From Thermoanaerobaculia bacterium (GTDB taxonomy: Bacteria > Acidobacteriota > Thermoanaerobaculia > Gp7-AA8): a DNA stretch of 64,000 nt. Below, one piece after another: positions 1-64,000 of the stretch. The stretch spans positions 15,371 through 79,370 of the forward strand of contig DASPZU010000015.1 of NCBI GenBank assembly GCA_035636095.1, written 5' to 3'. Made by a program: the position numbers and the translations under genes. Position 1 is the first letter of the stretch, and every line of letters starts with the position of its first letter. The notes beneath the pieces are model-generated. The model searched no databases, was not told the origin of the DNA, and saw only the letters and a list, made by a program, of their open reading frames with translations.

Positions 1-874
1 CTTCAACGCCGCGCATGCCGATCGCATCAGCGCGGCATCGCTACGCAGCTCGGACGAAGACGAGGACGATCCGAACAAACAATTCCGAATCGCGAACGGC
101 TACGACGCGCTGATCGAGTGGTTGCGCGCCGGCCTCGATCCCGAACGCTCGCAGCTTCACCTGGGCAGCGAGGTCACCGAGGTCTCGTGGTCGCGCGACG
201 CGGTCGAGGTTCAGACCGCGCGTGGACAGACATTTCGCGCAAAGGCGGCGGTCATCACGATTCCGATCGGTGTCTGGAAAGCGACCGCCATCCGATTCGA
301 TCCCGTGCTGCGCGACAAGCGCAAAGCGATCGCGAAACTCGAAGTCGGCCACGTCGTGAAGATCATTTTCCGTTTCCGCAAGCGATTCTGGGACGAGCCC
401 GATTTCGTCAAGCGGCGGGCGAAGACAAAGAATTGGCAAGAAGGGATGCCGCTCAATTTCCTGCAGACCGCCGATCGATTCATTCCGACGTGGTGGACGA
501 CCGCCCCCGTTCGCGCGCCCCTGCTCACCGGCTGGGCGGGCGGACACGCCGCTGACACGCTGCTCGCTGAAGGTTCAGAGTCGATGGTCGATCGCGCCCT
601 CGACTCGCTCGCGACCGCGTTCGCGATCAAGCGGCGCGAAATCGACACCTTGTTCGATTCCTCCCACACCCACGACTGGCAATCGGATCGATTCAGCCGC
701 GGGGCGTATAGTTATCCGGGCGTCGGCGGTCAAAAGGCGCACGATTCCCTCGCCAAGCCGATCGCCGGGACGCTATTCTTTGCCGGGGAAGCGACAACCG
801 CTAAGGAGACTGGGACCGTCGCGGGAGCGATCTCAACCGGAAAACATGTTGCAAAGCAGATTCTCTCGACCTAA
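1..874 (+). CDS. Flavin-containing amine oxidase (C-terminal part; 5' end lies outside the window)
   Basis: The frame is open from position 2, with no start in the window. Motifs GYDALIEWL and the C-terminal FFAGEATT are typical of FAD amine/polyamine oxidases. Confidence 0.65.
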   Translation, partial: FNAAHADRISAASLRSSDEDEDDPNKQFRIANGYDALIEWLRAGLDPERSQLHLGSEVTEVSWSRDAVEVQTARGQTFRAKAAVITIPIGVWKATAIRFDPVLRDKRKAIAKLEVGHVVKIIFRFRKRFWDEPDFVKRRAKTKNWQEGMPLNFLQTADRFIPTWWTTAPVRAPLLTGWAGGHAADTLLAEGSESMVDRALDSLATAFAIKRREIDTLFDSSHTHDWQSDRFSRGAYSYPGVGGQKAHDSLAKPIAGTLFFAGEATTAKETGTVAGAISTGKHVAKQILST

Positions 875-908
875 TATGCTGTGACGGCATATCAAATAAG
901 GAGGCTGC

Positions 909-3698
909 ATGACCCGCGTAGCCCGACTCGTCGCCGCGTTTCTCCTCTTCTCTGCGATTTCCGAAGCCCGAGTTATTTCGTATGCGCCGTACACAAATCG
1001 CGCGTCGATCCCTGCCGTTCAGAATCGGCTCAATCGGCATTTCGTGCTGATCGAGCAAACCCCGGCGGGTTCGAGTTCGATCATTTCTCCACCTCCTCCG
1101 TGCTGCAATAACCCCACACCGTCGCAGCTCGTCCTCTACGACGCGCAGGGCCTGGAGGAGCCGCGCGTCATCTTTCCTGCCGATGGGTCGTCGTCTGCCA
1201 TCAGCAGCGCGACGGTTCGCGAAGAGGCAGGCGTTGTCTCCATCCTCATCCAGACCAGCGCCAATTTCCTCGGCGCCAACCCGACCAATCAGTTCATCTG
1301 GCTGCTGACGAATGACAGCGGCGCGAGCTGGATGAAGGTGGCGATTCCGACAACCCCCACCGTGACGACCCTGGCGGCCGACTTCGGCGGACCGTTCGCG
1401 CGGGGCCGCTACAGCAACGTACGGGTCGGGACACCTGAAGTGCCGTTCGTCGTCGGCAATTCGCTGGGTGTATTCGCCGTGTCGAATGTCGGCACGGTGA
1501 AGCAAATTTTCACTTCAAGCGTGATGTCGACAATTCCGCTGATCGGCTCCGATCGCGAAGGGCGACGATTCCTCGTCAACGCGCCCAACACGATTTACAC
1601 CGTCGATATCAACGGCAATCAAAGCGCAGTTGCGGCGAGGCCGGGCGCGGTTACGATCGAAGGTTGGATCACCCCCGACGGCGCCGCGTACCTCGAGCAG
1701 GCATTCAGTCCAGGCAATGTCGTGCTGTTTTACGCGAAGGACGGCAATATCACACCGGTCGCCGCCTCGTGGGATGGCCCGCCTAACGCGCAGCCACCGA
1801 TCAATTCTTCGTGGATATTTTTCGCGGTCCCGACCAGCGACTACTCCGGCGCGTGGGTCATGCGTCGCGGCGGCAATCGCCCGACGTCGCTTTTGCTGCA
1901 CACGCCGACTGCTGGACTCGTTCAGCAATGGCAGGACGTGTCGGCGCCGCAGGTCGAAGCGCTGCACGCCGCACCGTCAGGGACGAAGCTTCTGGTCCAG
2001 GTGCATCGCCCAAGACAGAGCGTCGATAACCTCCTGTTCAAAGATCCGGCGCTCGCGGTCTGGCCCATCGGCAGTCCTGCACCGCGCTCGTACGACGAAT
2101 TATTTCTGAGCGAGACATCGACCAAAGGGTTCGTGCATCTCGACGTCGACGCCATCGCGGGCGGTGCGACGTTCGTTTTCGATTCCGGCGTCCCGCAGCC
2201 GCTGGGCGGCGGCGTCATCATCTCGCCCGCGCCGCCGAGCGCCGGCGGAAGCGACGTCGTCCAGGAGTGGGGCGTCGTACGCGGCTCACTGCGGCAACAG
2301 CTCGTGCTTCCCGGCGTCGGCCGCACCCCTGGTGCTTTCGGCAGCAACTGGGCGACGGACGTCACGATCTACAACCCGTCCGACGGCCCGCTGCAGGTGA
2401 ACCTCAATTACGTGCCGAACGGCGGCGCTCCGGTTGCCGACGTCTTTGTCAATCTGTTGCTGCAGCCGCGTGAGATCCGCTCCATTCCCGACATCCTCGG
2501 CACCCTGTTCAACATCGACAACAGCAGCGGCGCGTTGTACATCTCTCCCGAGCAAGGCGGCGGCGTCAACATCACCAGCCGCACCTACAACAAGGCCGGC
2601 AACGGAACTTACGGCTTCACGATGAACGGGATCGATGTCTTCACCGCCGCCGGTCCACGCTTTCCGCTGACGTTCTCCGGCGCATTCGAAGGGGCGAACT
2701 TCCGCACCAACGTGATGCTGACCGACGTCTCCGGCCGCGGCACCGAAGTCTCCGCAACGGCCGCGAGCCCGAATGGATCGAGCGCAACGGAAGCGGTGAC
2801 GCTCACCGGCCCGAAGTCTGGGCAGACACAGATCAACGGCGTGGCGCCGCTGGTCGGACTGTCAACGACCGATACCGGCGCGCTCGTTTTGCGGCCTAAC
2901 AAGGGTGAGCTGCTGGCCTCCGTCTTCGTCGTCGACAATCGCACCAACGATCCGACCTTCTTCCCGCCCGATATTCCGGCCTCCGTCATGCGCGTCATTC
3001 CCGCCATCGGACACCTCGACGGCGCGAATGGATCGAAGTTCCGAAGCGATCTCTATCTCTTCAACAACTCTGCGCAGGTGAAGACGCTGACGCTCCAGGC
3101 GAAACTGTGGGACGTCTCGGAAAATCCGAGCACCCTGCAATTCACATTGCTCCCTTTCGAGGCCCGCGTGATCCGTGACGTGTTGATGACGGCCTTCGGC
3201 AAGACCGGCATCGCGCGATTGCGCTTCACAGCGCAAGGCACGACCAACGACACCAGCGTTCGCGTCACTTCGCGCACCTACACCATCGATCCCAGCGGCG
3301 GAACGTACGGCTTCCTCATGCCGCCGCTCAACAGCTTCCAATCCGGCGGCCCGGGTGACACGCTCGAGATTCTCGGCGCCACCCTCGATCCTCGTTTCCG
3401 CACCAACCTCGGCCTCGTTGATTTGACGGCCTTTCCGGGACCGAGGGCTGCGCGCGCGAAGATCGAGATCATCGACGACGCGGGCAAGGCGCTCGACAGT
3501 TTCGAGGTCAGCATCCTCTCCGCCGGCGGCATGCAGATCAACGATCTCTTCCACGGCCGCAGCCTGCCGGAGAGCGGCAAGCCGGTGCTGATTCGAGTGA
3601 CGACAATCGAGGGCATGATCGGTGCGTACGCCGCCTTCGTCGACAACGGCACCAATGACCCAGCCTACGTGGCGGCCAATTTAGCTGCGAAGGAGTAG
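909..3698 (+). CDS. Large secreted repeat-module protein (929 aa), function unknown
   Basis: ATG is preceded by AAGGAGG. Signal peptide MTRVARLVAAFLLFSAISEA. The composition is beta-rich (T/S/G/N). It contains at least two to three copies of a module carrying P-x-x-G-x-x-G-A-x-G-S-x-W/F ... NP ... Y-V-P. The module is paralogous to the partial gene at 63344. Confidence 0.6.
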   Translation: MTRVARLVAAFLLFSAISEARVISYAPYTNRASIPAVQNRLNRHFVLIEQTPAGSSSIISPPPPCCNNPTPSQLVLYDAQGLEEPRVIFPADGSSSAISSATVREEAGVVSILIQTSANFLGANPTNQFIWLLTNDSGASWMKVAIPTTPTVTTLAADFGGPFARGRYSNVRVGTPEVPFVVGNSLGVFAVSNVGTVKQIFTSSVMSTIPLIGSDREGRRFLVNAPNTIYTVDINGNQSAVAARPGAVTIEGWITPDGAAYLEQAFSPGNVVLFYAKDGNITPVAASWDGPPNAQPPINSSWIFFAVPTSDYSGAWVMRRGGNRPTSLLLHTPTAGLVQQWQDVSAPQVEALHAAPSGTKLLVQVHRPRQSVDNLLFKDPALAVWPIGSPAPRSYDELFLSETSTKGFVHLDVDAIAGGATFVFDSGVPQPLGGGVIISPAPPSAGGSDVVQEWGVVRGSLRQQLVLPGVGRTPGAFGSNWATDVTIYNPSDGPLQVNLNYVPNGGAPVADVFVNLLLQPREIRSIPDILGTLFNIDNSSGALYISPEQGGGVNITSRTYNKAGNGTYGFTMNGIDVFTAAGPRFPLTFSGAFEGANFRTNVMLTDVSGRGTEVSATAASPNGSSATEAVTLTGPKSGQTQINGVAPLVGLSTTDTGALVLRPNKGELLASVFVVDNRTNDPTFFPPDIPASVMRVIPAIGHLDGANGSKFRSDLYLFNNSAQVKTLTLQAKLWDVSENPSTLQFTLLPFEARVIRDVLMTAFGKTGIARLRFTAQGTTNDTSVRVTSRTYTIDPSGGTYGFLMPPLNSFQSGGPGDTLEILGATLDPRFRTNLGLVDLTAFPGPRAARAKIEIIDDAGKALDSFEVSILSAGGMQINDLFHGRSLPESGKPVLIRVTTIEGMIGAYAAFVDNGTNDPAYVAANLAAKE

Positions 3699-3758
3699 CC
3701 GCCCACGCGCCCGGTTGGGACGTTGGGATGTTGGGATGAGGGCTGTATGGCAGCCCTC
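3699..3758 (+). repeat. Left arm of a heptamer-array inverted repeat plus a terminator-like GC hairpin
   Basis: Leader CCCACGCGCCCGG is followed by (GTTGGGA)x3, then the hairpin GAGGGCTG-tatgg-CAGCCCTC and a U-rich tail. The mirror copy lies at 4143-4196. Confidence 0.6.
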
Positions 3759-4101
3759 ATCTTCGTCTGACGTAGCCGATGTATCCCTCCAGGGCGCGTC
3801 GCGATTCGTCGAGAGTTTCGAAGGGTTCTTTGCGCCGCAAGTAACCTACGCGTTCAGCGATGATCAGCTGCGTCTCGAGCTCGAACAATGATCCACGGGC
3901 CTGACTCAGAAATTGCCTTCGCTCACCCGAAGTCAGACGTCCTTCACCTTCAGCAATATTTGAGGGGATTGAGACCGCACTCTTTCGCACCTGATGCGTC
4001 AACCCGTAAATTTCTCGGCCGGGAAAAGCGTCAGTCACACGATAGATTTGCTCACAGAGAGTCATGGCGTGTTGCCACGCGACAAGGTCCTTGTAATTCA
4101 T
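3757..4101 (-). CDS. Four-helix-bundle protein (23S rRNA intervening-sequence protein / Avd-like family)
   Basis: 114 aa starting MNYKDLVAWQ...IYGLTHQVRKSAVSIPSNIAEGEGR...FLSQARGSLFELETQL, which is characteristic of the TIGR02436/PF05635-type four-helix bundle. ATG start at 4101. Confidence 0.8.
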   Translation of the reverse strand: MNYKDLVAWQHAMTLCEQIYRVTDAFPGREIYGLTHQVRKSAVSIPSNIAEGEGRLTSGERRQFLSQARGSLFELETQLIIAERVGYLRRKEPFETLDESRRALEGYIGYVRRR

Positions 4102-4142
4102 GAGTGATTGACGGAGCGACTACGGGAAGACGCGATCGCGCC

Positions 4143-4196
4143 TCGTGTGGGACACAGATCCTAACATCCTAACGTCCCAACCGGGTGGGTGGGGGG
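4143..4196 (-). repeat. Right arm (inverted copy) of the heptamer-array repeat
   Basis: On the minus strand it reads CCCACCCACCCGG + GTTGGGACGTTAGGATGTTAGGAT, about 27/29 identical to 3711-3739 in inverted orientation. Confidence 0.6.
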
Positions 4197-6104
4197 TCAG
4201 TGCGACCGTTCGTTCCCAATCCGCGTCTGGCTGAGCGTTTCCTGAAATTGCGGCGCGGGGACGGGGAAGCCGAAGTAGAAGCCCTGCACCTCGCGGCAGC
4301 CGTGCTCCCTCAGAAAATCGAGCTGCGGCTTGGTCTCGACTCCCTCCGCCACGACGCGCAGGTTGAGTCCCTGCGCGAGCTCGATGACCGACCGAACGAT
4401 GGCGGCATCTTCGAATCGGTCGGGCAGGTCCTCCACGAAATTGCGATCGATTTTGAGGCAGTCGATCGGGAAGCGTTTCAGGTAGCTCAGCGATGAGTGC
4501 CCCATGCCGAAATCGTCGATGGCGATGCTGATACCGGTGCGGCGCAAGCGCTCGAGTACCTTGAAAGTCAGATCGACATTCTCCATGGCCACGCTCTCGG
4601 TGATCTCGAGCTCGAGACACTCCGGTTCGATCCGCGCCTGCTTGATGGCCGACTCGATTCCGTCAACCAGCGAGAGCTCGCGGAACTGGCGCGCGGAAAG
4701 ATTCACGGCCACCCTGAAATCGGGGAAGCCGAGGTCCCGGAAGGCGCGGGCCTGATGAAGGGCGGTGCGCAGCACCCAATCGCCGATCAACACGATGAAT
4801 CCGCGCTCTTCGGCCACGGACAGGAAACTTCCCGGCGACATGAGCCCGCGCTCCGGATGCCGCCATCGCAGGAGTGCCTCCATGCCCACGATGCGATTGG
4901 TGCGGATGTCGATCTGGGGCTGGTAGTAGACCTCGAACTCGTTCCGCTCCATGGCCTGATGCAGACCGCTTTCGAGTGTCAGGCGCTCCTGCATCGAGCG
5001 GCTCAGCTCCTGGGTCGACATCTCGTAGCAATTGCGGCCGACCGCTTTCGCTCGATACATGGCATTGTCGGCGTTCTTGAGCAGCGTCTCGGCGTCCTCG
5101 CCGTCGTCGGGATAGACGGTGATGCCGACGCTGGCGGTGATGTAGAGGCGCTGGCCGTCGATGTCGATCGGCTCGGCGATGATCCGCAACACGCGCTGCG
5201 CCATCGATGCCGCGTCTTCTTTCTTTTCCAGCTCCTGAAGGACGATGGTGAACTCGTCGCCGCCGACGCGGGCCACGACATCGCCTTCGCGCACGCTGTT
5301 TTTCAAACGCGTTGCGATCTCGCGCAACAAACTGTCTCCGAGTGTGTGACCGAGGGAGTCGTTGACGACTTTGAAGTTATCGAGGTCGAGGAACAGCACC
5401 GCCACCGGGCGCCGCTTGCGCTGGGCAAGGGCAAGCGCGAGCGTCAGATGTTCCTGGAAGAGCCGGCGGTTGGCGAGTCCGGTGAGCGCGTCGTGATACG
5501 ACTGGTACTCCATCTGCTGCTCGGCGCGCTTTCGGTCGGTCAGATCGAGAATCTTGCCGATGACACCCGAGACGTTGCCCTTCGAATCAAACTGCGGGCG
5601 GTAGGAAGCGGTGATCCATCCCTGCCGGTCAGTTCCGGGAATCATGTACGAGGTCTCGGCGAGCGAAACTGTCTCGCCCATCAGGACGCGCGCCAGGATG
5701 TCGTCGATGGGCTGTTCGCCGAGGACGGGGAAGAAATCGCCGGCGCGTTTGCCCAGGACTTCCTCGGCGCGAAGACCGGTGAACTCTTCCATGAAGTGAT
5801 TCCAGACCTGACAACGCAGCTCCCGGTCGTAGACCACAATTCCCTCGGCGACATTCGACATGATGTCGGTAGCAAGGTCGGGATCATGGCGTACGCTCTC
5901 GGGGGTGGGGGCGGGCTCGGGCTCGCGCGATTCGCGGGGAGCGCTCCGCTCGCGCATCCGAACCAGCTGGGGCGTGCGTCCGGTGAGAGCGAGGGTGATC
6001 GATACGAAAGCGGAACCGACGACGATGCACACAGCCACCAACGCGGCGGAGATGGCTATGGCGAGGACAACTAGAGCGGCGGAAATCACTACCTCAGCCG
6101 GCAT
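4197..6104 (-). CDS. Membrane-anchored PAS-GGDEF-EAL protein (diguanylate cyclase/phosphodiesterase)
   Basis: N-terminal transmembrane segment. GGDEF (VARVGGDEF) and EAL (EALLRW) motifs are both intact. The track start at 6143 is TTG; the in-frame ATG (MPAEVV...) at 6104 is the alternative. Confidence 0.85.
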   Translation of the reverse strand: MPAEVVISAALVVLAIAISAALVAVCIVVGSAFVSITLALTGRTPQLVRMRERSAPRESREPEPAPTPESVRHDPDLATDIMSNVAEGIVVYDRELRCQVWNHFMEEFTGLRAEEVLGKRAGDFFPVLGEQPIDDILARVLMGETVSLAETSYMIPGTDRQGWITASYRPQFDSKGNVSGVIGKILDLTDRKRAEQQMEYQSYHDALTGLANRRLFQEHLTLALALAQRKRRPVAVLFLDLDNFKVVNDSLGHTLGDSLLREIATRLKNSVREGDVVARVGGDEFTIVLQELEKKEDAASMAQRVLRIIAEPIDIDGQRLYITASVGITVYPDDGEDAETLLKNADNAMYRAKAVGRNCYEMSTQELSRSMQERLTLESGLHQAMERNEFEVYYQPQIDIRTNRIVGMEALLRWRHPERGLMSPGSFLSVAEERGFIVLIGDWVLRTALHQARAFRDLGFPDFRVAVNLSARQFRELSLVDGIESAIKQARIEPECLELEITESVAMENVDLTFKVLERLRRTGISIAIDDFGMGHSSLSYLKRFPIDCLKIDRNFVEDLPDRFEDAAIVRSVIELAQGLNLRVVAEGVETKPQLDFLREHGCREVQGFYFGFPVPAPQFQETLSQTRIGNERSH

Positions 6105-6256
6105 CCGCAAAAATAGTGTCGTCGACTCGCGAAAATGTTGCAAGAAAAAACTTTAGGGTAATTATCGACAGATTTCAGTCTCAAGATCATGAGCTATTGC
6201 GATTCGCGCCCGTTTCTGATCAGCAGGAGCTCGCGACCAGGTAGGGGCTCACGCGG

Positions 6257-6607
6257 CTAGGGGAACGCCCAAAGCACGCCAGCCGCAACGATGGTGAGCA
6301 CGGTGGCTCCCCCGTAGCAAATGACGGCAATCAACCCGTACAGGTGCTCGAGCTGCAATCCGTCGTAGAGCGTGTAACGGAAGCGATGCCCCCAATGGAA
6401 GAACGAGAGTGACACGAGCACGAACAGCGACAGCCGGACCAGCGGATGCTGCAGCTTGTGGACGAACAGACTGTAGGACGGAGCTTCGACCCAGCCGATC
6501 GGAACGGAAATCAACAAGAGCAGGACAAGCGCGGGGAGGAAAAGCGCCGCTATTGTTCCGCCGCCGCTGAACAAAACCCAGAAAAACGGCTCTCTCGATC
6601 GCGGCAT
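6257..6607 (-). CDS. frdD: Fumarate reductase membrane anchor subunit D
   Basis: 116 aa and hydrophobic. EPFFWVLFSGGG aligns with E. coli FrdD EPVFWGLFGAGG. It is the last gene of a frdABCD-ordered cluster. Confidence 0.8.
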   Translation of the reverse strand: MPRSREPFFWVLFSGGGTIAALFLPALVLLLLISVPIGWVEAPSYSLFVHKLQHPLVRLSLFVLVSLSFFHWGHRFRYTLYDGLQLEHLYGLIAVICYGGATVLTIVAAGVLWAFP

Positions 6608-6610
6608 GGG

Positions 6611-7021
6611 TCACCCCTGCAGAAAAAACCAGAACACCAGCCACGAGGCGGCGAGAAATCCGAGATAGTGAGCGAGTAGCACCATTCGGCCTGGAACCTG
6701 ACGATGCCTCACACGGATCACCATCGCTTTCGGTGCCAGCTTGAGCCAGGTGATCGTATGAAAAAGCACGGCAACGAAGATCAGGGTGTGGAGAATCAAC
6801 GCAAGAGGAGACTGCAGAAACCGCATGAACCGCGCGTAGGTTTGCTCCCCGCCGCTGAGCATCCATACGAATACGACCAGAAGGACCGCCGAGTAGCCGA
6901 CCGCAAGACTGGTCAATTCGCGGATGATGAACTTGATATAGGAGAGTCTTTCCAACCACCAGAAAATCGGCATCTGGGCGCGGTACCACCTCGGGTGGTA
7001 GAGCTTGTAGGTCGGATTCAC
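6611..7021 (-). CDS. frdC: Fumarate reductase membrane anchor subunit C
   Basis: ...[28 protein letters not shown] resembles the E. coli FrdC N-terminus ([24 protein letters not shown]). The start is GTG at 7021 overlapping the frdB stop (GTGA), or ATG at 6973. Confidence 0.7.
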
Positions 7022-7758
7022 TGTTTTCCCCACGGCATCAACACCGATTTGATCCAATCCATCGTCGCCTGCACCTTGTAACGCTGAATCGCGCCAGCCG
7101 GATCGACCTTTTTCGGACAGACCACCGAGCACTCGCCGACGAATGTGCAGTTCCAGATGCCGTAGTGCGTCGACAACACATCCATCCTCTCGTCCGATCC
7201 CTGATCGCGTGAATCCATGTTGTAGCGCTGCGCGAGGGCGATGGCCGCCGGGCCAATGAACAGCGGCTCGAGCGGATAGATCGGACAGGCCGAATAGCAC
7301 AGCAGGCAGTTGATGCACATGCTGTACTTCTTGTATTCCGCCAGCTCTTCGGGTGTCTGCAGGTACTCTCCCTCGGAGAGCGGCTTCTCATGTGTGCGAG
7401 TGATCCACGGCTTGACGCGCTCGAGTTTGTCGACGAAGTCCTGAATGTCGACGACAAGATCGCGAATCACGGGAAACGCTTTCAGCGGCTCGACGCGGAC
7501 CGGGGCCGACACGCTGGACAGATAGGTCGCACAAGTGAGCACCGGCTCGCCATTCACCATCATCCCGCAGCTTCCGCATACGCCCATCCGGCACGCCCAA
7601 CGGTACGAGAGACTCCCGTCGAGATGATCCTTGATGTAATTGAGGGCATCGAGCACCATCCACTCGGAGCGGGCCGGAACCTCGAAGACGTCCCAGGAGG
7701 GCTTCTCCTCCTCTTCCGGCCGATAGCGCTGAATCTCGACGGTGACCAACTCTGTCAT
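7018..7758 (-). CDS. frdB: Fumarate reductase / succinate dehydrogenase iron-sulfur subunit
   Basis: Cysteine clusters [15 protein letters not shown] and [15 protein letters not shown] at 7758. Confidence 0.9.
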
Positions 7759-7759
7759 T

Positions 7760-9502
7760 TCACCTCCCGTATACCCGATCCGCCGGCGGCCAGCGGGTGA
7801 TGGTTACCGGTAGATACTCGATCCTTGGTGCTCCCGCTTCGTTTTTGTAGGCCAGGGAGTGAGCGAGAAACTTCGAGTCGTCTCGCTGTGGGTGATCGGT
7901 GCGCTGATGGGCGCCTCGCGATTCCTTCCGCTGCAGTCCGGAGTGGATGATCGATTCGGCGAGATCGAGCATATACGAGAGCTCCAGGCATCCGACCAAC
8001 TCGGTGTTGAAGGTGCGGCTTCTATCCTCCAGTGAGATGGAATGGAATCTCTCCTTGAGCGCAGCAATTTTTCCAGCCGCCGTCTCCAGACCACGCTGAT
8101 CCCGATAGATGCCCGCCCCTGCCTCCATGGTCAGCTGCATGTCGGTCCTCAAGTCGGCCAGCCGCTCCTTGCCGTTTTTCTTCTCGAGGAAATCTCCCAG
8201 CAGGTGGCGCTCCTCATCCATCGCCTGAGCCAGCACAGCGCGACTTGGACCGCCCTGAGTGGTCGCGAATGCGGCGGCGGCCTTTCCAGCGCGCGCTCCA
8301 AAGACGAGCAGCTCGGTGAGGGAGTTGGAACCGAGGCGGTTCGCCCCATTGATGCTGACGCAAGCCGCTTCGCCGGCGGCGTAGAGTCCGGGCAGAGGCG
8401 TCGCTCCCTCAATGTCGGTGTGGACCCCTCCCATCATGTAGTGCACCACCGGTCTGACCGGGATGAGCTCTCGCACCGGATCGACGTTCTCATACTTGAG
8501 GCATAGCTCTCGGACGAAGGGCAACTTCGTATCGATGAGTTTCTCGCCAAGGTGTCGAATGTCGAGATGAACGACGTGGCCGTGCGGCGTTTCGACCGTG
8601 CGTCCTTTTTCCATCTCCTTGACGAAGGCCTGTGACAGACGGTCGCGAGGTCCCAGCTCCATCGATCGCAGGACCGGCTTCGGCTCCGGCGTGCCGAGGT
8701 TGTAGTCCTGAAGGTAGCGGTAGCCATCCTTGTTGATCAGCCATCCTCCCTCCGAGCGCGCCGCCTCGGTGATCAGAATTCCGGTAAATGGGAGACCGGT
8801 CGGATGGTACTGAACAAACTCCATATCCTTCAGCGGGACTCCGGCGCGGTACGCCAGCGCCATCCCATCGCCCGTTTTGATGTTGGCGTTGGTCGTGAAA
8901 GCGAACACTTTTCCGCACCCTCCGGTGCAGAGGATCACCGCCTTAGCCAGGATGGCGTGAATCTTTCCGCTGGCCAGCTCGATGGCCACCACCCCCTGGC
9001 ATCGACCTTCGTCGACGAGCAGCGTGGTGACAAACCACTCATCGTAACGAGCAACGGTCTTGTACTTCAGCGTGGTCTGAAAAAGCGTGTGAAGCATGTG
9101 GAAGCCGGTCTTGTCGGCGGCAAACCACGTGCGCTCGATCTTCATCCCGCCGAAAGGTCTGACCGCAATGTGGCCGTCGGGCTCCCGGCTCCATGGGCAG
9201 CCCCAGTGCTCCAACCGGATCATCTCTTCCGGAGCCTCGCGCACGAAGGCCTCGACGGCATCCTGATCCGATAACCAGTCGCTGCCGCTGACGGTGTCGT
9301 AAGCATGGGCGTCGAGGCTGTCGTTCGCCTTGATGACCGCCGCCGCCCCTCCTTCCGCGGAGACGGTATGGCTCCGCATGGGGTAGACCTTGGAGACCAC
9401 GGCGACGCTGAGATTCGGATTGGTTTCGGCGATGGCGATCGCGGCCCGCAGACCTGCGCCTCCACCGCCCACCAGAAGAACGTCGTGAAAGGAAGTTTCC
9501 AT
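7760..9502 (-). CDS. frdA: Fumarate reductase flavoprotein subunit
   Basis: FAD-binding N-terminus [17 protein letters not shown] and the covalent-FAD region [13 protein letters not shown] at 9502 (METSFHD...) with GGGAG upstream. The track ORF is over-extended to 9589. Confidence 0.9.
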
Positions 9503-9575
9503 CGCTCCCGGTGTGATTGTATTTCGCGAGTTCAGAGGAGTATATCGTGCGAAGATCCGTCGGAAGGAAGGCGTC

Positions 9576-10073
9576 ATGTTCGAGCTCAAGCCGTTGTCGA
9601 AGGAAGCGATCCCGAAAGCGCTGGAGAGAGCGGATCGCTATCGACTGCTCAACGAGCCGGGCGAGGCCGAGAGTATCTGCATGGATGTGCTGGCGGCGGA
9701 GCCTGAAAATCAACGCGCTCTGGTGACGCTCATCCTGGCCCTGACGGATCAATTCGGACAGCAACGGTTCAATGTTGGCGACAATCGATGTGACGAATTC
9801 ATCGCGCGTCTGCACGACAAGTACGAACGCGTGTACTACGCCGGTGTTGTTTGCGAACGGCGAGCGAAGGCCGCCTACAGCCACCATCAGGGTGGAACGA
9901 TGGCCTATGAATGGTTTCGCGATGCCATGGGCTTTTACGAAGAAGCGGAAAAGCTCCGTCCGGCGGGGAACGACGATGCTGTTCTGCGATGGAACACCTG
10001 CGCGCGCATTCTTCAGAGCAATCGCGATCTGCAACCGGCCGAAGAGCAGGGCATCGAGCCCTACCTGGAGTGA
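9576..10073 (+). CDS. Hypothetical protein (about 165 aa, helical, TPR-like?)
   Basis: ATG with GGAAGGAAG upstream. No motif I can name. It is divergent from frdA and overlaps the 3' end of the Rieske gene by about 13 nt. Confidence 0.45.
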
Positions 10074-11104
10074 GCCAGCCCCATCGCGTCGGCATACAGC
10101 CCATGAAAGTGATGTACGCCGTTCTCGCGCGCGGGCGAATAGCGGCCGGCGTGGTATGTCGGTGACCGCAGGCCGCGCTGCACCGCTTCGCAGATCTCCA
10201 TGTCTTCGAGCTGGATCTCGTCGCTGAAGGCGATCGTCTCGTCAATCTGCTTTTTCGCGGAATCGGGATCGCGGAAGTACCACTCGAAAATCGTGAGCGT
10301 TCGATCGTGGCCGGCCGGAACGATCAGGTTCGTCGAGAAGTTGTCGGGATAGACGTTGAGCATCAGGTTCGGAAAAATCCAGAAGTACTCCGCTTCACCG
10401 TCGCCTCGAATGCGTTCGGGCCGTTTCAGCGGCGCATGCTGGATCGAGTAATGGGCGCGCGTCTCGGTGCGGTAATTGGGGTAGTCGATTTCGCGGAACA
10501 GCGACGGATGCACGATCGGGATGTGGTAGCCCTCGAGGTAGTTGTCGACGTAGACCTTCCAGTTGCAGTTGACCGACCACTCCTTCCGCGCAGCCAGCCG
10601 GCCTTCGAAGGCATGCCCGGCCAGATCGCCGAGGAATTCCTGGAGGGACGGAGCATCGGGCGAGAGGTTCACGAACAGCAGCCCGTTCCAGGCGTCGATT
10701 CGAAATTTCGGAAGCGCGACCGCCGAACGGTCCCAGCATTCGATGCCCTCCATCTCCAGCGCCGTCCGCAGAGTTCCGTCGAGCGCGTACGTCCAGCCGT
10801 GATAGCCGCACTGCAGCGAAGCGCGTTTTCCGGAGCCTTTCGCGACCGGACCGGCGCGATGCCGGCAGACATTCGACATGGCGCGCAGTACGTTATCGTC
10901 GCCGCGAACGATCAGCAGCGGCTCGTCGGCAACCGTGGTGGTGAAGTATTGGCCGCGCTCCCGAACTTGCTCCGCGTGTCCGGCCAGTTGCCACGTTCGC
11001 GCGAACACGGTTTGATTCTCGGCCGCCAGCACCGCCGGATCGTTGTAGAAGGCCGAAGGGATGGTGGACGCGCGGGAGAGTTGCGGCTCGAATCGATAGC
11101 TCAT
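10061..11104 (-). CDS. Rieske [2Fe-2S] non-heme iron oxygenase, alpha subunit-like
   Basis: Rieske motif CRHRAGPV ... CGYHGWTY. The C-terminal catalytic domain has conserved His/Asp. Its stop overlaps the start of the upstream permease (ATGA). Confidence 0.8.
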   Translation of the reverse strand: MSYRFEPQLSRASTIPSAFYNDPAVLAAENQTVFARTWQLAGHAEQVRERGQYFTTTVADEPLLIVRGDDNVLRAMSNVCRHRAGPVAKGSGKRASLQCGYHGWTYALDGTLRTALEMEGIECWDRSAVALPKFRIDAWNGLLFVNLSPDAPSLQEFLGDLAGHAFEGRLAARKEWSVNCNWKVYVDNYLEGYHIPIVHPSLFREIDYPNYRTETRAHYSIQHAPLKRPERIRGDGEAEYFWIFPNLMLNVYPDNFSTNLIVPAGHDRTLTIFEWYFRDPDSAKKQIDETIAFSDEIQLEDMEICEAVQRGLRSPTYHAGRYSPARENGVHHFHGLYADAMGLAHSR

Positions 11105-12417
11105 GGCGCCGTCTGTCGCTGCTTCAACAGAAGATATACCGGGAAACTGACAGCCAGAACCGCCAGGGCGATCAGACTCTTCCTGGTATCCGACACGATC
11201 GCTCCGACCAGAAACGCGACCGACGCTAGCAGGGCCAGACCGGTGGTGAAAGGATGTCCGATGGCGCGGAAAGGCCTGGAAGCGTCGGGCTCGCGACTGC
11301 GGAGTTTGAATAGTGATATAAATGATAGAGTATAATTAGCTACGAAAAAGAACGATAAAACTGCGATGACCTGATCGAACCGGCCCGACACGATGAAGGC
11401 CGTCGCCATCAGGCTGCTGCACAGCAGCGCGATCTCAGGGGTGCCGCCGGCGTTGACATCCGTCGCGCCGCGCCAGAAAAGACCGTCGCGGCTCATCGCA
11501 AACAGCACCCGTGGCGCCATCAAGACATTCGAGTTCACCGCGCTGATCATCGCTGCGATCGTCAACCAGCGCAGAACATTGTCGGCCAGCGGGCCAAAGA
11601 GATGCTGTACCACCACACCGGCCGCCAGCGGTTCGCCGGCCAGCGTCGGCAGCGGCACGACGCGGAGAAAAGCGACGTTCAACAGCAGATAGATCGCCGT
11701 GACGGCCAGCAAACCGCCGAACGTTGCGCGCGGAATGTTGCGCTGGGACTCCTTCACCTCTTCGGAAAAGTAAATGACCGCCGACCAGCCATCGTAGGTG
11801 TAGATCACTGCCTGCAGCGCCAGGATGAACGCCAGAAAGAGCGATCCCTCCGTCTCGATCTCCATGCTGCTGACGGCCGGATTGCGGCTGCCGAGGATGA
11901 AGCACGCGCTGATCAGAAACAAAAAAGCGGTGCCCTTGAGAAAGCTCGTGACGTCCTGCGACCACCCGCCCCACCGCACGCCCAGCCACTGCACCAGCGT
12001 GAGCACCGCGATCAGCGCGATCGCGACGACCTCCACCGCACGCAAATGCTTGACGTGGAGGATGGCGTATTCGCCCACCACCATCGAGACGGCCGCCATC
12101 GTTCCGCAGGTCGAGATCCAATCGCTCCAACCGACCACGAATCCCGCGTAGTCGCCCAGGGCGTGGCGCACGAAAACATATTGCCCGCCTGATTTGGGGA
12201 GCATCGTGCCGAGCTCCGAGAGCGCGTTGGCGCCCAGCAGCGCGTAGATCGCGCCGATGATCCAGACCGAGATGAACGGCCAGAACGTCGGCAGACGCGC
12301 GGCGATCTCGCCCGGCGTCCGGAAAATCCCGGCGCCGATCGTGTTGCCGACGATCACGGCCAGACCAAACGTCAGACCGAGGACGCGGAGCAGAGGACGA
12401 CGTGCCGGACCCAGCAC
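11101..12417 (-). CDS. APC-superfamily amino-acid/amine permease
   Basis: About 12 transmembrane segments. The N-terminus GNTIGAGIFRTPGEIA is typical of the APC family. GTG start at 12417. Confidence 0.85.
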   Translation of the reverse strand: MLGPARRPLLRVLGLTFGLAVIVGNTIGAGIFRTPGEIAARLPTFWPFISVWIIGAIYALLGANALSELGTMLPKSGGQYVFVRHALGDYAGFVVGWSDWISTCGTMAAVSMVVGEYAILHVKHLRAVEVVAIALIAVLTLVQWLGVRWGGWSQDVTSFLKGTAFLFLISACFILGSRNPAVSSMEIETEGSLFLAFILALQAVIYTYDGWSAVIYFSEEVKESQRNIPRATFGGLLAVTAIYLLLNVAFLRVVPLPTLAGEPLAAGVVVQHLFGPLADNVLRWLTIAAMISAVNSNVLMAPRVLFAMSRDGLFWRGATDVNAGGTPEIALLCSSLMATAFIVSGRFDQVIAVLSFFFVANYTLSFISLFKLRSREPDASRPFRAIGHPFTTGLALLASVAFLVGAIVSDTRKSLIALAVLAVSFPVYLLLKQRQTAP

Positions 12418-12429
12418 CTACACAGTGTA

Positions 12430-12462
12430 AAGGACTGGGGACTGAGGACTGAGAGTCAGTCG
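12430..12462 (-). repeat. Heptamer-array hairpin (GGACTGR x3 / GAGTCAGTC) overlapping the stop codon of the DUF4097 gene
   Basis: aaGGACTGGGGACTGAGGACTGAGAGTCAGTCgtc. It lies between two co-directional genes, so it is likely an intrinsic terminator. Confidence 0.5.
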
Positions 12463-13331
12463 TCGCTCTCGCGAACCGAAACCGGCCCGTTGACCGTCGA
12501 CATGCGTACGACAGTTGGTCCCGAGCCGAGCTCGATTTTGCGATTGTCCTCATCGTCCCACGTGCGTCGCGCCTCCCGACACGCGGCCGCGCGGCACGAT
12601 ACCGGACCGTGACCGTCCGATTCGACCACCACGCCCGATCGGAATCCCGCCGGGATTCGGAGGGATGCCGGACCGTTCTGCGTGTGCGCCTCGATGCTGC
12701 CGTCCCAAGTCGTGCCGCGCAGCCTGACCGAAACCGGACCATTCTCTGCGTTCAGCTTCATTGTGCCCGATCCGCCGTCGAGCGAGACCGGGCCGTTCTC
12801 GGTCTCGAGATGCATCGTTCCGCTCGATTCTTTGGCGCAGATGGGACCGTTGGTGGCGTTCGCGGTAACCGTGCCGTTGACGCTCCGGAGCGATATCGGT
12901 CCGTTGTATGTTCTCAGATCAAGGGACGCACCGCGCGGCGCGCGCACGATGAAAAAGACAGTCCATTCGCCGCCGCCGGGACCGTCGGCGGTCACCTCAT
13001 TTCCACTGACTCGAGTTCGTATCTGACTGAGATCCTCGTCATACCAGGCTGCCTTGCAGGCCGTCACTTCGTAACCCGACGACCCTCCTATCACGTAGAC
13101 CCCGCCATTCTGCGGCGCGCGGATGCTGAGCGACCGTGGCGAGCCGACCGGAACGCTCTCTTCGGCTCGAAGTGCCGGCCGATCATTGAAGGTGACGCGT
13201 ACCGCGCCGCAATTGCTCACCAGATCATCGTCATCGATGGACATCGACATTCCGTGATGGCCGTGGCGGCCTGACGCCGAGAGGGTCGTGGCTACCGCGA
13301 AAAGGGAGAGCGCGAGGAGAGTTCTCCGCAT
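12456..13331 (-). CDS. Secreted beta-strand-repeat protein (DUF4097 'putative adhesin'-like)
   Basis: Signal peptide MRRTLLALSLFAVATTLSA. It carries about 10 degenerate repeats containing NGP[IV]S (NGPISLRSVNGTVTANATNGPICAKESSGTMHLETENGPVSLDGGSGTMKLNAENGPVSV...). Confidence 0.65.
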   Translation of the reverse strand: MRRTLLALSLFAVATTLSASGRHGHHGMSMSIDDDDLVSNCGAVRVTFNDRPALRAEESVPVGSPRSLSIRAPQNGGVYVIGGSSGYEVTACKAAWYDEDLSQIRTRVSGNEVTADGPGGGEWTVFFIVRAPRGASLDLRTYNGPISLRSVNGTVTANATNGPICAKESSGTMHLETENGPVSLDGGSGTMKLNAENGPVSVRLRGTTWDGSIEAHTQNGPASLRIPAGFRSGVVVESDGHGPVSCRAAACREARRTWDDEDNRKIELGSGPTVVRMSTVNGPVSVRESDD

Positions 13332-13390
13332 GACAGTTACCTCCGTTCGTACCTATGGACGGAACAGCGCCATGAAAGTTAGCATCACCC

Positions 13391-14191
13391 ATGCAAATCG
13401 TTCTTCTCACCATCCTCCTCGCCACTCCGGTGCAAACGTGGTACGGGCATTACGAGCGCGGACTGCGACTCGTCCAGGAAGGCCAACCGGTAGCGGCGCG
13501 CTCGGAGCTCGAGGCCGCTTATTCGCTTCGCGGCAAGGAACAGCTTCAGGCAGCGACGCGCCCTCAGGAGTACATCGACTATCTGCCCCATCTGTATCTG
13601 GCGATTGCCAATCAGATGGCGGGAGACATCGAGAGCGCGCGCAAGCACCTCACGCAGGCCGAGGATAGCGGAGTGGCCGCGAAGAGCGAGGTCGGCCGCC
13701 CGCTGCTGATCGCGTATCAACTCCTGCTTCGTGGAGACGCAACCGGGAAGTACAGCCGTCCGGCCTATGCCGTGTACACCGCCAGGCCGCCGGTGATCAG
13801 CGATGCCGAATTCAAGCAATTGCGGCAGGACGTGATGACGAAATGCAACATACCGCCTGATTCGAAGCACGCTCCGTGGTACGCGCGGTACGAATTGGGT
13901 CTCGAGCTCGAACGCAAAGGCGACTACTCCCGCGCCCTCGGCGAACTGATCGAGGCGGTGGCGCTGCGACCGAATCCGCAACAACGCGCGCGGATGTACG
14001 GCATGTGGCTGATCGATTACTACCCGTACTTCCACATCGCGCGATCGCACGTACGGCTGGAGAACTGGCAATGCGCGAAGAACGCGCTCGACATCTCGCA
14101 AAAAGTCAACGAGATCCCGCCCGCCGCCCCTGAATTTGCCGAGTTCCTGGCGTTACAACAGGAGACCGCGAAGAAGCTCGCGGAGAAGTAA
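13391..14191 (+). CDS. Hypothetical secreted helical-repeat (TPR-like) protein
   Basis: ATG start and hydrophobic N-terminus. No catalytic motif. Confidence 0.45.
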   Translation: MQIVLLTILLATPVQTWYGHYERGLRLVQEGQPVAARSELEAAYSLRGKEQLQAATRPQEYIDYLPHLYLAIANQMAGDIESARKHLTQAEDSGVAAKSEVGRPLLIAYQLLLRGDATGKYSRPAYAVYTARPPVISDAEFKQLRQDVMTKCNIPPDSKHAPWYARYELGLELERKGDYSRALGELIEAVALRPNPQQRARMYGMWLIDYYPYFHIARSHVRLENWQCAKNALDISQKVNEIPPAAPEFAEFLALQQETAKKLAEK

Positions 14192-14195
14192 GTTT

Positions 14196-14267
14196 GGTAA
14201 GGCCGGTAAGGCGGGTAAGTAGGGTGGTAGCCCCGTCTTACCGGCCTTACGTCCTTACTGTCCTTAC
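14196..14267 (+). repeat. Hairpin built from a 9-nt tandem unit (GGTAAGGCS x3-4 / inverse CTTACNGKC) between convergent genes
   Basis: GGTAAGGCCGGTAAGGCGGGTAAGTAGGGTGGTAGccccGTCTTACCGGCCTTACGTCCTTACTGTCCTTA. It spans both stop codons. Confidence 0.55.
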
Positions 14268-16147
14268 ATCGTAATGACCAGCTCCACGCGCCGATTCTGA
14301 CTTCGTCCCGAAACGGTCTTGTTGCTCGAGACCGGATCGGCCTCGCCTTTTCCGGTCGCGGTGATGTGATCCTCGGGGATGCCGAGGGAAACCAGATAGT
14401 CGCGGACGGCCTGTGCGCGCTTTTCTGAGATCGTCATGTTCTTCTCAGCTTTTCCGACGTTGTCGGTGTGTCCTTCGACCGACACGCGAATGTTCTCATT
14501 CGCTTTGAGCTGATTCGCGATTCTCTGAAGCGTTTTCTTCGCGCTGGGCTTCAACGTCGTCTTACCGGGATCGAATGAAACGCTGGGCAGCGTCACGACG
14601 AGTCCGCGCGATTCGTTCTTCGTCGCGGCGATGGCCGCAAGATGTTGTTGCAACCGGAGCTGTTGCGCTTCAGCGTCACGGCGCGCGAGCTCCTCACGAG
14701 TACGCGCAAGCTCGGCCTGCGCTGACTGCGCGGCCTGACGCGATTTCTCCGCGTCGTACGCGCTCGCCTGCGCCTGCTGCGTCAGTTGCTGCTGCTGCGC
14801 TGAGGCTTGCTGCTGCGCCGCCTGCAACTGTTGTTGCGCTTGTGCCGCTTGCGACTGCGCGGCCTCGGCAGCCCGTGCCTGCTGCTGTGCCTGGGCTTGT
14901 GCCTGCTCGATCTGAGCGCGCAGCGCTTGCGCCTGCGCTTCGAGCTGCTGCCGCTGTTGCTGCGCCGCCATGATGGCAGCTTCGTGCCGCCGCTCAATCT
15001 CGCCGCGGGCGGTGACATCCAACTGCAGCTCGCGCTGATACTGATCGAGCTGCGCTTGACGCTGTGTCAAATCGGCCTGCTGATTCGCGTCGGTTCGAGC
15101 GGTGGTGATGTCCGCCGACAGTGCCTGGGCATCGAGTTTTTCGCGCTCCTGCACCGTTCGCAACGCGATCTCCGCATCTTCAACCTGACGGCGCAGACGA
15201 TCGAGATCGGCGGAATTGCCGTTGACCGCGGCGGATTCGTACTGACGCATCGCCGCATCGAGTTTCGTCTCGGCGTCGAGACGGGCAGCGCGATCGCTTT
15301 CGATGCGCGTCTGCATCGCGCGACGCGTCTCATCGACTTGCGCCCGCAACCGCTCCAGCTCCTCGGCCTGCATCTGACGGTTGGCCTGCTCGGCCGCCAG
15401 TTGCCGCTGCAGCTCCGCCGTCCGGCGTTCGACTTCTTCGCGCTGCGCGCGCTCCTGATTCGCCTGCTGTTCGCTGTAGGTTTGGGCCAGACGCGTCCGC
15501 TGCAGTTGAACGTCGGGCAGAGAGCGACTCGCCTCGTTGAAGCGCGCCATGTAGTACGCACGGCGCGCGATCATCTCCCCGATGTAGGCCTGATAATCGG
15601 CCACGTCGGAATTGCTCGACGCGCGGCGCGCGCTCGCGACATAGGACTCGGCCGTCTTCAGATCGTTGTCCGCCACCAGCCGTTCGGCGCCGGCAGCGCG
15701 GGCCTGATCGATGGCCGCCTGCGCGGCAGCGATGCGCTCACTGGTGGGCCCGCCGCGCCGGTAATCGATGTTCGGATCTTCAGTCATGAGACTGACGTTC
15801 GACGCTCCGCCGAAACGACGGATGTCGATCTGAAGATTGGCGATGGTGGCATTGGTGGCAAGCCATCGGGCTTTGGCTCGTGCGGCCTCAGCGGCGAAGA
15901 TCGCCTCTCGCGCGCGCATCTCGGCTTGCGCCTGCATCGACGACTTCGATGAATTGATGTTGTCCTGCGCGAAGCGGATGCGGTAAGCCGCATCGTCGTA
16001 CAGACTCCTGGCGTAGATTTGCGCACCGGCCGCGTCTGCCAGCGTGAGCGCTTGCTGAGCCTGGCTGATGATTGCGACGTTCTGTTGTGCCGCCAGTGGG
16101 AGCGCCACCAGCCCGACGGCCACAACCCATCGGATGATTCGTTGCAT
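14264..16147 (-). CDS. OmpA-family peptidoglycan-binding protein with a very long Q/A-rich coiled coil
   Basis: Signal peptide MQRIIRWVVAVGLVALPLAA. About 450 aa of heptad-like A/Q/R/E-rich sequence. The C-terminal OmpA_C domain reads ...TLPSVSFDPGKTTL...HTDNVGKAEKNMTISEKRAQAV...NRRVEL. Confidence 0.85.
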   Translation of the reverse strand: MQRIIRWVVAVGLVALPLAAQQNVAIISQAQQALTLADAAGAQIYARSLYDDAAYRIRFAQDNINSSKSSMQAQAEMRAREAIFAAEAARAKARWLATNATIANLQIDIRRFGGASNVSLMTEDPNIDYRRGGPTSERIAAAQAAIDQARAAGAERLVADNDLKTAESYVASARRASSNSDVADYQAYIGEMIARRAYYMARFNEASRSLPDVQLQRTRLAQTYSEQQANQERAQREEVERRTAELQRQLAAEQANRQMQAEELERLRAQVDETRRAMQTRIESDRAARLDAETKLDAAMRQYESAAVNGNSADLDRLRRQVEDAEIALRTVQEREKLDAQALSADITTARTDANQQADLTQRQAQLDQYQRELQLDVTARGEIERRHEAAIMAAQQQRQQLEAQAQALRAQIEQAQAQAQQQARAAEAAQSQAAQAQQQLQAAQQQASAQQQQLTQQAQASAYDAEKSRQAAQSAQAELARTREELARRDAEAQQLRLQQHLAAIAATKNESRGLVVTLPSVSFDPGKTTLKPSAKKTLQRIANQLKANENIRVSVEGHTDNVGKAEKNMTISEKRAQAVRDYLVSLGIPEDHITATGKGEADPVSSNKTVSGRSQNRRVELVITM

Positions 16148-16207
16148 ATGACCTCCTCAGAGCCTGCGAGGAAGCGTTGCAAGAGGGGTGCTAATGCACG
16201 CGTGACG

Positions 16208-17752
16208 CTACGACGCCGGCGTTTCGCGAGTCCCTGACGTGTACGCGCCGCCCGCGCCGTGCTCGGCGATCTCCTTGGCGAGATTCACCGACATCACACT
16301 GTGCTTGCGGCCGTAGCTGAAATAGATCACCAGGCCGATTCCCATCCACAGGAAAAGGCGCCACCAGTTCTCCCACGGCAGCGAGAACATCAGCATCAGG
16401 CAGCAGAGCACGCCCATGATCGGGACGAACGGCACCCACGGGCAGCGGAACGGCCGCTCCGCATTCGGATACTTCTTGCGCATGATGAGGACTGCGGTGC
16501 ACACGATCGCGAATGCGAACAGAGTCCCGATGTTGGTGAGCAGCAGCAGGAATTCGAGCGGCAAGAAGCCAGCGGCGAGAACGACGCCGGAGCCAATCAG
16601 AATCGTGGACTTCCATGGCGTTCGGAACTTCGGGTGGACGTCGCCGAAGAATTTACGCGACACGAGTCCGTCGCGCGCCATCGCCAAAAAGACGCGTGGA
16701 CCGGACAACATCATGACGAGCATCACTGAGGTGATGCCGGCGGCGCCGGCAACGGCGATGAGGCCTTCCGCCCACCCGATCCCTTTCTGCTTGAAGGCCA
16801 GGCTGACCGGCGCGTTGATGTCGAGCGTGTCGTACTTCACCATGCCGGTGAGCACGGCCACCACCGCGATGTAGAGGACCGTGCAGACGATGAGCGACGT
16901 CACGATGCCGATCGGCACGTCGCGCTGCGGGTTGCGCGCCTCCTCGGTGTGCGTCGACACGGAGTCGAAGCCGATGTACGCGAAAAAGATGATGGCCGCA
17001 CCGGCTAACATCCCCACCGGTTGTCCTCCGGCGTTTTGTTGTCCCGCGATTGGATGGCCGAAGAAGTTGAGCCCCGTCCAGCCGTACGGCGCGAAGGGAT
17101 GCCAGTTGGCCGGATCGATGTAGAAAGCACCGACCACGATGACGAAGATGACCGCCGCGACTTTGATGGCGACCATGATCGCGTTGAAGGACGCGCTCTC
17201 CTGAATTCCCTTTACCAGGATCATCGTGATGATGGTGACGATCACGATGGCAGGGAGATTCATCAGTGAACCGGTGCTTTCGAGGTGACCCTGGACAAAT
17301 CGCCAGGGACTGAGCTGCAACGTCTTTGGAAGAACGATTCCCACCTTGGCCAGGACGTTCTGAAAGTAGCCCGACCAGCCGGTGGCGACGGTGGCGCTGC
17401 CGACGGCGTATTCGAGGACGAGATCCCAGCCGATGATCCAGGCGAACAGCTCGCCCATGGTCGCGTAGGCGTACGTGTACGCCGAGCCGGCCACCGGAAC
17501 CATCGATGCGAACTCCGCGTAGCAGAGCGCCGCGAAGACGCAGGTGATGCCGGCCACGGTGTACGAGAGCATCAGCGCAGGGCCGCCGACGTTGTGCGCG
17601 GCGGCGCCGGTGGCGACGAAGATTCCGGCGCCGATGATCGCGCCAATGCCGAGCGATGTCAGCTGAATCGGACCGAGGATGCGGCGGAGCCGGTGCTCCC
17701 CCTTCATTTCCTCGAGCAACAGCTCGAGGGGCTTGCGGTCAAAGAGACCCAT
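16208..17752 (-). CDS. APC-family amino-acid permease (cationic/YhdG-like)
   Basis: SLGIGAIIGAGIFVATG...SYTVAGITCVFAALCYAEFASMVP is typical. 12-14 transmembrane segments. Confidence 0.85.
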   Translation of the reverse strand: MGLFDRKPLELLLEEMKGEHRLRRILGPIQLTSLGIGAIIGAGIFVATGAAAHNVGGPALMLSYTVAGITCVFAALCYAEFASMVPVAGSAYTYAYATMGELFAWIIGWDLVLEYAVGSATVATGWSGYFQNVLAKVGIVLPKTLQLSPWRFVQGHLESTGSLMNLPAIVIVTIITMILVKGIQESASFNAIMVAIKVAAVIFVIVVGAFYIDPANWHPFAPYGWTGLNFFGHPIAGQQNAGGQPVGMLAGAAIIFFAYIGFDSVSTHTEEARNPQRDVPIGIVTSLIVCTVLYIAVVAVLTGMVKYDTLDINAPVSLAFKQKGIGWAEGLIAVAGAAGITSVMLVMMLSGPRVFLAMARDGLVSRKFFGDVHPKFRTPWKSTILIGSGVVLAAGFLPLEFLLLLTNIGTLFAFAIVCTAVLIMRKKYPNAERPFRCPWVPFVPIMGVLCCLMLMFSLPWENWWRLFLWMGIGLVIYFSYGRKHSVMSVNLAKEIAEHGAGGAYTSGTRETPAS

Positions 17753-17784
17753 CGTCGTTTCGTCCTTTCGGGCGGCATCTTACA

Positions 17785-18485
<701 letters not shown>

Positions 18486-18489
<4 letters not shown>

Positions 18490-19256
18490 GCTTCCACCGG
18501 CTCGCCGAGGTAGGCCTCGATCACCACGGGATTGGCGCGGACCTCGGCCGGCGTGCCGTGCGCGATGGTCTTGCCGAAGTTGAGGACCACGATGCGCTCG
18601 CAGATGCCCATCACCAGTTCCATGTTATGTTCGATAAGTAATATCGTGACATTAAATCGATCGCGTATTTCGTGTATCTTTTCCATCAGCGCGATCGTTT
18701 CGCCGGTGTTCAGCCCCGCCGCCGGCTCGTCGAGCAGCAGCAGCTTCGGACGGGCGGCCAGTGCCCGCGCGATCTCGAGCCGCCGCTGATCGCCATAGGG
18801 CAGATTCCTGGAATCGTCGCGCGCGCGCCGATCCAGATTGAAGATGCGGAGCAGCTCGATGGCCTCGGCTTCCGCCGCCTCTTCCGCCTGACGGAAGCGC
18901 GTGGTGTGCAGGACCGCGGAAGTGCCGGAGTACTGGTAGTGGATGTGGCCGCCGATCTTGACGTTGTCGAGGACCGTCAGCTCTTTGAAGAGGCGGATGT
19001 TTTGAAACGTGCGCGCCACGCCCAGCGCGGTGATCTGGAATGGCTTGAGTCCAAGCGTCGACTTTCCCTCGAAGAAAACCTCTCCCTCGCTCGGTTGATA
19101 CTCGCCGGTCAGGATGTTGAAGACGGTGGTCTTACCCGCGCCGTTCGGTCCGATCAATCCGACCAGCTCGTGCGGCTCGATGGCAAGATTGAAATCGGCG
19201 ACGGCGGTCAGGCCGCCAAACCGGATGGTGACGTGTTTAGTTTCGAGAAGCGGCAT
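18486..19256 (-). CDS. livG: Branched-chain amino-acid ABC transporter ATP-binding protein LivG
   Basis: Walker A GPNGAGKTT, and the LivG-specific insertion with a C-terminal extension. Confidence 0.9.
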
Positions 19257-20289
19257 CCGGCTCCTCGGTCGGGGCGTCTTTGCGCCGCGACAAAACCTGC
19301 CACAGCTCGCGCCGGCCTAACAGACCCTGCGGCCGCGTCAGCATCAACACGATCAGAGTGATCGCGTAGACAATCATCCGCGGATCTTTTCCGCCCGGGA
19401 TGTAGTTCTTCACGTCGCGGAGCACTTCCACCAGCACCGTGAGCACGGTCGCGGAAACGATCGAACCGGAAATGGAGCCCAGGCCGCCCAGCACGACGAT
19501 GACCACGATCTCGAATGACTTGATGAACTCGAACGTGCGCGGATTCAGGTACATCACGTAATGAGCGAACAGGCCGCCTGCGACGCCCGCCAGAAACGAG
19601 CTGATGACGAAGGCCTTCACCTTGTATCGCGTGGTGTCGACGCCCATGGCCTCGGCCGCGATCTGGTCTTCACGCACTGCCAGGAATGCGCGACCTACGG
19701 ACGACCTCACCAGTCGCCACGAAATCAGAGTAGTGACGCCGACGAAAAAGTAGACCCAGAAAAAATTGGCCCACTTCGGAATCCCCGATAATCCGCGCGC
19801 CGCGCCGACTTTGTCAGTGTTGAGAATGAGCACACGAATGATCTCGCCAAAGCCCAGCGTGACGATGGCGAGGTAATCGCCCCTGAGGCGCAGCGACGGG
19901 AGGCCGACCAGGTATCCCGCGACTGCAGTCGCCAATCCGCCGCCCAGCACGGCCACGATGAGCAACCCGTTCTGCAGCAGCCATTGCTGCGTCCCCTCCG
20001 GAAACTTGCTCACGTAGGGCAGGAAATAGAAAACGGTCAGGAAGGAGGCGAAGTAGGCGCCCAGAGCCATGAAGCCGGCGTGCCCAAGAGAAAATTGTCC
20101 GGCGTGACCGCTGATGATGTTCAGCGAAACCGCCAGCATGATGTTGATCCCGACCAGCACGATGATGCGCTGGTAGTAGAGGATGCCGGCGATGTGGATG
20201 GCGTCGAGCCCGTACGACGCGCCGATCAGAATGGCGACGAAGATCGCGGCGTAGGTCAGGTCGCGCAGCCACCAGGGCAGGCGTTTCAA
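19237..20289 (-). CDS. livM: Branched-chain amino-acid ABC transporter permease LivM
   Basis: Polytopic permease 3' to livH. TTG start. Confidence 0.85.
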   Translation of the reverse strand: MKRLPWWLRDLTYAAIFVAILIGASYGLDAIHIAGILYYQRIIVLVGINIMLAVSLNIISGHAGQFSLGHAGFMALGAYFASFLTVFYFLPYVSKFPEGTQQWLLQNGLLIVAVLGGGLATAVAGYLVGLPSLRLRGDYLAIVTLGFGEIIRVLILNTDKVGAARGLSGIPKWANFFWVYFFVGVTTLISWRLVRSSVGRAFLAVREDQIAAEAMGVDTTRYKVKAFVISSFLAGVAGGLFAHYVMYLNPRTFEFIKSFEIVVIVVLGGLGSISGSIVSATVLTVLVEVLRDVKNYIPGGKDPRMIVYAITLIVLMLTRPQGLLGRRELWQVLSRRKDAPTEEPDAASRN

Positions 20290-21203
20290 ACTTTCTCCGC
20301 CTCGTACTTACCGAAGAGTCCCGACGGCCGGAACAGAAGGATGCCGATCAGGATCACGAAAGCGATGGCCGGAGTGAAATTCGAAAAGCGGCTGCCGCCG
20401 ACGAACGACTCGATGATGCCGATGACGAACCCCCCCACCACCGCCCCGGGCACGTTGCCGATTCCGCCTAACACCGCCGCGATGAAGGCCTTCAGTCCCG
20501 GCAGAATGCCCATGAGCGGATCGATTTTCGGGTAGGAGAGTCCGTAGAGAATGCCCGCCACCGCCGCCAGAGCGGAGCCGATGACAAAGGTGGTCGAGAT
20601 GATGCGATCGGTCGGAATCCCCATCAACGACGCAGTCTCGTAGTTGAACGACACCGCGCGCATGGCGCGACCGAATTTTGTGCCGTAGACGATGTATTGA
20701 AGGACCGCCATGAAGACGATCGCCACCACCAGCACGATGAGCTGGTAATTGGTGGTGGTGATGCCGCCGAACTGGATCAGGTGTTTTTCAACCAGAGTCG
20801 GAAAAAACTTCGGATCGGGCCCGAACACGAATTGACCGCCGTATTCGAGGAAGAACGAGACGCCGATGGCCGTGATCAGCGACGCGATGCGGGGCGCCTT
20901 GCGCAGCGGGCGGTACGCGATGCGCTCGTTCAGATAACCAAACGTGCCACAGACGATCATCGCGAGAAGCATGACGCCGGCGGCGATGAGCCACGACGTG
21001 AGGGTGCCGGCCTGGTCATGCGTGTGGGCGGCCGCCCACCGCCCGGCGTAGTAGCCCGTGAACGCGCCGAGCATGAAGACGTCGCCGTGCGCGAAGTTGA
21101 TCAGCTTGAGGATGCCGTACACCATGGTGTAGCCGAGGGCGATGAGGGCGTAGATTGCCCCGACGGCGATTCCGTTGAGCAGGTTCTGCAGAAGTAACTG
21201 CAT
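20286..21203 (-). CDS. livH: Branched-chain amino-acid ABC transporter permease LivH
   Basis: MQLLLQNLLNGIAVGAIYALIALGYTMVYG is a classic LivH N-terminus. The track ORF is over-extended to 21626; ATG at 21203. Confidence 0.85.
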   Translation of the reverse strand: MQLLLQNLLNGIAVGAIYALIALGYTMVYGILKLINFAHGDVFMLGAFTGYYAGRWAAAHTHDQAGTLTSWLIAAGVMLLAMIVCGTFGYLNERIAYRPLRKAPRIASLITAIGVSFFLEYGGQFVFGPDPKFFPTLVEKHLIQFGGITTTNYQLIVLVVAIVFMAVLQYIVYGTKFGRAMRAVSFNYETASLMGIPTDRIISTTFVIGSALAAVAGILYGLSYPKIDPLMGILPGLKAFIAAVLGGIGNVPGAVVGGFVIGIIESFVGGSRFSNFTPAIAFVILIGILLFRPSGLFGKYEAEKV

Positions 21204-21217
21204 TCGCTGCGGCGAGC

Positions 21218-22423
21218 TTACTGCGCTGCGGTGGCCGTTTGCGTCACGTTGTTCGGGTCGATGGTGGCCCGCAGGGTGAGCTGACCGTTCTTCACTTCTT
21301 CGATGATGATCTTCTTGCCGACCGCGTTTCTGTCCGGTCCGATCGTGATGGTGCCGGTCACGCCCGCGAAGTTCCTGGTTGCTGCGATGGCATCGCGCAC
21401 CGACGGGCCATCGAGCTTCTTGGCGTGTTTGAGAGCTTCGGCAAGAACGCGGGCCGCGTCGTAGCCGAGCGCCGCCATTCCGTCGGGGATCGCGCCGTAT
21501 CGGTCCTTGTACTTCTGCACGAAGTTCCGCACCACCGGGGACGCGTCGGCATAAAAGTAATGGTTGGTGTACATCGAGCCGTCGAGGGCTCGGCCGCCGA
21601 TCTCGATCAGCTTCGGCGATTCCCATCCGTCTCCGCCTAACAGCGGCTGCTTCATGCCCAGCTCACGCGCCTGAATCGCGATCTGTCCGACGTCGGTGTA
21701 GTACCCGGGAACGAAGATCGCTTCCGGATTCGTCGCTCGAATAGCAGCCAGTTGCGAGTGAAAATCGTTGTCGCCGTTGGAATAGCTGCTCTTCCCCACG
21801 ATCTGGCCGCCCAGCGAAGTGAACACGCGCTCGATCGTGGATGTCAGGCCGGTCGAGTAGTCATTTTTCACATCGGTGAGAATCGCGGCGCGCTTGATGT
21901 GCAACTGCGTCGCGGCGTAACGGGCGATGTTTTCGCCCTGGTAGTCATCCGTGAAGCAGACTCGGAAAATGTAATCGCCTTTCTTGGTGACCTGGGGATT
22001 GGTCGATGACGGCGTGATCATCGGCACCTTGTTGGACTGGCAGACGTCGGCGCCGGCGATCGAATTTGACGACGCCACTTCTCCCAGCATCGCCAGCACG
22101 CCGTTCTGCGAGATCAGCTTCGTGACGGCCGTCGATGCCTCTTCCGACTTCGACTGATCGTCCTCGGTGAGCACTTTGATTTTGCGTCCGTTGACGCCGC
22201 CGGCGGCATTGATCTCGTCGATCGCCATCATGATGGCATTGTGCGTCGACTGGCCGAAGGTCGCCTGCGCGCCGGTCAGCGAGCCGTATTCGCCGATCAG
22301 AATGTCGCCGCCGCTTGTCGCGGCATTGCCACCGCCGCCACCAGCCGATTCGTTTTTCGGCGGACAGCCGACGAGCCCTACCGCCAGGGTAATGGTTAGG
22401 AATTTCAGGAAGTTACGTCTCAT
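21218..22423 (-). CDS. Branched-chain amino-acid ABC transporter substrate-binding lipoprotein (LivK/LivJ-like)
   Basis: ATG at 22423, then MRRNFLKFLTITLAVGLVGC with a lipobox. Type-I periplasmic binding fold. Confidence 0.85.
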   Translation of the reverse strand: MRRNFLKFLTITLAVGLVGCPPKNESAGGGGGNAATSGGDILIGEYGSLTGAQATFGQSTHNAIMMAIDEINAAGGVNGRKIKVLTEDDQSKSEEASTAVTKLISQNGVLAMLGEVASSNSIAGADVCQSNKVPMITPSSTNPQVTKKGDYIFRVCFTDDYQGENIARYAATQLHIKRAAILTDVKNDYSTGLTSTIERVFTSLGGQIVGKSSYSNGDNDFHSQLAAIRATNPEAIFVPGYYTDVGQIAIQARELGMKQPLLGGDGWESPKLIEIGGRALDGSMYTNHYFYADASPVVRNFVQKYKDRYGAIPDGMAALGYDAARVLAEALKHAKKLDGPSVRDAIAATRNFAGVTGTITIGPDRNAVGKKIIIEEVKNGQLTLRATIDPNNVTQTATAAQ

Positions 22424-22456
22424 GGCCGCCGTCCAGTGCAAAGAATGAGCGCAATT

Positions 22457-22879
22457 CTAGCGCATCGTCGCGGTGTCCCCGACGTGAATTGTTCCGCCCT
22501 GTGCAATGTCACCAAAAATACCGGCATGCCAGTGTGGCCGCAGAGGCTCCTGCATCTCTTTCATGAGGCGGCAAGGTGGATTCTCACCTCGAATATTGAT
22601 GACGCAGCCGCCCAGGCTGAGTTGTTTCCCGCGCGAGTTTTCGAGATCGACACCGCGGAGCATCACATTGGCGCGACGCAGCGAGGGATCGACGTCGATT
22701 CCAAGCTCCTCGGTCGCGGCATTCCATGCCGCTTCGTCGATGATGGTCACCTGCCGCCACCCGCCCTGATCGGCATTGCCCGCGATCCCGCGCCCGGCGA
22801 CTAACTCCGCCTGCTGAACAGAGTCCAACGGTAAGCGGTGTGCCCGCTTGATCCAGATGGGGACGATCTGCCCCTCCAT
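22457..22879 (-). CDS. MOSC-domain protein (small, YiiM-like)
   Basis: ATG at 22879 (MEGQIVPIWIK...) and a conserved C-terminal Cys (GGCVINIRGENPPCRLM). The track ORF is over-extended. Confidence 0.65.
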   Translation of the reverse strand: MEGQIVPIWIKRAHRLPLDSVQQAELVAGRGIAGNADQGGWRQVTIIDEAAWNAATEELGIDVDPSLRRANVMLRGVDLENSRGKQLSLGGCVINIRGENPPCRLMKEMQEPLRPHWHAGIFGDIAQGGTIHVGDTATMR

Positions 22880-22910
22880 CCTCGGCATTCTACAAATTGC
22901 GCTCGTCCTC

Positions 22911-24161
22911 ATGACGCCGCAGCAGTGGCGCGAAGACCTGCGTTTTGCGGCGCGCGAGATGGAGCGGGCGCACAAGAATCTCTATCACAGCATCTCGCGT
23001 GAGCAGTTCGCGGCGATGGTGAACACGCTGGATGCCGAGATACCGTCGCTGGCGCGACATCGAATCATCGTCGAAATGGCGAAAATCGCGGCCGCGGTCG
23101 GTGATGGCCACACCAATCTGGCGCCCACGCGGGATCCCAAGATTGGCTTTCACACGCTTCCGATCGCGCTCTACTTTTTCGAGGACGGACTTTTCATCCG
23201 TGCAGCGCACAAGTCGCAGGCCAGCCTGGTCGGTGCGCGCATTGTGCGCATCGGGAATGCGACCGTCGAGGATGCATACAAGGCCGTCAGAACGATGATC
23301 AGTCGGGACAATGAACAAGGCGTCCGTTATTGGGCGCCGCAGTTTCTGGTGATGCCGGAAGTCTTACACGCCCTTGGTTTGATCGACGATATCGAAGTGG
23401 TGCCCGTGACGATTGAGCGCGATGGCAAACGCGAAGTTGTGACGCTTCGAGCGCTCGGGCCAGCGGAGATGATGCCTCCGGACACCGATATGACCTGGAG
23501 TCGCCGCGCTGATTGGATCGATGCGCGCGGAGACAACGATCCGCTGTGGCTGCGCGATGCAAAATCGCCGGCTCGCATGGAAGTACTTCCCGGAACGAAG
23601 ACTCTGTACGTCCAACTGAATCAAATCAGCGATGACCTGAAACAGTTCTCCGAAACGATGCGGCGTAGGATCGTCGCCGATGACGTCGATCGTTTGATCC
23701 TCGATCTTCGACTCAATCGCGGTGGTCACGGCGACTACAACGTTTTCCTCGTTCGCGCGGTCATTCAATCGCAGTCCATCGATCAGGACGGTCGCTTCTT
23801 CTGCCTCATCGGACGCGCGACGTTTTCGGCGGCGCAGTCGCTGGCGGATCAACTCGAAAAGTACACCAACGTCACGTTTGTCGGAGAGCCGAGCGGATCG
23901 AAGGGCAACGCGTTCGGGGATTCGCGGAAGATCATTCTGCCTAACAGCGGCATCACCGTGCGCGCGTCGGTCTTCTACTGGCAGGAGTGGTTTCCGCTCG
24001 ACAAGCGTGAAGCGACCGAGCCGAAAATCGCCGCCCCGCTGACCTTCGACGCTTACCGCAAGAACATCGATCCGGCGCTGGCGGTCATTTCTTCAGCGCC
24101 GCCGTCCAGTTCTGAACGAGCGTCAACGGCGCGATCTCGGTCTGCTCCATCGGGGTATTGA
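22911..24161 (+). CDS. Peptidase S41 family (C-terminal processing peptidase-like)
   Basis: LILDLRLNRGGHGDY (the S41 DLRxNxGG motif) and GRATFSAAQSLA. The start is uncertain (22848 or 22911). The 3' end overlaps the convergent kinase gene by about 75 nt. Confidence 0.65.
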   Translation: MTPQQWREDLRFAAREMERAHKNLYHSISREQFAAMVNTLDAEIPSLARHRIIVEMAKIAAAVGDGHTNLAPTRDPKIGFHTLPIALYFFEDGLFIRAAHKSQASLVGARIVRIGNATVEDAYKAVRTMISRDNEQGVRYWAPQFLVMPEVLHALGLIDDIEVVPVTIERDGKREVVTLRALGPAEMMPPDTDMTWSRRADWIDARGDNDPLWLRDAKSPARMEVLPGTKTLYVQLNQISDDLKQFSETMRRRIVADDVDRLILDLRLNRGGHGDYNVFLVRAVIQSQSIDQDGRFFCLIGRATFSAAQSLADQLEKYTNVTFVGEPSGSKGNAFGDSRKIILPNSGITVRASVFYWQEWFPLDKREATEPKIAAPLTFDAYRKNIDPALAVISSAPPSSSERASTARSRSAPSGY

Positions 24162-26739
24162 CGAGAACGCGCTTTCCATCAGCGCTGAAGTCATATTGCG
24201 CGCCGTTGATCCGCTTCATGTTGATGGGAAACAAAACGCGCGGAGTTCCGGCCACGAAATCGTCTCGGCCAGGAGCAACGTCCACAGCCATCAATCTGAA
24301 GTCAGGTGAAACGTAATAGATCCGCTTTCCATCCGCGCTCCAACGTGGGCGGCTTGCGCCACTTGTCGAGATCTGCCATTTCCCACGCTTGCCGGAAAGA
24401 GCCATCACATAGACTTCCGTTCTGCCCGATTCGTCCGTTTGGTACAAGAGCCAGCGGCCGTCCGGTGAGAACCGTCCGTTCGTCTCCTGAAACGGAGTTT
24501 GCAGCAGGACGGTGGCTTTGTGATTCTCGAGCGAGTACATCCACAAATCGAAAGCCATTTTGGGACTCTGCTCAAAGAACAAGATGGTTTTTCCATCGCG
24601 GGACCAGTCGGTCGGGACTTTCAGGTACTGGTTGGCGTAGAGGACTTCTTCAGCGCCGGTTCCCGAGCTGTCCTTGATCATCAAATCGCCCGGACCTTTG
24701 GCATCCGAGCTGTACACTACCTTGCTGTCGTCGGGCGACCACTGCGGCGCAAACTCATTGGCAGCGTCGAACGTCAGACGCGTCGACGCACCGCGCTGGA
24801 GATCATCGATCCAAATGTCGAGGCGCCCAGATCCGCTGTCTGCGATGCTGGAAGCCACTTTGCGCCCGTCGTGCGAGATGATAGGGGAACGGTAATCAGC
24901 CACTTTCGGGAATACGCCCGACTCCTTGCCGGTCGCGTCGACCCAGCGCAATTGTGAATTGGCTTGACCGGCGCCCGTTTGATAAACGAGCGTCCCTTCG
25001 TCGGAAATCGAGAAATAGGCGTCGCCGCGCGGGCTCCTCGCGACGGTTTCTGCGATCGGAGCAAGGTTGCGTTCTAACGTCAGCGTTTTCGCATCGAACT
25101 TCTGCGCCACCAAAGAATGGTCGCGCCAGTAGACGAGATATCCCGAAGGCGCATAGCCAACATTGGAGCTGCCGTTGAGGAGCCGCCTACTCATATCGCC
25201 ATCGACCGAACCGACGACAATGCTGCCGGTATTGTCGAGATTGAGCGCGGACCGCTGGGCGAGATAAAGGAAGTGACGCCCATCCGGCAGAAACGATGGC
25301 AGACGATGCGTGACATCGCCGCGTTCGCGATCGAGCTGTGTAACAGGTGTGGCAACGCCGCCATCGTCGGATACTTTCGAGAGACCGCCACTCGTCGACG
25401 GCGCAAAAACGATCACGCCCGCAGGCGACCAGGTTCCACCGCGCGGAGTCGGCGCATCGGCGAGCGTCTGCGCGGGACCGCCGGAAGCATCGATTTTTTT
25501 CAACTTGCCGCCGGCGAAGAATCCAATCGACCGTCCGTCCGGCGACCAGAAGGGATAAATGGCGTCATCCGTGCCAGTGAGAGCTTGCGCAACACCTCCG
25601 CTCAGCGCTCGCACATATAGAAGGCGTGGTCCGGCGCCCGCAGGCTGCGCTGGAAACACGATTCGCTTCCCGTCGGGCGACAACGCAGGAGGGCCGGCAG
25701 CTTCGAACGCGAATTGAGCCTTCTCAGGCGGCAGGATCGACGATTGGACCACGTGCGGCGGCTCGCGTCGCAATTGGATGATTCCCCAGGTCAGACCGAC
25801 TGCGGCTGCCGCGGTCGCGAGATGCAGCATCCACGATAGTCGCTCGCGCGTTCTCCGTCGTGCGGTGATCGGGGCCGCCACGCCCGCCTGCGATCCCTTG
25901 CTCCTGATCCACTTCAGCTCTTCGGCGACGTCGTGCGCGCTTTGCCAACGGTCGGCAGCATCCTTCTCCAGGCATCGTTCGATCACGTGTTCGAGCGGGG
26001 GAGGCGTCAGCGGCTGCACTTGCGAGAGCGGCGCGGGGCGGCCGCTCACGATCGCCGCGATCAGGCTCGTCTTCGTCTTCCCTTCGAAGGCGCGCTTGCC
26101 GGTCGCCATCTCGTACAAAACGGCGCCGAGGGCGAAGATGTCGCTGCGCGGATCGGCGTCGACGCCCTCGAGCTGCTCGGGCGACATGTACTGAAAGGTC
26201 CCGACGATCGTCCCTTCCTGCGTGAGCGCTTTCTGCTGCGTGGCCCCAGTCAGATCAACCGGAGCGCCTGATTTGGCGAGTCCGAAGTCGAGCAGCTTCG
26301 CACCCGTCTTCGTCAGCATGACGTTGCCGGGTTTCAGATCGCGATGCACGATCCCTTGCCGATGCGCCCGATCGAGCGCCTCGGCGATCTCCACGCCGTA
26401 GCGCAATACTTCCTCGGTCGACATCGGACCGTGCGTCAGGCGATCGGCGAGCGTTTCCCCATCGAGAAGCTCCATCACCAGATAATCGGAGCCGTTCTCG
26501 TGTCCGATGTCGTAGAGCGTGCAGATGTGCGGATGATTGAGCGCCGAGATGGTCTTCGCTTCGCGCTCGAAACGGAGTTTGAATTGGGCGTCGGCGGCGA
26601 ATTCAGCCGGCAGAATCTTGATGGCCACGTTGCGATCGAGCCGCGTGTCGCGCGCGCGATAGACCTCGCCCATCCCGCCCGCCCCAAGAGGCGCAACGAC
26701 TTCGTACGGTCCGAGCCGAACTCCGGGGGCAAGAGCCAT
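24085..26739 (-). CDS. Ser/Thr protein kinase fused to TolB-like WD40 beta-propeller repeats
   Basis: Kinase N-terminus LGAGGMGEVYRA...AIKIL...HRDLKPGNVML. One transmembrane segment. The C-terminus has repeated SPDG[KR] propeller blades. Confidence 0.9.
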   Translation of the reverse strand: MALAPGVRLGPYEVVAPLGAGGMGEVYRARDTRLDRNVAIKILPAEFAADAQFKLRFEREAKTISALNHPHICTLYDIGHENGSDYLVMELLDGETLADRLTHGPMSTEEVLRYGVEIAEALDRAHRQGIVHRDLKPGNVMLTKTGAKLLDFGLAKSGAPVDLTGATQQKALTQEGTIVGTFQYMSPEQLEGVDADPRSDIFALGAVLYEMATGKRAFEGKTKTSLIAAIVSGRPAPLSQVQPLTPPPLEHVIERCLEKDAADRWQSAHDVAEELKWIRSKGSQAGVAAPITARRRTRERLSWMLHLATAAAAVGLTWGIIQLRREPPHVVQSSILPPEKAQFAFEAAGPPALSPDGKRIVFPAQPAGAGPRLLYVRALSGGVAQALTGTDDAIYPFWSPDGRSIGFFAGGKLKKIDASGGPAQTLADAPTPRGGTWSPAGVIVFAPSTSGGLSKVSDDGGVATPVTQLDRERGDVTHRLPSFLPDGRHFLYLAQRSALNLDNTGSIVVGSVDGDMSRRLLNGSSNVGYAPSGYLVYWRDHSLVAQKFDAKTLTLERNLAPIAETVARSPRGDAYFSISDEGTLVYQTGAGQANSQLRWVDATGKESGVFPKVADYRSPIISHDGRKVASSIADSGSGRLDIWIDDLQRGASTRLTFDAANEFAPQWSPDDSKVVYSSDAKGPGDLMIKDSSGTGAEEVLYANQYLKVPTDWSRDGKTILFFEQSPKMAFDLWMYSLENHKATVLLQTPFQETNGRFSPDGRWLLYQTDESGRTEVYVMALSGKRGKWQISTSGASRPRWSADGKRIYYVSPDFRLMAVDVAPGRDDFVAGTPRVLFPINMKRINGAQYDFSADGKRVLVNTPMEQTEIAPLTLVQNWTAALKK

Positions 26740-26754
26740 TTGGATTGGTAGGAA

Positions 26755-28224
26755 TTATAGGTTGACCCAGACCGACTTGGTCTGGGTGTACTTCTCCAGC
26801 GCGTCCTTGCCCTGGTCGCGGCCGAAGCCCGATTCCTTGAATCCGCCGAAGGGCAGGGCCGGATCGTAGAGGTTGTAGGTATTGATCCAAACCGTTCCGG
26901 CCTTGATGGCGCGGGCGATGCGATGCGCTTTCGAGATGTCGCGCGTCCAGACCGCCGCCGCGAGTCCGTACACGGTCGCGTTCGCTTTCGCGACGGCATC
27001 GTCGGCGTCCTTGAATCGGATGGTCGCCAGCACCGGTCCGAAAATTTCTTCGCGCGCGATCTTCATGTTCGAATCGACGTCGTCGAAGATGGTCGGCTTC
27101 ACGAAGTAGCCCTTGCCGGTGCCGATGTCGGCGCGCTCGCCGCCCGCGACGAGTTTCGCCCCTTCTTTCTTGCCGGCCTCGATGTATTTCATGACGGTCG
27201 CCAACTGCTCCTCGGAGACGATGGCACCGAGGCGCGTCTTCGGATGCAGAGGATCGCCGGCGACCATTTTCTCGGCGCGGTCGCGCACCTTGACCATCAG
27301 CTCATCGTGAATGGACTCTTCGACCAGCAGCCGCGACCCGGCAGCGCACACTTCGCCCTTTCCGTAGAAGATGGCGTTGAGCGCGCCGCGCGAGGCGGCT
27401 TCCAGATCGGCATCGGCGAAGACGATGTTCGGAGATTTTCCGCCTAACTCGAGCGAGACTTTCTTGAGCGTCCTGGCGGCACGCGCCATCAGCTCCTTGC
27501 CGACTTCCGTCGAGCCGGTGAAGGCGATGGCGTCGATGCCGGGATGATCGACCATCGCGTTTCCGACCACGCTTCCGCGACCAGGGATCACGTTGAGCAC
27601 GCCCGCCGGCAGTCCGCATTCTTTTGCGTACTCCGCGAATTTCAGAAGCGACAGCGATGTGTTCGACGCCGGCTTGACGATGACGGTGTTGCCGCACGCC
27701 AGGGCCGGAGCGATCTTCCACACCGCCAGCATCAGCGGAAAGTTCCACGGCACGATCGCCCCCACCACGCCGATCGGCTCGCGCAGCGTGTAGGTCAGCG
27801 CATTGTCCTGAATCGGAATCGTTTCGCCGGTGACTTTTCCCGACCATCCCGCGAAGTAGTACAGGCATTCGGCGGCGGCGGGCGTGTCCACAAACTGCGA
27901 TTCGAAAATCGGCTTGCCGTTGTCGACGGTCTCGATCCGTCCGATTTCCTCCGCGCGCTTCGCAAGCATCTCGCCCATGCGCCACAAAATCTTGCCGCGA
28001 TCGCGCGGCTTCATCTTCTGCCAATCGGACCCCGGCTCCATCTGCCCGCGCGCCGCGCGGACCGCCGCGTCAACGTCCTCCGGGCCGGCGGATGCGACTT
28101 CGGTGATCCGCTCTTCGGTCGCGGGATTGATGGTCGGAAAAGTCTTGCCGCTTTTCGCGTCGACGAATTCGCCGTTGATGAAGAGCTGGTTGCGCAAGGT
28201 CTGCTCGGTAGCGATGGCGGTCAT
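26755..28224 (-). CDS. NAD(P)-dependent aldehyde dehydrogenase
   Basis: ATG at 28224 (MTAIATEQ...). ALDH glutamate and cysteine active-site regions (ELGGKSP, GEVCAAGSR). The track ORF is over-extended. Confidence 0.9.
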   Translation of the reverse strand: MTAIATEQTLRNQLFINGEFVDAKSGKTFPTINPATEERITEVASAGPEDVDAAVRAARGQMEPGSDWQKMKPRDRGKILWRMGEMLAKRAEEIGRIETVDNGKPIFESQFVDTPAAAECLYYFAGWSGKVTGETIPIQDNALTYTLREPIGVVGAIVPWNFPLMLAVWKIAPALACGNTVIVKPASNTSLSLLKFAEYAKECGLPAGVLNVIPGRGSVVGNAMVDHPGIDAIAFTGSTEVGKELMARAARTLKKVSLELGGKSPNIVFADADLEAASRGALNAIFYGKGEVCAAGSRLLVEESIHDELMVKVRDRAEKMVAGDPLHPKTRLGAIVSEEQLATVMKYIEAGKKEGAKLVAGGERADIGTGKGYFVKPTIFDDVDSNMKIAREEIFGPVLATIRFKDADDAVAKANATVYGLAAAVWTRDISKAHRIARAIKAGTVWINTYNLYDPALPFGGFKESGFGRDQGKDALEKYTQTKSVWVNL

Positions 28225-28268
28225 GGGAACACATCCTAACGCAGTGCTACATTGCCCTGCCGAGGAGG

Positions 28269-29294
28269 ATGGAGATGTTGAGGAAAACGACATGGGTTGC
28301 GACACTGCTCGCCCTGGCAACATCGGCGGCCGGCCAGGCCGTACATAAACTCGAGCCGTCGCCGGCGACCGTGGCCTGGGGTCACTACGATGCGTCGACG
28401 CCGCCGGTGCTGCGGATCCAATCGGGCGATATCGTCCAGGCACACACGCTGATCACCTCCAGTCCGGCGCGGTTGGAGGGCGCCGGCGTCCCCGCAGACC
28501 AGGTCGAGCAATCGCTCCGAGACATTCATCGCGAGGTGACCAACAAGGGACCGGGCGGTCACATCCTCGATGGTCCGATCTATGTCGAAGGTGCCGAGCC
28601 GGGCGATGTCCTCGAGGTGCGCATCCAACGTGTGGAGCTGGCTATTCCGTACGCCTACAACGGTTTTCGTCCAGGACGCGGATACCTGCCGGAGGATTTT
28701 CCGTATTCGCGCGTGAAGATCATTCCACTCGATCGCACCCGGATGATCGCGCAGTTCGCTTCAGGCATCGAGATCCCGCTGCGCCCATTCTTCGGCAGCA
28801 TGGGAGTCGCGCCGCCGGAGAGCGTCGGCCGCATCGACAGCGCGCCGCCGTGGATCCACGGAGGAAATCTTGACAACAAAGAGCTGATCGCCGGAACGAC
28901 GCTCTATTTGCCTGTGCATGTCAAGGGCGCTCTCTTCCAGGTCGGCGATGGGCACGCTGGACAGGGGAACGGAGAGATCGACATCACCGCCCTCGAGACG
29001 TCACTGATCGGAACGTTGCAGCTCGTGGTTCGCAAGGACATGCACCTGCGCTGGCCGCGCGCCGAGACGCCGACGCACTACGTGACGATGGGACTGCACG
29101 AAGATCTCGCCGAAGCGACCAAGCTGGCCATTCGCGAAATGATCGACTATCTGACGACCGATCGGCATCTCAGTCGCGATGACGCTTACATGCTCGCCAG
29201 CGTGGCCGCCGACTTGTCCATCACCGAGCTCGTCGACGGCAACAAGGGCGTCCACATGATGATCCCGAAGTCGATTTTCGTGACCCGGCGCTAG
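28269..29294 (+). CDS. Acetamidase/formamidase family protein (secreted)
   Basis: Signal peptide. FmdA/AmdA-type sequence (GPIYVEGAEPGDVLEV...GGNLD...). Divergent from the ALDH gene. Confidence 0.8.
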   Translation: MEMLRKTTWVATLLALATSAAGQAVHKLEPSPATVAWGHYDASTPPVLRIQSGDIVQAHTLITSSPARLEGAGVPADQVEQSLRDIHREVTNKGPGGHILDGPIYVEGAEPGDVLEVRIQRVELAIPYAYNGFRPGRGYLPEDFPYSRVKIIPLDRTRMIAQFASGIEIPLRPFFGSMGVAPPESVGRIDSAPPWIHGGNLDNKELIAGTTLYLPVHVKGALFQVGDGHAGQGNGEIDITALETSLIGTLQLVVRKDMHLRWPRAETPTHYVTMGLHEDLAEATKLAIREMIDYLTTDRHLSRDDAYMLASVAADLSITELVDGNKGVHMMIPKSIFVTRR

Positions 29295-30400
29295 GCGCCG
29301 ACCGCAACCTCGACGTAGGGCGTGATGTCGAAGTTACGCTCGTGGAGTTCGTGAATGCGCTCCATCTCGGCGTCGCTGAGCGGCGGATGATCGGATGCTG
29401 ATGCAAACTCGCGGAGCTGCTGGTCGTCGTAGATGTTGGGCAGCACGGACACGATGCTGCGATGCGCGTACTGCCACAGGAGCGCGAACTGGCCGATCGT
29501 GACGCTTCGCGCGTCGCACATCGGTTTGAGTCGATCGACCTTCTGCAGTCCTTCCACCAGCCACGCGCGCGGACGATGCGAGCGGTGATCGTTCTCATCG
29601 AACTTCGTGTCGAGCGTGTACTTCCCTTCCAGCATGCCCGACGAATGCGGCACGCGGACGAGAAATTGCGGCTGCGGGTTCGCCTTCCAGGCGCGGAAAT
29701 TTGAGTCGAAGAAGCTCGTGCGCGTGCAAAGTTTCTTGTGCGTCTGACCCTGCATCGCCTCCGGCACTGCCGGATACGATGCGCCGCGCTCGGCGGCCAG
29801 CATGAACTCGCGTCCGGGATCCTGCTCCAGGAGGTTGTAGATCATCTGCGTGACCGGAGCCTTGCGCATTGCGGTAGCGTAAATGCCCTCGTCACGCCAT
29901 CCGATCGCCGGACCGAGCGACGGGCCGTACGACTGAATCTTTCCTTCGCGTTTCAGCGCCTCGAGCGTGTCCCAATGCTCGTCCTGCATGAGGACATCCA
30001 CGCGCGGATTGTGGGGTTGATAAATCGCGATGGTGCCGACGCCGAGGCGCTGCAGCGATTGCTCGCAGGCAAAGCGGATGAACTTCGGCGACATGTCCTG
30101 CGGCAGCTCGCGCTGACCGCGCGGGCGCTCGGGGTTGTTGTAGAAGTCGTATCCGAATTTCGTACCGATGACGAGATCGCGGTGCTCTTTCAGAATCGGC
30201 TTCAGGATCGATTCGCCGCGGCCGTTGCCGTAGGCATCGGCGGTGTCGATGTAGTTGATGCCGAGGTCGATGGCGGAGCGGATCAGGTCCTGCGCTTGTG
30301 TGTCGGTGTAGTCGCCCCACCAGCCCGTCGACACCGTCCAGGTACCGAAGCCGAGCTCGGAGAGTGTTAGGTCTGTGCCGTGTAATTTTCGGTATCGCAT
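29291..30400 (-). CDS. Aldo/keto reductase
   Basis: LGFGTW...IDTADAYGNGRGE is the AKR N-terminus. Confidence 0.9.
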   Translation of the reverse strand: MRYRKLHGTDLTLSELGFGTWTVSTGWWGDYTDTQAQDLIRSAIDLGINYIDTADAYGNGRGESILKPILKEHRDLVIGTKFGYDFYNNPERPRGQRELPQDMSPKFIRFACEQSLQRLGVGTIAIYQPHNPRVDVLMQDEHWDTLEALKREGKIQSYGPSLGPAIGWRDEGIYATAMRKAPVTQMIYNLLEQDPGREFMLAAERGASYPAVPEAMQGQTHKKLCTRTSFFDSNFRAWKANPQPQFLVRVPHSSGMLEGKYTLDTKFDENDHRSHRPRAWLVEGLQKVDRLKPMCDARSVTIGQFALLWQYAHRSIVSVLPNIYDDQQLREFASASDHPPLSDAEMERIHELHERNFDITPYVEVAVGA

Positions 30401-30466
30401 GGTTGCTGGGTTACTGGGTTGCTAGGTTGCTAAAGGGTTGCTCAGCAACCGAGCAACCCAGCAACT
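30401..30466 (-). repeat. Heptamer-array hairpin (GGTTGCT x4 / AGCAACC x3) between the crotonase stop and the AKR start
   Basis: GGTTGCTGGGTTACTGGGTTGCTAGGTTGCTaaaGGGTTGCTCAGCAACCGAGCAACCCAGCAACtattttc. Confidence 0.6.
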
Positions 30467-31265
30467 ATTTTCCCGCAAATTGCGGTTTACGTTTCTGGTT
30501 GTATGCCCCCAGCCCTTCCTTGGCATCGTCGCTCTGGAAGAGTTGCTGCTGCAGCTCGCGCTCGACCGCCAGCGCGCTTTCGAGCGGGATTTCCCAGCCC
30601 GTTTGCACGGAGCGTTTGATGCGGCCAACAGCTTTCGCGGCTTTGTTAGGCGGACAGAAACTCCACGCGTACTCCATGACGCGGTCCCACCACTTCCGCC
30701 CACCCTCCTCTGCCGGCCACACGTAGTTGACGATGCCCCATTCCCGCGCCTGCTCGAACTCGAACAGATTGCCTTCGCCCATGAGCTGGATCGCACGTGA
30801 CTTGCCGACCAGGCGCGACAACCGCTGGGTGCCGCCGGTGCCCGGCAGAACGCCCAGCGTGACTTCCGGCAGACCGACTTTGCCTGCGCCCTTGAGCGCG
30901 ATGCGAATGTCGGCCGCCATCGCGATTTCCAATCCACCGCCGACGGTGTGGCCGTTCAGCGCGGCGATCACCAGCTTCGGCGTCTGCTCGAGGCGCAGCA
31001 GCGTCTCATTCGCATGCAGGCAGAAGAAGTATTTGAACTGCGGTGTGACCTCGGAAAGCATCTTGATGTTTGCGCCGGCGGAGAAAAACTTCTCGCCTGC
31101 GCCGCGCATCACGATCACGTGGACGTCGTCATCCATCCGCGCCTTCAGGATGCAGTCATCCAGCTCGCGGTTCATCTCGTAGGTGTAGGTGTTGGCGGGA
31201 GGGTCGTTGAGCTCGAAAATCGCAACGCCCTTCTCCACGCGGTAGTCGATTAAGTTTCCAGCCAT
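30465..31265 (-). CDS. Enoyl-CoA hydratase/isomerase (crotonase) family protein
   Basis: ATG at 31265. MRGAGEKFFSAGANI and a crotonase fold. Confidence 0.85.
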   Translation of the reverse strand: MAGNLIDYRVEKGVAIFELNDPPANTYTYEMNRELDDCILKARMDDDVHVIVMRGAGEKFFSAGANIKMLSEVTPQFKYFFCLHANETLLRLEQTPKLVIAALNGHTVGGGLEIAMAADIRIALKGAGKVGLPEVTLGVLPGTGGTQRLSRLVGKSRAIQLMGEGNLFEFEQAREWGIVNYVWPAEEGGRKWWDRVMEYAWSFCPPNKAAKAVGRIKRSVQTGWEIPLESALAVERELQQQLFQSDDAKEGLGAYNQKRKPQFAGK

Positions 31266-31297
31266 CCTGTCTCCTCGCATTCAGCGCGGGATTGTAC

Positions 31298-32368
31298 TCA
31301 TAGACTGTCTCCAAACGAGATACCGAGACTCCGCGCCGTTGCCACCAACTCACCGTTCGGGTCGACATATTTCGGATTCGATACCGCATCCCGAATTGGG
31401 GCCGCCACGATGCTCTCGCCGCGAAGCGCGACCATCTTCCCGAAATCGCCTCTCGCGATCAGATCGGCCGCTGCCTTGCCGAAGCGCGTCGCCAGGACGC
31501 GATCGAACGGGATCGGCGATCCGCCGCGCTGAATGTGACCGAGCACCGTGACGCGAATCTCGAGGTTGATCTCGCGCGAAATCTCGTCGGCCACCTGATA
31601 CGCGATGCCGCCCAGGCGTTTGGAACGGCGGTCGACGTAGCGCTCCGCCCCACCCACCCGCTTGGCGCCCTCCGCCACCACGATGATGTCGAATGGCGAG
31701 CCTTCCGTTTGCCGCGACCGGATCGATTCGACGATCGCCTCCGGAGTGTACGGAATCTCCGGAATGAGAATGATGTCCGCTCCCCCCGCCAGCCCTGCGT
31801 GCAACGCGATCCAGCCGCAGTGGCGCCCCATCACTTCCAGGATCATCACGCGATCGTGGCTCTCGGCCGTCGTGTGCAGTCGATCGACGGCATCGGTCGC
31901 GACCGCAACTGCGGTCATGAAACCAAACGTGAAATCGGTCGCGGCCAGATCGTTGTCGATCGTCTTGGGCACCGCGATCATCGGAATGCCCATCTCGAAC
32001 AGGCGCTGCGCGATCTTGAGCGTCCCATCGCCGCCGATGGCGATGATTCCGTCCAGTCCCAGCTCCTCGATGTTCCTGCGCACAAGCTGGGAGCGGTCTT
32101 CCTTCCCGGCTTCGACCGGAAACTCGAAGGGATTGCCGCGATTGGTGGTGCGCAACAGCGTTCCGCCTTTGGGAAGGATTCCGCGAATCAGCTCGCTGGT
32201 GAGCGGAATGCACGACTTGTTGAGCAGGCCCTCGAATCCGAGTTGGATGCCCAGGACTTCCAGGTCGTGGTCGCGGGTGGCGGTGCGGACCGCCGCGCGA
32301 ATCACGGCGTTGAGTCCCGGACAATCGCCGCCGCCGGTCAGAATGCCGATTCGTTTGATTGCGCGCAT
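31298..32368 (-). CDS. pfkA: 6-phosphofructokinase
   Basis: ILTGGGDCPGLNAVIRA and IGGDGTLKIA. It has PKTIDND (Lys at the PPi-type position) together with GGDGT (Gly at the ATP-type position). Confidence 0.9.
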   Translation of the reverse strand: MRAIKRIGILTGGGDCPGLNAVIRAAVRTATRDHDLEVLGIQLGFEGLLNKSCIPLTSELIRGILPKGGTLLRTTNRGNPFEFPVEAGKEDRSQLVRRNIEELGLDGIIAIGGDGTLKIAQRLFEMGIPMIAVPKTIDNDLAATDFTFGFMTAVAVATDAVDRLHTTAESHDRVMILEVMGRHCGWIALHAGLAGGADIILIPEIPYTPEAIVESIRSRQTEGSPFDIIVVAEGAKRVGGAERYVDRRSKRLGGIAYQVADEISREINLEIRVTVLGHIQRGGSPIPFDRVLATRFGKAAADLIARGDFGKMVALRGESIVAAPIRDAVSNPKYVDPNGELVATARSLGISFGDSL

Positions 32369-32374
32369 GTATGC

Positions 32375-32442
32375 AGTCCTGAGTCCTGAGTGCGAGTCCT
32401 GAGTTTATATGGCTCAGTCTGCTCAGGACTCAGCACTCAGGA
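32375..32442 (+). repeat. Heptamer-array hairpin (AGTCCTG x3 / CTCAGGA x3) in the divergent pfk/glsB promoter region
   Basis: AGTCCTGAGTCCTGAGTGCGAGTCCTGAGtttatatggCTCAGTCTGCTCAGGACTCAGCACTCAGGA. It shares the same heptamer as the hairpin at 58894-58967. Confidence 0.6.
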
Positions 32443-32510
32443 ATCGGCACTGTGCTTGCTCATCCATTAGCCCGTCAGCATCACGCTGACGAAAGCTTGG
32501 AGGAAAGAGC

Positions 32511-32765
32511 ATGACTATCCTTGGATGGCTGTTGTTTGGTCTCATCGTCGGCGCGATCGCAAAGTTCCTCATGCCGGGACGCGATCCTGGTGGCTGGATC
32601 GTCACCATCCTGCTCGGAGTCGCCGGCTCCTTCGTCGGCGGCTTCCTGGCCACGACCCTTCTCGGACGCCAGGAGCAGACAGCCGGCTGGATCGGCTCGA
32701 TCATCGGGGCGATGGTTCTCCTTTTCATCTATCGGCTGATCGTCGGCCGCCGAACTGTAGTTTAA
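32511..32765 (+). CDS. GlsB/YeaQ/YmgE-family small membrane stress protein
   Basis: 84 aa, MTILGWLLFGLIVGAIAKFLMPGRDPGGWIVTILLGVAGSFVGG. Followed by a terminator. Confidence 0.85.
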   Translation: MTILGWLLFGLIVGAIAKFLMPGRDPGGWIVTILLGVAGSFVGGFLATTLLGRQEQTAGWIGSIIGAMVLLFIYRLIVGRRTVV

Positions 32766-32785
32766 ACTCCTCTCCTGCTGTGGTT

Positions 32786-32815
32786 TTGGCCCCGCGCGAG
32801 CGGGGCTTTTTGTTT
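32786..32815 (+). terminator. Rho-independent terminator
   Basis: GCCCCGCGCGAGCGGGGC followed by TTTTTGTTT. Confidence 0.8.
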
Positions 32816-32971
32816 GCCTATCGTTTCAACGGCCGCGGCGAGCCGGTCGTACTATCGACGAAACAATTCGTCGGGTTGTTCGTCACACCTCCTAGACGGC
32901 AGCCGCAGGCGGGTGGAAAATACCTGGACCACGGCCAACGTTCTTCAACCCACAAGGAGCACTCAAAAACC

Positions 32972-34534
32972 ATGAACTCACGCACCAAACGCATTTTGTC
33001 GACCGTCGCGATCATCATCGCGTCGGTCGCGTTCGGCATCGTCCTCAGCGCCGACCTCGGTCTGATGCGCAAGTCGAACGCCCAATCCGCGCCGGCCATT
33101 CAAATCTCGTCCGGCCCGGCAGTGGCAACGTCGGTGAGCATCCCGTCGTTCGCCGACATCGCCTCGCGCGTCGCGCCGGCGGTTGTTTCGATCACCTCCA
33201 CCGAGGTCGTCAAGACCAGCGACATGCGGCGCAGGAATTTCGGGATCGATCCGTTCGACTTCTTCTTCCCGAATCCGAACGACGGACGTCGCCGGCCGAA
33301 CAATCGCGATCAGGGCGATGACGACGAGCATGCCCAGCGCAGCGGCGGCTCGGGATTCATCATCTCGCCCGACGGCTACATCCTCACCAACAACCACGTC
33401 ATCGACGGCGCCACGAAAGTGGAAGTCCACTACGGCGCCGATGCCGACGGCAACGGCGGCCACACTGTTCCCGCCAAGATCGTCGGTCGCGACCCGGCCA
33501 CCGATATCGCTCTGTTGAAGATCGATGCCGGAAGCGGCCTGCCCAACGTTCCCCTGGGCGACTCGGACCGCATCCGCAAGGGCGATTGGGCGATCGCAAT
33601 CGGAAACCCGTACCAGTTCGAAAACACGCTGACGGTCGGCGTCATCTCCGCCAAAGGCCGCTCGCTCGGACTGAGTCAGGAGACCCAGTCGTTCGAGAAC
33701 TTCATCCAGACCGACGCCGCCATCAACTTCGGCAACTCCGGCGGTCCTCTGCTCAACATCAACGGAGAGGTCGTCGGCATCAACACCGCAATTCGCGGCG
33801 GCGGCGCGCAGGGACTCGGATTCGCAACGCCCATCAACACCGCCAAGCGCCTTCTTCCCGAGCTGAAGACCGGCAAAGTCGTTCGCGGTTACCTGGGCAT
33901 GGGAATCGTTCCGGTGACCGACGACGTCAAAGACTCGTTCAAGCTGGCTGAAGCGCGCGGCGCGCTGGTGCAGAACGTCGAAGCGGGTAAGCCGGCAGAA
34001 AAGGCGGGCATCCAGCCCGGCGATGTCATCGTGGAGATCGACGGACGGAAGATCAACACCAACCGCGAGCTGATCGACTACATCTCGTATCTGCCGGTCG
34101 GCTCGAAGGTGAACATCACCGTCGTCCGCGACGGACAGCGCAAGACGCTGACCGCGACCACGACCGAGCGCACCCTCGAAGCGGAGAACCTGGACCGAAG
34201 CGACAACAACAGCGTTCAGCCGTCGCGCAACCGTCTGGGCATGTCGGTCGACAATCTGACACCGCAGAACCGGCAGGCCTACAACATCGACGACAAGATT
34301 CGCAATGGCGTCGTGGTCACGAACGTCAAGGAAGTCTCGCCCGCCGGTGAGGCGCTGAACGAAGGGGATGTCATCACCGAGGTGCAGGGGACGCGAGTCA
34401 ATGACGTCAACGATTTCCGCACCGCCATCGATCGCCTGCGCAGCGGGCAGACGGTTCACATGTACGTTGTGAGCTCCGGCCGCGGCGGCAACAGCCGCCT
34501 GCTCCAGGGCTATCGCTTCATCAAAGTTCCCTGA
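32972..34534 (+). CDS. htrA: Do-family periplasmic serine endopeptidase (HtrA/DegP/DegQ) with two PDZ domains
   Basis: ATG at 32972 with AAGGAG 10 nt upstream. A transmembrane/signal segment. Catalytic triad regions TNNHV, DIALLKI and GNSGGPL. The track ORF is over-extended to 32525. Confidence 0.9.
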   Translation: MNSRTKRILSTVAIIIASVAFGIVLSADLGLMRKSNAQSAPAIQISSGPAVATSVSIPSFADIASRVAPAVVSITSTEVVKTSDMRRRNFGIDPFDFFFPNPNDGRRRPNNRDQGDDDEHAQRSGGSGFIISPDGYILTNNHVIDGATKVEVHYGADADGNGGHTVPAKIVGRDPATDIALLKIDAGSGLPNVPLGDSDRIRKGDWAIAIGNPYQFENTLTVGVISAKGRSLGLSQETQSFENFIQTDAAINFGNSGGPLLNINGEVVGINTAIRGGGAQGLGFATPINTAKRLLPELKTGKVVRGYLGMGIVPVTDDVKDSFKLAEARGALVQNVEAGKPAEKAGIQPGDVIVEIDGRKINTNRELIDYISYLPVGSKVNITVVRDGQRKTLTATTTERTLEAENLDRSDNNSVQPSRNRLGMSVDNLTPQNRQAYNIDDKIRNGVVVTNVKEVSPAGEALNEGDVITEVQGTRVNDVNDFRTAIDRLRSGQTVHMYVVSSGRGGNSRLLQGYRFIKVP

Positions 34535-34557
34535 TTCTCATTTCTTTCTTGGCAGTG

Positions 34558-34592
34558 GAGCGCCGCCGACTTCGGCGGCGCTTTTTTTTTGG
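34558..34592 (+). terminator. Rho-independent terminator
   Basis: GCGCCGCCGACTTCGGCGGCGC followed by TTTTTTTTT. Confidence 0.9.
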
Positions 34593-34627
34593 GGTCATAA
34601 TTCCGCGCCGTGGACCATGAACGCTTC

Positions 34628-35617
34628 ATGCGGCGCGCGCTGGAGCTGGCGGAGCGCGGCCGCTACTCGGTCAGCCCCAATCCGATGGTGGGCTGCGTGC
34701 TGGTACGCGGCGGTCACATCGTCGGCGAGGGATGGCATCAGCGCGCCGGCGAGCCCCACGCCGAGGTCAAGGCGCTGCAGAGCTGCCACGATCCACGCGG
34801 CACGACGATGTACGTCAACCTCGAGCCGTGCGTGCATCATGGCCGCACGCCTCCCTGCTCGCATGTCGTTCGTGACTCAGGCGTGTCGAAGGTCATCATT
34901 GCGACTGCAGACCCGCACGATATCGTCAATGGTCGCGGGATCGAGGAGCTCAGCGCCGCAGGTGTGCCGGTAGAAGTCGGCGTCCTCGAATTCGAGGCGC
35001 GACGCCTCAACGAAAAGTTTCTGCATGCTGTGACGGCCAGGAAGCCGTTCGTCTGCCTCAAAGCGGCCATGACACTCGATGGCAAGCTGGCCACGGTCGC
35101 GCGCGAGAGCCAGTGGATCACGTCGGAAGCGTCACGGCAGAAGAGCCTCGAGCTTCGCGAAGAGTACGACGCGATCCTCGTCGGCGGGGGCACGGTCTCC
35201 GAAGACAATCCGCAACTGACTCGCCGCCTCGGATGGAACAACGCCATCACGCCGTGGACGCGCGTCGTTCTCGATCGCGACCAGCGCGTGCCGCCGACCG
35301 CCCGTGTGCTGACGGACGGCGGCGCGACCCTGCACATCACTCGCGACGTCGACCTCGATGCCGTGCTCGGTGATCTGTATGGCCGCGGCATTCAGTCGCT
35401 GATCGTCGAAGGGGGGGCTTTCGTTCTCTCGGAGTTCATCCGGCGGCGGCTCTGGCAGAAAATGATCGTCTTCACGGCTCCGATGTTCGTTGGCGGCGGC
35501 GATGCACCGTCGATCCTGGCGGGCGAGGGGGTGCGGCGGTTGACAGAGGCCTATCGGTTTCGCTTTGATCACGTCGAACTCTTTGGCAGTGATTTGATGA
35601 TCACGGCGTATCCGTAA
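34628..35617 (+). CDS. ribD: Bifunctional riboflavin biosynthesis protein RibD (deaminase/reductase)
   Basis: MRRALELAERG...HAEVKAL...CVHHGRTPPC is the CMP/dCMP deaminase zinc motif, with a C-terminal reductase domain. The track start at 34610 is GTG; the ATG at 34628 aligns with the E. coli N-terminus. Confidence 0.9.
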   Translation: MRRALELAERGRYSVSPNPMVGCVLVRGGHIVGEGWHQRAGEPHAEVKALQSCHDPRGTTMYVNLEPCVHHGRTPPCSHVVRDSGVSKVIIATADPHDIVNGRGIEELSAAGVPVEVGVLEFEARRLNEKFLHAVTARKPFVCLKAAMTLDGKLATVARESQWITSEASRQKSLELREEYDAILVGGGTVSEDNPQLTRRLGWNNAITPWTRVVLDRDQRVPPTARVLTDGGATLHITRDVDLDAVLGDLYGRGIQSLIVEGGAFVLSEFIRRRLWQKMIVFTAPMFVGGGDAPSILAGEGVRRLTEAYRFRFDHVELFGSDLMITAYP

Positions 35618-36216
35618 TGTTCACCGGCATCATCCATAGCAGCGGCGTCATCGAATCGCTCGAGCGACTCGAAGCGGGCGGGCGGATGCGCATCCGCGGT
35701 GTCGACGATCAGCCGTTTATGCGCGGCGAAAGCGTGGCCGTGAATGGTGTGTGCCTCACCGTCATCCCGAACGGCATCGCACTCATGACCGAGATCTCGA
35801 ACGAGACATTGTCGCGCACGACCCTGGGCAGTCTCGGCATTGGCGCGCGCGTCAACATCGAGCGCGCCCTCGGCGTCGGCGATCGATTGGGCGGGCATTT
35901 CGTGCAGGGACACGTCGACACCACCGGAACTCTGATCTCGAAAAAATCGGAGGGCGAATTCGCCGTGTATCGATGGAGCTTCCCGGCCGAATTCGCGGAT
36001 CTGATCGTCAGCAAGGGATCGATCGCCGTCGACGGCGTCTCGCTCACGGTGGTCGACCCCGACGAATCGAGCTTTGCGGCCGCCTTGATCCCCGAAACGC
36101 TGCGCCGCACCACCCTGGGCACCGCGCGCATCGGCGAGCGGGTGAACCTGGAGTTCGACATGATCGCGAAATACGTGCGCACGCTGGTCGCGCCGTACCT
36201 CGCGGTACGCCCTTGA
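35617..36216 (+). CDS. ribE: Riboflavin synthase (alpha subunit)
   Basis: MFTGIIHSSGVI...VNGVCLTV, repeated in the second half (SIAVDGVSLTV). Its start overlaps the ribD stop (TAATG). Confidence 0.9.
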   Translation: MFTGIIHSSGVIESLERLEAGGRMRIRGVDDQPFMRGESVAVNGVCLTVIPNGIALMTEISNETLSRTTLGSLGIGARVNIERALGVGDRLGGHFVQGHVDTTGTLISKKSEGEFAVYRWSFPAEFADLIVSKGSIAVDGVSLTVVDPDESSFAAALIPETLRRTTLGTARIGERVNLEFDMIAKYVRTLVAPYLAVRP

Positions 36217-36245
36217 TCATCTATCGCAAAGCGCAGCAGCTCCGC

Positions 36246-37226
36246 ATGCAGCGAAGCGCGATTCCTGCTCCCCCGTTTTGGGCCGCCACCGCGATTGCGC
36301 CCTACGGCCCGCGGCGCGCGGCGCCGATCGCGATCGATTACCTCGATCTGCGCGCGAGCTACGCCGATCGAATGGAAGTTACCGTGTGCGAGGATGTTCG
36401 CGATGCGCTCGAGCGAAGCCCGCGCATTGCCGAGCCGGCGCTGATCGATGCCGCCGAATTCGCCGAGGTCATCTTTCGACGGGGGGAGGAAGTGCTGCGA
36501 TTCTGCTGCGACACGGGGGCGACGGCCGTCCACCTCGTTTCCACGCAGGGAGCGTTACCGGCAGCGGCCTGCGATCGCGCGGTCGTGGTCATCGCGGCGT
36601 GGCCAGTCGATTTTCCGCGGCTCGAAGAAATGTTCACAGGCGCGAAAGGCATGCGCTGGGGCGTCGTGGTTCCAGTGATCTACCCAGCCACGACAAATCT
36701 CGAGGCGCTCCGCCACATCGCGACATTGGCTCACGAACATGGCGCAATGTTTCTGGCGGCCCTCTCGCTGGAGCTCGACGCTGGGGCGCGGAAGGCGATC
36801 GCGGACGATCGCGAAGAGTACGACATGTTGTTTCACACCGACCTGGAGCCGATTCAGGTCGCGACAGAACGACACATCGCGGCGCTGGCGGCGGAGGTCG
36901 GCCTGGCCGACTTCATCCTGCCTCCGCGCTGGAACGAACGGTCGAACTGGAACGCCGCGATCCTGCTCACGCTGACCGCCACGCGGATGATCGGAATGAA
37001 GCGCGATGTCGAGATCGCCTCGCGCATCGCGCGATCGGCGCGAGCGGTGGCGCAGCTCGACAAGCCCCTCCAGCGCGTCGCCTCGGCCGCCAGCCTCTCC
37101 ATCGTCGAATCGCTCGACGAAATCAGCGTCGACATCCTCACCGAATGGCTGGAGACCGGCCGCTCGGCGTACGTCGATCACATCAACAAACAGTGGCGGC
37201 TGCGGCGGGATGTGGGCGTCCAATGA
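36246..37226 (+). CDS. Hypothetical protein (326 aa), no recognisable motif
   Basis: ATG (MQRSAIPAPPFW...). No Cys cluster or nucleotide-binding motif seen. Its stop overlaps the start of the downstream MOSC gene (ATGA). The track ORF is over-extended from 35751. Confidence 0.5.
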   Translation: MQRSAIPAPPFWAATAIAPYGPRRAAPIAIDYLDLRASYADRMEVTVCEDVRDALERSPRIAEPALIDAAEFAEVIFRRGEEVLRFCCDTGATAVHLVSTQGALPAAACDRAVVVIAAWPVDFPRLEEMFTGAKGMRWGVVVPVIYPATTNLEALRHIATLAHEHGAMFLAALSLELDAGARKAIADDREEYDMLFHTDLEPIQVATERHIAALAAEVGLADFILPPRWNERSNWNAAILLTLTATRMIGMKRDVEIASRIARSARAVAQLDKPLQRVASAASLSIVESLDEISVDILTEWLETGRSAYVDHINKQWRLRRDVGVQ

Positions 37227-37870
37227 AGCTCATTTCGGTCAATGTCGGCCCTCCTCGCGAAGTCGTGTGGCGCGGACGCACCGTGAAGACCTCGATCTGG
37301 AAGACGCCGACGAGCGGCAGAGTCGTCGTGCGCAATCTCAACGTCGCAGGCGACGCGCAATCTGACCTGACCGTTCATGGCGGTCCGGACAAAGCCGTCT
37401 ACGTCTATCCCAGCGAGCACTACGCGTTCTGGCGTGCGGAGCTTCCTGACATGGAGTTGTCGTGGGGCGCGTTCGGCGAGAATTTCACGACCGAGGGGCT
37501 GATCGAGTCGGAGGTGATGATCGGCGATCGGATGCAGATCGGTTCGGCGGAGTTCCAGGTGACGCAGCCTCGAATGCCGTGCTTCAAGCTCGGAATCCGC
37601 TTCGGCCGCGACGACATGATCAAACGCTTCCTGCGCAGCGGCCGAACAGGTTTTTACCTTGCCGTTCTGCGCGAAGGCGAGGTTGGGGCAGGAGATCCGA
37701 TCGCGTTCGCTGAGCGTCGCCAAGGCGGGCTGTCGGTGGCCGATGTGACATCGCTGTACGCTCGCGATGCTGATAATCAGGCGCTTCTGCGCCGGGCCGC
37801 CGAAGCAGAGGCGTTACCGGAGAGCTGGCGCGAGTACTTCCGCAAGCGATTGTGGGAAGCGGATTCATAG
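37223..37870 (+). CDS. MOSC-domain protein (YiiM-like)
   Basis: MKLISVNVGPPREV...GDAQSDLTVHGGPDKAVY...QPRMPCFKLG with a conserved Cys. Followed by a hairpin at 37905-37926. Confidence 0.8.
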   Translation: MKLISVNVGPPREVVWRGRTVKTSIWKTPTSGRVVVRNLNVAGDAQSDLTVHGGPDKAVYVYPSEHYAFWRAELPDMELSWGAFGENFTTEGLIESEVMIGDRMQIGSAEFQVTQPRMPCFKLGIRFGRDDMIKRFLRSGRTGFYLAVLREGEVGAGDPIAFAERRQGGLSVADVTSLYARDADNQALLRRAAEAEALPESWREYFRKRLWEADS

Positions 37871-38013
37871 ACACTGACGAATGCGCCGCGTTTCCGCTTG
37901 CGCTAGCACGAACAGGACGTTCGTGCCCCACCCTTAAAAACTTCCTTGAATCCTACCGGGGTCCGAGGAGAATAGCAGAATTTCACTGTGGCGTCACAAC
38001 GTTGCGGGATGCA

Positions 38014-38655
38014 ATGTCACGCAAAGCGATCGTCATCGGGGCCGTGGCGGTCCTTCTTGTGATCGGCATCACATTCGTCGGCTGGTGGTATTTCCTGAGG
38101 ACGACCCGCCATGCCGTGACGGAAGTATTTACTCCGCACGAGGAACAGGTCGATCTGACCACGCTCGTCACTCGGGTGCGGGCCCTCAATCGCCTCGAGA
38201 CAGCGTCGATGCGCGTGGTGCACGTGAGCACCATCACACAGTCGTATGAGTACGTCCCCGACGGCCTTACTGGCGATCAACTCACCTTCCTGGCGGCCGG
38301 CGACGTGATCGCCGGAATCGATCTCTCGCAACTGCGGCAGGAGGATGTCCGGCGCGAGGGCGACGGCACCATCGTGGTGCGCCTCCCCCCCTCCCAGGTC
38401 CTGGTCACGCGCCTCGACAATCGGGAGTCGCGCGTGATCAATCGCAAGACCGGCCTGTTTCGACGGGCGGACGTTCACATGGAGGGGCGCGCGCGCCAGT
38501 ACGCGGAGCAGGGCATCCGCAATGAGGCCGTCAAAAAAGGGATCCTGAGCCTGGCCTCAGAAAACGCCGAGGTCAAGGTCGCCGAGTTGCTCCATATGTT
38601 CGGCTTCCAGCGGGTCCGCTGCGAGGCCGTGCAAGCATCGCCTTCGCGAGGCTGA
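38014..38655 (+). CDS. Hypothetical membrane-anchored protein (single N-terminal transmembrane segment; DUF4230-like?)
   Basis: ATG at 38014 (MSRKAIVIGAVAVLLVIGITFVGWWYF). Its 3' end overlaps the convergent trpE by about 80 nt. Confidence 0.5.
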   Translation: MSRKAIVIGAVAVLLVIGITFVGWWYFLRTTRHAVTEVFTPHEEQVDLTTLVTRVRALNRLETASMRVVHVSTITQSYEYVPDGLTGDQLTFLAAGDVIAGIDLSQLRQEDVRREGDGTIVVRLPPSQVLVTRLDNRESRVINRKTGLFRRADVHMEGRARQYAEQGIRNEAVKKGILSLASENAEVKVAELLHMFGFQRVRCEAVQASPSRG

Positions 38656-40042
38656 TGGCCTTCCGCAGCGCCGCCGCTTTATTGACGCACTCGTGGTACT
38701 CGTAGGCCGGATCGGAGTCGTAAACGATGCCGCCGCCTGCCTGCACGAACGCGCGATCGTGCGCCAGAACCGCGGTGCGGATGGTGATGCACGAGTCGAG
38801 ATTGCCCGAGAAGCCGAAGTAGGCCACCGCGCCGCCGTACGGCCCGCGGCGACTCTTTTCGAATCGATCGATCAGCTCCATGGCGCGGATTTTCGGCGCG
38901 CCGGTGAGCGTGCCGGCCGGAAAACACGACAGGAAAGCATCGACGGAGGTGCGATCGTCGCGAAGTTTTCCGAGGACGTCCGTCACGAGATGCATGACGT
39001 GGCTGTAGCGCTCGACGTAGCAGAACTTGCTGACGGCCACCGATCCGCTTTTCGAGACGCGGCCGAGATCGTTGCGGCCGAGGTCGACCAGCATCAGGTG
39101 CTCGGCGTTTTCCTTCGGATCGGCGAGCAGCGCCGCCTCGAGCTGCGCATCTTCCTCCGGCGTTGCGCCGCGCCATCGCGTGCCGGCGATGGGCCGCGTC
39201 TCCGCGATGCCATCCTCGACCCGCACCAGCATCTCCGGCGACGCACCGACTAATGTGCACTCGGCGGTCCGCAGCAGAAACATGTAGGGCGACGGATTGA
39301 CCGACCGCAAGGTCCGATACAGGGTCAAGGCCTCGGCCGTCGGATAGGGAGTCTCCCAGCGCTGCGACAGAACGATCTGATAGATCTCGCCGGCCGCGAT
39401 CTCCTCTTTCGCTTCACGGATCATGGCCTCGAAGTCAGGACGCTCGAAGTTCGAGCGCAATTCGACCTGCTCGACATCCGCCGGCATCCCAAAAAGATCG
39501 ACGGTGGCGGAGCGCAGCTTCATGACGGCGCGATCAAGGCGGGCCTCCGCTTCCGCCAGCGAGGCATCCGGATCTTTCGTGAATATATTTGATACTAAAT
39601 ATAATCTCTGTTTAACGTGATCAAATACTGCAACATTATCGAAAAACAGCAACCGCGCGTCGGGGATGTTGAGATCATCGGCGTGCGAGTCGGGGATGCG
39701 CTCGGTCCAGCCGGCCACGCCGTGGCCGAAGAACCCGACCGCGCCGCCGCAAAACGGCGGAAGCTGATCCTCGTTGTACACCCGCAGCGGACGCAGCTCT
39801 TCTTTCAGCAGCCCGGCCGGATCGGGCGTGGTGCGATCGAAGCGCAGCGTGCGTCGCGGATCGAATCCAACGAAGGAATATCGGCCGAGGTTTTCGCCGC
39901 GCTCGACCGACTCGAAGAGAAACGCGTCATTGGCATCGCCGGAGAGGGCCGCGAAGGCCGCCACCGGCGTGAGCGCATCGGCGCTCAGCTCCCGCGCGAT
40001 GGGGACGATGTCGTAGTCGCGTCGCAGCTCGTCGAGATTCAT
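38573..40042 (-). CDS. trpE: Anthranilate synthase component I
   Basis: N-terminal Trp-feedback motif FLFESVERGENLGRYSF (LLES...GRYS). The C-terminal chorismate-binding domain ends ...GGAVAYFGFSGNLDSCITIRT. Its start overlaps the aroD-aroE stop (ATGA). No trpG is adjacent. Confidence 0.8.
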   Translation of the reverse strand: MNLDELRRDYDIVPIARELSADALTPVAAFAALSGDANDAFLFESVERGENLGRYSFVGFDPRRTLRFDRTTPDPAGLLKEELRPLRVYNEDQLPPFCGGAVGFFGHGVAGWTERIPDSHADDLNIPDARLLFFDNVAVFDHVKQRLYLVSNIFTKDPDASLAEAEARLDRAVMKLRSATVDLFGMPADVEQVELRSNFERPDFEAMIREAKEEIAAGEIYQIVLSQRWETPYPTAEALTLYRTLRSVNPSPYMFLLRTAECTLVGASPEMLVRVEDGIAETRPIAGTRWRGATPEEDAQLEAALLADPKENAEHLMLVDLGRNDLGRVSKSGSVAVSKFCYVERYSHVMHLVTDVLGKLRDDRTSVDAFLSCFPAGTLTGAPKIRAMELIDRFEKSRRGPYGGAVAYFGFSGNLDSCITIRTAVLAHDRAFVQAGGGIVYDSDPAYEYHECVNKAAALRKAISLAKAMLARPRSGPAGSRTYGATRRP

Positions 40043-41262
40043 CGAAAGGCCTCGAGGAACAGTGCATTTTGACGGATTGCCTGTGCCTGGAGAAGCTGGT
40101 GGCCACCACGATCATACGCTGCGGCGATGGTGGTCATTCCCGCAGGAATGGGAAGGTGAACGCCGGGCGGAAGCGTGTCGACGACCAGATCGCCCTTGAA
40201 CGCCGACAGATTCTCGAGCGGCTCGGCGCCGAATTTCGGACTGCGATTGTAAATCCGCACTTCCTTTCCGCTGCGTCGGAGCGCAACCATTGCGGCCCGC
40301 GCCGTCGCTCCCGCCCCCGCCACAGCCGCGCGCCGCGCGTGCACCCCCCGCAGCAGGATCTCGAAGCCGTCGACGTCAGTGTTGTCGGCGATGATGCCTG
40401 CCCGCGTCCGCACCAAGGTGTTGACGGCCTCCGCTTCTTTTGCGTTAGGCCCGACCTCCGCGCCGACCCGTTTCGCGAACGCCAGCGCCTCCGTCTTGAA
40501 CGGCGCCGTCACGCTGAGACCGGCGATGCGGCCGCCTTCGAACGATTTCGTGATCTCGTTGAAATTTTCGAAGGATGCGATGGTGTAGGCGCCCGCCAGT
40601 CGGTGCTTTCGAAACAGCGGATTGTGAATCGTCGGCGAAAGGCTGTTGCCGGCCGGGTCACCCGCGATCGCAAAGATTTTCTCCGGCTTCGGGAGTCTGC
40701 GATCGCCGTAAATCGCGAGAGCGCGATCGAGCGGCAACTGTCCCGGCGCGGCATCGCCTGCGAAAAACAGCTCCGATCCGAAAAATGGCGCGAGGATCCT
40801 CGAATAGAGCCCGCGCTCCCCCATCCCGATGATCGTCATTCCCGGCTTGATCGCCGCCAGCAGCGCTTCGTTTTCGCGGAGCGTGTGCGGCGTGACGGCG
40901 ATCTTGGTGTAGCAGCAGCGCTCCGCCAGCATCTTGTCGATCAGCGGCTGCACATCGGGCAGGCCGTCGAAATCGTGGAACGACAACACCGTCCGCTCGG
41001 GATGCTTCACTTTGCGGCCGTATTCGACGTCGATGAGTCCGAAGTCGGCGTCGATCGGCTCACCGCCGCGGTTCGTGAAGAGGATCGGCTTGGACGTCAC
41101 GCGCCGGAAGGCCTCGGCGTCGCGGCCGCCGAAGGCATCGAGGCGCACTTCGATCATGTCGTGATCGTCGCGCAGCGCCCGAATGGCGTTGATAGCGGCG
41201 TCCGCTGTCGGTTCGTAGATGGTGACGACGAGCTGCACGGCGGGAGTGTACGCTGTGGTCAT
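40039..41262 (-). CDS. Bifunctional type-I 3-dehydroquinate dehydratase / shikimate dehydrogenase (AroD-AroE fusion)
   Basis: The N-terminal half is type-I DHQase-like. The C-terminal half has the shikimate-DH signatures (GLSVTAPFK, NTD, GAGATARAA). ATG at 41262; the track ORF is over-extended. Confidence 0.8.
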   Translation of the reverse strand: MTTAYTPAVQLVVTIYEPTADAAINAIRALRDDHDMIEVRLDAFGGRDAEAFRRVTSKPILFTNRGGEPIDADFGLIDVEYGRKVKHPERTVLSFHDFDGLPDVQPLIDKMLAERCCYTKIAVTPHTLRENEALLAAIKPGMTIIGMGERGLYSRILAPFFGSELFFAGDAAPGQLPLDRALAIYGDRRLPKPEKIFAIAGDPAGNSLSPTIHNPLFRKHRLAGAYTIASFENFNEITKSFEGGRIAGLSVTAPFKTEALAFAKRVGAEVGPNAKEAEAVNTLVRTRAGIIADNTDVDGFEILLRGVHARRAAVAGAGATARAAMVALRRSGKEVRIYNRSPKFGAEPLENLSAFKGDLVVDTLPPGVHLPIPAGMTTIAAAYDRGGHQLLQAQAIRQNALFLEAFR

Positions 41263-41881
41263 GCGCCCCGAGCGCACCGAAGCGATCATCCTCAACACTT
41301 TTCCGGCGCGCGAGCGCGACAAACTGGTCGTCTTTCTCACTCCCGATCACGGCAAGAAAAAAGGTTGGGCTTACGGCGCGCGGAGCCTCAAAAGCCGCTT
41401 CGGCGCAGCGCTGGAGCCGCTTGCCAAAGTGAAAATCGGATTCATGGAGCGTGAATCGGAAGAAGTCGTCCGGATCGAATCGGTCGATCTGATCCGATCG
41501 CTCTTTCCAGCGCAGCAGAATCTCGTCAGCAACGTCGCGGCCTCGTACATCGCGGAGACGGTCGACACATTCGCCCAACCCGGCGATCCGGCGGACTTGA
41601 TTTATCGCCTTCTCGATCGCACGACCGCCGCCCTGCTGGAGGGGGCGGACCCGATGGCGGTGGTCGCCTACGCGGAGATTTGGATCCTGCGCCTCGCAGG
41701 AATCTTGCCTCCGCTGGACAATGCCATCGAAGCGCTGATTCGCCTGCCCATCGAGGAATTCGTGGAGCGTCAACCGAAAGTCCCGCTCCGCGGGATGCGC
41801 ACCCTGGCCGCCAAAGTCCGCCGCGAATTCCTCGGCCACGAGCTGAAGTCGTACGACATTCTGGCGGGAGTGCTCGGTTAG
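41261..41881 (+). CDS. recO: DNA repair protein RecO
   Basis: MRPERTEAIILNTFPARERDKLVVFLTPDHGKKKGWAYGARS aligns with the E. coli RecO N-terminus. Confidence 0.8.
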   Translation: MRPERTEAIILNTFPARERDKLVVFLTPDHGKKKGWAYGARSLKSRFGAALEPLAKVKIGFMERESEEVVRIESVDLIRSLFPAQQNLVSNVAASYIAETVDTFAQPGDPADLIYRLLDRTTAALLEGADPMAVVAYAEIWILRLAGILPPLDNAIEALIRLPIEEFVERQPKVPLRGMRTLAAKVRREFLGHELKSYDILAGVLG

Positions 41882-42477
41882 ACCAGCACTCCGCCCCGCC
41901 CTTCTGCAATCAGCTCGCGGCCGTGGTAGTGAAATTCGTTGAGCGCATCCAACAGCAGGAGGCGGCGCTCGATGCGCTCTTCGTCCGCGCGGGTGTAGAC
42001 GGTGGCCTCGAGAAAAGCGGTGCCGTCGCTTCGCAGCTCCACCGACGGAAGAAACGACGCCACCAGGGCGCGCACGATCTGCGCCGACTGCGTTCGGCGC
42101 AGCGCGGCATCGTATTCGTCGGATGACGCGATGACGGTCGTCATGCGCCATGACGCCGACCCGATGATCTCCGAGATGACCAGCCAGTATTCGAAGATCG
42201 CGGATGGCGTGCGATCGACCTCGAAATATTTGAAGAGCGGCTCGTCAGGAACGACGAAGGGTACGCTGAGGTCGCCGTCGATCTGGTACTGAACACGTCC
42301 GTCCAGATGAACTCCCTCCGCATATTCGAGGAGCGCCGATGCGAAGATCTCGAGATGCGCCGTGGGCGGAGTCTCGCCTGGAACAAAGGTGTCCCGAAAT
42401 TGCGCGGCGGCAAGCTCGTGTGCGCGTGCGATGCGATCGCGGATGCGGGTTACTTCGACTATCGGAATGGTCGTCAT
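41878..42477 (-). CDS. Hypothetical protein (about 199 aa)
   Basis: ATG at 42477 (MTTIPIVEV...); the track start at 42501 is TTG. No motif. Confidence 0.4.
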   Translation of the reverse strand: MTTIPIVEVTRIRDRIARAHELAAAQFRDTFVPGETPPTAHLEIFASALLEYAEGVHLDGRVQYQIDGDLSVPFVVPDEPLFKYFEVDRTPSAIFEYWLVISEIIGSASWRMTTVIASSDEYDAALRRTQSAQIVRALVASFLPSVELRSDGTAFLEATVYTRADEERIERRLLLLDALNEFHYHGRELIAEGRGGVLV

Positions 42478-42489
42478 CCTGAGCGTAAC

Positions 42490-42535
42490 GAAGGATCTCA
42501 ATATGCGAACAGCGTGGCAACCTGAGATCCTTCGC
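42490..42535 (-). terminator. Stem-loop (11-bp stem) between dsbD and the hypothetical gene
   Basis: GAAGGATCTCA-atatgcgaacagcgtggcaacc-TGAGATCCTTC. It has no clear U-tract. Confidence 0.4.
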
Positions 42536-42559
42536 CGTCTGCGCGGCTCGGGATGACGA

Positions 42560-44263
42560 TTACCGCACTTGCTTGAGGCGCGCCACGAACGCCTGCGGAT
42601 TTTCGAATCCGGTCAGCCGCTGCGCGTTCAGTTCGTGTCCGCCTGAATCGAGGAAGACGATCGTTGGCACACCGACGATCTTGTATTGCTCGGTGAGTTT
42701 TTGCACGGCCGGATCCTCGTTGTTGGTCAGATTGGCTTTCACGCGAACGAATCGGTCGAGCTCCGTGGCCACTGAGCGATCGCTGAATGTTTTTTCGTCC
42801 AGCTCTTTGCAGGGCAGGCACCAGTCAGCATAGAAGTCGACGATGACGGGCTTGCCGGCATTTGTGATGGTCTTCGTGTCATATTTCTGCCATTCGACGC
42901 TCGCGCCCTTCGTACGCGGCACGACAAATGCCGCGCCCAAGATCAGCAACAGACTGGCACAGGCCAGCCGAAGGACGCGACCGCCGCGCTGTCCGACGCC
43001 GCGGCTGAAGAACAAAAACAGCGCGCCGATGAGAAGACTCGCGGCCACGCCCCAGCGAAACGCGCCGTCTCCGATCAGCGGCCGCAGGAAGTAGAACGCC
43101 ATGGCGACGAGAACGAAACCCATCGCTTTCTTGACTTGCACCATCCATTCGCCGGGACGCGGCATGGCGTTGAGCGCGACCAGATATGGCGACCCGAGGC
43201 CAAGGGCGAGAGAGCCGAACATGACGAATCCGAGCAGGGGCTTTCCGATCCCGGCCACCAGCGTGAAAAGCGCGACCACAACCGGACCGACGCACGGCGC
43301 CGCGACGATGCCCACAAACAGCCCCATCACCGCCGCCCCCACCAACCCGGCCCGCCCCCCCGACCGCCGCCCGATGAACTGCGGCACGGTCATCTCCCAC
43401 GCCCCAAACATCGACGACGCCAGCACCAGCATCAAAAGCGCGAATCCAATCAGCACGGCCGGATGTTGCAGCCACGATCCGAACAGCTTTCCGGACAGCG
43501 CTGCCGCCACGCCTAACGCGGAATACATCACCACCAGGCCCGCGACATAAAAAGCGGAGAGCGCCAGGCGTCGCGATCGGCGGCCGTCGCTCTGCATCGC
43601 GAAGAATCCGAGCGTGATCGGAATCATCGGGAAGACGCATGGCGTCAGGTTCAGCGCCAGCCCGCCCACAAAAAGGATCAACAGCGTCAGCGGAAGGCCG
43701 TGCGATAGAAACGCGCTGGTGACCTTGTCTTTGGGGGCGGCGGAGAGGGGCATGAAGCTGGCGGGTGGAGCGCCGGCGGCCTCGCCGGTCCGCGCCGCCG
43801 CGGTCGGCGGCGCTCCACTCAGCGAAATCGCGAGCGTCGCGTTTCGTGGCGGAAGGCAGACATTGTCGTTGCACGCCTGATAGTGCAGCTTTGCGGTGAT
43901 GTTTTGAGCAGTGGTTTTGGCGGTGAAGGGAATCGAAATCGTTCCTTCATAAACCGCCAGCTTTGTTCCGCCGCTGAACGTGAAGCTCTTGATCAGGTGG
44001 GGCGGGAAGTCGGCCTTCAAAAGGTCGGCGCTCTCGAACGACAGCGTGGTCGGGATCGCGAAGGATTCGAGCGGATGCGCCGAGTTGACGTGCCATCCCT
44101 TCTCGATTGCGGCGGTAATCACGCCTCTCACCTGATCGCCGCTCTTCTGGGTGATGGCGGCGGTCAGCGTGACGAGATCCTTTTTTGGAATCGGAGATTC
44201 GAATTGCGCCGGAAGGGCGGCGGCCAGAAAAGAAGCGACGGCTGCGAAGAGTGGAGCGCGCAC
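42560..44263 (-). CDS. dsbD: Thiol:disulfide interchange protein DsbD
   Basis: Signal peptide, N-terminal domain, transmembrane core with CVFPMIP, and a C-terminal thioredoxin domain WCLPCKELDEKTF. GTG start. Confidence 0.85.
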   Translation of the reverse strand: MRAPLFAAVASFLAAALPAQFESPIPKKDLVTLTAAITQKSGDQVRGVITAAIEKGWHVNSAHPLESFAIPTTLSFESADLLKADFPPHLIKSFTFSGGTKLAVYEGTISIPFTAKTTAQNITAKLHYQACNDNVCLPPRNATLAISLSGAPPTAAARTGEAAGAPPASFMPLSAAPKDKVTSAFLSHGLPLTLLILFVGGLALNLTPCVFPMIPITLGFFAMQSDGRRSRRLALSAFYVAGLVVMYSALGVAAALSGKLFGSWLQHPAVLIGFALLMLVLASSMFGAWEMTVPQFIGRRSGGRAGLVGAAVMGLFVGIVAAPCVGPVVVALFTLVAGIGKPLLGFVMFGSLALGLGSPYLVALNAMPRPGEWMVQVKKAMGFVLVAMAFYFLRPLIGDGAFRWGVAASLLIGALFLFFSRGVGQRGGRVLRLACASLLLILGAAFVVPRTKGASVEWQKYDTKTITNAGKPVIVDFYADWCLPCKELDEKTFSDRSVATELDRFVRVKANLTNNEDPAVQKLTEQYKIVGVPTIVFLDSGGHELNAQRLTGFENPQAFVARLKQVR

Positions 44264-44266
44264 CGG

Positions 44267-45127
44267 CTAGGGCTGCTTGACGCGCTGCTCGAGCTGCGGC
44301 AGGACGACGTCGACATTCTGGATGTAAGGCGACTTCGGGAAGTTTGCCTTGAAGGTGCGGAACTCGTTGACGGCGTCCTGGAAATTTCCCTGGATCATGT
44401 AGATGTCGGCCGCCAGGAGGCGGGACCTCTCATACGATTCGCCTTTGCTCTGCACGGTGGCGAATTTTCGGATGGTTTTCAATCCGGCGTCGTATTTCTT
44501 TCCCACCACCTGGGTCATCGCCAGCTCGTAGTAGGCCTCGTCACGCACTTTCTGCGGGACGCCGGATTCCGTCGTGAGCGCTTGCAAGCGCGATTCGGTC
44601 TCCGGCAGCTCGAAATGCGTACGGAACTCTCGCGCCAGGTCGAGCCGCTTGTCGTAATCCTTCGAGATGGAGCCTTCGGACTTCACGCGCTTCAGAAAAT
44701 CTTTGTACTTCGACTCCGTCTCGGTCATGGTGCGAACGTACTCTTTTGCGGGCGCGTAACCGCGAATCATGCCGGCGACCGTACCATTTGGAGTGAGGAG
44801 AATCGTGGTGGGGAGGCTGGCGACGCTGAACCTCTGCGACAACTGCGTCCCCTCGCCGTTATCCTCGGTGTTGAGACGCAGCAACACCTTGTTCTCAGTG
44901 GCCTTCTGGAACGCCTCGCTGGGAAAAACGTCCTGCTCCATCTTGTGACACCAGCCGCACCAGTCGGCGAAGAGCTCGACGAAGATCAGCGCGTTGCGCT
45001 CCTTCGCTTTCCTTTGCGCGGTGGCCAGAGACTTCAGCCACGGGTCGGCGGGGAGTTGTTGCGCCGCCAGCGTGGCGACCACTGCCAGCAGCAGGGTTCG
45101 TTTCAATGCCGCTCCTCCGTGGCGCAT
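44267..45127 (-). CDS. Periplasmic thioredoxin-fold protein with a TPR-like C-terminus
   Basis: Signal peptide. FADWCGWCHKM thioredoxin-like CxxC. It lies directly downstream of dsbD. Confidence 0.75.
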   Translation of the reverse strand: MRHGGAALKRTLLLAVVATLAAQQLPADPWLKSLATAQRKAKERNALIFVELFADWCGWCHKMEQDVFPSEAFQKATENKVLLRLNTEDNGEGTQLSQRFSVASLPTTILLTPNGTVAGMIRGYAPAKEYVRTMTETESKYKDFLKRVKSEGSISKDYDKRLDLAREFRTHFELPETESRLQALTTESGVPQKVRDEAYYELAMTQVVGKKYDAGLKTIRKFATVQSKGESYERSRLLAADIYMIQGNFQDAVNEFRTFKANFPKSPYIQNVDVVLPQLEQRVKQP

Positions 45128-45147
45128 CAACCTACGCTCTCAAAACC

Positions 45148-45915
45148 CTATTCCGCTTCGGCCGCGCCGACCGGTGACAAATCGGCGGAGCGCTTCCGCT
45201 TTTTCTCCGCGTAGCGCCGTGCGGCGTCCACAAATGCGCCAAACAGCGATGCGGCGGACGACTCGCCCGCCATGTCTTCCGGGTGCCACTGCACACCGAC
45301 GTAGAACGGGTGGGCGGGATCTTCCAGGCCCTCGATGATTCCGTCGGGCGCGTGGGCGGTCACGCGAAGGCCGTCGCCGACGTGGCGAATGGCCTGATGG
45401 TGCGACGAGTTCACCTCCAGCTCCTGCTGGCCGAGGATCTGGGCCAGTCGGGTGCCGTCCTGGAGGAGAACATCGTGTCGATGGCGGTCGCTCGGCTCGC
45501 TGGCATGCTCGATGTCGGTCCGCATTTCCGAATCGATGTCTTGAATCAACGTTCCACCGGCTGCGACATTCATCACCTGGACGCCGAGGCAGATGCCCAG
45601 GGTGGGGATGCCGCGGTTCCGGGCGACGCGCGCCAGCGTGATGTCGTTGTTCTGCCGTCGCGGATCCATCGGCTCCACGGTCGGGTGCGGCTGCTCGCCA
45701 TAGACGGCAGGATCGCAGTCGTCGCCTCCGGCCAACAGAATTCCGTCGAGTCCTTCGGCGATGGTCTCAGCATTCTCGGGCTGAGGCGGTATGACTACCG
45801 GGACCGCGCCGGCGCGGCGCAGCGAGTCGATGTAGGTGTTGTACGCGAAGGCGCGGTCGCGCTCGCCTTTCTTCTGAAGAACATCGGAACCAATTCCGAT
45901 GATCGGCTTGATCAT
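45148..45915 (-). CDS. Class-I glutamine amidotransferase-like hydrolase (peptidase C26 / gamma-glutamyl-GABA hydrolase family)
   Basis: GILLAGGDDCDP...GICLGVQ with the catalytic Cys, and HH near the C-terminus. Confidence 0.8.
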   Translation of the reverse strand: MIKPIIGIGSDVLQKKGERDRAFAYNTYIDSLRRAGAVPVVIPPQPENAETIAEGLDGILLAGGDDCDPAVYGEQPHPTVEPMDPRRQNNDITLARVARNRGIPTLGICLGVQVMNVAAGGTLIQDIDSEMRTDIEHASEPSDRHRHDVLLQDGTRLAQILGQQELEVNSSHHQAIRHVGDGLRVTAHAPDGIIEGLEDPAHPFYVGVQWHPEDMAGESSAASLFGAFVDAARRYAEKKRKRSADLSPVGAAEAE

Positions 45916-45945
45916 GCATTTTTCCTGTTGCAAGTATGAGGCAAA

Positions 45946-48048
45946 TCAGCGGACGGTGATCGTTACAGAATCGCGGCGGCCTTCGTCGTCGACGGCGGTG
46001 ATCGTGTGCCTGCCCCCGCGCAGAGACCACGCGTCATCTGTGTGACGGCCATCGACCATCCACGTTACGGGAGCGGTGGCTTTGAGCTGAAGCGCCTGGA
46101 ACTCGGCACGAAGGGTTGGATCGATCCAGTAAGTCGCGCCCTCGGCGGGATTCAAGATGTGAAGGACAGGCGAGCGACGGGCTGAAGCCGGACCCACATC
46201 CCAGGCGCGATATTCAGCAGGCAATTCAACGCGCTGCGAGTGATGCCACGAACAGAATTCGACGCGATTTGAGGCGGGCATCCACTCGCTTTCGACGGCG
46301 GGACACTCCATCGACGGACGATGGCCGGAGAGCGCGCAAATCGGCCGCCGCTCGAGATCGGCAGGACGATCGACGATCGTTCCCCGCCCGCCCCCCACTC
46401 TCTTCACGGCCGCCAGCATCACGTCGTGAAAAATCGGCGCGGCGCCGGTGATGCCGCTCGAGTTGCGCAACTCGCTGCGATCGAAATTCCCCACCCACAC
46501 GCCGACAGTGATTTCGCGCGTGTACCCGACCGTCCAGTTGTCGCGATAGGCCTGCGAAGTTCCGGTCTTCACGGCGACCTGGAATGGGAAATCGAGACTG
46601 CCGCCCGATCCGAAGATGTACTCGCGGGCGTGTTCATCGCTGAGGATGTCGGTGATCCAGAACGCGGTGCGCTGCGACATCACGCCATCACCGCCGCGCG
46701 CGAAGATGGCATACGCCGTCACCAACTGCTCCAGGGTCACCTCGGCATCGCCGAGCGTCAGGCCGACTCCGTAGTAGTCGGCGGTGTGCGTGAGATCACG
46801 GAAGCCGGCGTGGCGAAGGAATCGCAGCAGCGACTCGGGACCGATTTTGGCGAGCGTCGCCACTGCCGGCACGTTTTCCGACCCGGCAAGCGCGACGCGC
46901 GCGCGCAGTGGTCCGCGAAATTTTCCATCGTAGTTGCGGGGCGTGTAGATGACGCCCGGCTCAGCAGTCGCGAAATGCGACGGCACGTCCGCGATGACCG
47001 TGGCGGGAGTCAAGCCTTGCTCGAAAGCGAGCGCGTACGTCAACGGCTTCAGAGTCGATCCAGGCTGGCGCAGCGTCGTCACGCCATCGATCGCGCCGCC
47101 GAAATTTTCACCGAAGTAATCGCCCGAGCCTTCCCACGCCAGCCATTCGCGCGTCCGATTGTCGAGGACCGCGATCGCGACGCTGTGCGCGCCGTGGCGC
47201 AGCAGATCGGAGCGATGCGCCGCGATGATGCCGTGGATTTCGCGCTGGAGATTTGCATCGAGAGAGGTGCGAATGATCGCCGCCGAGGTCGACGGCGCTC
47301 CACTGAGAATCCGCGCGACAAAATGCGGCGCGATCATCGGATGGCGTCCGCGGTCGAACGACAAACGCTCCGCGCGAGCGGTGCGGTAGTCGGGCTCGGA
47401 GATCATCTTCAGCTCACGCAGGCGGCGGAGGATCAAGCGTTGACGCTGTAGCGCGAGCCTGGGCGTTCCGGGTCGTCGCGGCAAAGCCGCCAGATATGCC
47501 GCCTGCGCGATGGTGAGTTGATCAGGCTGGCAGCCGAAGTAGCGATCGCTCGCGCGCGCGATTCCCACGGTCTGCTGGCCATAAGGGGCCAGATTCAGGT
47601 ACAACGCCAGAATCTCGGCCTTGGAGTGACGATGCTCGAGTCTGAGCGCCGTGATCGCCTCGCGAACTTTCGAGCGGACGCTGCGCGGCGCGCCCGGAAC
47701 CATGAGCTTCGCGACTTGCTGCGTGATCGTCGATCCCCCTTCGACGACGCGCACGTGCAGGAGATTGTGGAAGGCCGCTCGCGCGGTGCCGATCGGATCG
47801 ATGCCGATGTGATGGTAAAAGCGGTGATCTTCCGCGGCCATGGCGGCCTTGGCGATGTTGTCGGGAATCGCCGTGATCCAGGTGCTGCGCGTCCCATTTG
47901 CCGACAGCGGCTCGGAAAGAATGATGCCGTTGCGATCGACGATGGTCGGCGTCGTCTCGGGTCTGATCTCTGGAATCGGCCCAATTCGCATCCAAATAGC
48001 GAGACTGATGACCGACAACAGACAACCGACAACCGACAACTTTTTCAA
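45946..48048 (-). CDS. pbpC: Penicillin-binding protein 1C (glycosyltransferase + transpeptidase)
   Basis: GT51 motifs AEDHRFYHHIGID and GGSTITQQVAKL, with a transpeptidase domain. TTG start overlaps the A2M stop (TTGA). The signal peptide is encoded by (CCGACAA)n. Confidence 0.85.
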   Translation of the reverse strand: MKKLSVVGCLLSVISLAIWMRIGPIPEIRPETTPTIVDRNGIILSEPLSANGTRSTWITAIPDNIAKAAMAAEDHRFYHHIGIDPIGTARAAFHNLLHVRVVEGGSTITQQVAKLMVPGAPRSVRSKVREAITALRLEHRHSKAEILALYLNLAPYGQQTVGIARASDRYFGCQPDQLTIAQAAYLAALPRRPGTPRLALQRQRLILRRLRELKMISEPDYRTARAERLSFDRGRHPMIAPHFVARILSGAPSTSAAIIRTSLDANLQREIHGIIAAHRSDLLRHGAHSVAIAVLDNRTREWLAWEGSGDYFGENFGGAIDGVTTLRQPGSTLKPLTYALAFEQGLTPATVIADVPSHFATAEPGVIYTPRNYDGKFRGPLRARVALAGSENVPAVATLAKIGPESLLRFLRHAGFRDLTHTADYYGVGLTLGDAEVTLEQLVTAYAIFARGGDGVMSQRTAFWITDILSDEHAREYIFGSGGSLDFPFQVAVKTGTSQAYRDNWTVGYTREITVGVWVGNFDRSELRNSSGITGAAPIFHDVMLAAVKRVGGGRGTIVDRPADLERRPICALSGHRPSMECPAVESEWMPASNRVEFCSWHHSQRVELPAEYRAWDVGPASARRSPVLHILNPAEGATYWIDPTLRAEFQALQLKATAPVTWMVDGRHTDDAWSLRGGRHTITAVDDEGRRDSVTITVR

Positions 48049-51000
48049 GGCTTGACCTCCACGACGTCGGTGGAGGTGCGGCCGAACACTTCCGGCTCAT
48101 ACATCTCCTCGACGCGCGCAGGGGCGGCGATGAATGTGCCGGCGGTCGTGGCGCGGACGAGGTACGTGAATTCGTGGACGCCTTCATCGAGCCGCGTCGC
48201 AAAAAGATTGACGCGATCGTCGTGGCGCTCGATGTGATCGAACCCGCCGTGGCGCCACCACGACGTCCAGTCGTAGTTCTCGGGATTGTCGGTTCGAAGC
48301 TGCTCGGACATTTCCGAGGCCGTGGTCGCGAACCAGGTGTCGACCGGCTCGGTGCCGGCCGGAATCGGATCGGTGACCGCCACGTAGCGGCGCTCCTTGG
48401 TGTTGCGCAAGCGGAGCGTGACCTTGATCAGATCGCCGGCTTTGAAATCCTTCTGCGAGTAATGCCGCTCGATCGAGAATCCGCGGTCGGCAGAATCGTG
48501 GAAGATGCCTGTCAGGCCATACTTCAGCGTCACGAGGTAGAACAGCGTGCCGGTGCCCTCGCGGTTGAAGATCACCGCCGAGGTCGGCGGTGCTCCACTG
48601 AGCTTCATCATCGGCACGTCGTGCGTCTTGGCCTCGGTCGTCCTTCCGCGGAATTCGTCGCGCGCGATGACGGAGTCGGCAACCGTCGCGGTGGCGGTGA
48701 AATTCGGCGGTTCCTTCTCGTAGCGCTTGTAGTAATCGATGAGCGATTCCATCGCCCAGGCGTTCTCCTGCGTGTTGCCCCAGCGCCCTTTCACGCGCAC
48801 CTTCATCAGCCAGCGCACGATCTGCTTTGTCATCTGCTCATCGGCGGTATTGCGGACCAGCGCGTCGAGAACGATGGCGCTGCTTCGCACGTTGGAATTC
48901 CAGAACCACAGCAGGTACGGATCGGCCAGCTCCTCGACATGCGCCGTTCCACCTTCGGGAAGAATCGCGTTGTTGATGCGGCGCAGGAGCTCGGTGCGAT
49001 GCTGCGGGTCGGCATCGGCGAGAAATGCGATGCCGAAGACCGGCATACGATCGACATACGAATACAGCCGGTTGATATGGCTGTCCTCGTTGCGTCCGCC
49101 CTCGACCAGCACTTTGACCGCGAAGGCTTGCCAGGCAGTGTAGGCCGGCCACCAGCCTTCGTTCTCCGGCCGCTGCTCCTTGAGACTGCCGTCGAGATAG
49201 TCGTACGCGCGTTTGAGAACATCGGCGCTGACGTCGTAGTTCAACTTCTGTCCGCGCTGCAGCACGTGAACGACGTTGGCGGTCAGATATGGCGACGTGA
49301 ACCGGCAATCGCCCGGCCAGTAGGCGAATCCGCCGTTGGGACACTGGAACTTGTATAGCTCGATGATCGTCTGCTGCGCGATGGTACGACCCTTCTTGGC
49401 GTCGATGCCCGGCAGCGCGAAGGCGTCGCCGAGGTCGGCGGTGAGCATGAGGGCCATGGCGCCGGACGCGCGTTGCTCGGCGCATCCGTACGGATATTCG
49501 ACCAGATACTCCGCCCCCTCGGCCAGACCGACCATGGCGGTCGATGACAGCTCCAGGTGCAGGCCGCCAATCGACGGCACGACGTCGTGCGGAACTTCGA
49601 GAGTTTCCCTGGCAGTCGGTTTCGCTTCGCCGTAGGCCGCGACAGTTTCGGTGGGACTGAGCAGGCGAACCGGTAGCACATCTTCGAACGCGTCGCTCTC
49701 GCCGTTCAGATTGACGGTCATTTGAAGGCGCGCGACGCCGACCGATTTCGCAGCAGCGTTGAATCGAACTTCCGCCGTCCCCTGCGGCCCGACATCGATC
49801 GCTGAAGTTGGATCGCCGGTGATCTCGACGATCGCCGGATCGAGCGATTTGATCGTGACCGTCGCTCTACCGCCTTGTTTCAACTGCGAGTGGACCACCG
49901 ATCCGAAATAGGCCTTGTCGCCGAGGGCCAGGAATCGCGGGAAGGCCTGGGTGAGCAGCACGGGCTTGTTGATGCGGATCTCGTTTTGTCCCCAGCCGAA
50001 TCGCGAGACCTTGTCACCCGCGACGGCCATGATGCGATAGGTCGTCAGCGATTCAGGCAATGTCACGTCAGCGTGCGCGCGGCCGCGCGCGTCGGTCGCG
50101 ATCGAGCCAAGCCAAAACGCCAGGACGCGGAAGTCGCGCCGCATCATCCCCGGCCCCGACTCCGCCCCGCCGCCCCCACCCTGCGTCGCTCCCTTGGGCG
50201 TCAACACACGCCGGCTGACGATTTTCTGCCGCGAATCGTCGTTGACGACCTGCAGCGCCTTGCTGATGTAGATCGATTCGAGCACGTCCGGCGTTCGGTA
50301 GCCGGTCAGCGAGAGCACGCCGTAGTCGACTGCCCATAGCGTGACTTCAGAACGAACTGCTTTCCCATCCACGTCATGAACGTTGACGTCGACGCTGGCC
50401 CTGGCGGCCGGACGAAACTCGCTGCTGTTCGCTTTGACGTCGACCTTGAGGCGCTTGGTTGCATCCTCGACTTGCAGCTCGACGTAGCCGAGTCGAAACG
50501 TCGGCTTGCCGGGGTCGCTTTCGTCTTCGACGCCCTCCTTCGTCCGGCCTTTGACGAGCAACACCGAGACGAAAACATTGGGGATCTCGTGCTCGGTGAT
50601 CGGCACCGTGACGGTTTGCTGCGTCGAGGTCAGCTCGAATGGCGTCCAGGTGCGCACGCCTTCTCGCTCGGTGGTCAGCAGCGCTGTGGCGCGCTCCCAC
50701 GGCGACTTGATCATGATGCGGGCCGTTTCGCCGGGGCGATACGTTTTCCGTTCCGGCACGAGGTCGATGCGGTTGCTGTCGTATCGCGCCCATGCCGTGT
50801 AGCCGGGACCGAGGGCGTAGAACCAACTGCGCGTGGTCGTCGATCGGCCTTGCGCATCGGATGCACGCGCAATGAGGACGTATTCGCCGCCGTCGTTCAA
50901 GGGCACATGCAGCGGCACCGGTTGCCCCTCCGAAGTGATCGTCCACGTGCCGGCCGGGATTTCCTTACGCTTCGTTTCCCAGGTGTAAAAACCGTTTCCG

Positions 51001-53753
51001 GTGGCGGAGCGGACGCTGTTCCACTGGATGCGGTGCAAATCGACAGTCACCGTGACGCCGGGAGCGGCCTCGCCGTTCAGCCCGACCGCGACGATGGAAG
51101 TGTCAATGCCCCTGGCAGCCTCAGCGAAGTACGGTGGCGCCTTGGTACCAATGTACCAAGGTAGCGGATCGACTCGGAAGGAGGCGCGGTTGGCGATGTG
51201 CTGGCGCGAGACGTCGGTCACGTCGCCTTCGAGGGTGTACGTGAACGGCCAGCCCGCCTTGAGGTCGGTGTCGAGATCGAGAGTGAGCAGCCCCTTGGCG
51301 TTCACCTTGGCGTCTTTTTTCGCGATCGTCCCGCCGGGGATGTTCTCCTCGTAGTCGCGTCCGAGAAAAGTGAATTGGTCTTCCGGATATCGATCGCGGA
51401 TCGCGGCCGGCACGTCGTAGGCCATCGATTTCGAGTACGTCCATTGCACCGGCCGCGAGGCCATCGGCGCGCCGAAGAGATACTGCGCGCTGACGGTGCC
51501 GGTCAGCTTCGTCCCAGCGATGGTGCTGGGCGAGTTGAGCGTAACGTCGACTCGGAAATCAGGGCGCCGATAGGCCGCCACCAGAAAACTTCCATAGACG
51601 CGAAGATGTTGCCCTTTCGCTCGTGCCAGAACCTGATAGCCGCCCAGCACGCCCTCGGCGGGAATGGTCATCGTCCATTCGGAGCTGCTCCACTCGTTGA
51701 GGTTGACGGTCCGCTTGTCGATTTCTTTGTCGTGGCTGTCGCGGACGCTGACGTCGACCGCGGTTTGTGGCAGCAGCTGCACTCCCGTCGGCGTGTCGCC
51801 GCGCAGGACGGCCTTGAAGTGCACCTCTTCGCCGAGCTTGTAGACGCCGCGGTCGGTGAAGACCTGGCCGCGAAGCAGCGAACCTGCTTCGGCCAGATTG
51901 AAGCTCGTTCCGAATTCCCACGGCTGCACGCCCTCATTCCAATTGCTGGCGGCGTAGGCCATGTCGCCGTCCTTTTCGGCAACCACGATGAAGTGAAGAT
52001 CGCCGAGCGCCGGCCACTCATTGACGTACTCCTCCTCGTCGGGCTTGGGTTCTTTCCGTTCGGCTCGCAGATCGGTGTTAGGCGCGACGACAATCCCATG
52101 CTCGTCGGTCGAACCGGTCCAAAACACTTTGTTGTCGGTTGTCCGAATCGAGACCTTGACTCCCGCCACCGGCGCCGCCGTGTCGAGTCGGGCGATCAGA
52201 ATCAGCGTGTTCTGCGGGCTGTCCTTGATCGAAATGCCGAGGTTCGTGACTTGCACCAGGGTGGAGGCGGTCTGGCCGACGATTGCGTGTGCGCGTGGGA
52301 TGGGTTGGCCGGCCTGCACTGCCGCCCACACAAATCCGTGGCCGTTGGCGCCGAGCACCGATTTCAGATTCAAACCGTAGGATTGGATCTTGTCGGGAAC
52401 CGGAGCAAACTTGCGTTCCGACGAAGCGGAAGGCGGCGTCTGATGAAACCCGTTCTTCTCCAGCTCGAGCATGGTCGGCATCATCTGCTCGATGGACAGC
52501 GGCATCATCCACTGCGTCGCGTTCTGAAAGTTTCGTGAGTGGAATGGAAGTACCGTTCCTCCGCTCGACTCCCACACCCCGTGTCCGTCCCCGAAGCTGA
52601 TGAAGGCCCGCTTGTGCCAATACTCGATCAAGCCCGTCCAGGTGTATCCGAGCTTTTGACCATCTTCGGATTCGAGATTCGGATCGACCCGGACTGCGTA
52701 TGTGTGCGCCGGCTGCAGCGAGAATCCGAGCTCGTCGAGACTCACGGAACTCGTGATGTTCCGCCAGTCGGGAACTTCGCGCTTCGCCCGAACGAGCGGA
52801 ACCTTGTGTGCGGGGTCCGTTACGTCCGCGACCTGGACCGCGTCGCGGATGTGCTCCCAGCTCGCGGAAGCGCGCAGCCCGATGGGGTTGTAATCTTCCG
52901 GCTCGCATTCCTTCTTGCACCAGAGCCCCGACACGAACAACGTTTGCCCGAGCTGAATGGTGTACGACTGATTGCGCCCGCTTGCGACTCTTCCGCTTCT
53001 TTCGACGAGCTTCTCATCGAGATAAACCTGAATCCAGGTATCGGGTGGAATTCCAGGCTTCGTTTCGACCACCACCAGATCTTTCGCGGGCGGAAAGAGC
53101 TTCTTGTCCCACTCGGTCGGAAAGAACGACAGAATCGGGACGCCATCGGACGCCGCTGCCTCTCGCGCCGCTGCAACTTTGGCCTCGAAGGCAGAATCGT
53201 TTTCGGCCGGAGCGTCAGGCTCGGGTAATTCGTGCGCTTTCGTTCGAAGCTGCAGATGCTGGCCGATGGTGTTGGCGTCGACGGGCTGATTGAATCGCAA
53301 TGCGATCACGACCGGCGCATCGAATCGGCCCCCCTTGCGATTCCAGTTGGTATTGAGAAGCGCGATGGTCGGCGTCGTGAACGAAAAGTCGTAGGCCTGA
53401 TCGAGCGTCTTGCCGCTGACGGCTTTCGCGTCGGCGTCGATGGTGACATCGAATTTCGTCGCGAACGGCAGCGGCGTTTTCGGATCGGGTGTGAAGATCA
53501 GCGTGGTCGTGCCGGACCAGCGAAAAATTCCGCTGACTTGCGGCGCGATGTGAAAAAAAGGAGCGGCAACGACTTTCGGGATTTTGCCGAGGACTACCAT
53601 CGGCTCAGAGAAGACGACCCGAATCTCGTTCGCTTCAGCGAGGCTGGCGATCTCGCCGACCGGACCCGCCTTGACAATGGTCAGCTTGTCGGCCGCGCGG
53701 GCGCCTGCCGCCACGAGCATGAGGAGGATGCAAACTGCCGCTTGACGAATCAT
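48045..53753 (-). CDS. Bacterial alpha-2-macroglobulin family protein (YfhM/ECAM-like), thioester-containing
   Basis: 1902 aa. Signal peptide MIRQAAVCILLMLVAAGARA. Thioester motif YPYGCAEQ. Classic pairing with pbpC. Confidence 0.9.
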   Translation of the reverse strand: MIRQAAVCILLMLVAAGARAADKLTIVKAGPVGEIASLAEANEIRVVFSEPMVVLGKIPKVVAAPFFHIAPQVSGIFRWSGTTTLIFTPDPKTPLPFATKFDVTIDADAKAVSGKTLDQAYDFSFTTPTIALLNTNWNRKGGRFDAPVVIALRFNQPVDANTIGQHLQLRTKAHELPEPDAPAENDSAFEAKVAAAREAAASDGVPILSFFPTEWDKKLFPPAKDLVVVETKPGIPPDTWIQVYLDEKLVERSGRVASGRNQSYTIQLGQTLFVSGLWCKKECEPEDYNPIGLRASASWEHIRDAVQVADVTDPAHKVPLVRAKREVPDWRNITSSVSLDELGFSLQPAHTYAVRVDPNLESEDGQKLGYTWTGLIEYWHKRAFISFGDGHGVWESSGGTVLPFHSRNFQNATQWMMPLSIEQMMPTMLELEKNGFHQTPPSASSERKFAPVPDKIQSYGLNLKSVLGANGHGFVWAAVQAGQPIPRAHAIVGQTASTLVQVTNLGISIKDSPQNTLILIARLDTAAPVAGVKVSIRTTDNKVFWTGSTDEHGIVVAPNTDLRAERKEPKPDEEEYVNEWPALGDLHFIVVAEKDGDMAYAASNWNEGVQPWEFGTSFNLAEAGSLLRGQVFTDRGVYKLGEEVHFKAVLRGDTPTGVQLLPQTAVDVSVRDSHDKEIDKRTVNLNEWSSSEWTMTIPAEGVLGGYQVLARAKGQHLRVYGSFLVAAYRRPDFRVDVTLNSPSTIAGTKLTGTVSAQYLFGAPMASRPVQWTYSKSMAYDVPAAIRDRYPEDQFTFLGRDYEENIPGGTIAKKDAKVNAKGLLTLDLDTDLKAGWPFTYTLEGDVTDVSRQHIANRASFRVDPLPWYIGTKAPPYFAEAARGIDTSIVAVGLNGEAAPGVTVTVDLHRIQWNSVRSATGNGFYTWETKRKEIPAGTWTITSEGQPVPLHVPLNDGGEYVLIARASDAQGRSTTTRSWFYALGPGYTAWARYDSNRIDLVPERKTYRPGETARIMIKSPWERATALLTTEREGVRTWTPFELTSTQQTVTVPITEHEIPNVFVSVLLVKGRTKEGVEDESDPGKPTFRLGYVELQVEDATKRLKVDVKANSSEFRPAARASVDVNVHDVDGKAVRSEVTLWAVDYGVLSLTGYRTPDVLESIYISKALQVVNDDSRQKIVSRRVLTPKGATQGGGGGAESGPGMMRRDFRVLAFWLGSIATDARGRAHADVTLPESLTTYRIMAVAGDKVSRFGWGQNEIRINKPVLLTQAFPRFLALGDKAYFGSVVHSQLKQGGRATVTIKSLDPAIVEITGDPTSAIDVGPQGTAEVRFNAAAKSVGVARLQMTVNLNGESDAFEDVLPVRLLSPTETVAAYGEAKPTARETLEVPHDVVPSIGGLHLELSSTAMVGLAEGAEYLVEYPYGCAEQRASGAMALMLTADLGDAFALPGIDAKKGRTIAQQTIIELYKFQCPNGGFAYWPGDCRFTSPYLTANVVHVLQRGQKLNYDVSADVLKRAYDYLDGSLKEQRPENEGWWPAYTAWQAFAVKVLVEGGRNEDSHINRLYSYVDRMPVFGIAFLADADPQHRTELLRRINNAILPEGGTAHVEELADPYLLWFWNSNVRSSAIVLDALVRNTADEQMTKQIVRWLMKVRVKGRWGNTQENAWAMESLIDYYKRYEKEPPNFTATATVADSVIARDEFRGRTTEAKTHDVPMMKLSGAPPTSAVIFNREGTGTLFYLVTLKYGLTGIFHDSADRGFSIERHYSQKDFKAGDLIKVTLRLRNTKERRYVAVTDPIPAGTEPVDTWFATTASEMSEQLRTDNPENYDWTSWWRHGGFDHIERHDDRVNLFATRLDEGVHEFTYLVRATTAGTFIAAPARVEEMYEPEVFGRTSTDVVEVKP

Positions 53754-53849
53754 GTCGATGCCGCTCCCCTGTCAATAAAAGTCGGCGATTGGGCATGAGC
53801 GAGGAAACCGAAAGGAAAATTTTGGACGCGATTGTGGCGGAAGTATGAC

Positions 53850-56048
53850 TCACTCGGCCGGAACAAGCGCGGCCGCCGGCCTTCCCAGCAGAAATCCCTG
53901 CACTTCCTCGCAGCCGGCGGCGCGCAGAAATGCCAGCTCCGCCGCGGTTTCGACGCCCTCAGCCACCACGCGCAGGTTGAGTCCACGGGCCATGGCGATG
54001 ATGGCGGACACGATGGCGCGGTCGGCGGCACTCCAATCGATGGCGTGCACGAATTCCTGATCGATCTTCACGCTGTGAATCGGAAACCGCCGCAGATAGC
54101 TCAGCGCCGAGTGACCGGTGCCGAAATCGTCCAGCGCCAGCTGCACGCCCATTTCGTTCAGCCGGTTGAGGGTCGCGATGGTGCGCTCCGAGTTCTGCAT
54201 GGCGGCGCTCTCAGTGATCTCGAGCTGCAGATCGCGCGGAGCAAGTCCCGATTCTTCCAGCGCGGCGCTGATCATCTTGACCAGGTCGGTGTGCTGAAAC
54301 TGCCACGGTGAAAGGTTCACCGACATGCGCAGCTCGGGATAGTCCCGCTGCCATCGCTTGGCCTGGCGACAAGCCTGACGCAGCACCCACTCCCCGATGG
54401 GTACGATCAGCCGCGTCTCTTCGGCAATGGGGATGAAGTCGGCCGGCTCGATCGGCTCCTGACCGGGACGATTCCAGCGCAAGAGCGCCTCCATCCCCAC
54501 CATCGATTCGGTCGCGACCTTGATGACGGGCTGATAGTGCAGGCTGAATTCGCCGCGCTCGATGGCATGCCGCAGGCTGTTCTCGAGCGACATCCGCTCC
54601 ATCGCGCGCGTGTTCATCGAGGGCGTGAAGAGCTGCACCAGGTTGGGCCCGGCTTCTTTGGCGCGATACATGGCGTGATCGGCATTCTTCAGCAGCGCTT
54701 CGGCGGTGTCGCCGTCGTTGGGAAACAGCGCGATGCCGACACTGGTGGTGATGAAGATCTCCGTCCCTTCGACACGGAGCGGCTGCGCGACGACGTCGAG
54801 GATCTTCTGCGCGATTCTGACCGCGTCATCGGCAGTTTTCAGGTTCGCGATGAGAATGGTGAACTCGTCGCCGCCCATGCGCGCGATCGAGTCTTCCTGC
54901 CGCAGCGCGCTTCGGAGCCGGATCGCGATGGCCTTGAGCAGCTCGTCACCGAAACTGTGCCCCAGGCTGTCGTTGACGTCCTTGAAGCGATCGAGATCGA
55001 GAAAGACAACCGCCAGCGGCGTGTCCATGCGCCGCGCGTGCGCCAGCGCGATGGTCAGGCGGTCGCGAAACAGCCGCCGGTTCGGCAAACCGGTCAGCGC
55101 GTCGTGGTAAGCCTGATGCTCGATCTGCTCCTCGACGATTTTTCTTTCCGTGATATCGCGCGAGACGCTGATGAACTCATCGACGTCGTTGGTGAGGGGA
55201 TTTCGCACCGAGCGGCTGGTGGTTTCGAACCACGCCGATGCTCCGCTCTTTTTCATGAGCCGGTAGGTGTAGGTCGTGGGCGTGGTCTCGTTGATCAGAT
55301 AGCTGAGATGCCGCGTCTCTTCACGATCATCGGGATGCATGAATTCGTAAATCGATCGGCCCACAAGCTCCGCGGCTTCATAGCCGATCAGTCGCCGACA
55401 GGCATCGGAGGCGTAGAGGATGATGCCGGAAGTGGTCGTGCGCGAGATGATGTCGGTCGAGTTCTCTGCCATCAGTCGGTAGCGGGCCTCACTCTCGCGC
55501 AAGGCGCGCTCCACGCGATTGCGCTGCAGCGCGTTGATGAAGATTTCGCCGGTGATCCTGAGCAGCGCCACGGTCTCGTCGGACCATTCCACTTTCGAGG
55601 CGCTGCCAACGCCCAGGACGCCGATGGTTTCACGGTTGTACAGCATTGGGATGGCGATGGCAGATCGATTGCCCCCTTCTTGATAGACCTCGCGCTCTCG
55701 TGCGGCCTCTTCCGGCATGTCGTCGACGTCCACCACGATGTGTTGCTGCTGCAGAAGGTGGCGCATGGTCCACGGAAAGTCGGCGATTGAAAAATTTCGG
55801 TCCGAACCGGTGGCGGGCCATTCATAGACCATACGCGCTGTTTTCCGATCATCAGAAAACAGATAGACGGAGGAGTGATCGGCGCCTACGAAGCGAGCAA
55901 CCGTGCCGAGGGCCTCACTGATGCCGTTGTCGATCTCCTCGGGCGGAAGATTGATGAAGTTCGTGGAAATCGACGAAATCAGCTTCTCGAAGTCGAGACG
56001 GTGGCGCAGCGAATTCGTCTTGGAGACCAAGCTTTGGAATCGTAACAA
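53850..56048 (-). CDS. GAF-PAS-GGDEF-EAL signalling protein
   Basis: N-terminal GAF-like and PAS regions. GGDEF (IARMGGDEF) and EAL (EALLRW) motifs are intact. TTG start. Confidence 0.9.
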
Positions 56049-56054
56049 ATGCGG

Positions 56055-56756
56055 TTAGGAGCAGCGTTCCAGCGGGTAGATTTTGACGCTCACTTCGCCG
56101 GCGTAATGCCTCATGGGCTGCGTCTCGGCGTGGCGAATGCCGGCCGCCCACGTCATCGTCTCCTGGCAGTCGTCGACCACGGCGCGCTGCACACGGTAGG
56201 GCCGATGGTGGACGCGTGCCCGACGGAGTCGGCGGTCGTCGCCGGTGGTGTAGAGGATGTAACGCTCGATGAGGAAATGCTCGATGGTATCGGGACTCGC
56301 CTGCGTGACGATGCCGTCCATGGCGCGGTAGCGAATTCGCAGGTTCGCGGGCGTGGTCCCACGGGGATCGTCACGCCTGGCAACGAAGTCGATCGTCGGA
56401 AGAGCCTCGGTCGACGCGAAAAAGTCGATCCTGGAATGGAAATACGGCAGCTTGTAAGCCGCTCGCGCCGCAGCCACCGCGATCGCGCTCGACGCATCGA
56501 GGCTGAAGAACCACACCCCGGGATCGCGGCCGCCCAGATGCACGTAGGTCCGCACGTTGACTTCATGAAAATTCGAGATCCACGGAAGCGGCGGCGTCAT
56601 CACCGCCCGAACACCCGTCATGGTAAACGGCACCAGACCGACATAGGCCTTTCCGTCGAACGTATCGACGGTCAATTCCGGAGCGATCAGCTTCTGCAAT
56701 TCCTGCGGAGGGACTTCCCAATGCAGAAACAGCAGGTGGTGCCAGTTCTGATGCAT
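56055..56756 (-). CDS. DUF2071 (YqjF-like) family protein
   Basis: ATG at 56756; MHQNWHHLLFLHWEVP is the typical family N-terminus. The track ORF is over-extended. Confidence 0.55.
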   Translation of the reverse strand: MHQNWHHLLFLHWEVPPQELQKLIAPELTVDTFDGKAYVGLVPFTMTGVRAVMTPPLPWISNFHEVNVRTYVHLGGRDPGVWFFSLDASSAIAVAAARAAYKLPYFHSRIDFFASTEALPTIDFVARRDDPRGTTPANLRIRYRAMDGIVTQASPDTIEHFLIERYILYTTGDDRRLRRARVHHRPYRVQRAVVDDCQETMTWAAGIRHAETQPMRHYAGEVSVKIYPLERCS

Positions 56757-56821
56757 GACCACCGGCGCGTCGGGCTGGCGAGTGGGCGCAATGCGGTCGA
56801 TATCCAATAGAATCCAATCCG

Positions 56822-57280
56822 ATGAGGCGTTTTGGGCTGCTGACTTTGTCTTTCGCCATTTTTGCATGCGCGAGCTCGAAGCAGGCGGCCTCGAAGCCAA
56901 AAATCGCCGAGCCGGGAATCGGGCTGGAGCAGGAGGTTGGGCCCGCGCAGCTTGGTTACCCGTACGGCCCGATCGAGATCAAGTACAACCTCAGCGTTCA
57001 AAACAACGCCGCCATCGCCATCACACTGATCCGCGTTGACATCCAGTCGATCAATCCGGCCGGCGGCGCGTACAACCTGCGGCACAGCTTCTACAACTTC
57101 AAGCAGGAGATTCCGCCTAACAGCGTCGGCGTGGTGACCTTCTGGGCGAGGGCATTCGGGTGGGGCCGCGGACTGCGTGAAAACGAACCGGTGAGCGTGC
57201 GCGGAGTGGCGTACTTCGAATCGCCGAGCGGGGCGCTGCAGAAGGTGTTCATCCGCGAACTGTCCCAGTATCCGGACTAA
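56822..57280 (+). CDS. Hypothetical lipoprotein
   Basis: MRRFGLLTLSFAIFACASSKQ with a lipobox-like FAC. Confidence 0.5.
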   Translation: MRRFGLLTLSFAIFACASSKQAASKPKIAEPGIGLEQEVGPAQLGYPYGPIEIKYNLSVQNNAAIAITLIRVDIQSINPAGGAYNLRHSFYNFKQEIPPNSVGVVTFWARAFGWGRGLRENEPVSVRGVAYFESPSGALQKVFIRELSQYPD

Positions 57281-58119
57281 CGCAGTGGACGCATCCGCTG
57301 CTGCAAGAGCCAGCGCGCCATTCCGGCGTCGGCGTAGGCAAGATCCCACGCATCGTGTCCAATGCCCGGATACTCGGTGTATGTCACCGTTCCACCGCCG
57401 CGCCGAAGAGCTTCGACCATGTTGCGCGACTCGCGCACGGGAACTTCATCGTCCCTGGTTCCGTGAAACGCCCACACCGGGGTCGTGCCGATTGCCTGTG
57501 CCAATGCCGAATATGGATCGGGCGCACCGACGATGCGCGCGATGTCCGGCGGCAGCTCGACCGGAAACGGATCGGCGGGATCGCGTGCGACTTCGCCGCA
57601 GATCGGAACCACAGCCGCGAATCTCCGGCGATGGCGCGCCATGTACCACGCACCCGTCCCGCCCATCGAGATGCCGGTGAGGTACACCCGTCGCCGATCG
57701 CCATGGAATTCGCGAATCGAGCTTTCGAGCGCTGCCATCACCTGCGATTCCATGTCGCCGTACCACTCCTGCCCGAAGCCGCATTGCGGAAAGATCACCA
57801 CCGCTTTGTACCGGTCGCCGAAATGCTCGAGTGCCGGAGCGAGACCTAACGCCAGTTGCCTTTCGTTGTCATCGCCCCGCTCATTGCTGCCGTGCAGAAA
57901 GAGAATCACCGGCCAGTGATGCACCTTCGTGTAATGCGGCGGCAGCCAGACGCGATAGCGATACTGATGATCGCCGAGGGAGACGCTGCGCTCGAGAAAA
58001 CGAGACTCGCGGGCGCAGGACAGGAGAAGGCAGAAGGCAAAAAGCAGAAGGCAGAAGTAAGAAGATTGCTTTGCGGTTACTTCTGCCTTCTGCCTTCTGC
58101 TTTCTGCCTTTTCGATCAC
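57277..58119 (-). CDS. Alpha/beta-hydrolase esterase (phospholipase/carboxylesterase or PHB-depolymerase-like), probable lipoprotein
   Basis: ILFLHGSNERGDD...GISMGGTGAW...GHDAW gives a Ser-Asp-His triad. The only start compatible with the upstream GT2 stop is GTG at 58119 (GTGA overlap). That gives a signal peptide ...YFCLLLFAFCLLLSC (lipobox) encoded by the GAAGGCA/TGCCTTC hairpin. The track N-terminus of about 130 aa is spurious. Confidence 0.65.
   Translation of the reverse strand: MIEKAESRRQKAEVTAKQSSYFCLLLFAFCLLLSCARESRFLERSVSLGDHQYRYRVWLPPHYTKVHHWPVILFLHGSNERGDDNERQLALGLAPALEHFGDRYKAVVIFPQCGFGQEWYGDMESQVMAALESSIREFHGDRRRVYLTGISMGGTGAWYMARHRRRFAAVVPICGEVARDPADPFPVELPPDIARIVGAPDPYSALAQAIGTTPVWAFHGTRDDEVPVRESRNMVEALRRGGGTVTYTEYPGIGHDAWDLAYADAGMARWLLQQRMRPLR
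58026..58110 (-). repeat. Heptamer-array hairpin (GAAGGCA x4 / TGCCTTC x4) inside the 5' end of the esterase CDS
   Basis: GAAGGCAGAAGGCAAAAAGCAGAAGGCAGAAGtaagaagattgctttgcggttaCTTCTGCCTTCTGCCTTCTGCTTTCTGCCTT. Confidence 0.65.
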
Positions 58120-58829
58120 TCGAACAGATCGTATTCGGTGACCGGCAGCGGCGACGACTGCTCCGCCATGTCGGACTGCCAGGTCGCGAAGACATACAGA
58201 TCCCAATGGAGGAGAAAAACCTCGCGACTCATTTCCCAGCGCGCGGCAAGGCCCGGCCACAATCCGCGTTTGCTCTCTTTGATGAGGTGGCCGAGGTTGT
58301 AGACGATGGTCTGCTGTTGCCGGAAGCCGGCGTGCGAGCAGAAAAAGTTGAGGGCGGCCTCGATCTTGAAGCGCTCCTGATACCGCACCGGAACGGTCTC
58401 CCACACTGCCCGGCGCATGACTCGGATGCCGGAAAGAACTGGACCGACCTTCATCTGCAGATGGAAAAAGTTGCGGATCCAGCCGCGGCTGCGCACGCCG
58501 ATGTTCATGTCGCATTGGTCGCGCAGAACGGGCGTAATGAGCGCTGCGATGTGATCGTCGGTGACGTCGAACATATCGCCATCGACAAAGAAGAGGATGT
58601 CGTGCCGGGCGTAGTCCACGCCGACGCGCATGGCGTATCCCTTGCCGCGGTTCTCGCGCAGGGCAATGGTGGTGACATCGAAGGAGCGGGCGATCTCGAC
58701 GGTGGCATCGGTCGAGCCGTCGCTGACCACGATGATTTCGTCAATCAGCCGGTTACGCGTCAGTACCGTGAGGACTTCAGCGATCGTTTTCTCTTCGTTA
58801 TACGCGGCGATGATTGCCGAAATCCCCAA
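58116..58829 (-). CDS. Family-2 glycosyltransferase
   Basis: ISAIIAAYNEE...VVSDGSTD...FVDGD carries the GT2 DxD and D motifs. TTG start. Confidence 0.8.
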   Translation of the reverse strand: MGISAIIAAYNEEKTIAEVLTVLTRNRLIDEIIVVSDGSTDATVEIARSFDVTTIALRENRGKGYAMRVGVDYARHDILFFVDGDMFDVTDDHIAALITPVLRDQCDMNIGVRSRGWIRNFFHLQMKVGPVLSGIRVMRRAVWETVPVRYQERFKIEAALNFFCSHAGFRQQQTIVYNLGHLIKESKRGLWPGLAARWEMSREVFLLHWDLYVFATWQSDMAEQSSPLPVTEYDLFE

Positions 58830-58893
58830 ACTTCACCTCAAAACGCCACTCTCTTTGCAACCGGCAGACCATAACACACCCGCCCACCCGCCC

Positions 58894-58967
58894 GGTCCTG
58901 AGTGCTGAGTCCTGAGTCCTGAGTCCTGAGCGGGCGAGTGTGTCTCAGGACTCAGAACTCAGGACTC
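58894..58967 (+). repeat. Heptamer-array hairpin (GTCCTGA x5 / TCAGGAC x3) in a divergent promoter region, with a CCCACCCGCCCGG leader
   Basis: cgcCCACCCGCCCGGTCCTGAGTGCTGAGTCCTGAGTCCTGAGTCCTGAGcgggcgagtgtgtCTCAGGACTCAGAACTCAGGACTC. Confidence 0.65.
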
Positions 58968-58988
58968 GCTTTTGCAGAACTCGCCAGC

Positions 58989-59447
58989 ATGAGACGCACA
59001 CTTACTTACGTATCGGTTTTGTTTTTGTTGAGCGGCTGCAACACGCTCGCGAATCTGCACATCATCAACCCGACCTATTCGATTCGGGGTATCGACCCGC
59101 GCGTCAACCTCGGGATCCCGCCCACGATGGACTTTGACTTCACGGTGGGCGTCGACAACCCGAATTCAGTCGCGCTGCGACTCGATCACTTCGATTTCGA
59201 TTTGTTGATCAACAACAATCGGGTGCTGAACAACGTTCGCAGCGATCAGGGCATCCACATCCCGGCACGCGGTACCGGCGACGTGCATCTGACATCGCAT
59301 GTCACGTACGACAACCTCCGGACGATCTTTAACGAAGTGGCAAACGTCGTCCAGGGGAACCGCGCCACGTACGCCATTCAAGGCAATGCCTATTACGACA
59401 CGCCGGCGGGCCGGGTGCAGTTCCCCGTAACGGTTTATTCGCGTTAG
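58989..59447 (+). CDS. LEA_2 / WHy-domain lipoprotein
   Basis: ATG at 58989. MRRTLTYVSVLFLLSGC lipobox. FTVGVDNPNSVALRLDHFDFDL is typical of the WHy/LEA14 fold. Confidence 0.6.
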   Translation: MRRTLTYVSVLFLLSGCNTLANLHIINPTYSIRGIDPRVNLGIPPTMDFDFTVGVDNPNSVALRLDHFDFDLLINNNRVLNNVRSDQGIHIPARGTGDVHLTSHVTYDNLRTIFNEVANVVQGNRATYAIQGNAYYDTPAGRVQFPVTVYSR

Positions 59448-59824
59448 CCGCGAACGTTGCGCGTGACGGTAATGGTGTCGGCCAGAAAGCGGCCGTTGCC
59501 GCTGTTGCCGCTGACGTTGATCTGGTCTCCGCGCTCGAGATCGGTGACGTTGTATCCGCTGTTGCCCTGGTAGACGACCTTGGTGCGGTTGTCGTAATAG
59601 ATCGACTGATTGCCCTGCGAGTTGCGCAGATTGTTCACGTACTGGATGTTGACATCGATCCGCTGATTCGTGGTGTCCACGAAGTTGACGGTCGCCTGCA
59701 CCGTCCCCGAATTGCTGCTCGACGTCTGCGGAACGCCGAAGATGCTGCCGAGGTCGCCAAGACCGCTGTTGGAGCTACAGGCAGCCATCAGCAGAACCAG
59801 CGCCACAATCGAAAGCTTACGCAT
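59444..59824 (-). CDS. Hypothetical lipoprotein
   Basis: ATG at 59824. MRKLSIVALVLLMAACSS lipobox. N/S/G/Q-rich. Confidence 0.5.
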   Translation of the reverse strand: MRKLSIVALVLLMAACSSNSGLGDLGSIFGVPQTSSSNSGTVQATVNFVDTTNQRIDVNIQYVNNLRNSQGNQSIYYDNRTKVVYQGNSGYNVTDLERGDQINVSGNSGNGRFLADTITVTRNVRG

Positions 59825-59873
59825 ACAAAACCTCCTATCGGTCGTGCACAATGAGAGAGCAAGGATCAAGCCG

Positions 59874-61067
59874 TTGTCGGAACGCCAGCGCACCCCTCTC
59901 GCCGTGGGCGCGATCGCAGCCGTGCTCTACTTTTCGGAAGGTCTGCCGTACGGCATCGTCACCGAGCTCGTCCCGCTGTATCTGCGCGTCGAGCACATCG
60001 AGCTCAAGGTCATCGGTCTCGCGAGCAGCGTGACCATCGCCTGGACGCTGAAGTTCTTGTGGTCGCCGCTGGTCGACACCTTCGGCACGTATCGGCGGTG
60101 GATCGCCGGTGCGCTCATCGTGATCGCGGGTGTGTTAGGCGCGATCGCGGTTCTGCCGGCCACCGTCACCGCCATCTTTTACGCGCTGGTGGCCCTCATG
60201 GCCCTGGGATCCGCGACGCAGGACATCGCGGTCGACGCATTCACGATTCGCGCGACGCCCACATCGATGCTCGGCCCCGTCAACTCGATCCGAGTGACTG
60301 CCTACCGCGTGGCAATGATGGTCGGCGCGGGCGGACTGGCCATCGTCGCGGGGCGGGTGGGATGGCGGACGGCGTGGGGCGTTGCGGCGACCCTGGCGGC
60401 CGGGATCCTGATCTTCGCGCTCATGTTGCCCGACGATCGTGGCGAACGGAAAGAACAGTCGAGCGTCTTCGCCGATCTCGCGCATTGGCTGCGCAGGCCG
60501 CGCGCCGGAATTCTGCTCACCATCGTTTTTCTCTATCGGATCGGCGAGTTTGCGATCGTGACGATGATCAAGCCGTACTGGGTCGACCGCGGCTATTCGC
60601 CTGCCGAGATCGGTACCATCACCAGCGTGGTCGGCGCACTCGCCATCATCGGCGGCGCGATTATCGGCGGTTGGTTCGTCGCGAAATTCGGAATGGTCGC
60701 CGGCCTGCTCTGGCTGGGCGTGGCGCAGACGCTCTCCAACCTCGGATACGCGATGGTGGCCACCATGCATGCGGGCCGATGGGCGATTTACGCCGCCGCG
60801 ATTGTAGAAAACCTCGGTTACGGCCTCGGCAACGCTGCCTTCCTCGCCTATCTGATGTCGATCTGCGATCGCGAACGCGCCGCGACAGAATATGCGCTGC
60901 TGTCGGCAGCCTTCGGACTCACCGGCGCTGCCGTCCGCGCCGGCAGCGGCTACGTGGCGCAGTACGCCGGCTATCCGTTCTATTTCTGGCTCACCGTGTT
61001 CCTCGGCATTCCGGTGCTGTTTCTGATTCCGCGAATCCGCGATGAAGCATCGATTCTTCGTTCCTGA
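59874..61067 (+). CDS. MFS transporter (AmpG/LplT-like)
   Basis: 12 transmembrane segments. The start is uncertain: TTG at 59874 with AAGGA upstream, or GTG at 59844. The track ORF at 59670 overlaps the convergent lipoprotein. Confidence 0.75.
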   Translation: MSERQRTPLAVGAIAAVLYFSEGLPYGIVTELVPLYLRVEHIELKVIGLASSVTIAWTLKFLWSPLVDTFGTYRRWIAGALIVIAGVLGAIAVLPATVTAIFYALVALMALGSATQDIAVDAFTIRATPTSMLGPVNSIRVTAYRVAMMVGAGGLAIVAGRVGWRTAWGVAATLAAGILIFALMLPDDRGERKEQSSVFADLAHWLRRPRAGILLTIVFLYRIGEFAIVTMIKPYWVDRGYSPAEIGTITSVVGALAIIGGAIIGGWFVAKFGMVAGLLWLGVAQTLSNLGYAMVATMHAGRWAIYAAAIVENLGYGLGNAAFLAYLMSICDRERAATEYALLSAAFGLTGAAVRAGSGYVAQYAGYPFYFWLTVFLGIPVLFLIPRIRDEASILRS

Positions 61068-61728
61068 TCGCGTTGAAGTCGGCGCGACCATCGCCCTCCA
61101 CTCGGAGGAGCGACATCACGCGCGCGTGTTGCGAGTGCGCGAAGGGGAAGAAGTCGAGATCTTCGATTCGCAAGGCAGAAATTTTGTTGCGCGTCTCGAC
61201 GATCCGGATTCGATCGCGATACTTCGCGAATCTGAGAGCCGAGAACTGAGAACCGAGATCCGACTCGCGATGTCGATCATTCAGCTCGAGAAATTCGAGC
61301 TCGTTCTGCAAAAAGCGACCGAGTTAGGCGTGGCGTCCTTCATTCCGCTGATCACCGACCGCATGGAAGTGCGCATCGAGCGTTTGCGCGGAAGAGAAGA
61401 TCGCTGGAAAAAAATCGTGCTGGAAGCGGTCAAGCAATCGGGACGCTCAAAAATCCCGGTGATCGAAACGCCAACGGAATTCGACGACGCCATCAAACGT
61501 GAAGGGACAAAGATCATTTTCGATGCCGACACACCGCCAGCAACCGAGCAACCGAGCAACCCAGCAACCCTTTTCATCGGTCCCGAAGGCGGCTTTTCCG
61601 AACGCGAATTACAGCTCGCGCGCGCATCCGGTGCAGCGTTGGAACAACTCGGGCCGCGACGGTTGCGCGCCGAAACTGCCGCCATCGTAGCGGTCGCGCT
61701 GGTCGCTGCGAGAAGTGGCGACATTTGA
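61042..61728 (+). CDS. rsmE: 16S rRNA (uracil1498-N3)-methyltransferase RsmE
   Basis: MKHRFFVP..., LFIGPEGGFSERE and LGPRRLRAETA. It carries an in-frame heptamer-array insert (PATEQPSNPAT) just before IGPEGG. Confidence 0.85.
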   Translation: MKHRFFVPDRVEVGATIALHSEERHHARVLRVREGEEVEIFDSQGRNFVARLDDPDSIAILRESESRELRTEIRLAMSIIQLEKFELVLQKATELGVASFIPLITDRMEVRIERLRGREDRWKKIVLEAVKQSGRSKIPVIETPTEFDDAIKREGTKIIFDADTPPATEQPSNPATLFIGPEGGFSERELQLARASGAALEQLGPRRLRAETAAIVAVALVAARSGDI

Positions 61729-61744
61729 TAGGCTTACGCGCCCG

Positions 61745-63034
<1,290 letters not shown>

Positions 63035-63035
63035 T

Positions 63036-63223
63036 GGGGTCAGGTCTTTGGTTCTCGATTCACTCTACGCTATGAAGAATCCGGACTGCTCAATTGAGCG
63101 ACTTAAGCTTTTCACGGAAAGCTTGCCGCGCGTCGGTTTGCGCAGCTTTCTCTTTTTCAATCTGAAAGTTACTTGAAATTTCTACAGCCAGTATAGGAAA
63201 GCGAGAATCAAAGACCTGACCCC
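63036..63223. repeat. MITE-like element: about 188 bp bounded by 22-bp terminal inverted repeats, with a lower-GC interior
   Basis: Left repeat GGGGTCAGGTCTTTGGTTCTCG at 63036-63057. Right repeat CGAGAATCAAAGACCTGACCCC at 63202-63223 (21/22 complementary). There is a partial third copy GGGTCAGG at about 63229. The interior is AT-richer than the genome and contains the small hairpin AAGCTTTtcacggAAAGCTT. Confidence 0.5.
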
Positions 63224-63343
63224 ATCGTGGGTCAGGCTGTCACCCGCAGGCGCCATGGTCGCCCACCGAGGAGACGTCTTCCGTCAGCGGACTGTGGCAT
63301 AACGGCTGCTCACTTCCCCACCGCCGGTCCCATGAGGGGTGAG

Positions 63344-64000
63344 TATGAGAGCCATCAGATTAGCGGTCGTTTGTTGCCTTTTCCTCGGTGTTTCCTCGGC
63401 CTTTGCACAGCTCAATGACACGTACGTGATTCCTGTCGCGGGCAATACGCCGGGAGCATTCGGCACGCGCTGGATGACGCAATTCAGCGTCTTCAATCCG
63501 CAGTCCTACGCGCTGAAAGTCAGCATCACATACGTTCCAACGCTCGGCGGAAAGGGGCTGGAAGCGCTCATTCGCGTTCCTGCGAACGCAGTGGCGTTCT
63601 CGAACAACGTTCTCAGCGATGTTTTCAATTTGTCGGGCGGCGGCGCGCTGCTGGTCGCGACGTTCGCCGAAGACAACCCCGGCGTTCCGAACGACGTGAT
63701 CTCGCGCGCGTTTCTGGTCACGACGAACACGTTCAACAACTCCTCCGCCGGAACCTTCGGTCAGACGATCCCGGGCGTGTGGGCTGGGCTGATGGATTTC
63801 GACACCGATGGGATCAGCGCCGTGGCGCACGGCGTCCGCAACATCTCGCGTCAGGGGTGGCGGACCAATGTCGGCGCCGTCAACCTCGGCCGAACGAGCA
63901 TCACCATGCGATTGAATGTCTACGACATCGACGGCAACACGGTCGCGCGCAACATTCCGTTCACGATTCCGCCTCTGGCGCACATGCAGGACACGCTGCC
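63344..64000 (+). CDS. Secreted protein (N-terminal part; runs off the window), paralogue of the 909-3698 repeat module
   Basis: ATG preceded by GAGGGGTGAG. Signal peptide MRAIRLAVVCCLFLGVSSAFA. YVIPVAGNTPGAFGTRWMTQFSVFNPQ...ITYVP matches LVLPGVGRTPGAFGSNWATDVTIYNPS...LNYVP in the first gene. It is not in the ORF track because no stop falls in the window. Confidence 0.6.

Follow-up and report, generated by a model that had tools for sequence, protein, structure and literature searches.

Results

Two genes for exported paralogues

The window, i.e. the whole 64,000-nucleotide stretch of Thermoanaerobaculia DNA that was analysed (GCA_035636095.1, DASPZU010000015.1:15371-79370), contains two genes, here called p1 and p2, which code for exported paralogues with a common beta-rich module (Table 1). 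Only the 5' part of p2 (218 codons) is available, because the gene is cut by the end of the window. The paralogy, which had been claimed in a preliminary description of this DNA, proved to be real. In BLASTP the partial p2 protein matched p1 at residues 461-575 (E = 7e-16, 29% identity) and, in a second match, at residues 696-839 (E = 9e-5), and a profile made from three copies detected two modules in p1 (residues 462-693 and 694-929) and one in p2, where it begins at residue ~24. The same profile found no further copy in the six-frame translation of the window (next best E = 2.8).

Some details of the preliminary description had to be changed. The partial second gene exists, with its start at 63345, one base after the proposed 63344. 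The module is ~235 aa long, not 180-200 aa, and of the two to three copies suggested for p1 two were found. We rejected a third, degenerate copy within the first 460 residues because the HMM finds none there and the region folds as a propeller in the model. The motifs quoted in the description are indeed the conserved ones in the orthologue alignment. The T/S/G/N-rich composition was also borne out (G 11%, T 9.3%, S 7% and N 6.3% in the module region), as was the lack of a Cys pattern: the module region has no Cys, and the sole two Cys of p1, at positions 65-66, are in a low-confidence loop. The C-terminus of p1, ...YVAANLAAKE, shows no sorting motif, in agreement with the earlier reading.

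Table 1. Features of p1 and p2 in the window
Feature	Position (nt)	Strand	Basis
p1 gene, complete, 929 aa exported protein	909..3698	+	ORF list
p1 layout: signal peptide, beta-propeller, linker, four ASRT-like beta-sandwiches	909..3698	+	ORF, profile, AlphaFold2 model
p1 Sec signal peptide, residues 1-20, putative cleavage after SEA, no lipobox Cys; MTRVARLVAAFLLFSAISEA followed by RVISY	909..968	+	read from sequence
p1 beta-propeller, residues ~21-430, probably 7 or 8 blades	969..2198	+	model, Foldseek
Single Asp-box (BNR-type), T134-W141, TNDSGASW	1308..1331	+	p1 orthologue alignment
Gly/Pro/Ser-rich linker and conserved lead-in QEWGVV to module 1	2199..2291	+	model, alignment
Module 1, first sandwich, residues 462-575, VLPGVGRTPGAFGSNW-ATDVTIYN ... 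TSRTYN..GNGTYG	2292..2633	+	profile
Module 1, second sandwich, residues 576-693, FRTNVMLTDV ... VVDNRTNDPTFFPP	2634..2987	+	HHalign
Module 2, first sandwich, residues 694-810, VIPAIGHLDGANGSKF-RSDLYLFN ... TSRTYT...GGTYG	2988..3338	+	BLASTP, profile, model
Module 2, second sandwich, residues 811-929, FRTNLGLVDL ... FVDNGTNDPAYVAA, protein end	3339..3695	+	profile, model
p2 gene, 5' part, 218 codons, cut by window end	63345..64000	+	ORF, BLASTP, module profile
p2 signal peptide, residues 1-21	63345-63407	+	

Both proteins have many relatives. There are more than 664 homologues of p1. Nearly all of the 120 listed have a length of ~900-950 aa; they are annotated as 'hypothetical', have no Pfam domain and come from Thermoanaerobaculia wherever the taxon is named. 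For p2 we found 833 homologues, and the 120 listed are 63-95% identical to the query, the full-length ones among them having ~290-340 aa. In the full-length p2 orthologues that were aligned (~307 aa) the module ends with ...YVSVIDQLSGDPTYQSP and is followed by a tail of ~50 aa. Pfam and NCBIfam scans of p1 and p2 at E <= 10 revealed no family, only noise (YlzJ, TrkA_TMD, TIGR03769).

The N-terminal part of p1

The AlphaFold2 model of p1 is all-beta, with a mean pLDDT of 87.6 and a pTM of 0.87 for the whole chain. Residues 2-15 of the signal peptide form a helix in the model. The cleavage site was deduced by reading the sequence; A20 is conserved in at least 90% of the p1 orthologues and R21 is invariant. 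Further invariant residues of the N-terminal part are Y25, R40, E49, R367 and R369.

The propeller was modelled with 32 strands in eight groups of four. When the whole p1 model was compared with the PDB by Foldseek, only generic propellers were found: PLL/PHL lectins (TMt ~0.5), prolyl-oligopeptidase propellers, SorCS2 and sialidases. As a guide to the module this search was uninformative, being swamped by the propellers. The propeller region had no Pfam match at E <= 10, and did not match the BNR, sialidase, Sortilin-Vps10 or PSII_BNR profiles of Pfam and NCBIfam. An Asp-box is defined as S-x-D-x-G-x-T-W; the consensus in the p1 family is S-x-D-G-G-x-T-W, with W141 invariant and D136 and G138 conserved in at least 90% of the sequences. 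The BNR/Asp-box propellers of the sialidase, sortilin-Vps10 and Ycf48 types have a repeated Asp-box; p1 has one clear Asp-box, and its propeller fold is borne out by the model and the Foldseek search. In the linker, residues 434-453 are disordered in the model (pLDDT < 50), and Q452, E453, W454 and G455 are invariant among the p1 orthologues.

The module is a duplicated beta-sandwich

The ~235-aa module consists of two eight-stranded beta-sandwiches of ~115 aa each (pLDDT 83.4 in the structure model of a single module). Sequence comparison indicates that each module is an internal duplication, a sandwich dyad. HHalign aligned the N-terminal with the C-terminal half over 90 columns (E = 2.9e-5, probability 74%), the HMM of the second half (h2) cross-matches first-half (h1) regions in other proteins, and every protein inspected shows a strict alternation of h1 with h2. 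Since the module is made of two sandwiches, p1 is composed of a signal peptide, a propeller and four sandwiches; p2 consists of a signal peptide and two sandwiches, with the short tail in full-length orthologues. The module motifs are W-x-[TS]-D-x-x-h-x-N, SRTYN-x4-GTYGQ, FRTN-x-G-x-V-N and [VI]DN-x-T-[GN]-DP, and W481, D484, N489, T559, G566, G569, R599, T600, D676, N677 and D681 are invariant in the p1 orthologue alignment.

Size, partners and distribution of the module family

The module family comprises 8,212 representatives of clusters at 50% identity at E <= 1e-3, and 5,896 at E <= 1e-10. Pfam and NCBIfam recognise none of these clusters save for occasional weak DUF5719 matches. Of 84 diverse representatives, 54 carried the module at the extreme C-terminus and 20 directly after the signal peptide, and in 12% it was internal; among the matches listed from GTDB genomes, 88 of 117 ORFs had it at the extreme C-terminus. 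Module pairs were directly adjacent in 75 of 83 cases, and with few exceptions a protein has precisely one or two dyads, adjacent and terminal. A protein search with the half-domain alignment yielded 19 short proteins. The module is joined to a variety of extracellular domains: PKD, LVIVD/choice-of-anchor B, PPC, Peptidase_S8, M10, cadherin, Ig and FGE-sulfatase. A single glycoside-hydrolase match was seen among 80 fused proteins (the NCBIfam F510_1955 family, 1/47), and Pfam glycoside-hydrolase domains were absent from the families listed for these 80, thus the usual hallmark of a CBM that targets a substrate is essentially missing. The matches listed from a motif scan of GTDB came almost only from Acidobacteriota MAGs, with one 'Deltaproteobacteria' and one 'uncultured bacterium'.

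The gene neighbourhoods are uninformative on the function of the module. The neighbours are genes for an amine oxidase, an IVS protein, a PAS-GGDEF-EAL protein, citrate synthase, RsmE and SAICAR synthase; p1 adjoins the convergent PAS-GGDEF-EAL gene, and p2 lies between the citrate synthase and SAICAR synthase genes. We discarded an operon-based assignment of function: the genes nearby either have housekeeping roles or are convergent, and what is conserved is the positions only, without functional partners.

Relation to ASRT, TM1070 and DUF5719

The ASRAH superfamily was described by De Souza, Iyer and Aravind in 2009 on the basis of three small families (PMC2739507). Its members include ASRT, the Anabaena sensory rhodopsin transducer (PDB 2II7, PF07100), and Thermotoga TM1070 (PDB 1NC7), which are, like the module half, eight-stranded beta-sandwiches of ~110 residues; the TM1070 fold is found in the module halves. 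When 48,164 chains were ranked, TM1070 and ASRT took the two highest places, clearly ahead of all others. In Foldseek with the module alone ASRT (2ii8_F, probability 1.00, TMt 0.66) gave the sole compact superposition. The other matches (complement C4b, vicilins, factor XIII, SIDT1, PNGase F) were dismissed as weak two-domain matches, poorly superposed at TM <= 0.3.

One hallmark of the superfamily is a nearly invariant Asn, which ends strand 2 and is followed by a tight turn without gaps (PMC2739507). This Asn is present in the module: N489 does not vary in the p1 family, and in the module alignments the equivalent column is conserved in at least 90% of the sequences or in all of them. In hmmsearch, in HHalign and in the Pfam ASRT match this position aligns with the Asn of CILN (ASRT) and CIMN (TM1070). 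In the second sandwiches of p1 the position is occupied by Asp (D606, D838), and in the wider-family consensus FRTNxGxVN by Asn. The other hallmark, a well-conserved Trp that follows a polar residue where strand 1 begins (PMC2739507), was not found in the module alignments, where strand 1 reads [VIL]-[VIL]-P-[AGV]-[VA]-[AG]. The module has its conserved Trp/Phe (W481, F711) where strand 2 begins, eight residues ahead of the Asn and in the position of the Ser of the ASRT signature SHEshChhN. The His and Cys of this signature, which belong to the ligand pocket of TM1070, are not conserved in the module.

In hmmsearch the half-domain profile gave P = 5.1e-5 and 1.5e-4 against TM1070 and ASRT, and HHalign of a half-domain with ASRT gave P = 0.001 and a probability of 21%. 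The Pfam ASRT model matched one of ten distant homologues (E = 8.4e-4, 19.7 bits as against a cut-off of 25) and none of 46 half-domains, and PDB sequence searches with the module, full-length and half-domain profiles returned nothing meaningful.

A further connection is provided by DUF5719 (PF18986, gathering cut-off 26.2 bits), which matched inside the module in four of the ten distant homologues (29.7-42.3 bits), in 10 of 47 proteins at E <= 0.01 and in 4 of 46 single half-domains, where it was the sole recurrent family. DUF5719 is also the only other Pfam match of ASRT (E = 0.069, model positions 175-224), and the module matches the same region of the model (positions 176-310). No profile joins p1 or p2 directly to DUF5719 or ASRT; the sequence link is transitive, made up of individually weak matches, below threshold for ASRT, that fall in one register. 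From these comparisons we infer that the module is probably homologous to ASRT. DUF5719 had no match in p1 or p2 at E <= 10, and none in the first half-domain of p1 at E <= 1. Because distant homologues pass the Pfam threshold and p1 and p2 do not, the two proteins are relatives of DUF5719, not members by the Pfam criterion. The statement that the domain is unnamed holds for p1 and p2, which match nothing in Pfam or NCBIfam at E <= 10, but not for distant relatives, which reach the DUF5719 gathering score. None of the Pfam families matched is well characterised with a known function, since neither DUF5719 nor ASRT has an experimentally settled biochemical function, and in this sense the claimed novelty is not refuted.

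Discussion

It is instructive to compare p1 and p2 with DUF5719, which we take to be the third ASRAH family: an actinobacterial cell-surface lipoprotein with two ASRAH domains and an inactive metallopeptidase as neighbour. That family was described as an actinobacterial lipoprotein with a lipobox Cys and with WhiB, glycosyltransferase and metallopeptidase genes nearby (PMC2739507). Like DUF5719, p1 and p2 are exported, multi-sandwich proteins; unlike the third ASRAH family, they have signal peptides without a lipobox Cys and neither WhiB nor glycosyltransferase neighbours. The module family also differs from DUF5719 in belonging to another phylum, the Acidobacteriota, and in being fused, usually at the C-terminus, to propellers, proteases and adhesin repeats.

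Both ASRT and TM1070 are homotetramers of a cytoplasmic protein with a single domain, whereas p1 and p2 have four and two domains, respectively, in one exported chain, and the module has no tie to sugar-metabolism operons or rhodopsin. The secreted ASRAH families are dyads or tetrads able to mimic the homotetramer (PMC2739507); p2 has one dyad and p1 two adjacent dyads. For a putative tetramer-like packing of the four p1 sandwiches the only hint is the pTM of 0.87 for the whole chain.

The explanation that we favour, and to which we assign as a whole a probability of roughly 0.55, is that p1 and p2, both Sec-exported and non-lipidated, represent a very large branch of ASRAH that has so far gone without annotation, is abundant in Thermoanaerobaculia and Holophagae and has DUF5719 as its nearest Pfam model, and in which exported dyads of the ASRT/TM1070 type serve as a glycan-binding platform for the envelope or matrix. 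The role of the dyad or tetrad would most likely be non-catalytic glycan binding or attachment to the cell envelope. In this scheme the dyad or tetrad would be a non-catalytic platform that binds a cell-envelope or matrix glycan, four sandwiches in one chain would reproduce the TM1070 homotetramer with ligand clefts corresponding to the TM1070 subunit interfaces, and the platform would keep a variable partner domain at the cell surface. The partner would be the propeller in p1, and elsewhere a protease, a PKD/cadherin/Ig array, an LVIVD propeller or an FGE-type domain. The p2-type proteins would be stand-alone dyads, which could pair into a four-domain assembly. It must be noted that even in the case of ASRT and TM1070 the binding of sugar is a prediction, the predicted site for a sugar or small molecule being a cleft lined by strand 2 (PMC2739507). 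The beta-sandwich with carbohydrate- or surface-binding function that had been guessed for the module coincides with this sole published prediction for ASRAH.

The preliminary description had proposed a structural comparison with jelly-roll carbohydrate-binding modules. The module did turn out to be a beta-sandwich, but the beta-sandwich/jelly-roll CBMs (CBM8, CBM11, CBM29, CBM35) had lower structural scores than TM1070 and ASRT and no sequence relation to the module, and unlike CBMs the module almost never has glycoside hydrolases as partners (the one NCBIfam match in 80 proteins). ASRAH topology is unlike that of CBM4, which is circularly permuted and has its pocket on the opposite face (PMC2739507). 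With SLH, the T9SS C-terminal domain and PEP-CTERM the module shares a terminal position behind highly variable passengers and, like C-terminal sorting modules, it co-occurs with choice-of-anchor-type N-terminal domains. It has no sequence or fold match with any of the three, is much larger (~470 aa for the tetrad), occurs N-terminally as well and is the sole content of p2-type proteins. No machinery associated with the module was identified in the neighbourhoods.

Four other explanations must be weighed against the glycan-binding platform. The sandwich pairs may be inert spacers or stalks, like PKD, Big and Ig domains, which extend or rigidify the protein and bind no ligand. The co-occurrence of the module with PKD, Ig and cadherin arrays is in line with this, as is the location of the conserved Trp/Phe, Asn, SRTY, GTYG and DNxTxDP residues in turns and at the ends of strands, where residues that stabilise the fold would be expected; structural roles were assigned to the conserved Trp and Asn (PMC2739507), and the pocket residues of TM1070 are not conserved. 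Spacer repeats, however, usually vary in number, whereas the module occurs as one or two adjacent, terminal dyads, and p2-type proteins, which have almost nothing besides the dyad, are nevertheless 63-95% identical to the query (120 listed), as would be expected if the dyad had a function of its own. We consider a pure spacer role unlikely. A likeness to ASRT and TM1070 that arose by convergence, which would make the module an independent beta-sandwich family and in the strict evolutionary sense a new domain, seems similarly improbable: these two proteins lead the structural ranking with a clear gap, three independent sequence comparisons and the DUF5719 bridge align the same Asn strand-turn-strand in the same register, and the dyad/tetrad organisation is that of the secreted ASRAH proteins (PMC2739507).

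We are more sceptical still of p1 as an enzyme, with a sialidase- or GH-like Asp-box propeller and with the sandwiches as CBMs for an external polysaccharide rather than for the cell's own envelope. Glycosidase families gave no sequence match in Pfam, NCBIfam or the PDB, the best-superposing structures are lectin and peptidase propellers and not sialidases, ~32 strands make 7-8 blades as against six in sialidases and five in GH43, and the fusions in the wider family are mostly to proteases and adhesin-like repeats, with the one glycoside-hydrolase-family match in 80. Least credible to us is a role of the C-terminal tetrad in secretion or sorting, as a domain read by an export or attachment machinery and comparable to the T9SS C-terminal domain or PEP-CTERM/exosortase. 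The T9SS C-terminal domain is itself a beta-sandwich, and choice-of-anchor domains owe their name (an NCBI convention) to their occurrence with alternative C-terminal anchors. The module is at the extreme C-terminus in 64-75% of the proteins (in the GTDB part, among the matches listed), and its passengers are very diverse and include choice-of-anchor B/LVIVD domains. But ~470 residues are far above the size of any known sorting signal, 24% of the proteins have it right after the signal peptide and 12% internally, a p2-type protein would be a signal without cargo, and no conserved machinery genes were seen in the neighbourhoods examined.

The module is neither a new fold nor a new kind of system. 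It is one of the larger extracellular families without a database model (at least 8,212 clusters at 50% identity), and its placement in ASRAH enlarges a superfamily founded in 2009 on three small families, and offers a fold, domain boundaries and a glycan-binding/envelope hypothesis for the thousands of surface proteins that are listed as 'hypothetical' in Thermoanaerobaculia and Holophagae. Because the function of the module is only predicted, the value of this placement lies mainly in annotation and in the design of binding and localisation experiments in the poorly studied Acidobacteriota. The literature searched for ASRAH and DUF5719 by name contained no follow-up work, PMC2739507 being the only relevant paper; the single-chain tetrads could serve as test material for the idea, put forward there, of ligand sites at ASRAH interfaces.

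An anchoring role of the module may be envisaged. In its widest form, which we regard as doubtful though conceivable, the tetrad would be a widespread, previously unrecognised non-covalent envelope anchor in Acidobacteriota and other phyla, a single-chain glycan-binding pseudo-tetramer that replaces PEP-CTERM, LPXTG or T9SS signals on surface proteases, adhesins and propeller proteins. If this were true, the small, highly conserved p2-type dyads would be a core component of the envelope that uses the same ligand.

The common module and the structure of p1

The preliminary description had proposed paralogous secreted proteins with a common module at both ends of the window, and this proved to be real. 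In BLASTP the available part of the second protein (p2) gave two significant matches to the first (p1), at p1 residues 461-575 (E = 7e-16) and 696-839 (E = 9e-5), and a profile built from three copies found two modules in p1 (462-693 and 694-929), one in p2, and no additional ones when all frames of the 64 kb were covered. Some details had to be revised: the module is about 235 aa long rather than 180-200 aa, p1 has exactly two copies, not two to three, and the p2 ORF begins one base after position 63344. As had been described, the module region abounds in G, T, S and N; it contains no Cys. The sole two cysteines of p1, Cys65 and Cys66, are adjacent and lie in the insertion listed in the table.

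Features of the window discussed in the text
Feature	Position	Strand	Remarks
p1 ORF	909..3698	+	929 aa; typical Sec signal peptide MTRVARLVAAFLLFSAISEA/RVISY at N-terminus
p1 insertion, residues 54-65	1068-1103		SSSIISPPPPCCNNP; poorly conserved, low confidence (model pLDDT < 50)
p1 propeller, residues ~21-430	969-2198		
23S rRNA-intervening sequence protein gene	3757-4101	-	114 aa, four-helix bundle; PF05635, E = 1.6e-32
PAS-GGDEF-EAL gene	4197-6143	-	cyclic-di-GMP turnover
ORF of 246 aa	6249-6989	-	no Pfam match
Succinate dehydrogenase/fumarate reductase, iron-sulfur	7018-7758		
Succinate dehydrogenase/fumarate reductase, flavoprotein	7760-9589		
Alpha-2-macroglobulin gene and PBP1c-type gene	45946-53753	-	1,902 aa (MG2, bMG3, bait region, TED, bMG10); transglycosylase/transpeptidase with BiPBP_C domain
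PAS(-GAF)-GGDEF-EAL gene	53850-56048	-	cyclic-di-GMP turnover
p2 ORF, 5' part	63345-64000	+	218 codons, then window ends; N-terminus MRAIRLAVVCCLFLGVSSAFA/QLNDTYVIPVAGNTPGAFGTRW

The AlphaFold2 model of p1, made with 116 orthologues, is all-beta and confident (mean pLDDT 87.6, pTM 0.87). It consists of a beta-propeller, whose 32 strands fall into eight sets of four, a disordered linker (434-453) and the two modules with 16 strands each. The N- and C-terminal halves of the module aligned with each other in HHalign (E = 2.9e-5, 90 columns), G-x-x-W-x-T-D-x-x-h-x-N pairing with F-R-T-N-x-G-h-x-[ND] and TSRTYN..GTY with h-DN-x-TNDPTY. The profile of the second half-domain (h2) also matched first half-domains (h1) in other proteins, where the order of h1 and h2 was strictly alternating. 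We therefore regard the module as a dyad of constant make-up, its two sandwiches being homologous and each about 115 aa long; p1 carries a tetrad, p2 a dyad.

The p1 propeller matched no family profile, and Foldseek found only generic propellers in the PDB (Photorhabdus PLL/PHL lectins with TMt ~0.5, prolyl-oligopeptidase propellers, SorCS2, sialidases). It has a single Asp-box at T134-W141 (family consensus SxDGGxTW) and a conspicuous number of charged and aromatic residues that are invariant in the p1 family: R21, Y25, Y28, R40, E49, Y77, D78, E84, E105, D158, R367, R369, D379, D396, E397 and H410. It may be a lectin, or else an enzyme that has escaped recognition.

Probable relationship to ASRT, TM1070 and DUF5719

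Foldseek, which is insensitive here, gave a single compact superposition of the sandwich, with ASRT (2II8_F, probability 1.00, TMt 0.66); in the structure ranking TM1070 and ASRT are the top two of 48,164 chains, after which the score falls to 7.3 at a CBM8 and many jelly rolls and CBMs trail behind. The ASRAH superfamily of De Souza, Iyer and Aravind (PMC2739507) was founded on the structures of ASRT and TM1070. It is reported as an eight-stranded sandwich in which strand 1 carries a structural Trp and strand 2 ends in a near-invariant Asn, with a ligand cleft where the subunits of a homotetramer meet.

The window's own p1 and p2 matched nothing in the sequence-level family tests, therefore the tests were run through the wider family, collected by an exhaustive HMMER search of 1.84 billion cluster representatives with the module profile (8,212 proteins at E <= 1e-3, 5,896 at <= 1e-10, 1,891 at <= 1e-30). 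In Pfam scans DUF5719 (PF18986) was found within the module in 4 of 10 distant members (29.7-42.3 bits, cut-off 26.2), at E <= 0.01 in 10 of 47, and in 4 of 46 isolated half-domains, where no other family recurred. The module maps to no well-characterised Pfam domain of known function. Pfam ASRT matched one module of the distant members (E = 8.4e-4). For direct comparison the true sequences of ASRT and TM1070 were taken from a PDB search; the half-domain profile (46 diverse sequences) gave, per comparison, P = 5.1e-5 with TM1070 and P = 1.5e-4 with ASRT, and HHalign gave P = 0.001 but a probability of just 21%. All these alignments span one strand-turn-strand and place the invariant Asn of the module, N489 in p1, on the hallmark Asn of CIMN/CILN. 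The sole other Pfam match of ASRT is DUF5719 (E = 0.069, model positions 175-224); the modules align to this stretch too, starting at position 176, and for both the Asn falls near model position 180. The three-way relation is thus consistent in register, each link being weak or transitive.

One ASRAH hallmark is missing: the strand-1 Trp is absent, the module having a Trp/Phe at the start of strand 2 instead. The pocket His and Cys of TM1070 are not conserved either. We think that the module is probably, with fairly good confidence, an ASRAH dyad that has diverged, related to DUF5719 but not a member of it by Pfam's criterion. Convergence, and not homology, as the source of the likeness to ASRT is unlikely in our estimate.

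Architectures and possible function

The module occurs nearly always as one or two dyads, both in the best 150 representatives and in 120 loci from GTDB genomes. In the GTDB loci two modules were counted in 87 ORFs and one in 46. Of 83 module pairs in the family, 75 are directly adjacent. Secreted ASRAH versions were reported to "always occur either as dyads ... or as tetrads" (PMC2739507). Of 84 diverse representatives, 54 have the module at the protein end and 20 right behind the signal peptide; of 117 genomic ORFs, 88 have it at the end. Its partners are a mixed set of extracellular domains (PKD, LVIVD/choice-of-anchor B propellers, PPC, subtilases, matrixin, cadherin- and Ig-like repeats, FGE-sulfatase-type domains, Sortilin/BNR and NHL propellers), and a glycoside-hydrolase model, NCBIfam F510_1955 family, matched one of the 80 proteins scanned. 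Many ORFs of 1,100-2,400 aa in Thermoanaerobaculia and Holophagae finish exactly at a two-module tetrad (loci L005, L006, L031, L032, L038 and others), and in some loci (e.g. L006, L021, L033) two or three module-bearing ORFs adjoin, which points to local paralogue clusters. Among the matches listed by a motif scan of species-representative genomes, almost all are from MAGs of Acidobacteriota, including Thermoanaerobaculia and Holophagae. More than one module locus is present in several of these MAGs; module-bearing families are multi-copy per genome.

p1 and p2 are exported, and the unit of the family is a terminal beta-sandwich dyad or tetrad with varying cargo. The tetrad may assemble, in a single chain, a four-domain arrangement like the TM1070 homotetramer and would bind a glycan; p2-type proteins, as stand-alone dyads, could reach the same assembly by dimerisation. 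Since the module is combined with proteases, adhesin-like repeats and propellers, not with glycosidases, we favour as its target a polysaccharide in the envelope or matrix of the producer itself, leading to surface retention, over substrate targeting. To an ASRAH-type dyad or tetrad with a glycan-binding or anchoring role we assign a probability of roughly 0.55. The structural classification is rated higher than this combined statement; the anchoring or glycan-binding role by itself is tentative and falls somewhat short of even odds. That the module is an inert spacer is improbable, and slightly more so that p1 is a propeller enzyme with CBM-like modules. Least probable is a sorting or secretion domain, against which speak the large size of the unit, its N-terminal and internal occurrences, and p2, which has no cargo.

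Neither the fold nor the kind of system is new: the superfamily, the occurrence of its members as dyads and tetrads and the prediction of sugar binding were published in 2009 (PMC2739507). What is new is a branch, very large and invisible to the databases, that has motifs of its own, lacks the hallmark Trp and occurs in a new phyletic setting. New as well are its architectures (propeller plus tetrad, and C-terminal tetrads on many surface proteins).

Relatives and gene surroundings

More than 664 homologues of p1 were found; among the 120 listed nearly all have about 900-950 aa, all are unnamed or 'hypothetical protein', and none has a Pfam domain. For p2 there were 833 homologues; among the 120 listed identity is 63-95%, and the full-length ones (about 290-340 aa) consist of a signal peptide, one module and a tail of about 50 aa, which in the case of p2 lies beyond the window. 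The named homologues among the matches listed are all from Thermoanaerobaculia MAGs, which places the window in this class of Acidobacteriota. Both genes keep their position elsewhere: in a 1.6-Mb contig the p1 orthologue lies, as in the window, tail-to-tail with a PAS-GGDEF-EAL gene, and in a distant Thermoanaerobaculia contig the order MFS-RsmE-citrate synthase-p2 (orthologue at L002 8001-8993) is that of the window, followed by SAICAR synthase. The surroundings of p1 and p2 are housekeeping and suggest no operon partner. The unusually high conservation of the p2 family and its constant location, with citrate synthase on one side and SAICAR synthase on the other, suggest a core, possibly envelope-related role.

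The window encodes two cyclic-di-GMP turnover proteins of the PAS(-GAF)-GGDEF-EAL kind, the first being the conserved convergent neighbour of p1, also in the syntenic locus L001. The 23S rRNA-intervening sequence protein gene, which stands between p1 and this neighbour, is missing in L001. The rest is ordinary chromosome (sdhAB, alpha-2-macroglobulin and PBP1c, DsbD, HtrA, Ser/Thr kinase). The alpha-2-macroglobulin and PBP1c-type genes overlap by a few bases and represent the classical A2M-PBP1c periplasmic defence pair. The 246-aa ORF directly downstream of the succinate dehydrogenase/fumarate reductase genes possibly encodes a divergent membrane-anchor subunit.

Follow-up and report, generated by a model that had tools for sequence, protein, structure and literature searches.

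The window, by which we mean the whole 64-kb stretch of DNA analyzed here, comes from a soil contig of an uncultured member of the Thermoanaerobaculia (Acidobacteriota). It contains hairpins whose arms are tandem arrays of 7–9-nt units, single-arm arrays, and a gene for a PF05635 protein (IVP) enclosed by such arms (Table 1). The loci listed in a first-pass annotation of the sequence are all present, with coordinates that were exact or off by a few bases. The unit range of 7–9 nt holds, with GTTGGGA and GGTTGCT corrected to period 8 (GTTGGGAY and GGTTGCTN). The two arrays within the rsmE coding sequence (61232–61263 and 61539–61570) were not in that list.

Table 1. Repeat arrays, hairpins and cassette features of the window.
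Feature	Position	Strand	Sequence and context	Arm pair by inverted-repeat search
Cassette left arm (3′ in gene orientation)	3699–3738		Outer GC box CCCACGCGCCCGG (3702–3714), then GTTGGGAC GTTGGGAT GTTGGGAT	3699–3737/4158–4196, 39 nt, 87%
Small GC hairpin	3735–3761	-	GATGAGGGCTG-tatgg-CAGCCCTCATC; directly after the IVP stop codon	
IVP gene, 114 aa	3757–4101	-	PF05635/TIGR02436 (Avd-like four-helix bundle of the 23S rRNA intervening-sequence protein type); occupies the hairpin loop between the arms	
5′-UTR box	4132–4151	-	CCCACACGAGGCGCGATCGC; conserved; ~35 nt before the IVP start codon; present in L130–L140 cassettes	
Cassette right arm (5′ in gene orientation)	4158–4196		ATCCTAAC ATCCTAAC GTCCCAAC, then CCGGGTGGGTGGG	See left arm
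Single-arm array	12431–12462		(GGACTGR)x3 and 6-bp mini-hairpin; between two minus-strand genes	
Hairpin, 9-nt units	14196–14267		GGTAAGGCS; fills convergent TPR/OmpA spacer	14197–14215/14232–14250, 19 nt, 95%
Hairpin, 8-nt units	30399–30468		GGTTGCTN; RNA fold -41 kcal/mol, z -8.6	30399–30423/30444–30468, 25 nt, 88%
Hairpin, 7-nt units	32375–32451		AGTCCTG; divergent spacer, PFK (start 32368)/Transgly_assoc gene (start 32511)	
Single-arm array	48011–48040		(CCGACAA)x4; between alpha-2-macroglobulin stop and PBP1C start (minus strand); no predicted structure	
Hairpin, 7-nt units	58024–58113		GAAGGCA; inside esterase CDS; -55.5 kcal/mol, z -10.6	58024–58060/58077–58113, 37 nt, 89%
Leader and hairpin	58883–58967		CCCACCCGCCCGG, then (GTCCTGA)5/(CTCAGGA)3; divergent GT2/LEA_2 spacer	58907–58930/58944–58967, 24 nt, 96%
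Tandem 7-nt array	61232–61263	+	GAGAACY; inside rsmE CDS	
Tandem 8-nt array	61539–61570	+	AGCAACCN x4; inside rsmE, encodes PPATEQPSNPAT	

Arrays and hairpins along the window

A hairpin scan of the 64 kb (score ≥12, loop ≤40) identified seven strong short-loop hairpins, five of which have periodic arms (periodicity ≥0.78 at 7–9 nt). Twenty dinucleotide shuffles gave 0–2 hairpins each and none that was periodic; the periodicity noticed at first is real. The window has seven strict 7/8-nt arrays, whereas 100 shuffles contained 0.1 on average and never more than 2. A TRF run independently recovered the arrays with periods of 7, 8 and 9 and 3–5 copies. The array hairpins are predicted to fold as stable RNA stems (-38 to -55 kcal/mol, z -4.3 to -10.6), and both single-arm loci (12431 and 48011) are unstructured. 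The leader CCCACSCRCCCGG has three exact matches, each adjoining an array, and eight matches at ≤1 mismatch (0.69 expected). As the array sequences are identical between independent assemblies, the loci are not an assembly artefact. We counted 16 array loci in approximately 74 kb of the source genome (window plus L129), with a similar density in relatives. With at least three head-to-tail copies, a complementary array nearby and dispersed, mostly intergenic copies, the array hairpins can be classed as tandem-heptanucleotide inverted repeats.

Most loci are intergenic, as initially described. The hairpin at 30399–30468, for instance, constitutes the entire spacer from the ECH stop codon to the start of an aldo-keto reductase gene (both on the minus strand). 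The exception among the loci listed at first is 58026–58110: in the esterase gene (57277–58119, minus strand) this hairpin is a 19-codon in-frame insertion in the lipoprotein signal peptide, one arm of which encodes the h-region FCLLLFAFCLLLSC. The idea of a different unit at each locus proved true in part. Units do vary, but GTCCTGA occurs twice in the window and units recur within and across genomes: GAAGGCA is found again 9 kb past the window (L129, 13419–13495), and the unit of the rsmE array at 61539 (AGCAACC) is that of the arm at 30443. Leader and loop of the hairpin at 58883–58967 (CCCACCCGCCCGG and CGGGCGAGTGTGT) are complementary. The array at 12431–12462 appears to be a decayed copy, since its L212 ortholog is a full hairpin. 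At the position of the GAGAACY array within rsmE, GCGAACC x3 is found in the L006 ortholog, and the protein loop encoded by the 61539 array has AGCAACCC x4 in L010 and CGAACAA x4 in L006.

Polarity and gene context of the hairpins

The periodic hairpins share a polarity. The 5′ arm is G-rich (G>C) in 56 periodic hairpins and C-rich in 9 (p=2e-9), in a sample in which many comparison loci were picked by a (GTCCTGA)3 search; with the searched unit family removed, the ratio is 30 to 6. Non-periodic hairpins are balanced (48 vs 46), and cassettes carrying a PF05635 gene are again strongly polar (38 vs 3). Tabulated by gene ends, with gene calls at the comparison loci being heuristic, a set of 56 periodic hairpins follows the background mix of tandem, convergent and divergent junctions (55/20/25% vs 62/20/18), whereas the non-periodic hairpins have a terminator-like distribution (58/32/9).

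Three known classes of element were considered and rejected. Intrinsic terminators do not fit, as a terminator scan reports none of the array hairpins and these have no T-run; the classical GC-stem and T-run terminators of the window, at 34557–34584 and 32788–32807, look different. CRISPR arrays consist of 24–48-nt repeats with spacers, whereas the units here measure 7–9 nt, follow one another without a gap and are inverted in the second array. For REP/REPIN elements, the GTAG/CGTC head is absent from the arms and no RAYT is present among the window genes. The initial view of a single architectural family, neither REP/BIME nor CRISPR and not ordinary terminators, is borne out.

The hairpins are distributed regardless of how the genes are oriented, with copies in divergent promoter regions too. 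This would suit sites on the DNA that bind a nucleoid protein or a global regulator, an idea put forward for Geobacter (PMC2700814), or G-quadruplex elements, the proposal made for GGGAATC in Xanthomonas (PMC4692102). Tandem units fit multimeric binding, and some contain G-runs (GTGCCCC/GGGGCAC, AGGGATG, GTTGGGA). We nevertheless consider a role of this kind very improbable. The 74 kb of the source genome contain at least 13 unrelated units, which misfits a single regulator, and a G-quadruplex is impossible for most units (GTCCTGA, GAAGGCA, GGTTGCT, AATTTCA). Moreover, units are replaced wholesale at orthologous promoters, and copies are found at 3′ ends and inside genes.

The PF05635 cassette and turnover at orthologous sites

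The arrays at 3711 and 4153 had been described as a pair separated by a short loop; instead, their arms enclose the IVP gene, which was missed at first. The encoded protein matches PF05635 (Pfam, E=1.6e-32), TIGR02436 (E=1.3e-30) and PDB 2GSC (E=1.4e-25). To our knowledge, this four-helix bundle has no known catalytic activity. Judged by its sequence, the IVP gene is functional and under purifying selection, since dN/dS is 0.09 at a dS of 0.85 between the window and L130; the arms are approximately 90% alike. The minimum free energy RNA fold of 3690–4205 is closed by the arm-arm stem. The cassette is flanked by genes for a 929-aa protein (p929) and a GGDEF-EAL protein. With a PF05635/TIGR02436 open reading frame enclosed by complementary termini, it resembles an intervening sequence (IVS); there is no rRNA in the window and the cassette does not lie within a 23S rRNA helix, so that it is IVS-like and not an rRNA IVS. 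Rfam families gave no match in the window at the gathering threshold.

Among 54 metagenomic homologues of the IVP gene with full flanks, 44 are flanked by an inverted repeat (score ≥13) and 36 by periodic arms, compared to 1/142 and 0/142 of shifted controls. A separate inverted-repeat search reproduced the flanking repeats on L154, L171, L190, L138 and L011; in L011, the cassette arms have the unit GTCCTGA. In X. campestris, the homologue of PDB 2GSC/XCC0516 is located between accB and accC and is flanked by GGGAATC-type arrays complementary at 24/27 positions, and inverted GGGAATC arrays flank the gene in Lysobacter as well. The association of gene and arms holds in three phyla. Cassettes, which are located at non-syntenic sites, share a unit in 0% of pairs at <45% protein identity and in 53–55% at ≥65% identity. 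Hairpins and cassettes overlap weakly in their units: of 38 hairpin units, 16 differ from a cassette unit at no more than one position (~8 expected, maximum 18). Hairpin-bearing DNA totalling ~1 Mb yielded only two IVP genes, and for most unit families of the window (GAAGGCA, GGTTGCT, CCGACAA, GAGAACC) no cognate cassette is known.

Several gene-less hairpins have termini in common with a gene-bearing element, in the manner of MITEs: the L210 hairpin with the window and L130 cassettes, the GGTAAGGCS hairpin with L139 and L140, where this unit also flanks IVP genes, and the GTCCTGA hairpins with L011. L210 is syntenic with the window over ~17 kb. At the p929/GGDEF junction, the window and L130 carry the IVP gene between (GGGATGTT)n arms, and L210 has a gene-less (GGGATGAC)n hairpin, the loop of which retains a remnant of the small 3′ GC hairpin (3735–3761) that is kept in related cassettes. 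The change from GGGATGTT to GGGATGAC between window and L210 affects all copies and both arms, and the window and L130, which are close relatives, differ in copy number (3 vs 4 units); this supports the slippage-type dynamics suspected from the window at first. Other orthologous spacers in relatives have a hairpin with different units or copy numbers, or none. Across four lineages the RR/T2SSE spacer contains AGGGATG, GTGCCCC, GTCCTGA or GAGTGAA and the pyrR/pyrB spacer GGCCGGT, GTGCCCC, GCCGGTT or GTTGCCA; the queF/T2SSE and purC/LCAT spacers are filled in some lineages, and the genes abut in others. On a wider scale, (GTCCTGA)3 is present in >118 species genomes of many phyla, in many cases as hairpins with similar GGGYGGG loops.

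The persistence of the RR/T2SSE and pyrR/pyrB hairpins in all four lineages despite replaced sequence would be expected of RNA structures selected at operon junctions, as terminators, 3′-end protectors or processing sites, with drifting sequence and with periodicity as a side effect of long-stem repair. A palindrome, with or without periodicity, is always present at convergent junctions, the hairpins are predicted to form highly stable RNA stems, and RNase III acts on the stems of rRNA intervening sequences (PMC4990558). Yet we find this explanation unlikely: a T-run is absent after all array hairpins, although the organism has classical terminators, and the junction mix is that of the background, with 25% of the hairpins in divergent spacers, where non-periodic hairpins are depleted. 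In addition, G:U-compatible mismatches show no sense-strand excess (18 vs 16), copies occur inside coding sequence, and many orthologous spacers are without any hairpin.

We favor, with moderate confidence, the reading that the window loci represent a dispersed palindromic family with two forms, an IVS-type cassette and its MITE-like counterpart without the gene, the short hairpin. An arm consists of 3–5 (sometimes more) tandem 7–9-nt units, G-rich on the 5′ arm and with their complements on the 3′ arm, and the full-length form would comprise the G-rich arm, a short 5′ UTR, the PF05635 gene, the small GC hairpin and the C-rich arm. The elements occupy, and would often create, gene-boundary spacers in any orientation, and occasionally lie in tolerant coding segments. 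As near-perfect palindromes they would be structurally quiet insertions, the stem in the transcript rejoining the flanks. Units and copy numbers turn over fast and in concert, probably because units slip against one another and one arm corrects the other, which would result in different units in the hairpins of orthologous spacers. By analogy with rRNA intervening sequences, the long stems may be substrates of RNase III, and the pentameric PF05635 protein may recognize the repeat units. The elements probably are, or were, mobile. No target-site duplication was evident by eye between filled and empty sites, and no transposase, RAYT or reverse transcriptase was seen among the window genes, which leaves this mobility without a mechanism; we know of no transposase for these array hairpins. 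Different units at the same site can also come from in-place concerted evolution without movement, and instead of gene loss from cassettes there could have been gene insertion into hairpins that already existed.

The rsmE arrays, each on a single strand and at conserved positions with different units, indicate that array formation needs no cassette. They are in line with a purely mutational origin, in which replication slippage, with a preference for ~7-nt units, builds the arrays, intrastrand template switching adds an inverted copy, PF05635 genes end up or survive in the loops, and the hairpins are neutral and self-homogenizing, without identity as elements. The single-arm arrays at 12431 and 48011 and the concerted change of copy number and unit fit this origin, as does the esterase gene, where one arm overwrites the old h-region and the other arm and loop form the net 19-codon insertion, like a local inverted duplication. 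Heptanucleotides are also reported, in work cited in PMC4679880, as the commonest long SSR class in prokaryotes. We regard a by-product origin as somewhat unlikely, given that unit and loop motif GGGYGGGTGTG recur together at unrelated loci in different genomes, that units are re-used within a genome (GTGCCCC twice in L006, GAAGGCA twice in window/L129), and that unit families and the PF05635 protein diverge together over non-syntenic sites. The GGGAATC arms are furthermore kept between Xanthomonas and Lysobacter, and the strong 5′-G polarity would require an extra assumption. The link between repeat-armed hairpins and PF05635 cassettes, which appears to be undescribed, may account for the surplus of heptamer repeats that has long been noted in bacterial genomes.

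Comparison with known systems

The architecture has precedents: tandem-heptamer palindromes have been published for Xanthomonas, Geobacter and Nostoc. More generally, the array hairpins resemble intrinsic terminators in being stable GC-containing stem-loops, often directly after stop codons, and several fill convergent spacers; they differ in their 12–31-nt loops and the lack of a T-run. REP/REPIN sequences with a RAYT transposase are high-copy, short intergenic palindromes (PMC3116915, PMC3733652), and here too a protein gene is flanked by palindromes that are also scattered gene-less at gene-end spacers. Unlike in REP/RAYT, the arms are tandem arrays and the flanked gene encodes a four-helix bundle, not an IS200/IS605-type Y1 transposase.

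In the P6b region of the Nostoc tRNA-Leu intron, a hairpin forms between degenerate heptanucleotide repeats and complementary copies, with length variation due to copy number and inserted elements (PMC3488679). (GTCCTGA)3 occurs in several cyanobacterial genomes, including a Scytonema hairpin (L068). Phylum and base composition differ from those of the window, and a PF05635 link is not reported in the literature searched. In Geobacter metallireducens, "class 1-4 global regulator binding sites" and H4 elements lie between and within genes (PMC2700814). By their published description they are, like the window hairpins, multicopy, strand-switching (palindromic) pairs of four to five tandem heptanucleotides, and the class 3 consensus MTYCTGA resembles GTCCTGA; in contrast to our reading, they were taken for regulatory RNAs or sites of a regulator, without a cassette or protein link. 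The Xanthomonas GGGAATC repeats are intergenic tandem heptamers dispersed on the chromosome, with 70–75 "convergent" inverted pairs per genome (Rehm et al., 2015, PMC4692102), and have the 5′-G polarity in common with our hairpins. That study makes no link to a four-helix-bundle gene (PMC4692102). Xanthomonas has one unit family per genome, which was read as G-quadruplex forming; in the acidobacterial genome there are many families, most of which cannot form G4.

The closest counterpart of the full-length form is the 23S rRNA intervening sequence with an S23p/PF05635 open reading frame, found in Coxiella, Leptospira and others (PMC4990558). The Coxiella IVS stem contains tandem GACAGAT heptamers of strain-variable copy number, and RNase III cuts at the first repeat (PMC4990558). 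Both systems have a long terminal stem around a PF05635 open reading frame, and in both origin and mobility are unexplained. The window cassette differs in its location between protein-coding genes instead of in rRNA helix 25 or 45, in arms that are wholly tandem arrays plus a GC box, and in a reading frame under purifying selection where that of Coxiella is decaying; and here, gene-less copies far exceed gene-bearing ones.

Array hairpins and their position relative to genes

All the loci named in the first-pass annotation are present in the window, the arrays being reported by TRF and the arm pairs by a separate inverted-repeat search. The window corresponds to positions 2193-66192 of Ga0137388_10000047, a 76-kb JGI contig from a soil metagenome, and has a GC content of 61.7%. 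Independent assemblies of sister samples, together with two from NCBI metagenomes, match it at 99.6-100% identity over the parts covered, so the repeats are not assembly artefacts. The nearest citrate synthases and other proteins come from 'Thermoanaerobaculia bacterium' and other Acidobacteriota MAGs, and the window carries ordinary housekeeping genes (fumarate reductase, ABC transporters, PFK, HtrA, PBP1C, alpha-2-macroglobulin, citrate synthase and others). Domain searches and gene tables revealed no transposase, RAYT or reverse transcriptase among them, and the window gave no Rfam match at gathering thresholds.

We scanned the 64 kb for ungapped hairpins (score >=12, loop <=40) and called a hairpin periodic when its arms had a self-similarity >=0.78 at a lag of 7-9. 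This yielded seven hairpins, five of which are periodic. Twenty dinucleotide-preserving shuffles gave 0-2 hairpins each and never a periodic one; the periodicity thus goes beyond that of shuffled sequence. Strict 7/8-nt arrays number seven in the window, against 0.1 expected. The hairpins fold as RNA at -38 to -55 kcal/mol (z -4.3 to -10.6), and the two single-arm arrays are unstructured. A common leader, CCCACSCRCCCGG, occurs in three exact matches with an array adjoining each, in agreement with the first-pass annotation. Two of the units listed there have a period of 8, and the idea that each locus has its own unit holds only in part: GTCCTGA occurs twice, AGCAACC is found at 30443 and 61539, and GAAGGCA returns 9 kb past the window end. 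In total, approximately 74 kb of this genome (the window plus 9 kb from the sister contig L129) contains 16 array loci with at least 13 distinct units. The finding is real, and its architecture is of a known, poorly understood kind, the tandem-heptanucleotide inverted repeat.

To characterize the positions of these elements we assembled a set of 73 periodic hairpins, drawn from the window, from four syntenic relatives and from approximately 100 further loci; genes were called heuristically from GC3. The junctions of these hairpins (31 tandem, 11 convergent, 14 divergent) are indistinguishable from all junctions (349/109/101), whereas non-periodic hairpins in the same DNA (31/17/5) follow the pattern expected of terminators. 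No array hairpin is followed by a T-run, classical terminators are found elsewhere in the window (see table), and divergent spacers are occupied at the background rate. Ordinary terminators are ruled out on these grounds, and the earlier view that a terminator role does not explain the family stands. A sign of selection at the RNA level was sought and not found: stem mismatches show no bias to G:U-compatible pairs on the transcribed strand (18 vs 16). A G-quadruplex reading does not suit most units, which are without G-runs.

The periodic hairpins do have a polarity of their own. The 5' arm has more G than C in 56 of them and the opposite in 9 (binomial p = 2e-9). Many comparison loci were picked by one unit, with heuristic gene calls; without the unit family used as search query the ratio is 30 vs 6. 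Non-periodic hairpins are without polarity (48 vs 46). As a palindrome is identical read on either strand, the G polarity belongs to the element itself and does not stem from the orientation of genes. The hairpins thus belong to one dispersed palindrome family, in which the arms are built from tandem units and the polarity is fixed.

Members without a gene fill the spacers at gene boundaries whatever the orientation, right up to the start and stop codons, and occasionally lie in coding sequence, so that the loci are not all intergenic as had been assumed. The esterase that carries a hairpin in its signal peptide retains a GTG start that overlaps the upstream stop as GTGA, as in the syntenic relative L006, and its hydrophobic core FCLLLFAFCLLLSC is now encoded by one hairpin arm. 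PurC of the window's genome has 13 added residues (EGRRQKDAGRSEN) derived from hairpin arm and loop; its relatives end at EPxL. The coding sequence of rsmE contains two single-strand arrays, which are not complementary and were rejected as a long-range inverted pair. Two variable RsmE loops are encoded by tandem 7-8-nt arrays in all lineages compared, with differing units, and non-triplet repeats are tolerated in frame there. The conserved positions and differing units in three lineages indicate that array formation is possible without a cassette (arm, gene, arm). Array hairpins are neither terminators nor promoters; in the purC tail, the esterase signal peptide and the rsmE loop they lengthen an ORF or intrude into it.

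Features in the window and in comparison loci (coordinates without a handle are those of the window; L129 continues the window's own genome past the window end)
Feature	Coordinates	Observation
Cassette	arms 3699-3738 and 4158-4196	114-aa minus-strand ORF between the arms; in gene orientation: GC box, three 8-nt G-rich units, 5' UTR, ORF, small GC hairpin, three C-rich units, GC box
Permease-DUF7330 spacer	12431	single arm; complete hairpin in L212
TPR-OmpA spacer	14196-14267	hairpin C; L210 plain GC hairpin; L212 different palindromic element
Hairpin reaching a start codon	30399-30468	
Classical terminator	32788	
Classical terminator	34557	GGAGCGCCGCCGACTTCGGCGGCGCTTTTTTTTT, after htrA
Second palindromic family	42472-42558	between two minus-strand genes; also L212 (p929-GGDEF, TPR-OmpA) and L006 (4801-4892, 14603-14646)
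Single-arm array	48011	
Esterase hairpin	58024-58113	19-codon in-frame insertion in lipoprotein signal peptide
GT2-LEA_2 spacer	58876-58943 (leader to loop)	(GTCCTGA)5; L010 (GTGCTGA)4; L006 one unit
rsmE arrays	gene at 61042-61728; L006 9315-10001; L010 7120-7800	AGCAACCN / AGCAACCC / CGAACAA in one loop; GAGAACY / GCGAACC in the other
Inverted repeat	63034-63225	directly 3' of citrate synthase stop
purC-LCAT spacer	L129 13419-13495	GAAGGCA hairpin in place of purC stop codon; hairpin in some lineages, elsewhere genes 0-4 nt apart
queF-T2SSE spacer		hairpin in some lineages, elsewhere genes 0-4 nt apart
Hairpin reaching a start codon	L129 15091-15149	
RR-T2SSE spacer		periodic hairpin in 4/4 lineages; unrelated units AGGGATG, GTGCCCC, GTCCTGA, GAGTGAA; flanks conserved
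TATAAT-N7-GTG	L129 16630-16660	approximately 4.4 kb past window end, beside the RR-T2SSE hairpin
pyrR-pyrB spacer		hairpin always; GGCCGGT, GTGCCCC, GCCGGTT, GTTGCCA
Blocks upstream of pyrR-like gene	L129 20263-20509	orthologs in L006, L009, L010
accB-accC insert	L213 2438-4740	X. campestris
accB-accC insert	L217 1007-3306	Lysobacter

Turnover of units in orthologous spacers

Four syntenic lineages with citrate synthases 85-89% identical (L129, which is the window's own genome, L006, L009 and L010) and two further relatives in which p929, the 929-aa protein encoded beside the window cassette, is 68-73% identical (L210 and L212) were used to compare orthologous spacers. Such a comparison had been proposed in the first-pass annotation, and it revealed spacers that are filled in some lineages and empty or occupied by other units in others (see table). 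Unit and copy number turn over fast and in concert. The recurrence of a site with a different unit may reflect evolution in place. A strain-level comparison with five or six nearly identical contigs of other samples showed no indel in any hairpin, and variation was seen only among the more distant relatives.

Units are re-used inside one genome (GTGCCCC twice in L006, GAAGGCA twice in the window's genome), and further Acidobacteriota MAGs again contain units such as GGTCTCGC, GCCGGTT and AATTTCA. With one genome per species scanned, (GTCCTGA)3 occurs in at least 118 stretches; the matches listed include Acidobacteriota, Gemmatimonadota, Planctomycetota, Cyanobacteria, Nitrospirota, Chloroflexota and others. 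Among the matches listed many are hairpins, often with GGGYGGG(TGTG) in the loop, as in the window copy at 58931.

Several other features were observed. The GT2-LEA_2 hairpin has a leader, ACACACCCGCCC, ahead of its 5' arm and a loop, CGGGCGAGTGTGT, complementary to that leader, giving the order leader-arm-leader'-arm' (pseudoknot-like) rather than a simple extended palindrome. The TATAAT-N7-GTG on the gene strand next to the RR-T2SSE hairpin is conserved in 4/4 lineages and resembles a -10 box and leaderless start for the T2SSE ATPase; the -35 position falls within the hairpin arm. Upstream of the pyrR-like gene, the strongly conserved blocks GAGGATACCAC..., GTGATTTAGAGGCTTGACA... and TACAAT probably represent a pyr leader/attenuator and a divergent M23 peptidase promoter, unrelated to the hairpins. 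A second, unrelated palindromic family has the form GTCATCCTGAGCG..CGAAGGATCTC - loop - GAGATCCTTCG..GCTCGGGATGAC. The 46-nt inverted repeat behind citrate synthase (78% complementary, 100 nt apart) is missing from the corresponding spacer in L006, L009 and L010; it looks like a MITE, as its terminal motif GGGGTCAGRYCT recurs at other loci (L048, L057, L078, L142).

A PF05635 gene enclosed by array arms

The arm pair at 3699/4196 proposed in the first-pass annotation is real, but the gene enclosed between the arms had gone unseen. Its product matches PF05635 ('23S rRNA intervening sequence protein', E=1.6e-32), TIGR02436 ('four helix bundle protein') and X. campestris XCC0516 (PDB 2GSC, E=1.4e-25). 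It has no PADLOC or PHROGs match (defence-system and phage families), and no relatives were found in viral contigs. We know of no function for the PF05635 family outside diversity-generating retroelements (DGRs). In a fold of the whole cassette as a single RNA the ORF is enclosed by the paired arms, and the 5' UTR carries a conserved box, CCCACACGAGGCGCGATCGC. L130, a close relative, carries this cassette at the corresponding site, with four units where the window has three; between the two the ORF has a dN/dS of 0.09 at a dS of 0.85, and the arms are approximately 90% alike.

Searching metagenomes with the window protein returned 80 loci (47-87% identity). For the 54 with complete flanks, we determined the best ungapped inverted repeat between 220 nt upstream and approximately 340 nt downstream. 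A score >=13 was reached in 44/54 homologues, 36 of them with periodic arms; control windows shifted by 1.1-1.5 kb at the same loci gave an inverted repeat in 1/142 and a periodic one in 0/142. The G-rich arm is 5' in 38 cassettes and 3' in 3. A separate inverted-repeat search bore out individual examples, with lengths reaching 75 nt (91% complementarity). Full-length members of the family thus contain a PF05635 gene that is conserved. The unit changes with the protein, from GTTGGGAY in the closest homologues to GGTAAGGMC, GGGATGAC, AGTGGGC, GGTTGCGC, AGTTGTT, GAGGGAA and others, and the share of cassette pairs with a common unit rises with protein identity, being 0% below 45% and 53-55% at >=65%. 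Of these loci only L130 is syntenic with the window. Approximately 1 Mb of hairpin-bearing loci contained one further gene of this family, between (GTCCTGA)3 and its complement (L011).

At the orthologous junction in L210 the gene is absent and a hairpin, (GGATGACG)3-4 / (TCATCCCG)2, is found. A vestige of the small hairpin located 3' of the ORF in the window, L130 and two other cassettes (L134, L141) is kept in its loop (GAGGGAGCttcgGCTC), and the adjacent GC box is also conserved. The unit GGGATGAC differs from GGGATGTT of the window at the same two positions in every copy of both arms. Hairpin C has exactly the unit of two other cassettes (L139, L140). By their sequence, the L210 hairpin and hairpin C fit internal-deletion, MITE-like derivatives of cassettes; entry of a gene into a pre-existing hairpin could also have produced the two states. 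Most unit families of the window have no known cassette, and the units shared between gene-less hairpins and cassettes, approximately 2-fold over shuffled units, are within the shuffle range and were not counted as evidence.

Relation to intervening sequences and other heptanucleotide repeats

Heptanucleotide repeats have variously been read as G-quadruplexes, regulator sites or slippage noise, and to our knowledge they have no agreed origin. Among long simple repeats of prokaryotes they are described as the most strongly over-represented (as cited in PMC4679880). In the mechanism that we propose, stems in transcripts would, like those of rRNA intervening sequences (IVS), be substrates of the RNase III type, and the stop codon and the start codon that follows would meet at the stem base, so that an insertion may be nearly neutral for operon expression. 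The family would spread within and between genomes, as unit and loop recur at unrelated loci and cassettes occupy non-syntenic sites; no transposase, target duplication or phage copies were found in the window, at filled versus empty sites or in viral contigs. Slippage between units and arm-to-arm templating would keep the arms long and matched. The pentameric protein may recognise the repeats, since units co-diverge with the protein and the arms are conserved beyond synonymous divergence. XCC0516 (2GSC) has a solved, pentameric structure, as quoted in papers citing it, and the PF05635 family is related to Avd of DGRs (PMC10053308).

A wider and rather doubtful reading is that the PF05635 pentamer, as an Avd homologue, might be the sequence-specific partner of the 7-9-nt arrays, with one unit per subunit, mobilising, maintaining or processing the palindromes. 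Gene and arrays would then be an unrecognised class of selfish IVS cassettes in mRNA spacers and rRNA, whose gene-less derivatives could account for the heptanucleotide excess in many phyla. Sequence evidence joins repeats and protein in Acidobacteriota and Xanthomonadaceae and, by literature, in Coxiella. This link makes both questions testable, through binding of XCC0516 or the window's protein to (GGGAATC)n or (GTTGGGAT)3, RNase III cutting of arms, and hairpin number as a function of gene presence.

The tie between hairpins and IVS-type cassettes encoding a PF05635 protein, here outside rRNA and across phyla, appears to be new. In the literature covered, which included few subscription journals so that absence is no proof, only the Coxiella IVS links PF05635 to heptamers. 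The X. campestris 2GSC homologue lies between accB and accC, flanked by GGGAATC GGGAGTG GAGAATC GGGAAT and a complementary array (24/27 positions), and Lysobacter has the same arrangement and unit. The gene is a conserved accB-accC insert in Xanthomonadaceae and Lysobacteraceae, placing an IVS-like cassette in a spacer of the essential acetyl-CoA carboxylase operon. The work on GGGAATC in Xanthomonas, which treated it as a G-quadruplex repeat and gave 70-75 inverted pairs for each genome, makes no mention of the PF05635 gene (Rehm et al., PMC4692102). These pairs are 'always convergent' (Rehm et al., PMC4692102), which agrees with the 5'-G polarity of our hairpins. The 23S IVS of Coxiella, with an S23p ORF, has tandem GACAGAT heptamers in its stem in copy numbers that differ between strains, and is cut by RNase III at the first GACAGAT repeat (PMC4990558). 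An arm stem that encloses an ORF, as in the window cassette, is the architecture of rRNA intervening sequences.

Follow-up and report, generated by a model that had tools for sequence, protein, structure and literature searches.

We put the chances at about even that the interval at positions 3699-4196 of a 64-kb stretch of a Thermoanaerobaculia MAG (the window, 64,000 nt in full) is a copy of a widespread element with two parts that corresponds, in an mRNA setting, to the open reading frame (ORF)-bearing intervening sequences (IVSs) of 23S rRNA. The first part would be a repeat-array hairpin, formed by two inverted tandem arrays of a 7-8-nt unit, and the second, at the hairpin apex, a promoter-less module in which a leader precedes a PF05635 ORF whose stop codon lies at a GC hairpin. 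In the proposed mechanism, read-through from a GGDEF-EAL gene would transcribe the cassette, and the arms would pair in the RNA, with a stem of ~39 bp closing the insert into one large stem-loop and insulating the host message. By analogy with the rRNA IVSs, RNase III probably cuts this stem, which would free a discrete mRNA, and the protein probably binds array hairpins, both its own and ORF-less ones of matching unit. The module may spread among hairpins of matching unit, or the hairpins may derive from cassettes via loss of the module. The features of the locus are as follows.

909-3698, plus strand: left host gene, encoding a 929-aa protein without a Pfam domain and with known orthologues; its TAG stop (3696-3698) abuts the left arm.
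3699-3713, unstranded: left half of the outer GC-rich stem, CCGCCCACGCGCCCG, pairing with 4182-4196.
3714-3738, unstranded: left array, 3 x GTTGGGAY with an 8-nt period; the 3' (downstream) arm relative to the minus-strand gene.
3735-3761, minus strand: GC hairpin, GATGAGGGCTG-5 nt-CAGCCCTCATC, with a perfect 11-bp stem (3735-3745 / 3751-3761).
3757-4101, minus strand: four-helix-bundle gene, 114 aa, PF05635 / TIGR02436 (S23p / IVP / Avd-like), from a profile search.
4102-4157, minus strand: leader of 56 nt, with the conserved motif CCCACACGAGG at 4141-4151 (minus strand), then the palindrome CGCGATCGCG at 4131-4140.
4158-4181, unstranded: right array, ATCCTAAC ATCCTAAC GTCCCAAC; the 5' (upstream) arm relative to the gene.
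4182-4196, unstranded: right half of the outer GC-rich stem, CGGGTGGGTGGGGGG, pairing with 3699-3713.
4197-6143, minus strand: right host gene, encoding a PAS-GGDEF-EAL protein; it lies upstream of the bundle gene, shares its strand, and ends with a stop codon (4197-4199) directly against the arm.

The arms were located by an inverted-repeat search of 3400-4500, at 3699-3737 and 4158-4196; they are 39 nt each, are spaced 420 nt apart, and are complementary at 34/39 positions (87%). Each is made up of an outer, non-repeated, GC-rich segment of 15 nt and three inner copies of the 8-nt GTTGGGAY, the TRF period of 8 making the unit a heptamer plus one variable base. The right array departs from perfect complementarity by two G-to-A differences. 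The local inverted-repeat score at the cassette was 53, and 1,940 random placements in the window, all scored with the identical geometry of 200 nt either side of a 345-nt gap, scored 18 at the median and never above 30. The sequence GTTGGGANGTTGGGA occurs four times in the window (0.31 expected), each time inside one of the two arms, and a pattern search found no further GTTGGGA or GTTGGGAY array elsewhere in the 64 kb; a role in trans of such arrays cannot be seen from the window alone. The stop codons of both convergent neighbours directly adjoin the arms with zero gap. The TGA stop of the bundle gene lies within the stem of the 3735-3761 GC hairpin, related cassettes have an equivalent hairpin of different sequence after the stop codon, and the small leader palindrome CGCGATCGCG has a counterpart in relatives that keeps its pairing although its sequence differs. 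Across the window, nothing in Rfam, the rRNA families among them, reached the gathering threshold. The locus is 100% identical in six public contigs of the same population and is therefore not an assembly quirk of one record. The layout given in the initial annotation, a 114-aa gene of the 23S-IVS-protein / Avd-like family between two near-complementary arms, is borne out by these scores and by the profile matches below.

The product of the bundle gene matched PF05635 with E=1.6e-32 (112.3 bits; cutoff, 33.8) and TIGR02436 with E=1.3e-30 (105.8 bits; cutoff, 24). PF05635 was the sole domain match in the cassette protein, and the cassette has no transposase. Comparison with 2GSC using phmmer gave E=1.4e-25. 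The AlphaFold monomer model has four helices at a pLDDT of 96 and was matched by Foldseek to 2GSC (TM 0.92 at 46% identity), 2RLD (TM about 0.8), and, at 12-14% identity, to Avd 4DWL (TM 0.79) and the DGR RNP 8UBE. On this model, the protein is predicted to be an up-down four-helix bundle like 2GSC and 2RLD. Both of these structures have five chains, and the Coxiella S23p structure 2GSC is a homopentameric toroid (PMC4990558); by homology, the window protein would be a toroidal pentamer as well. With a dN/dS of 0.09 against the L007 orthologue and 0.06-0.16 overall, it is under strong purifying selection. PADLOC matched the protein to no defence system, and tblastn found no second copy in the window. 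The S23p / IVP family is very large, with >5,000 members among the matches listed, and to our knowledge no function has been established for it in the time since rRNA intervening sequences were first reported.

The array-gene-array architecture is family-wide. Inverted tandem arrays of a 7-8-nt unit flank 60-72% of 126 non-redundant relatives, which span more than ten phyla, and 1.6% of other genes; 28-40% of the relatives have no clear bracket. An inverted-repeat score of at least 36 was reached at 76/126 of these homologues and at 8/502 further genes predicted in those loci (Fisher p=4e-54). A survey of genome contigs from Acidobacteriota, Desulfobacterota, Planctomycetota, Bacteroidota, Chloroflexota, Ignavibacteriota, Nitrospirota, Gemmatimonadota, Proteobacteria, and Clostridia found a bracket at 42 of the 74 genes and at none of 370 random placements, and PF05635 genes on finished cyanobacterial plasmids are likewise bracketed by arrays. 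Candidate carriers in culture are Nostoc punctiforme (pNPUN01, NPUN_RS34290), Anabaena sp. 90 (ANA_RS23230), Mesorhizobium sp. ISC25 (near 3.42 Mb of CP135441.1), and Flavobacterium columnare (gmk-nadD spacer). The same flank screen also picked up true RAYT genes with REP flanks; the RAYTs are distinct genes in related loci. Our literature search found no description of a general association of the PF05635 gene with inverted arrays; in the portions of the literature available to us, only the Coxiella heptamers and a figure legend that names '23S rRNA IVP' as one of the CRISPR-associated domains bore on it. The ORF runs in the same direction as the host transcription unit, and the spacer that the element fills follows immediately on a host stop codon. 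A median of 2 nt separates the upstream stop codon from the arm, and many cassettes lie inside operons, 14 nt ahead of the next start codon. In tandem spacers, where the counts of sense and antisense ORFs are the valid orientation test, 29 ORFs are sense and 3 are antisense (p=2.6e-6); the remaining cassette spacers comprise 12 convergent and 1 divergent.

The period of the arrays is 7 nt in 68/86 loci and 8 nt in 15/86, with a median of 4.9 repeats, or 36 nt, per arm (repeat number, 2.6 to 25) and Watson-Crick pairs at 88.7% of aligned arm positions. Array polarity is fixed and runs from the outside in (AGTNNNN), the 5' arm unit carrying AGT in 45/68 loci and ACT in 2/68. Since an inverted repeat is alike on both strands, the polarity is a property of the hairpin itself and is silent on which strand matters; AGT-first polarity as a coupling of gene orientation to the hairpin was considered and rejected for that reason. 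The two arms co-vary. At the site between M13 peptidase and ELFV dehydrogenase genes, where the alignment places L008-L020 together, the unit varies among GTTRGGAT, GACGGGAT, GTAAGGAY, and GGTAAGGNC in both arms together, and arms of divergent unit pair at 21-24 of 24 positions with their own partner versus 15-21 with other unit types. The unit tracks protein phylogeny whatever the genomic context. Arm similarity climbs with protein identity from 0.17 to 0.57-0.66, also in pairs without shared flanks according to a tblastx flag that under-called shared context in short contigs. Units differ between the loci of one genome, and several unit families coexist per genome.

ORF-less and ORF-bearing forms occupy one site in related genomes. 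The initial annotation had suggested a search for an empty site and a comparison of synteny in relatives, and such a site exists: in the spacer separating the 929-aa gene from the GGDEF-EAL gene, L177 carries a 77-nt GTTGGGAY hairpin that is uninterrupted and ORF-less, L168 and L169 have an ORF-less GACGGGAT hairpin in the same orthologous spacer, and, on a tree of the adjacent gene, the ORF-bearing state is limited to the sister pair of the window and L007. The gene module (3739-4157) therefore sits at the apex of an array hairpin, which belongs to the same family of elements as their ORF-less form and is not a host structure unrelated to them. The earlier proposal that a cassette landed in the loop of a pre-existing hairpin is thus supported as to the apex position and not supported as to a chance hit on an unrelated hairpin, given the bracket counts, the agreement of unit with protein, and the unit that ORF-less hairpins usually have in common with an adjacent cassette. 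Nine of the 14 ORF-less hairpins near a cassette are in the top 5 of 86 in similarity to the arm of that cassette, and within the window, ORF-less array hairpins fill spacers after stop codons. Parsimony suggests a direction of change at the spacer (module gained, or lost elsewhere), and its bearing on the ancestral state is weakened because hairpin types turn over very fast, with L177 and L179 being 4.7% different yet having hairpins of different type.

The closest homologues of the window protein, in L008 and L009 (76-77% aa), are at the M13 peptidase / ELFV dehydrogenase site, and their nucleotide similarity to the window covers array-gene-array alone (3714-4181). The outer 15-bp GC stem is site-specific, being common to the orthologous locus L007 and absent from cassettes at other sites, and a G-rich segment homologous to 4182-4196 is also found at the ORF-less site of L168. 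The outer stem does not belong to the travelling unit. A second idea of the initial annotation, that 40-bp repeats are the termini of a mobile unit carrying the gene, is in part correct as well, the array-gene-array unit recurring at a second site. No direct repeat suggestive of a target-site duplication is visible outside 3699 / 4196 or outside the array edges.

A scan of 3400-4500 found no promoter-like or terminator-like site on either strand and no sigma-70-like promoter in the leader, and the arms have no U-tract of the kind that follows the GC stem of an intrinsic terminator. For a 516-nt RNA of the locus, the closing stem was present in both the MFE and the centroid folds (coding strand, z=-4.65); the antisense RNA gave a better fold still (z=-6.5). 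Coding-strand G.U and A.C mismatches, a weak strand test, numbered 113 and 94 when pooled (p=0.21); the per-locus sign test gave 38 vs 17 (p=0.006) and was the sole significant form of the strand test. Both mismatches of the cassette are of the A.C type when read on the coding strand and of the G.U type on the other strand. A DNA-level role of the arrays fits equally well as RNA pairing.

The alternative built on such a role is a mobile element acting at the DNA level, in which the arrays serve as terminal repeats or as hairpin or cruciform signals. A recombinase, acting in trans or brought in by the bundle protein, would read them on DNA. The element would resemble REPs with RAYTs or MITEs with their parent transposons, the ORF-less hairpins being the non-autonomous copies, and the RAYT genes with REP flanks recovered by our screen have the same geometry. 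One array-gene-array unit is found at two unrelated sites, neighbouring ORF-less hairpins have matching units, hairpin types are quickly replaced at one spacer, and the outside-in polarity is typical of terminal repeats. We nevertheless consider this alternative unlikely: nuclease or recombinase chemistry is not known for a four-helix bundle of 114 aa, the element edges are without a visible duplication, the units vary between loci of one genome, unlike transposon ends, and a sense bias of 29 vs 3 is unexpected from a purely DNA-level process.

An account that extends the simplest reading of the initial annotation would be that an ordinary host hairpin, for instance a bidirectional terminator, was already present and that an independent mobile module landed in its loop, the arrays being functionally unrelated to the gene. 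The intact GTTGGGAY hairpin of L177 would then be the empty site, the restriction of the module to the clade of the window and L007 would make a single gain most parsimonious, and the ORF-less array hairpins of the window fill post-stop spacers as terminators would. This account is improbable in view of the bracketing across phyla (60-72% of homologues vs 1.6% of other genes), the unit that follows protein phylogeny across differing contexts, the adjacent ORF-less hairpins that carry the unit of the cassette, and the fixed array polarity; terminators would also sit poorly with arms that have no U-tract and with the many intra-operon cassettes placed 14 nt before the next start codon.

Regulation in cis alone would have the 5' array as an mRNA operator through which the pentamer regulates its own synthesis, one repeat per protomer, with the 3' array just sequestering the operator. 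TRAP, which binds triplet repeats, is the model for the one-repeat-per-protomer reading. A median of ~5 repeats per arm in a family with pentameric relatives agrees with this, as does the recurrence of the conserved trinucleotide AGT with variable spacers. The Avd pentamer touches an 11-bp RNA stem-loop with all five protomers and reads bases flipped out of the stem-loop via equivalent residues of different protomers (bioRxiv 10.1101/2023.10.23.563531). The repeat number spans 2.6 to 25, however, and the ORF-less hairpins, the placement at stop codons, and the rRNA IVSs are left unexplained, which makes regulation in cis alone quite improbable. Coincidence of two independent, similar terminators, one for each convergent gene, which the initial annotation had held out as a possible outcome, agrees with the stop codon next to each arm and is refuted with near certainty by the score of 53 against a control maximum of 30 (n=1,940) and by the same arrangement in the orthologue L007 and dozens of unrelated loci.

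Beyond the two-part element itself, we raise as a tentative possibility that PF05635 pentamers and repeat-array hairpins form a genome-wide partnership like that of RAYT and REP, with a 7-8-nt unit for each paralogue. If so, the protein would recognise approximately one repeat per protomer, both in its own cassette and in dispersed, post-stop, ORF-less hairpins, and would act at the RNA level (processing, stability, insulation) or aid the spread of the hairpins; the rRNA IVSs, the cyanobacterial STRR heptamers, and the TAACTGA repeats would belong to a single system with a so far overlooked protein component. Tandem heptamers of the STRR kind have served as fingerprinting markers and are without explanation. 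The layout in more than ten phyla is rule-like (co-varying inverted arrays, a sense ORF, a post-stop position, and ORF-less twins), and the puzzles of S23p / IVP function and of tandem heptamers become one testable hypothesis. That hypothesis would predict a specific nucleic-acid ligand for the bundle protein; it would account for the appearance of the rRNA IVSs as the same cassette landed in an rRNA helix, and array-bracketed cassettes would explain why array finders tie the PF05635 domain to CRISPR loci. In genome annotation, it draws attention to a class of insertions by which operons are split with no evident damage.

Among known systems, MITEs and small TIR transposons have inverted ends with outside-in polarity and ORF-less derivatives, as here, whereas the cassette has no transposase, no target-site duplication was seen, and its ends are not conserved among copies. 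REP/RAYT (REPINs) are alike in having a small gene flanked by an inverted repeat. The REP repeat is also dispersed without the gene after stop codons in the same genome, and the array unit may be so too, 9 of 14 neighbouring ORF-less hairpins at other loci matching the unit of the cassette and the 64-kb window having no second GTTGGGA array. REPINs differ in that the window protein is a predicted helical bundle and not a Y1 HUH transposase, and that the cassette repeats are tandem arrays with a unit drifting between lineages and several unit families per genome. Avd of the diversity-generating retroelements has the same fold and is an RNA-stem-loop-binding pentamer, but the window protein is only 12-14% identical to it, and no RT domain, which a DGR would have, was found in the called genes within 10 kb on either side (L001/L002). 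The STRR units of heterocystous cyanobacteria fit AGTNNNN once rotated or complemented. The same is true of the TAACTGA repeats of Beggiatoaceae, cyanobacteria, and Bacteroidetes (PMC4679880). Both are intergenic tandem 7-mers, and cyanobacterial PF05635 genes are bracketed by such arrays; they have been described, in contrast, as direct arrays with no linked gene, and inverted pairing or a link to PF05635 was not reported in the literature searched. The arrays of the cassette have a period of 8 (7 in 68/86 related cassettes), and their host is a Thermoanaerobaculia MAG, not a cyanobacterium. ORF-bearing 23S rRNA IVSs are hosted by Leptospira, Coxiella burnetii, Brucella, and Xanthomonas. In Coxiella, the ORF is decaying and the S23p protein appears not to be made, whereas the window protein is under strong purifying selection; the cassette also differs in that its host is an mRNA spacer between protein genes rather than an rRNA helix, and in that its stem is mostly tandem 8-mers. 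The Coxiella IVS has a 28-bp terminal stem that is cut by RNase III and 2-4 tandem GACAGAT heptamers upstream of an S23p ORF that is sense to the rRNA transcript (PMC4990558). The cassette is like the 23S rRNA IVSs in its S23p / PF05635 ORF, sense to the host transcript, in its terminal inverted repeats closing a long stem, and, in the case of Coxiella, in the tandem heptamers at the 5' end.

Two genes converge on the cassette, and its two arms directly adjoin their stop codons. By inverted-repeat search, the arms are 39 nt each, 87% complementary, and separated by 420 nt, and each combines a GC-rich outer segment of 15 nt with the 8-nt unit GTTGGGAY in three copies (TRF period 8). The double-unit pattern occurs four times in the window (0.31 expected), always within the arms, and the inverted-repeat score was 53 at the cassette versus a maximum of 30 for 1,940 random window placements of equal geometry. 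The initial annotation had described a bundle gene lying with only its own GC hairpin between separated inverted arms; this was confirmed, with the addition of a 56-nt leader.

909-3698, plus strand: left neighbour gene, 929-aa protein without a Pfam domain (gene call, Pfam)
3699-3737: left arm
3735-3761: perfect 11-bp GC hairpin with the stop codon of the ORF inside (repeat search)
3757-4101, minus strand: four-helix-bundle ORF, 114 aa (gene call, PF05635/TIGR02436)
Between the ORF and the right arm: leader of the ORF, 56 nt
4158-4196: right arm
4197-6143, minus strand: right neighbour gene, PAS-GGDEF-EAL protein (gene call, Pfam)

Six public contigs were identical across the cassette region, and the source population is Thermoanaerobaculia (Acidobacteriota) from soil. 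The 929-aa neighbour has >650 homologues and is conserved across Thermoanaerobaculia, with tandem paralogues in some relatives (public loci L176 and L177).

Profile searches placed the 114-aa protein clearly in PF05635/TIGR02436. The predicted structure is a four-helix bundle (pLDDT 96) with a TM of 0.92 to the Xanthomonas S23p structure 2GSC and 0.79 to Avd 4DWL, in agreement with the earlier Avd/IVS-protein-like assignment. For seven orthologous pairs, dN/dS of the PF05635 gene was in the purifying range (0.06-0.16). The S23p structure 2GSC is a toroidal pentamer (PMC4990558), and by homology the 114-aa protein would be one too.

The survey of relatives (46-87% identity) covered 80 loci each from metagenomes and genomes, and every gene received the score of the best inverted repeat joining its 200-nt upstream and 200-nt downstream flanks. 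In the genome set, 53/74 genes scored >=30 versus 2/370 random placements in the same loci, and 42/74 versus 0/370 scored >=36. With both sets pooled, 76/126 non-redundant homologues scored >=36, compared with 8/502 other predicted genes (p=4e-54). Among those eight were a further PF05635 gene, one GxxExxY (PDDEXK_3) gene, one GIY-YIG gene, and two REP-flanked RAYT transposases, and recovery of the RAYT genes is a positive control for the scoring. Nearly all bracketing repeats are tandem arrays, with a period of 7 in 68/86 loci and 8 in 15/86 and a median arm of 4.9 repeats (36 nt). Extremely long arms occur in L144 (~2650-3330; 180 nt, ~25 ACGGTGG heptamers) and L136 (~2850-3500; 144 nt). Cassette hosts span at least 10 phyla, including isolates and a complete Mesorhizobium chromosome. 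On finished plasmids of Nostoc punctiforme and Calothrix, GGGTGTR-array cassettes lie directly 3' of an integrase stop codon, and on Anabaena sp. 90 plasmid pANA02 (L175, NC_019429.1 42831-46121), a type I-D CRISPR-Cas operon carries an AGGTGAC-array cassette between its cas6 and cas4 genes. The IVP gene of Nostoc sp. PCC 7120 plasmid alpha (L172, NC_003276.1 2276-5530) has a downstream array only (CTCTGCC units) and adjoins a transposase gene upstream; an insertion sequence seems to have disrupted this cassette. Other small genes near cassettes are also bracketed by inverted repeats (L085 270-740; L104 1908-2294; L151 1235-1615; L093 4627-5112; L108 1239-1727), namely, GxxExxY/PDDEXK_3 nucleases, a GIY-YIG nuclease between hairpin-element copies, and RAYT transposases with REP flanks, which suggests that small genes bracketed by hairpins form a guild.

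The architecture follows consistent rules. From its outer end inwards (5' to 3'), the arm unit contains AGT in 45/68 heptamer loci and ACT in 2/68, with the consensus A-G-T-n-G-k-C; since an inverted repeat is identical on both strands, this outside-in polarity is intrinsic to the hairpin and not linked to gene orientation. Based on heuristic ORF calls, the median distance from the neighbour's stop codon to the outer edge of the 5' arm is 2 nt; for the 3' arm, the median is 14 nt upstream of the next gene's start where that gene is co-oriented and 2 nt inside its stop where it is convergent. Of the ORFs in tandem spacers, 29 have the sense orientation relative to the host genes and 3 the antisense orientation (p=2.6e-6), and non-tandem spacers are convergent in 12 cases versus divergent in 1. 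A stop triplet is present in 35/86 upstream-arm units (TAG 25, TGA 5, TAA 5), which with a 7-nt period gives stops in all three frames within three repeats; some upstream ORFs terminate inside the array. Loci L008-L020 all share one site, flanked by an M13 peptidase gene (C-terminus ..CKVW*) and a convergent gene for an ELFV dehydrogenase. Different lineages have different units there (GTTRGGAT, GACGGGAT, GTAAGGAY, GGTAAGGNC), the two arms having changed in concert; arms with divergent units pair at 21-24/24 positions with their own partner versus 15-21/24 with other unit types. Arms become more alike with increasing protein identity: their normalised similarity is 0.17 at 40-50% identity and 0.57-0.66 above 70%, and it is equally high in pairs without shared flanks. 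In the window clade, the order is 5' arm, CCCACACGAGG with a small hairpin, ~20 nt, ORF, GC hairpin at the stop codon, and 3' arm. The conserved leader motif CCCACACGAGG lies ~50 nt before the start codon and is followed by a 6- to 8-bp mini-hairpin that differs in sequence by locus with pairing kept; together they span window 4131-4151 (minus strand) and are at the matching position in seven relatives (L007, L008, L009, L010, L015, L016, L017).

The spacer was compared across relatives through orthologues of the 929-aa gene.

Spacer content in the window and related loci
Window and L007 (sisters): GTTGGGAY arrays and gene
L177: intact ORF-less GTTGGGAY hairpin, 77 nt
L168 and L169: ORF-less GACGGGAT hairpin, apex similar to the window's GC hairpin
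L167, L178, and L179: different hairpin, GTCATCCTGAGC...GAAGGATCTC
L171: plain GC hairpin

L007 has ~87% nucleotide identity to the window with the same arrays, and homology between the window and L167 ends exactly at 3698 and 4195. The uninterrupted GTTGGGA hairpin that the initial annotation envisaged as an empty site is thus found in L177. Only the window and L007 bear the ORF in a neighbour-joining tree built from the adjacent 1.4 kb, which favours a single gain at this spacer. L177 and L179 are only 4.7% apart in the adjacent gene, yet one has GTTGGGAY arrays and the other a GTCATCCTGAGC-type hairpin; turnover between the two stops is therefore very fast, which weakens deep parsimony. The interpretation in the initial annotation is partly supported, and so is its alternative that the 40-bp repeats are mobile-element ends. 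The closest homologues of the window gene, L008 and L009 (76-77% aa), lie at the M13 peptidase/dehydrogenase site, and their similarity is limited to 3714-4181 (array-gene-array), so either gene and arrays move as one, or transfer of the gene is restricted to hairpins that have like units. Outside this shared stretch, the GC stem at the ends of the arms belongs to the site.

ORF-less array hairpins are common in carrier DNA, with 27 in the 853 kb surveyed. For 9/14 of those beside a cassette, similarity to its arm ranked in the top 5 of 86, with one of the 14 (L147) to be discounted for overlapping the cassette's own 5' arm. The window itself holds the following, the hairpins having units other than GTTGGGAY.

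14195-14267: ORF-less array hairpin
30401-30465: ORF-less array hairpin
32375-32451: ORF-less array hairpin
58025-58110: ORF-less array hairpin
58895-58967: ORF-less array hairpin
12431-12454: single array
48011-48042: single array
61241-61263: single array
61536-61571: single array

Units of these arrays include GGTAAGGNN, GGTTGCTG, AGTCCTG (at three places), and AGAAGGC; GGTTGCT recurs at two places, and GGTAAGGNC is also the arm unit of the L016 and L017 IVP cassettes. Two of the hairpins exactly fill the spacer between adjacent genes. A second dispersed hairpin family, GTCATCCTGAGC...GAAGGATCTC / GAGATCCTTC...GCTCAGGATGAC, was found at window 42476-42560, L167 6796-6860, L178 4336-4426, and L179 3420-3512 and in L093, L097, L134, and L143; in L167, L178, and L179, it holds the spacer that carries the cassette in the window.

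Outside the arm there is neither space for a promoter nor, by a scan of window 3400-4500, a promoter signal. Since the ORF is also sense to the host unit, read-through from the GGDEF-EAL gene is the most likely source of cassette transcription. Arm pairing is predicted in this RNA, the closing stem being present in both MFE and centroid folds (z=-4.65). In the Coxiella IVS, whose S23p ORF runs in the direction of rRNA transcription, RNase III cuts the 28-bp terminal stem where tandem GACAGAT heptamers begin (PMC4990558). A comparable stem would shield the host message and yield a discrete small mRNA. In the DGR relative Avd, all five protomers contact an 11-bp RNA stem-loop (bioRxiv 10.1101/2023.10.23.563531); with a pentamer by homology, it is a reasonable guess that the protein binds the array hairpin, with ~5 repeats per arm. 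The arrays may instead act at the DNA level: the G.U versus A.C mismatch test for the RNA strand is weak, both mismatches between the window arms read as A.C in coding-strand orientation, and antisense RNA folds no worse than coding-strand RNA.

In the literature searched, which included few subscription journals, no account was found that generally connects PF05635 genes with inverted tandem arrays; an earlier description may exist. A figure legend lists '23S rRNA IVP' among CRISPR-array-associated domains (PMC10910872), which cassettes in cas operons, together with array finders detecting these repeats, may explain. This legend and the Coxiella heptamers are the nearest known precedents. The window element is regarded as an extension of the IVS-type cassette to mRNA spacers, following defined rules, and the finding is of above-average interest because two old puzzles are given one shared, testable mechanism.

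A REP/RAYT pair was rejected because the cassette carries the wrong enzyme, a classical transposon for want of a transposase and of a target duplication at the cassette, and a DGR because no RT lies within 10 kb of it. A terminator scan (window 3400-4500) excluded an intrinsic terminator. The layout is that of ORF-bearing 23S rRNA intervening sequences, but the cassette is not in rRNA (Rfam, whole window), which is the defining IVS feature. The genome-level logic resembles that of REP/RAYT, and the arrays resemble the STRR and TAACTGA repeats in sequence style.
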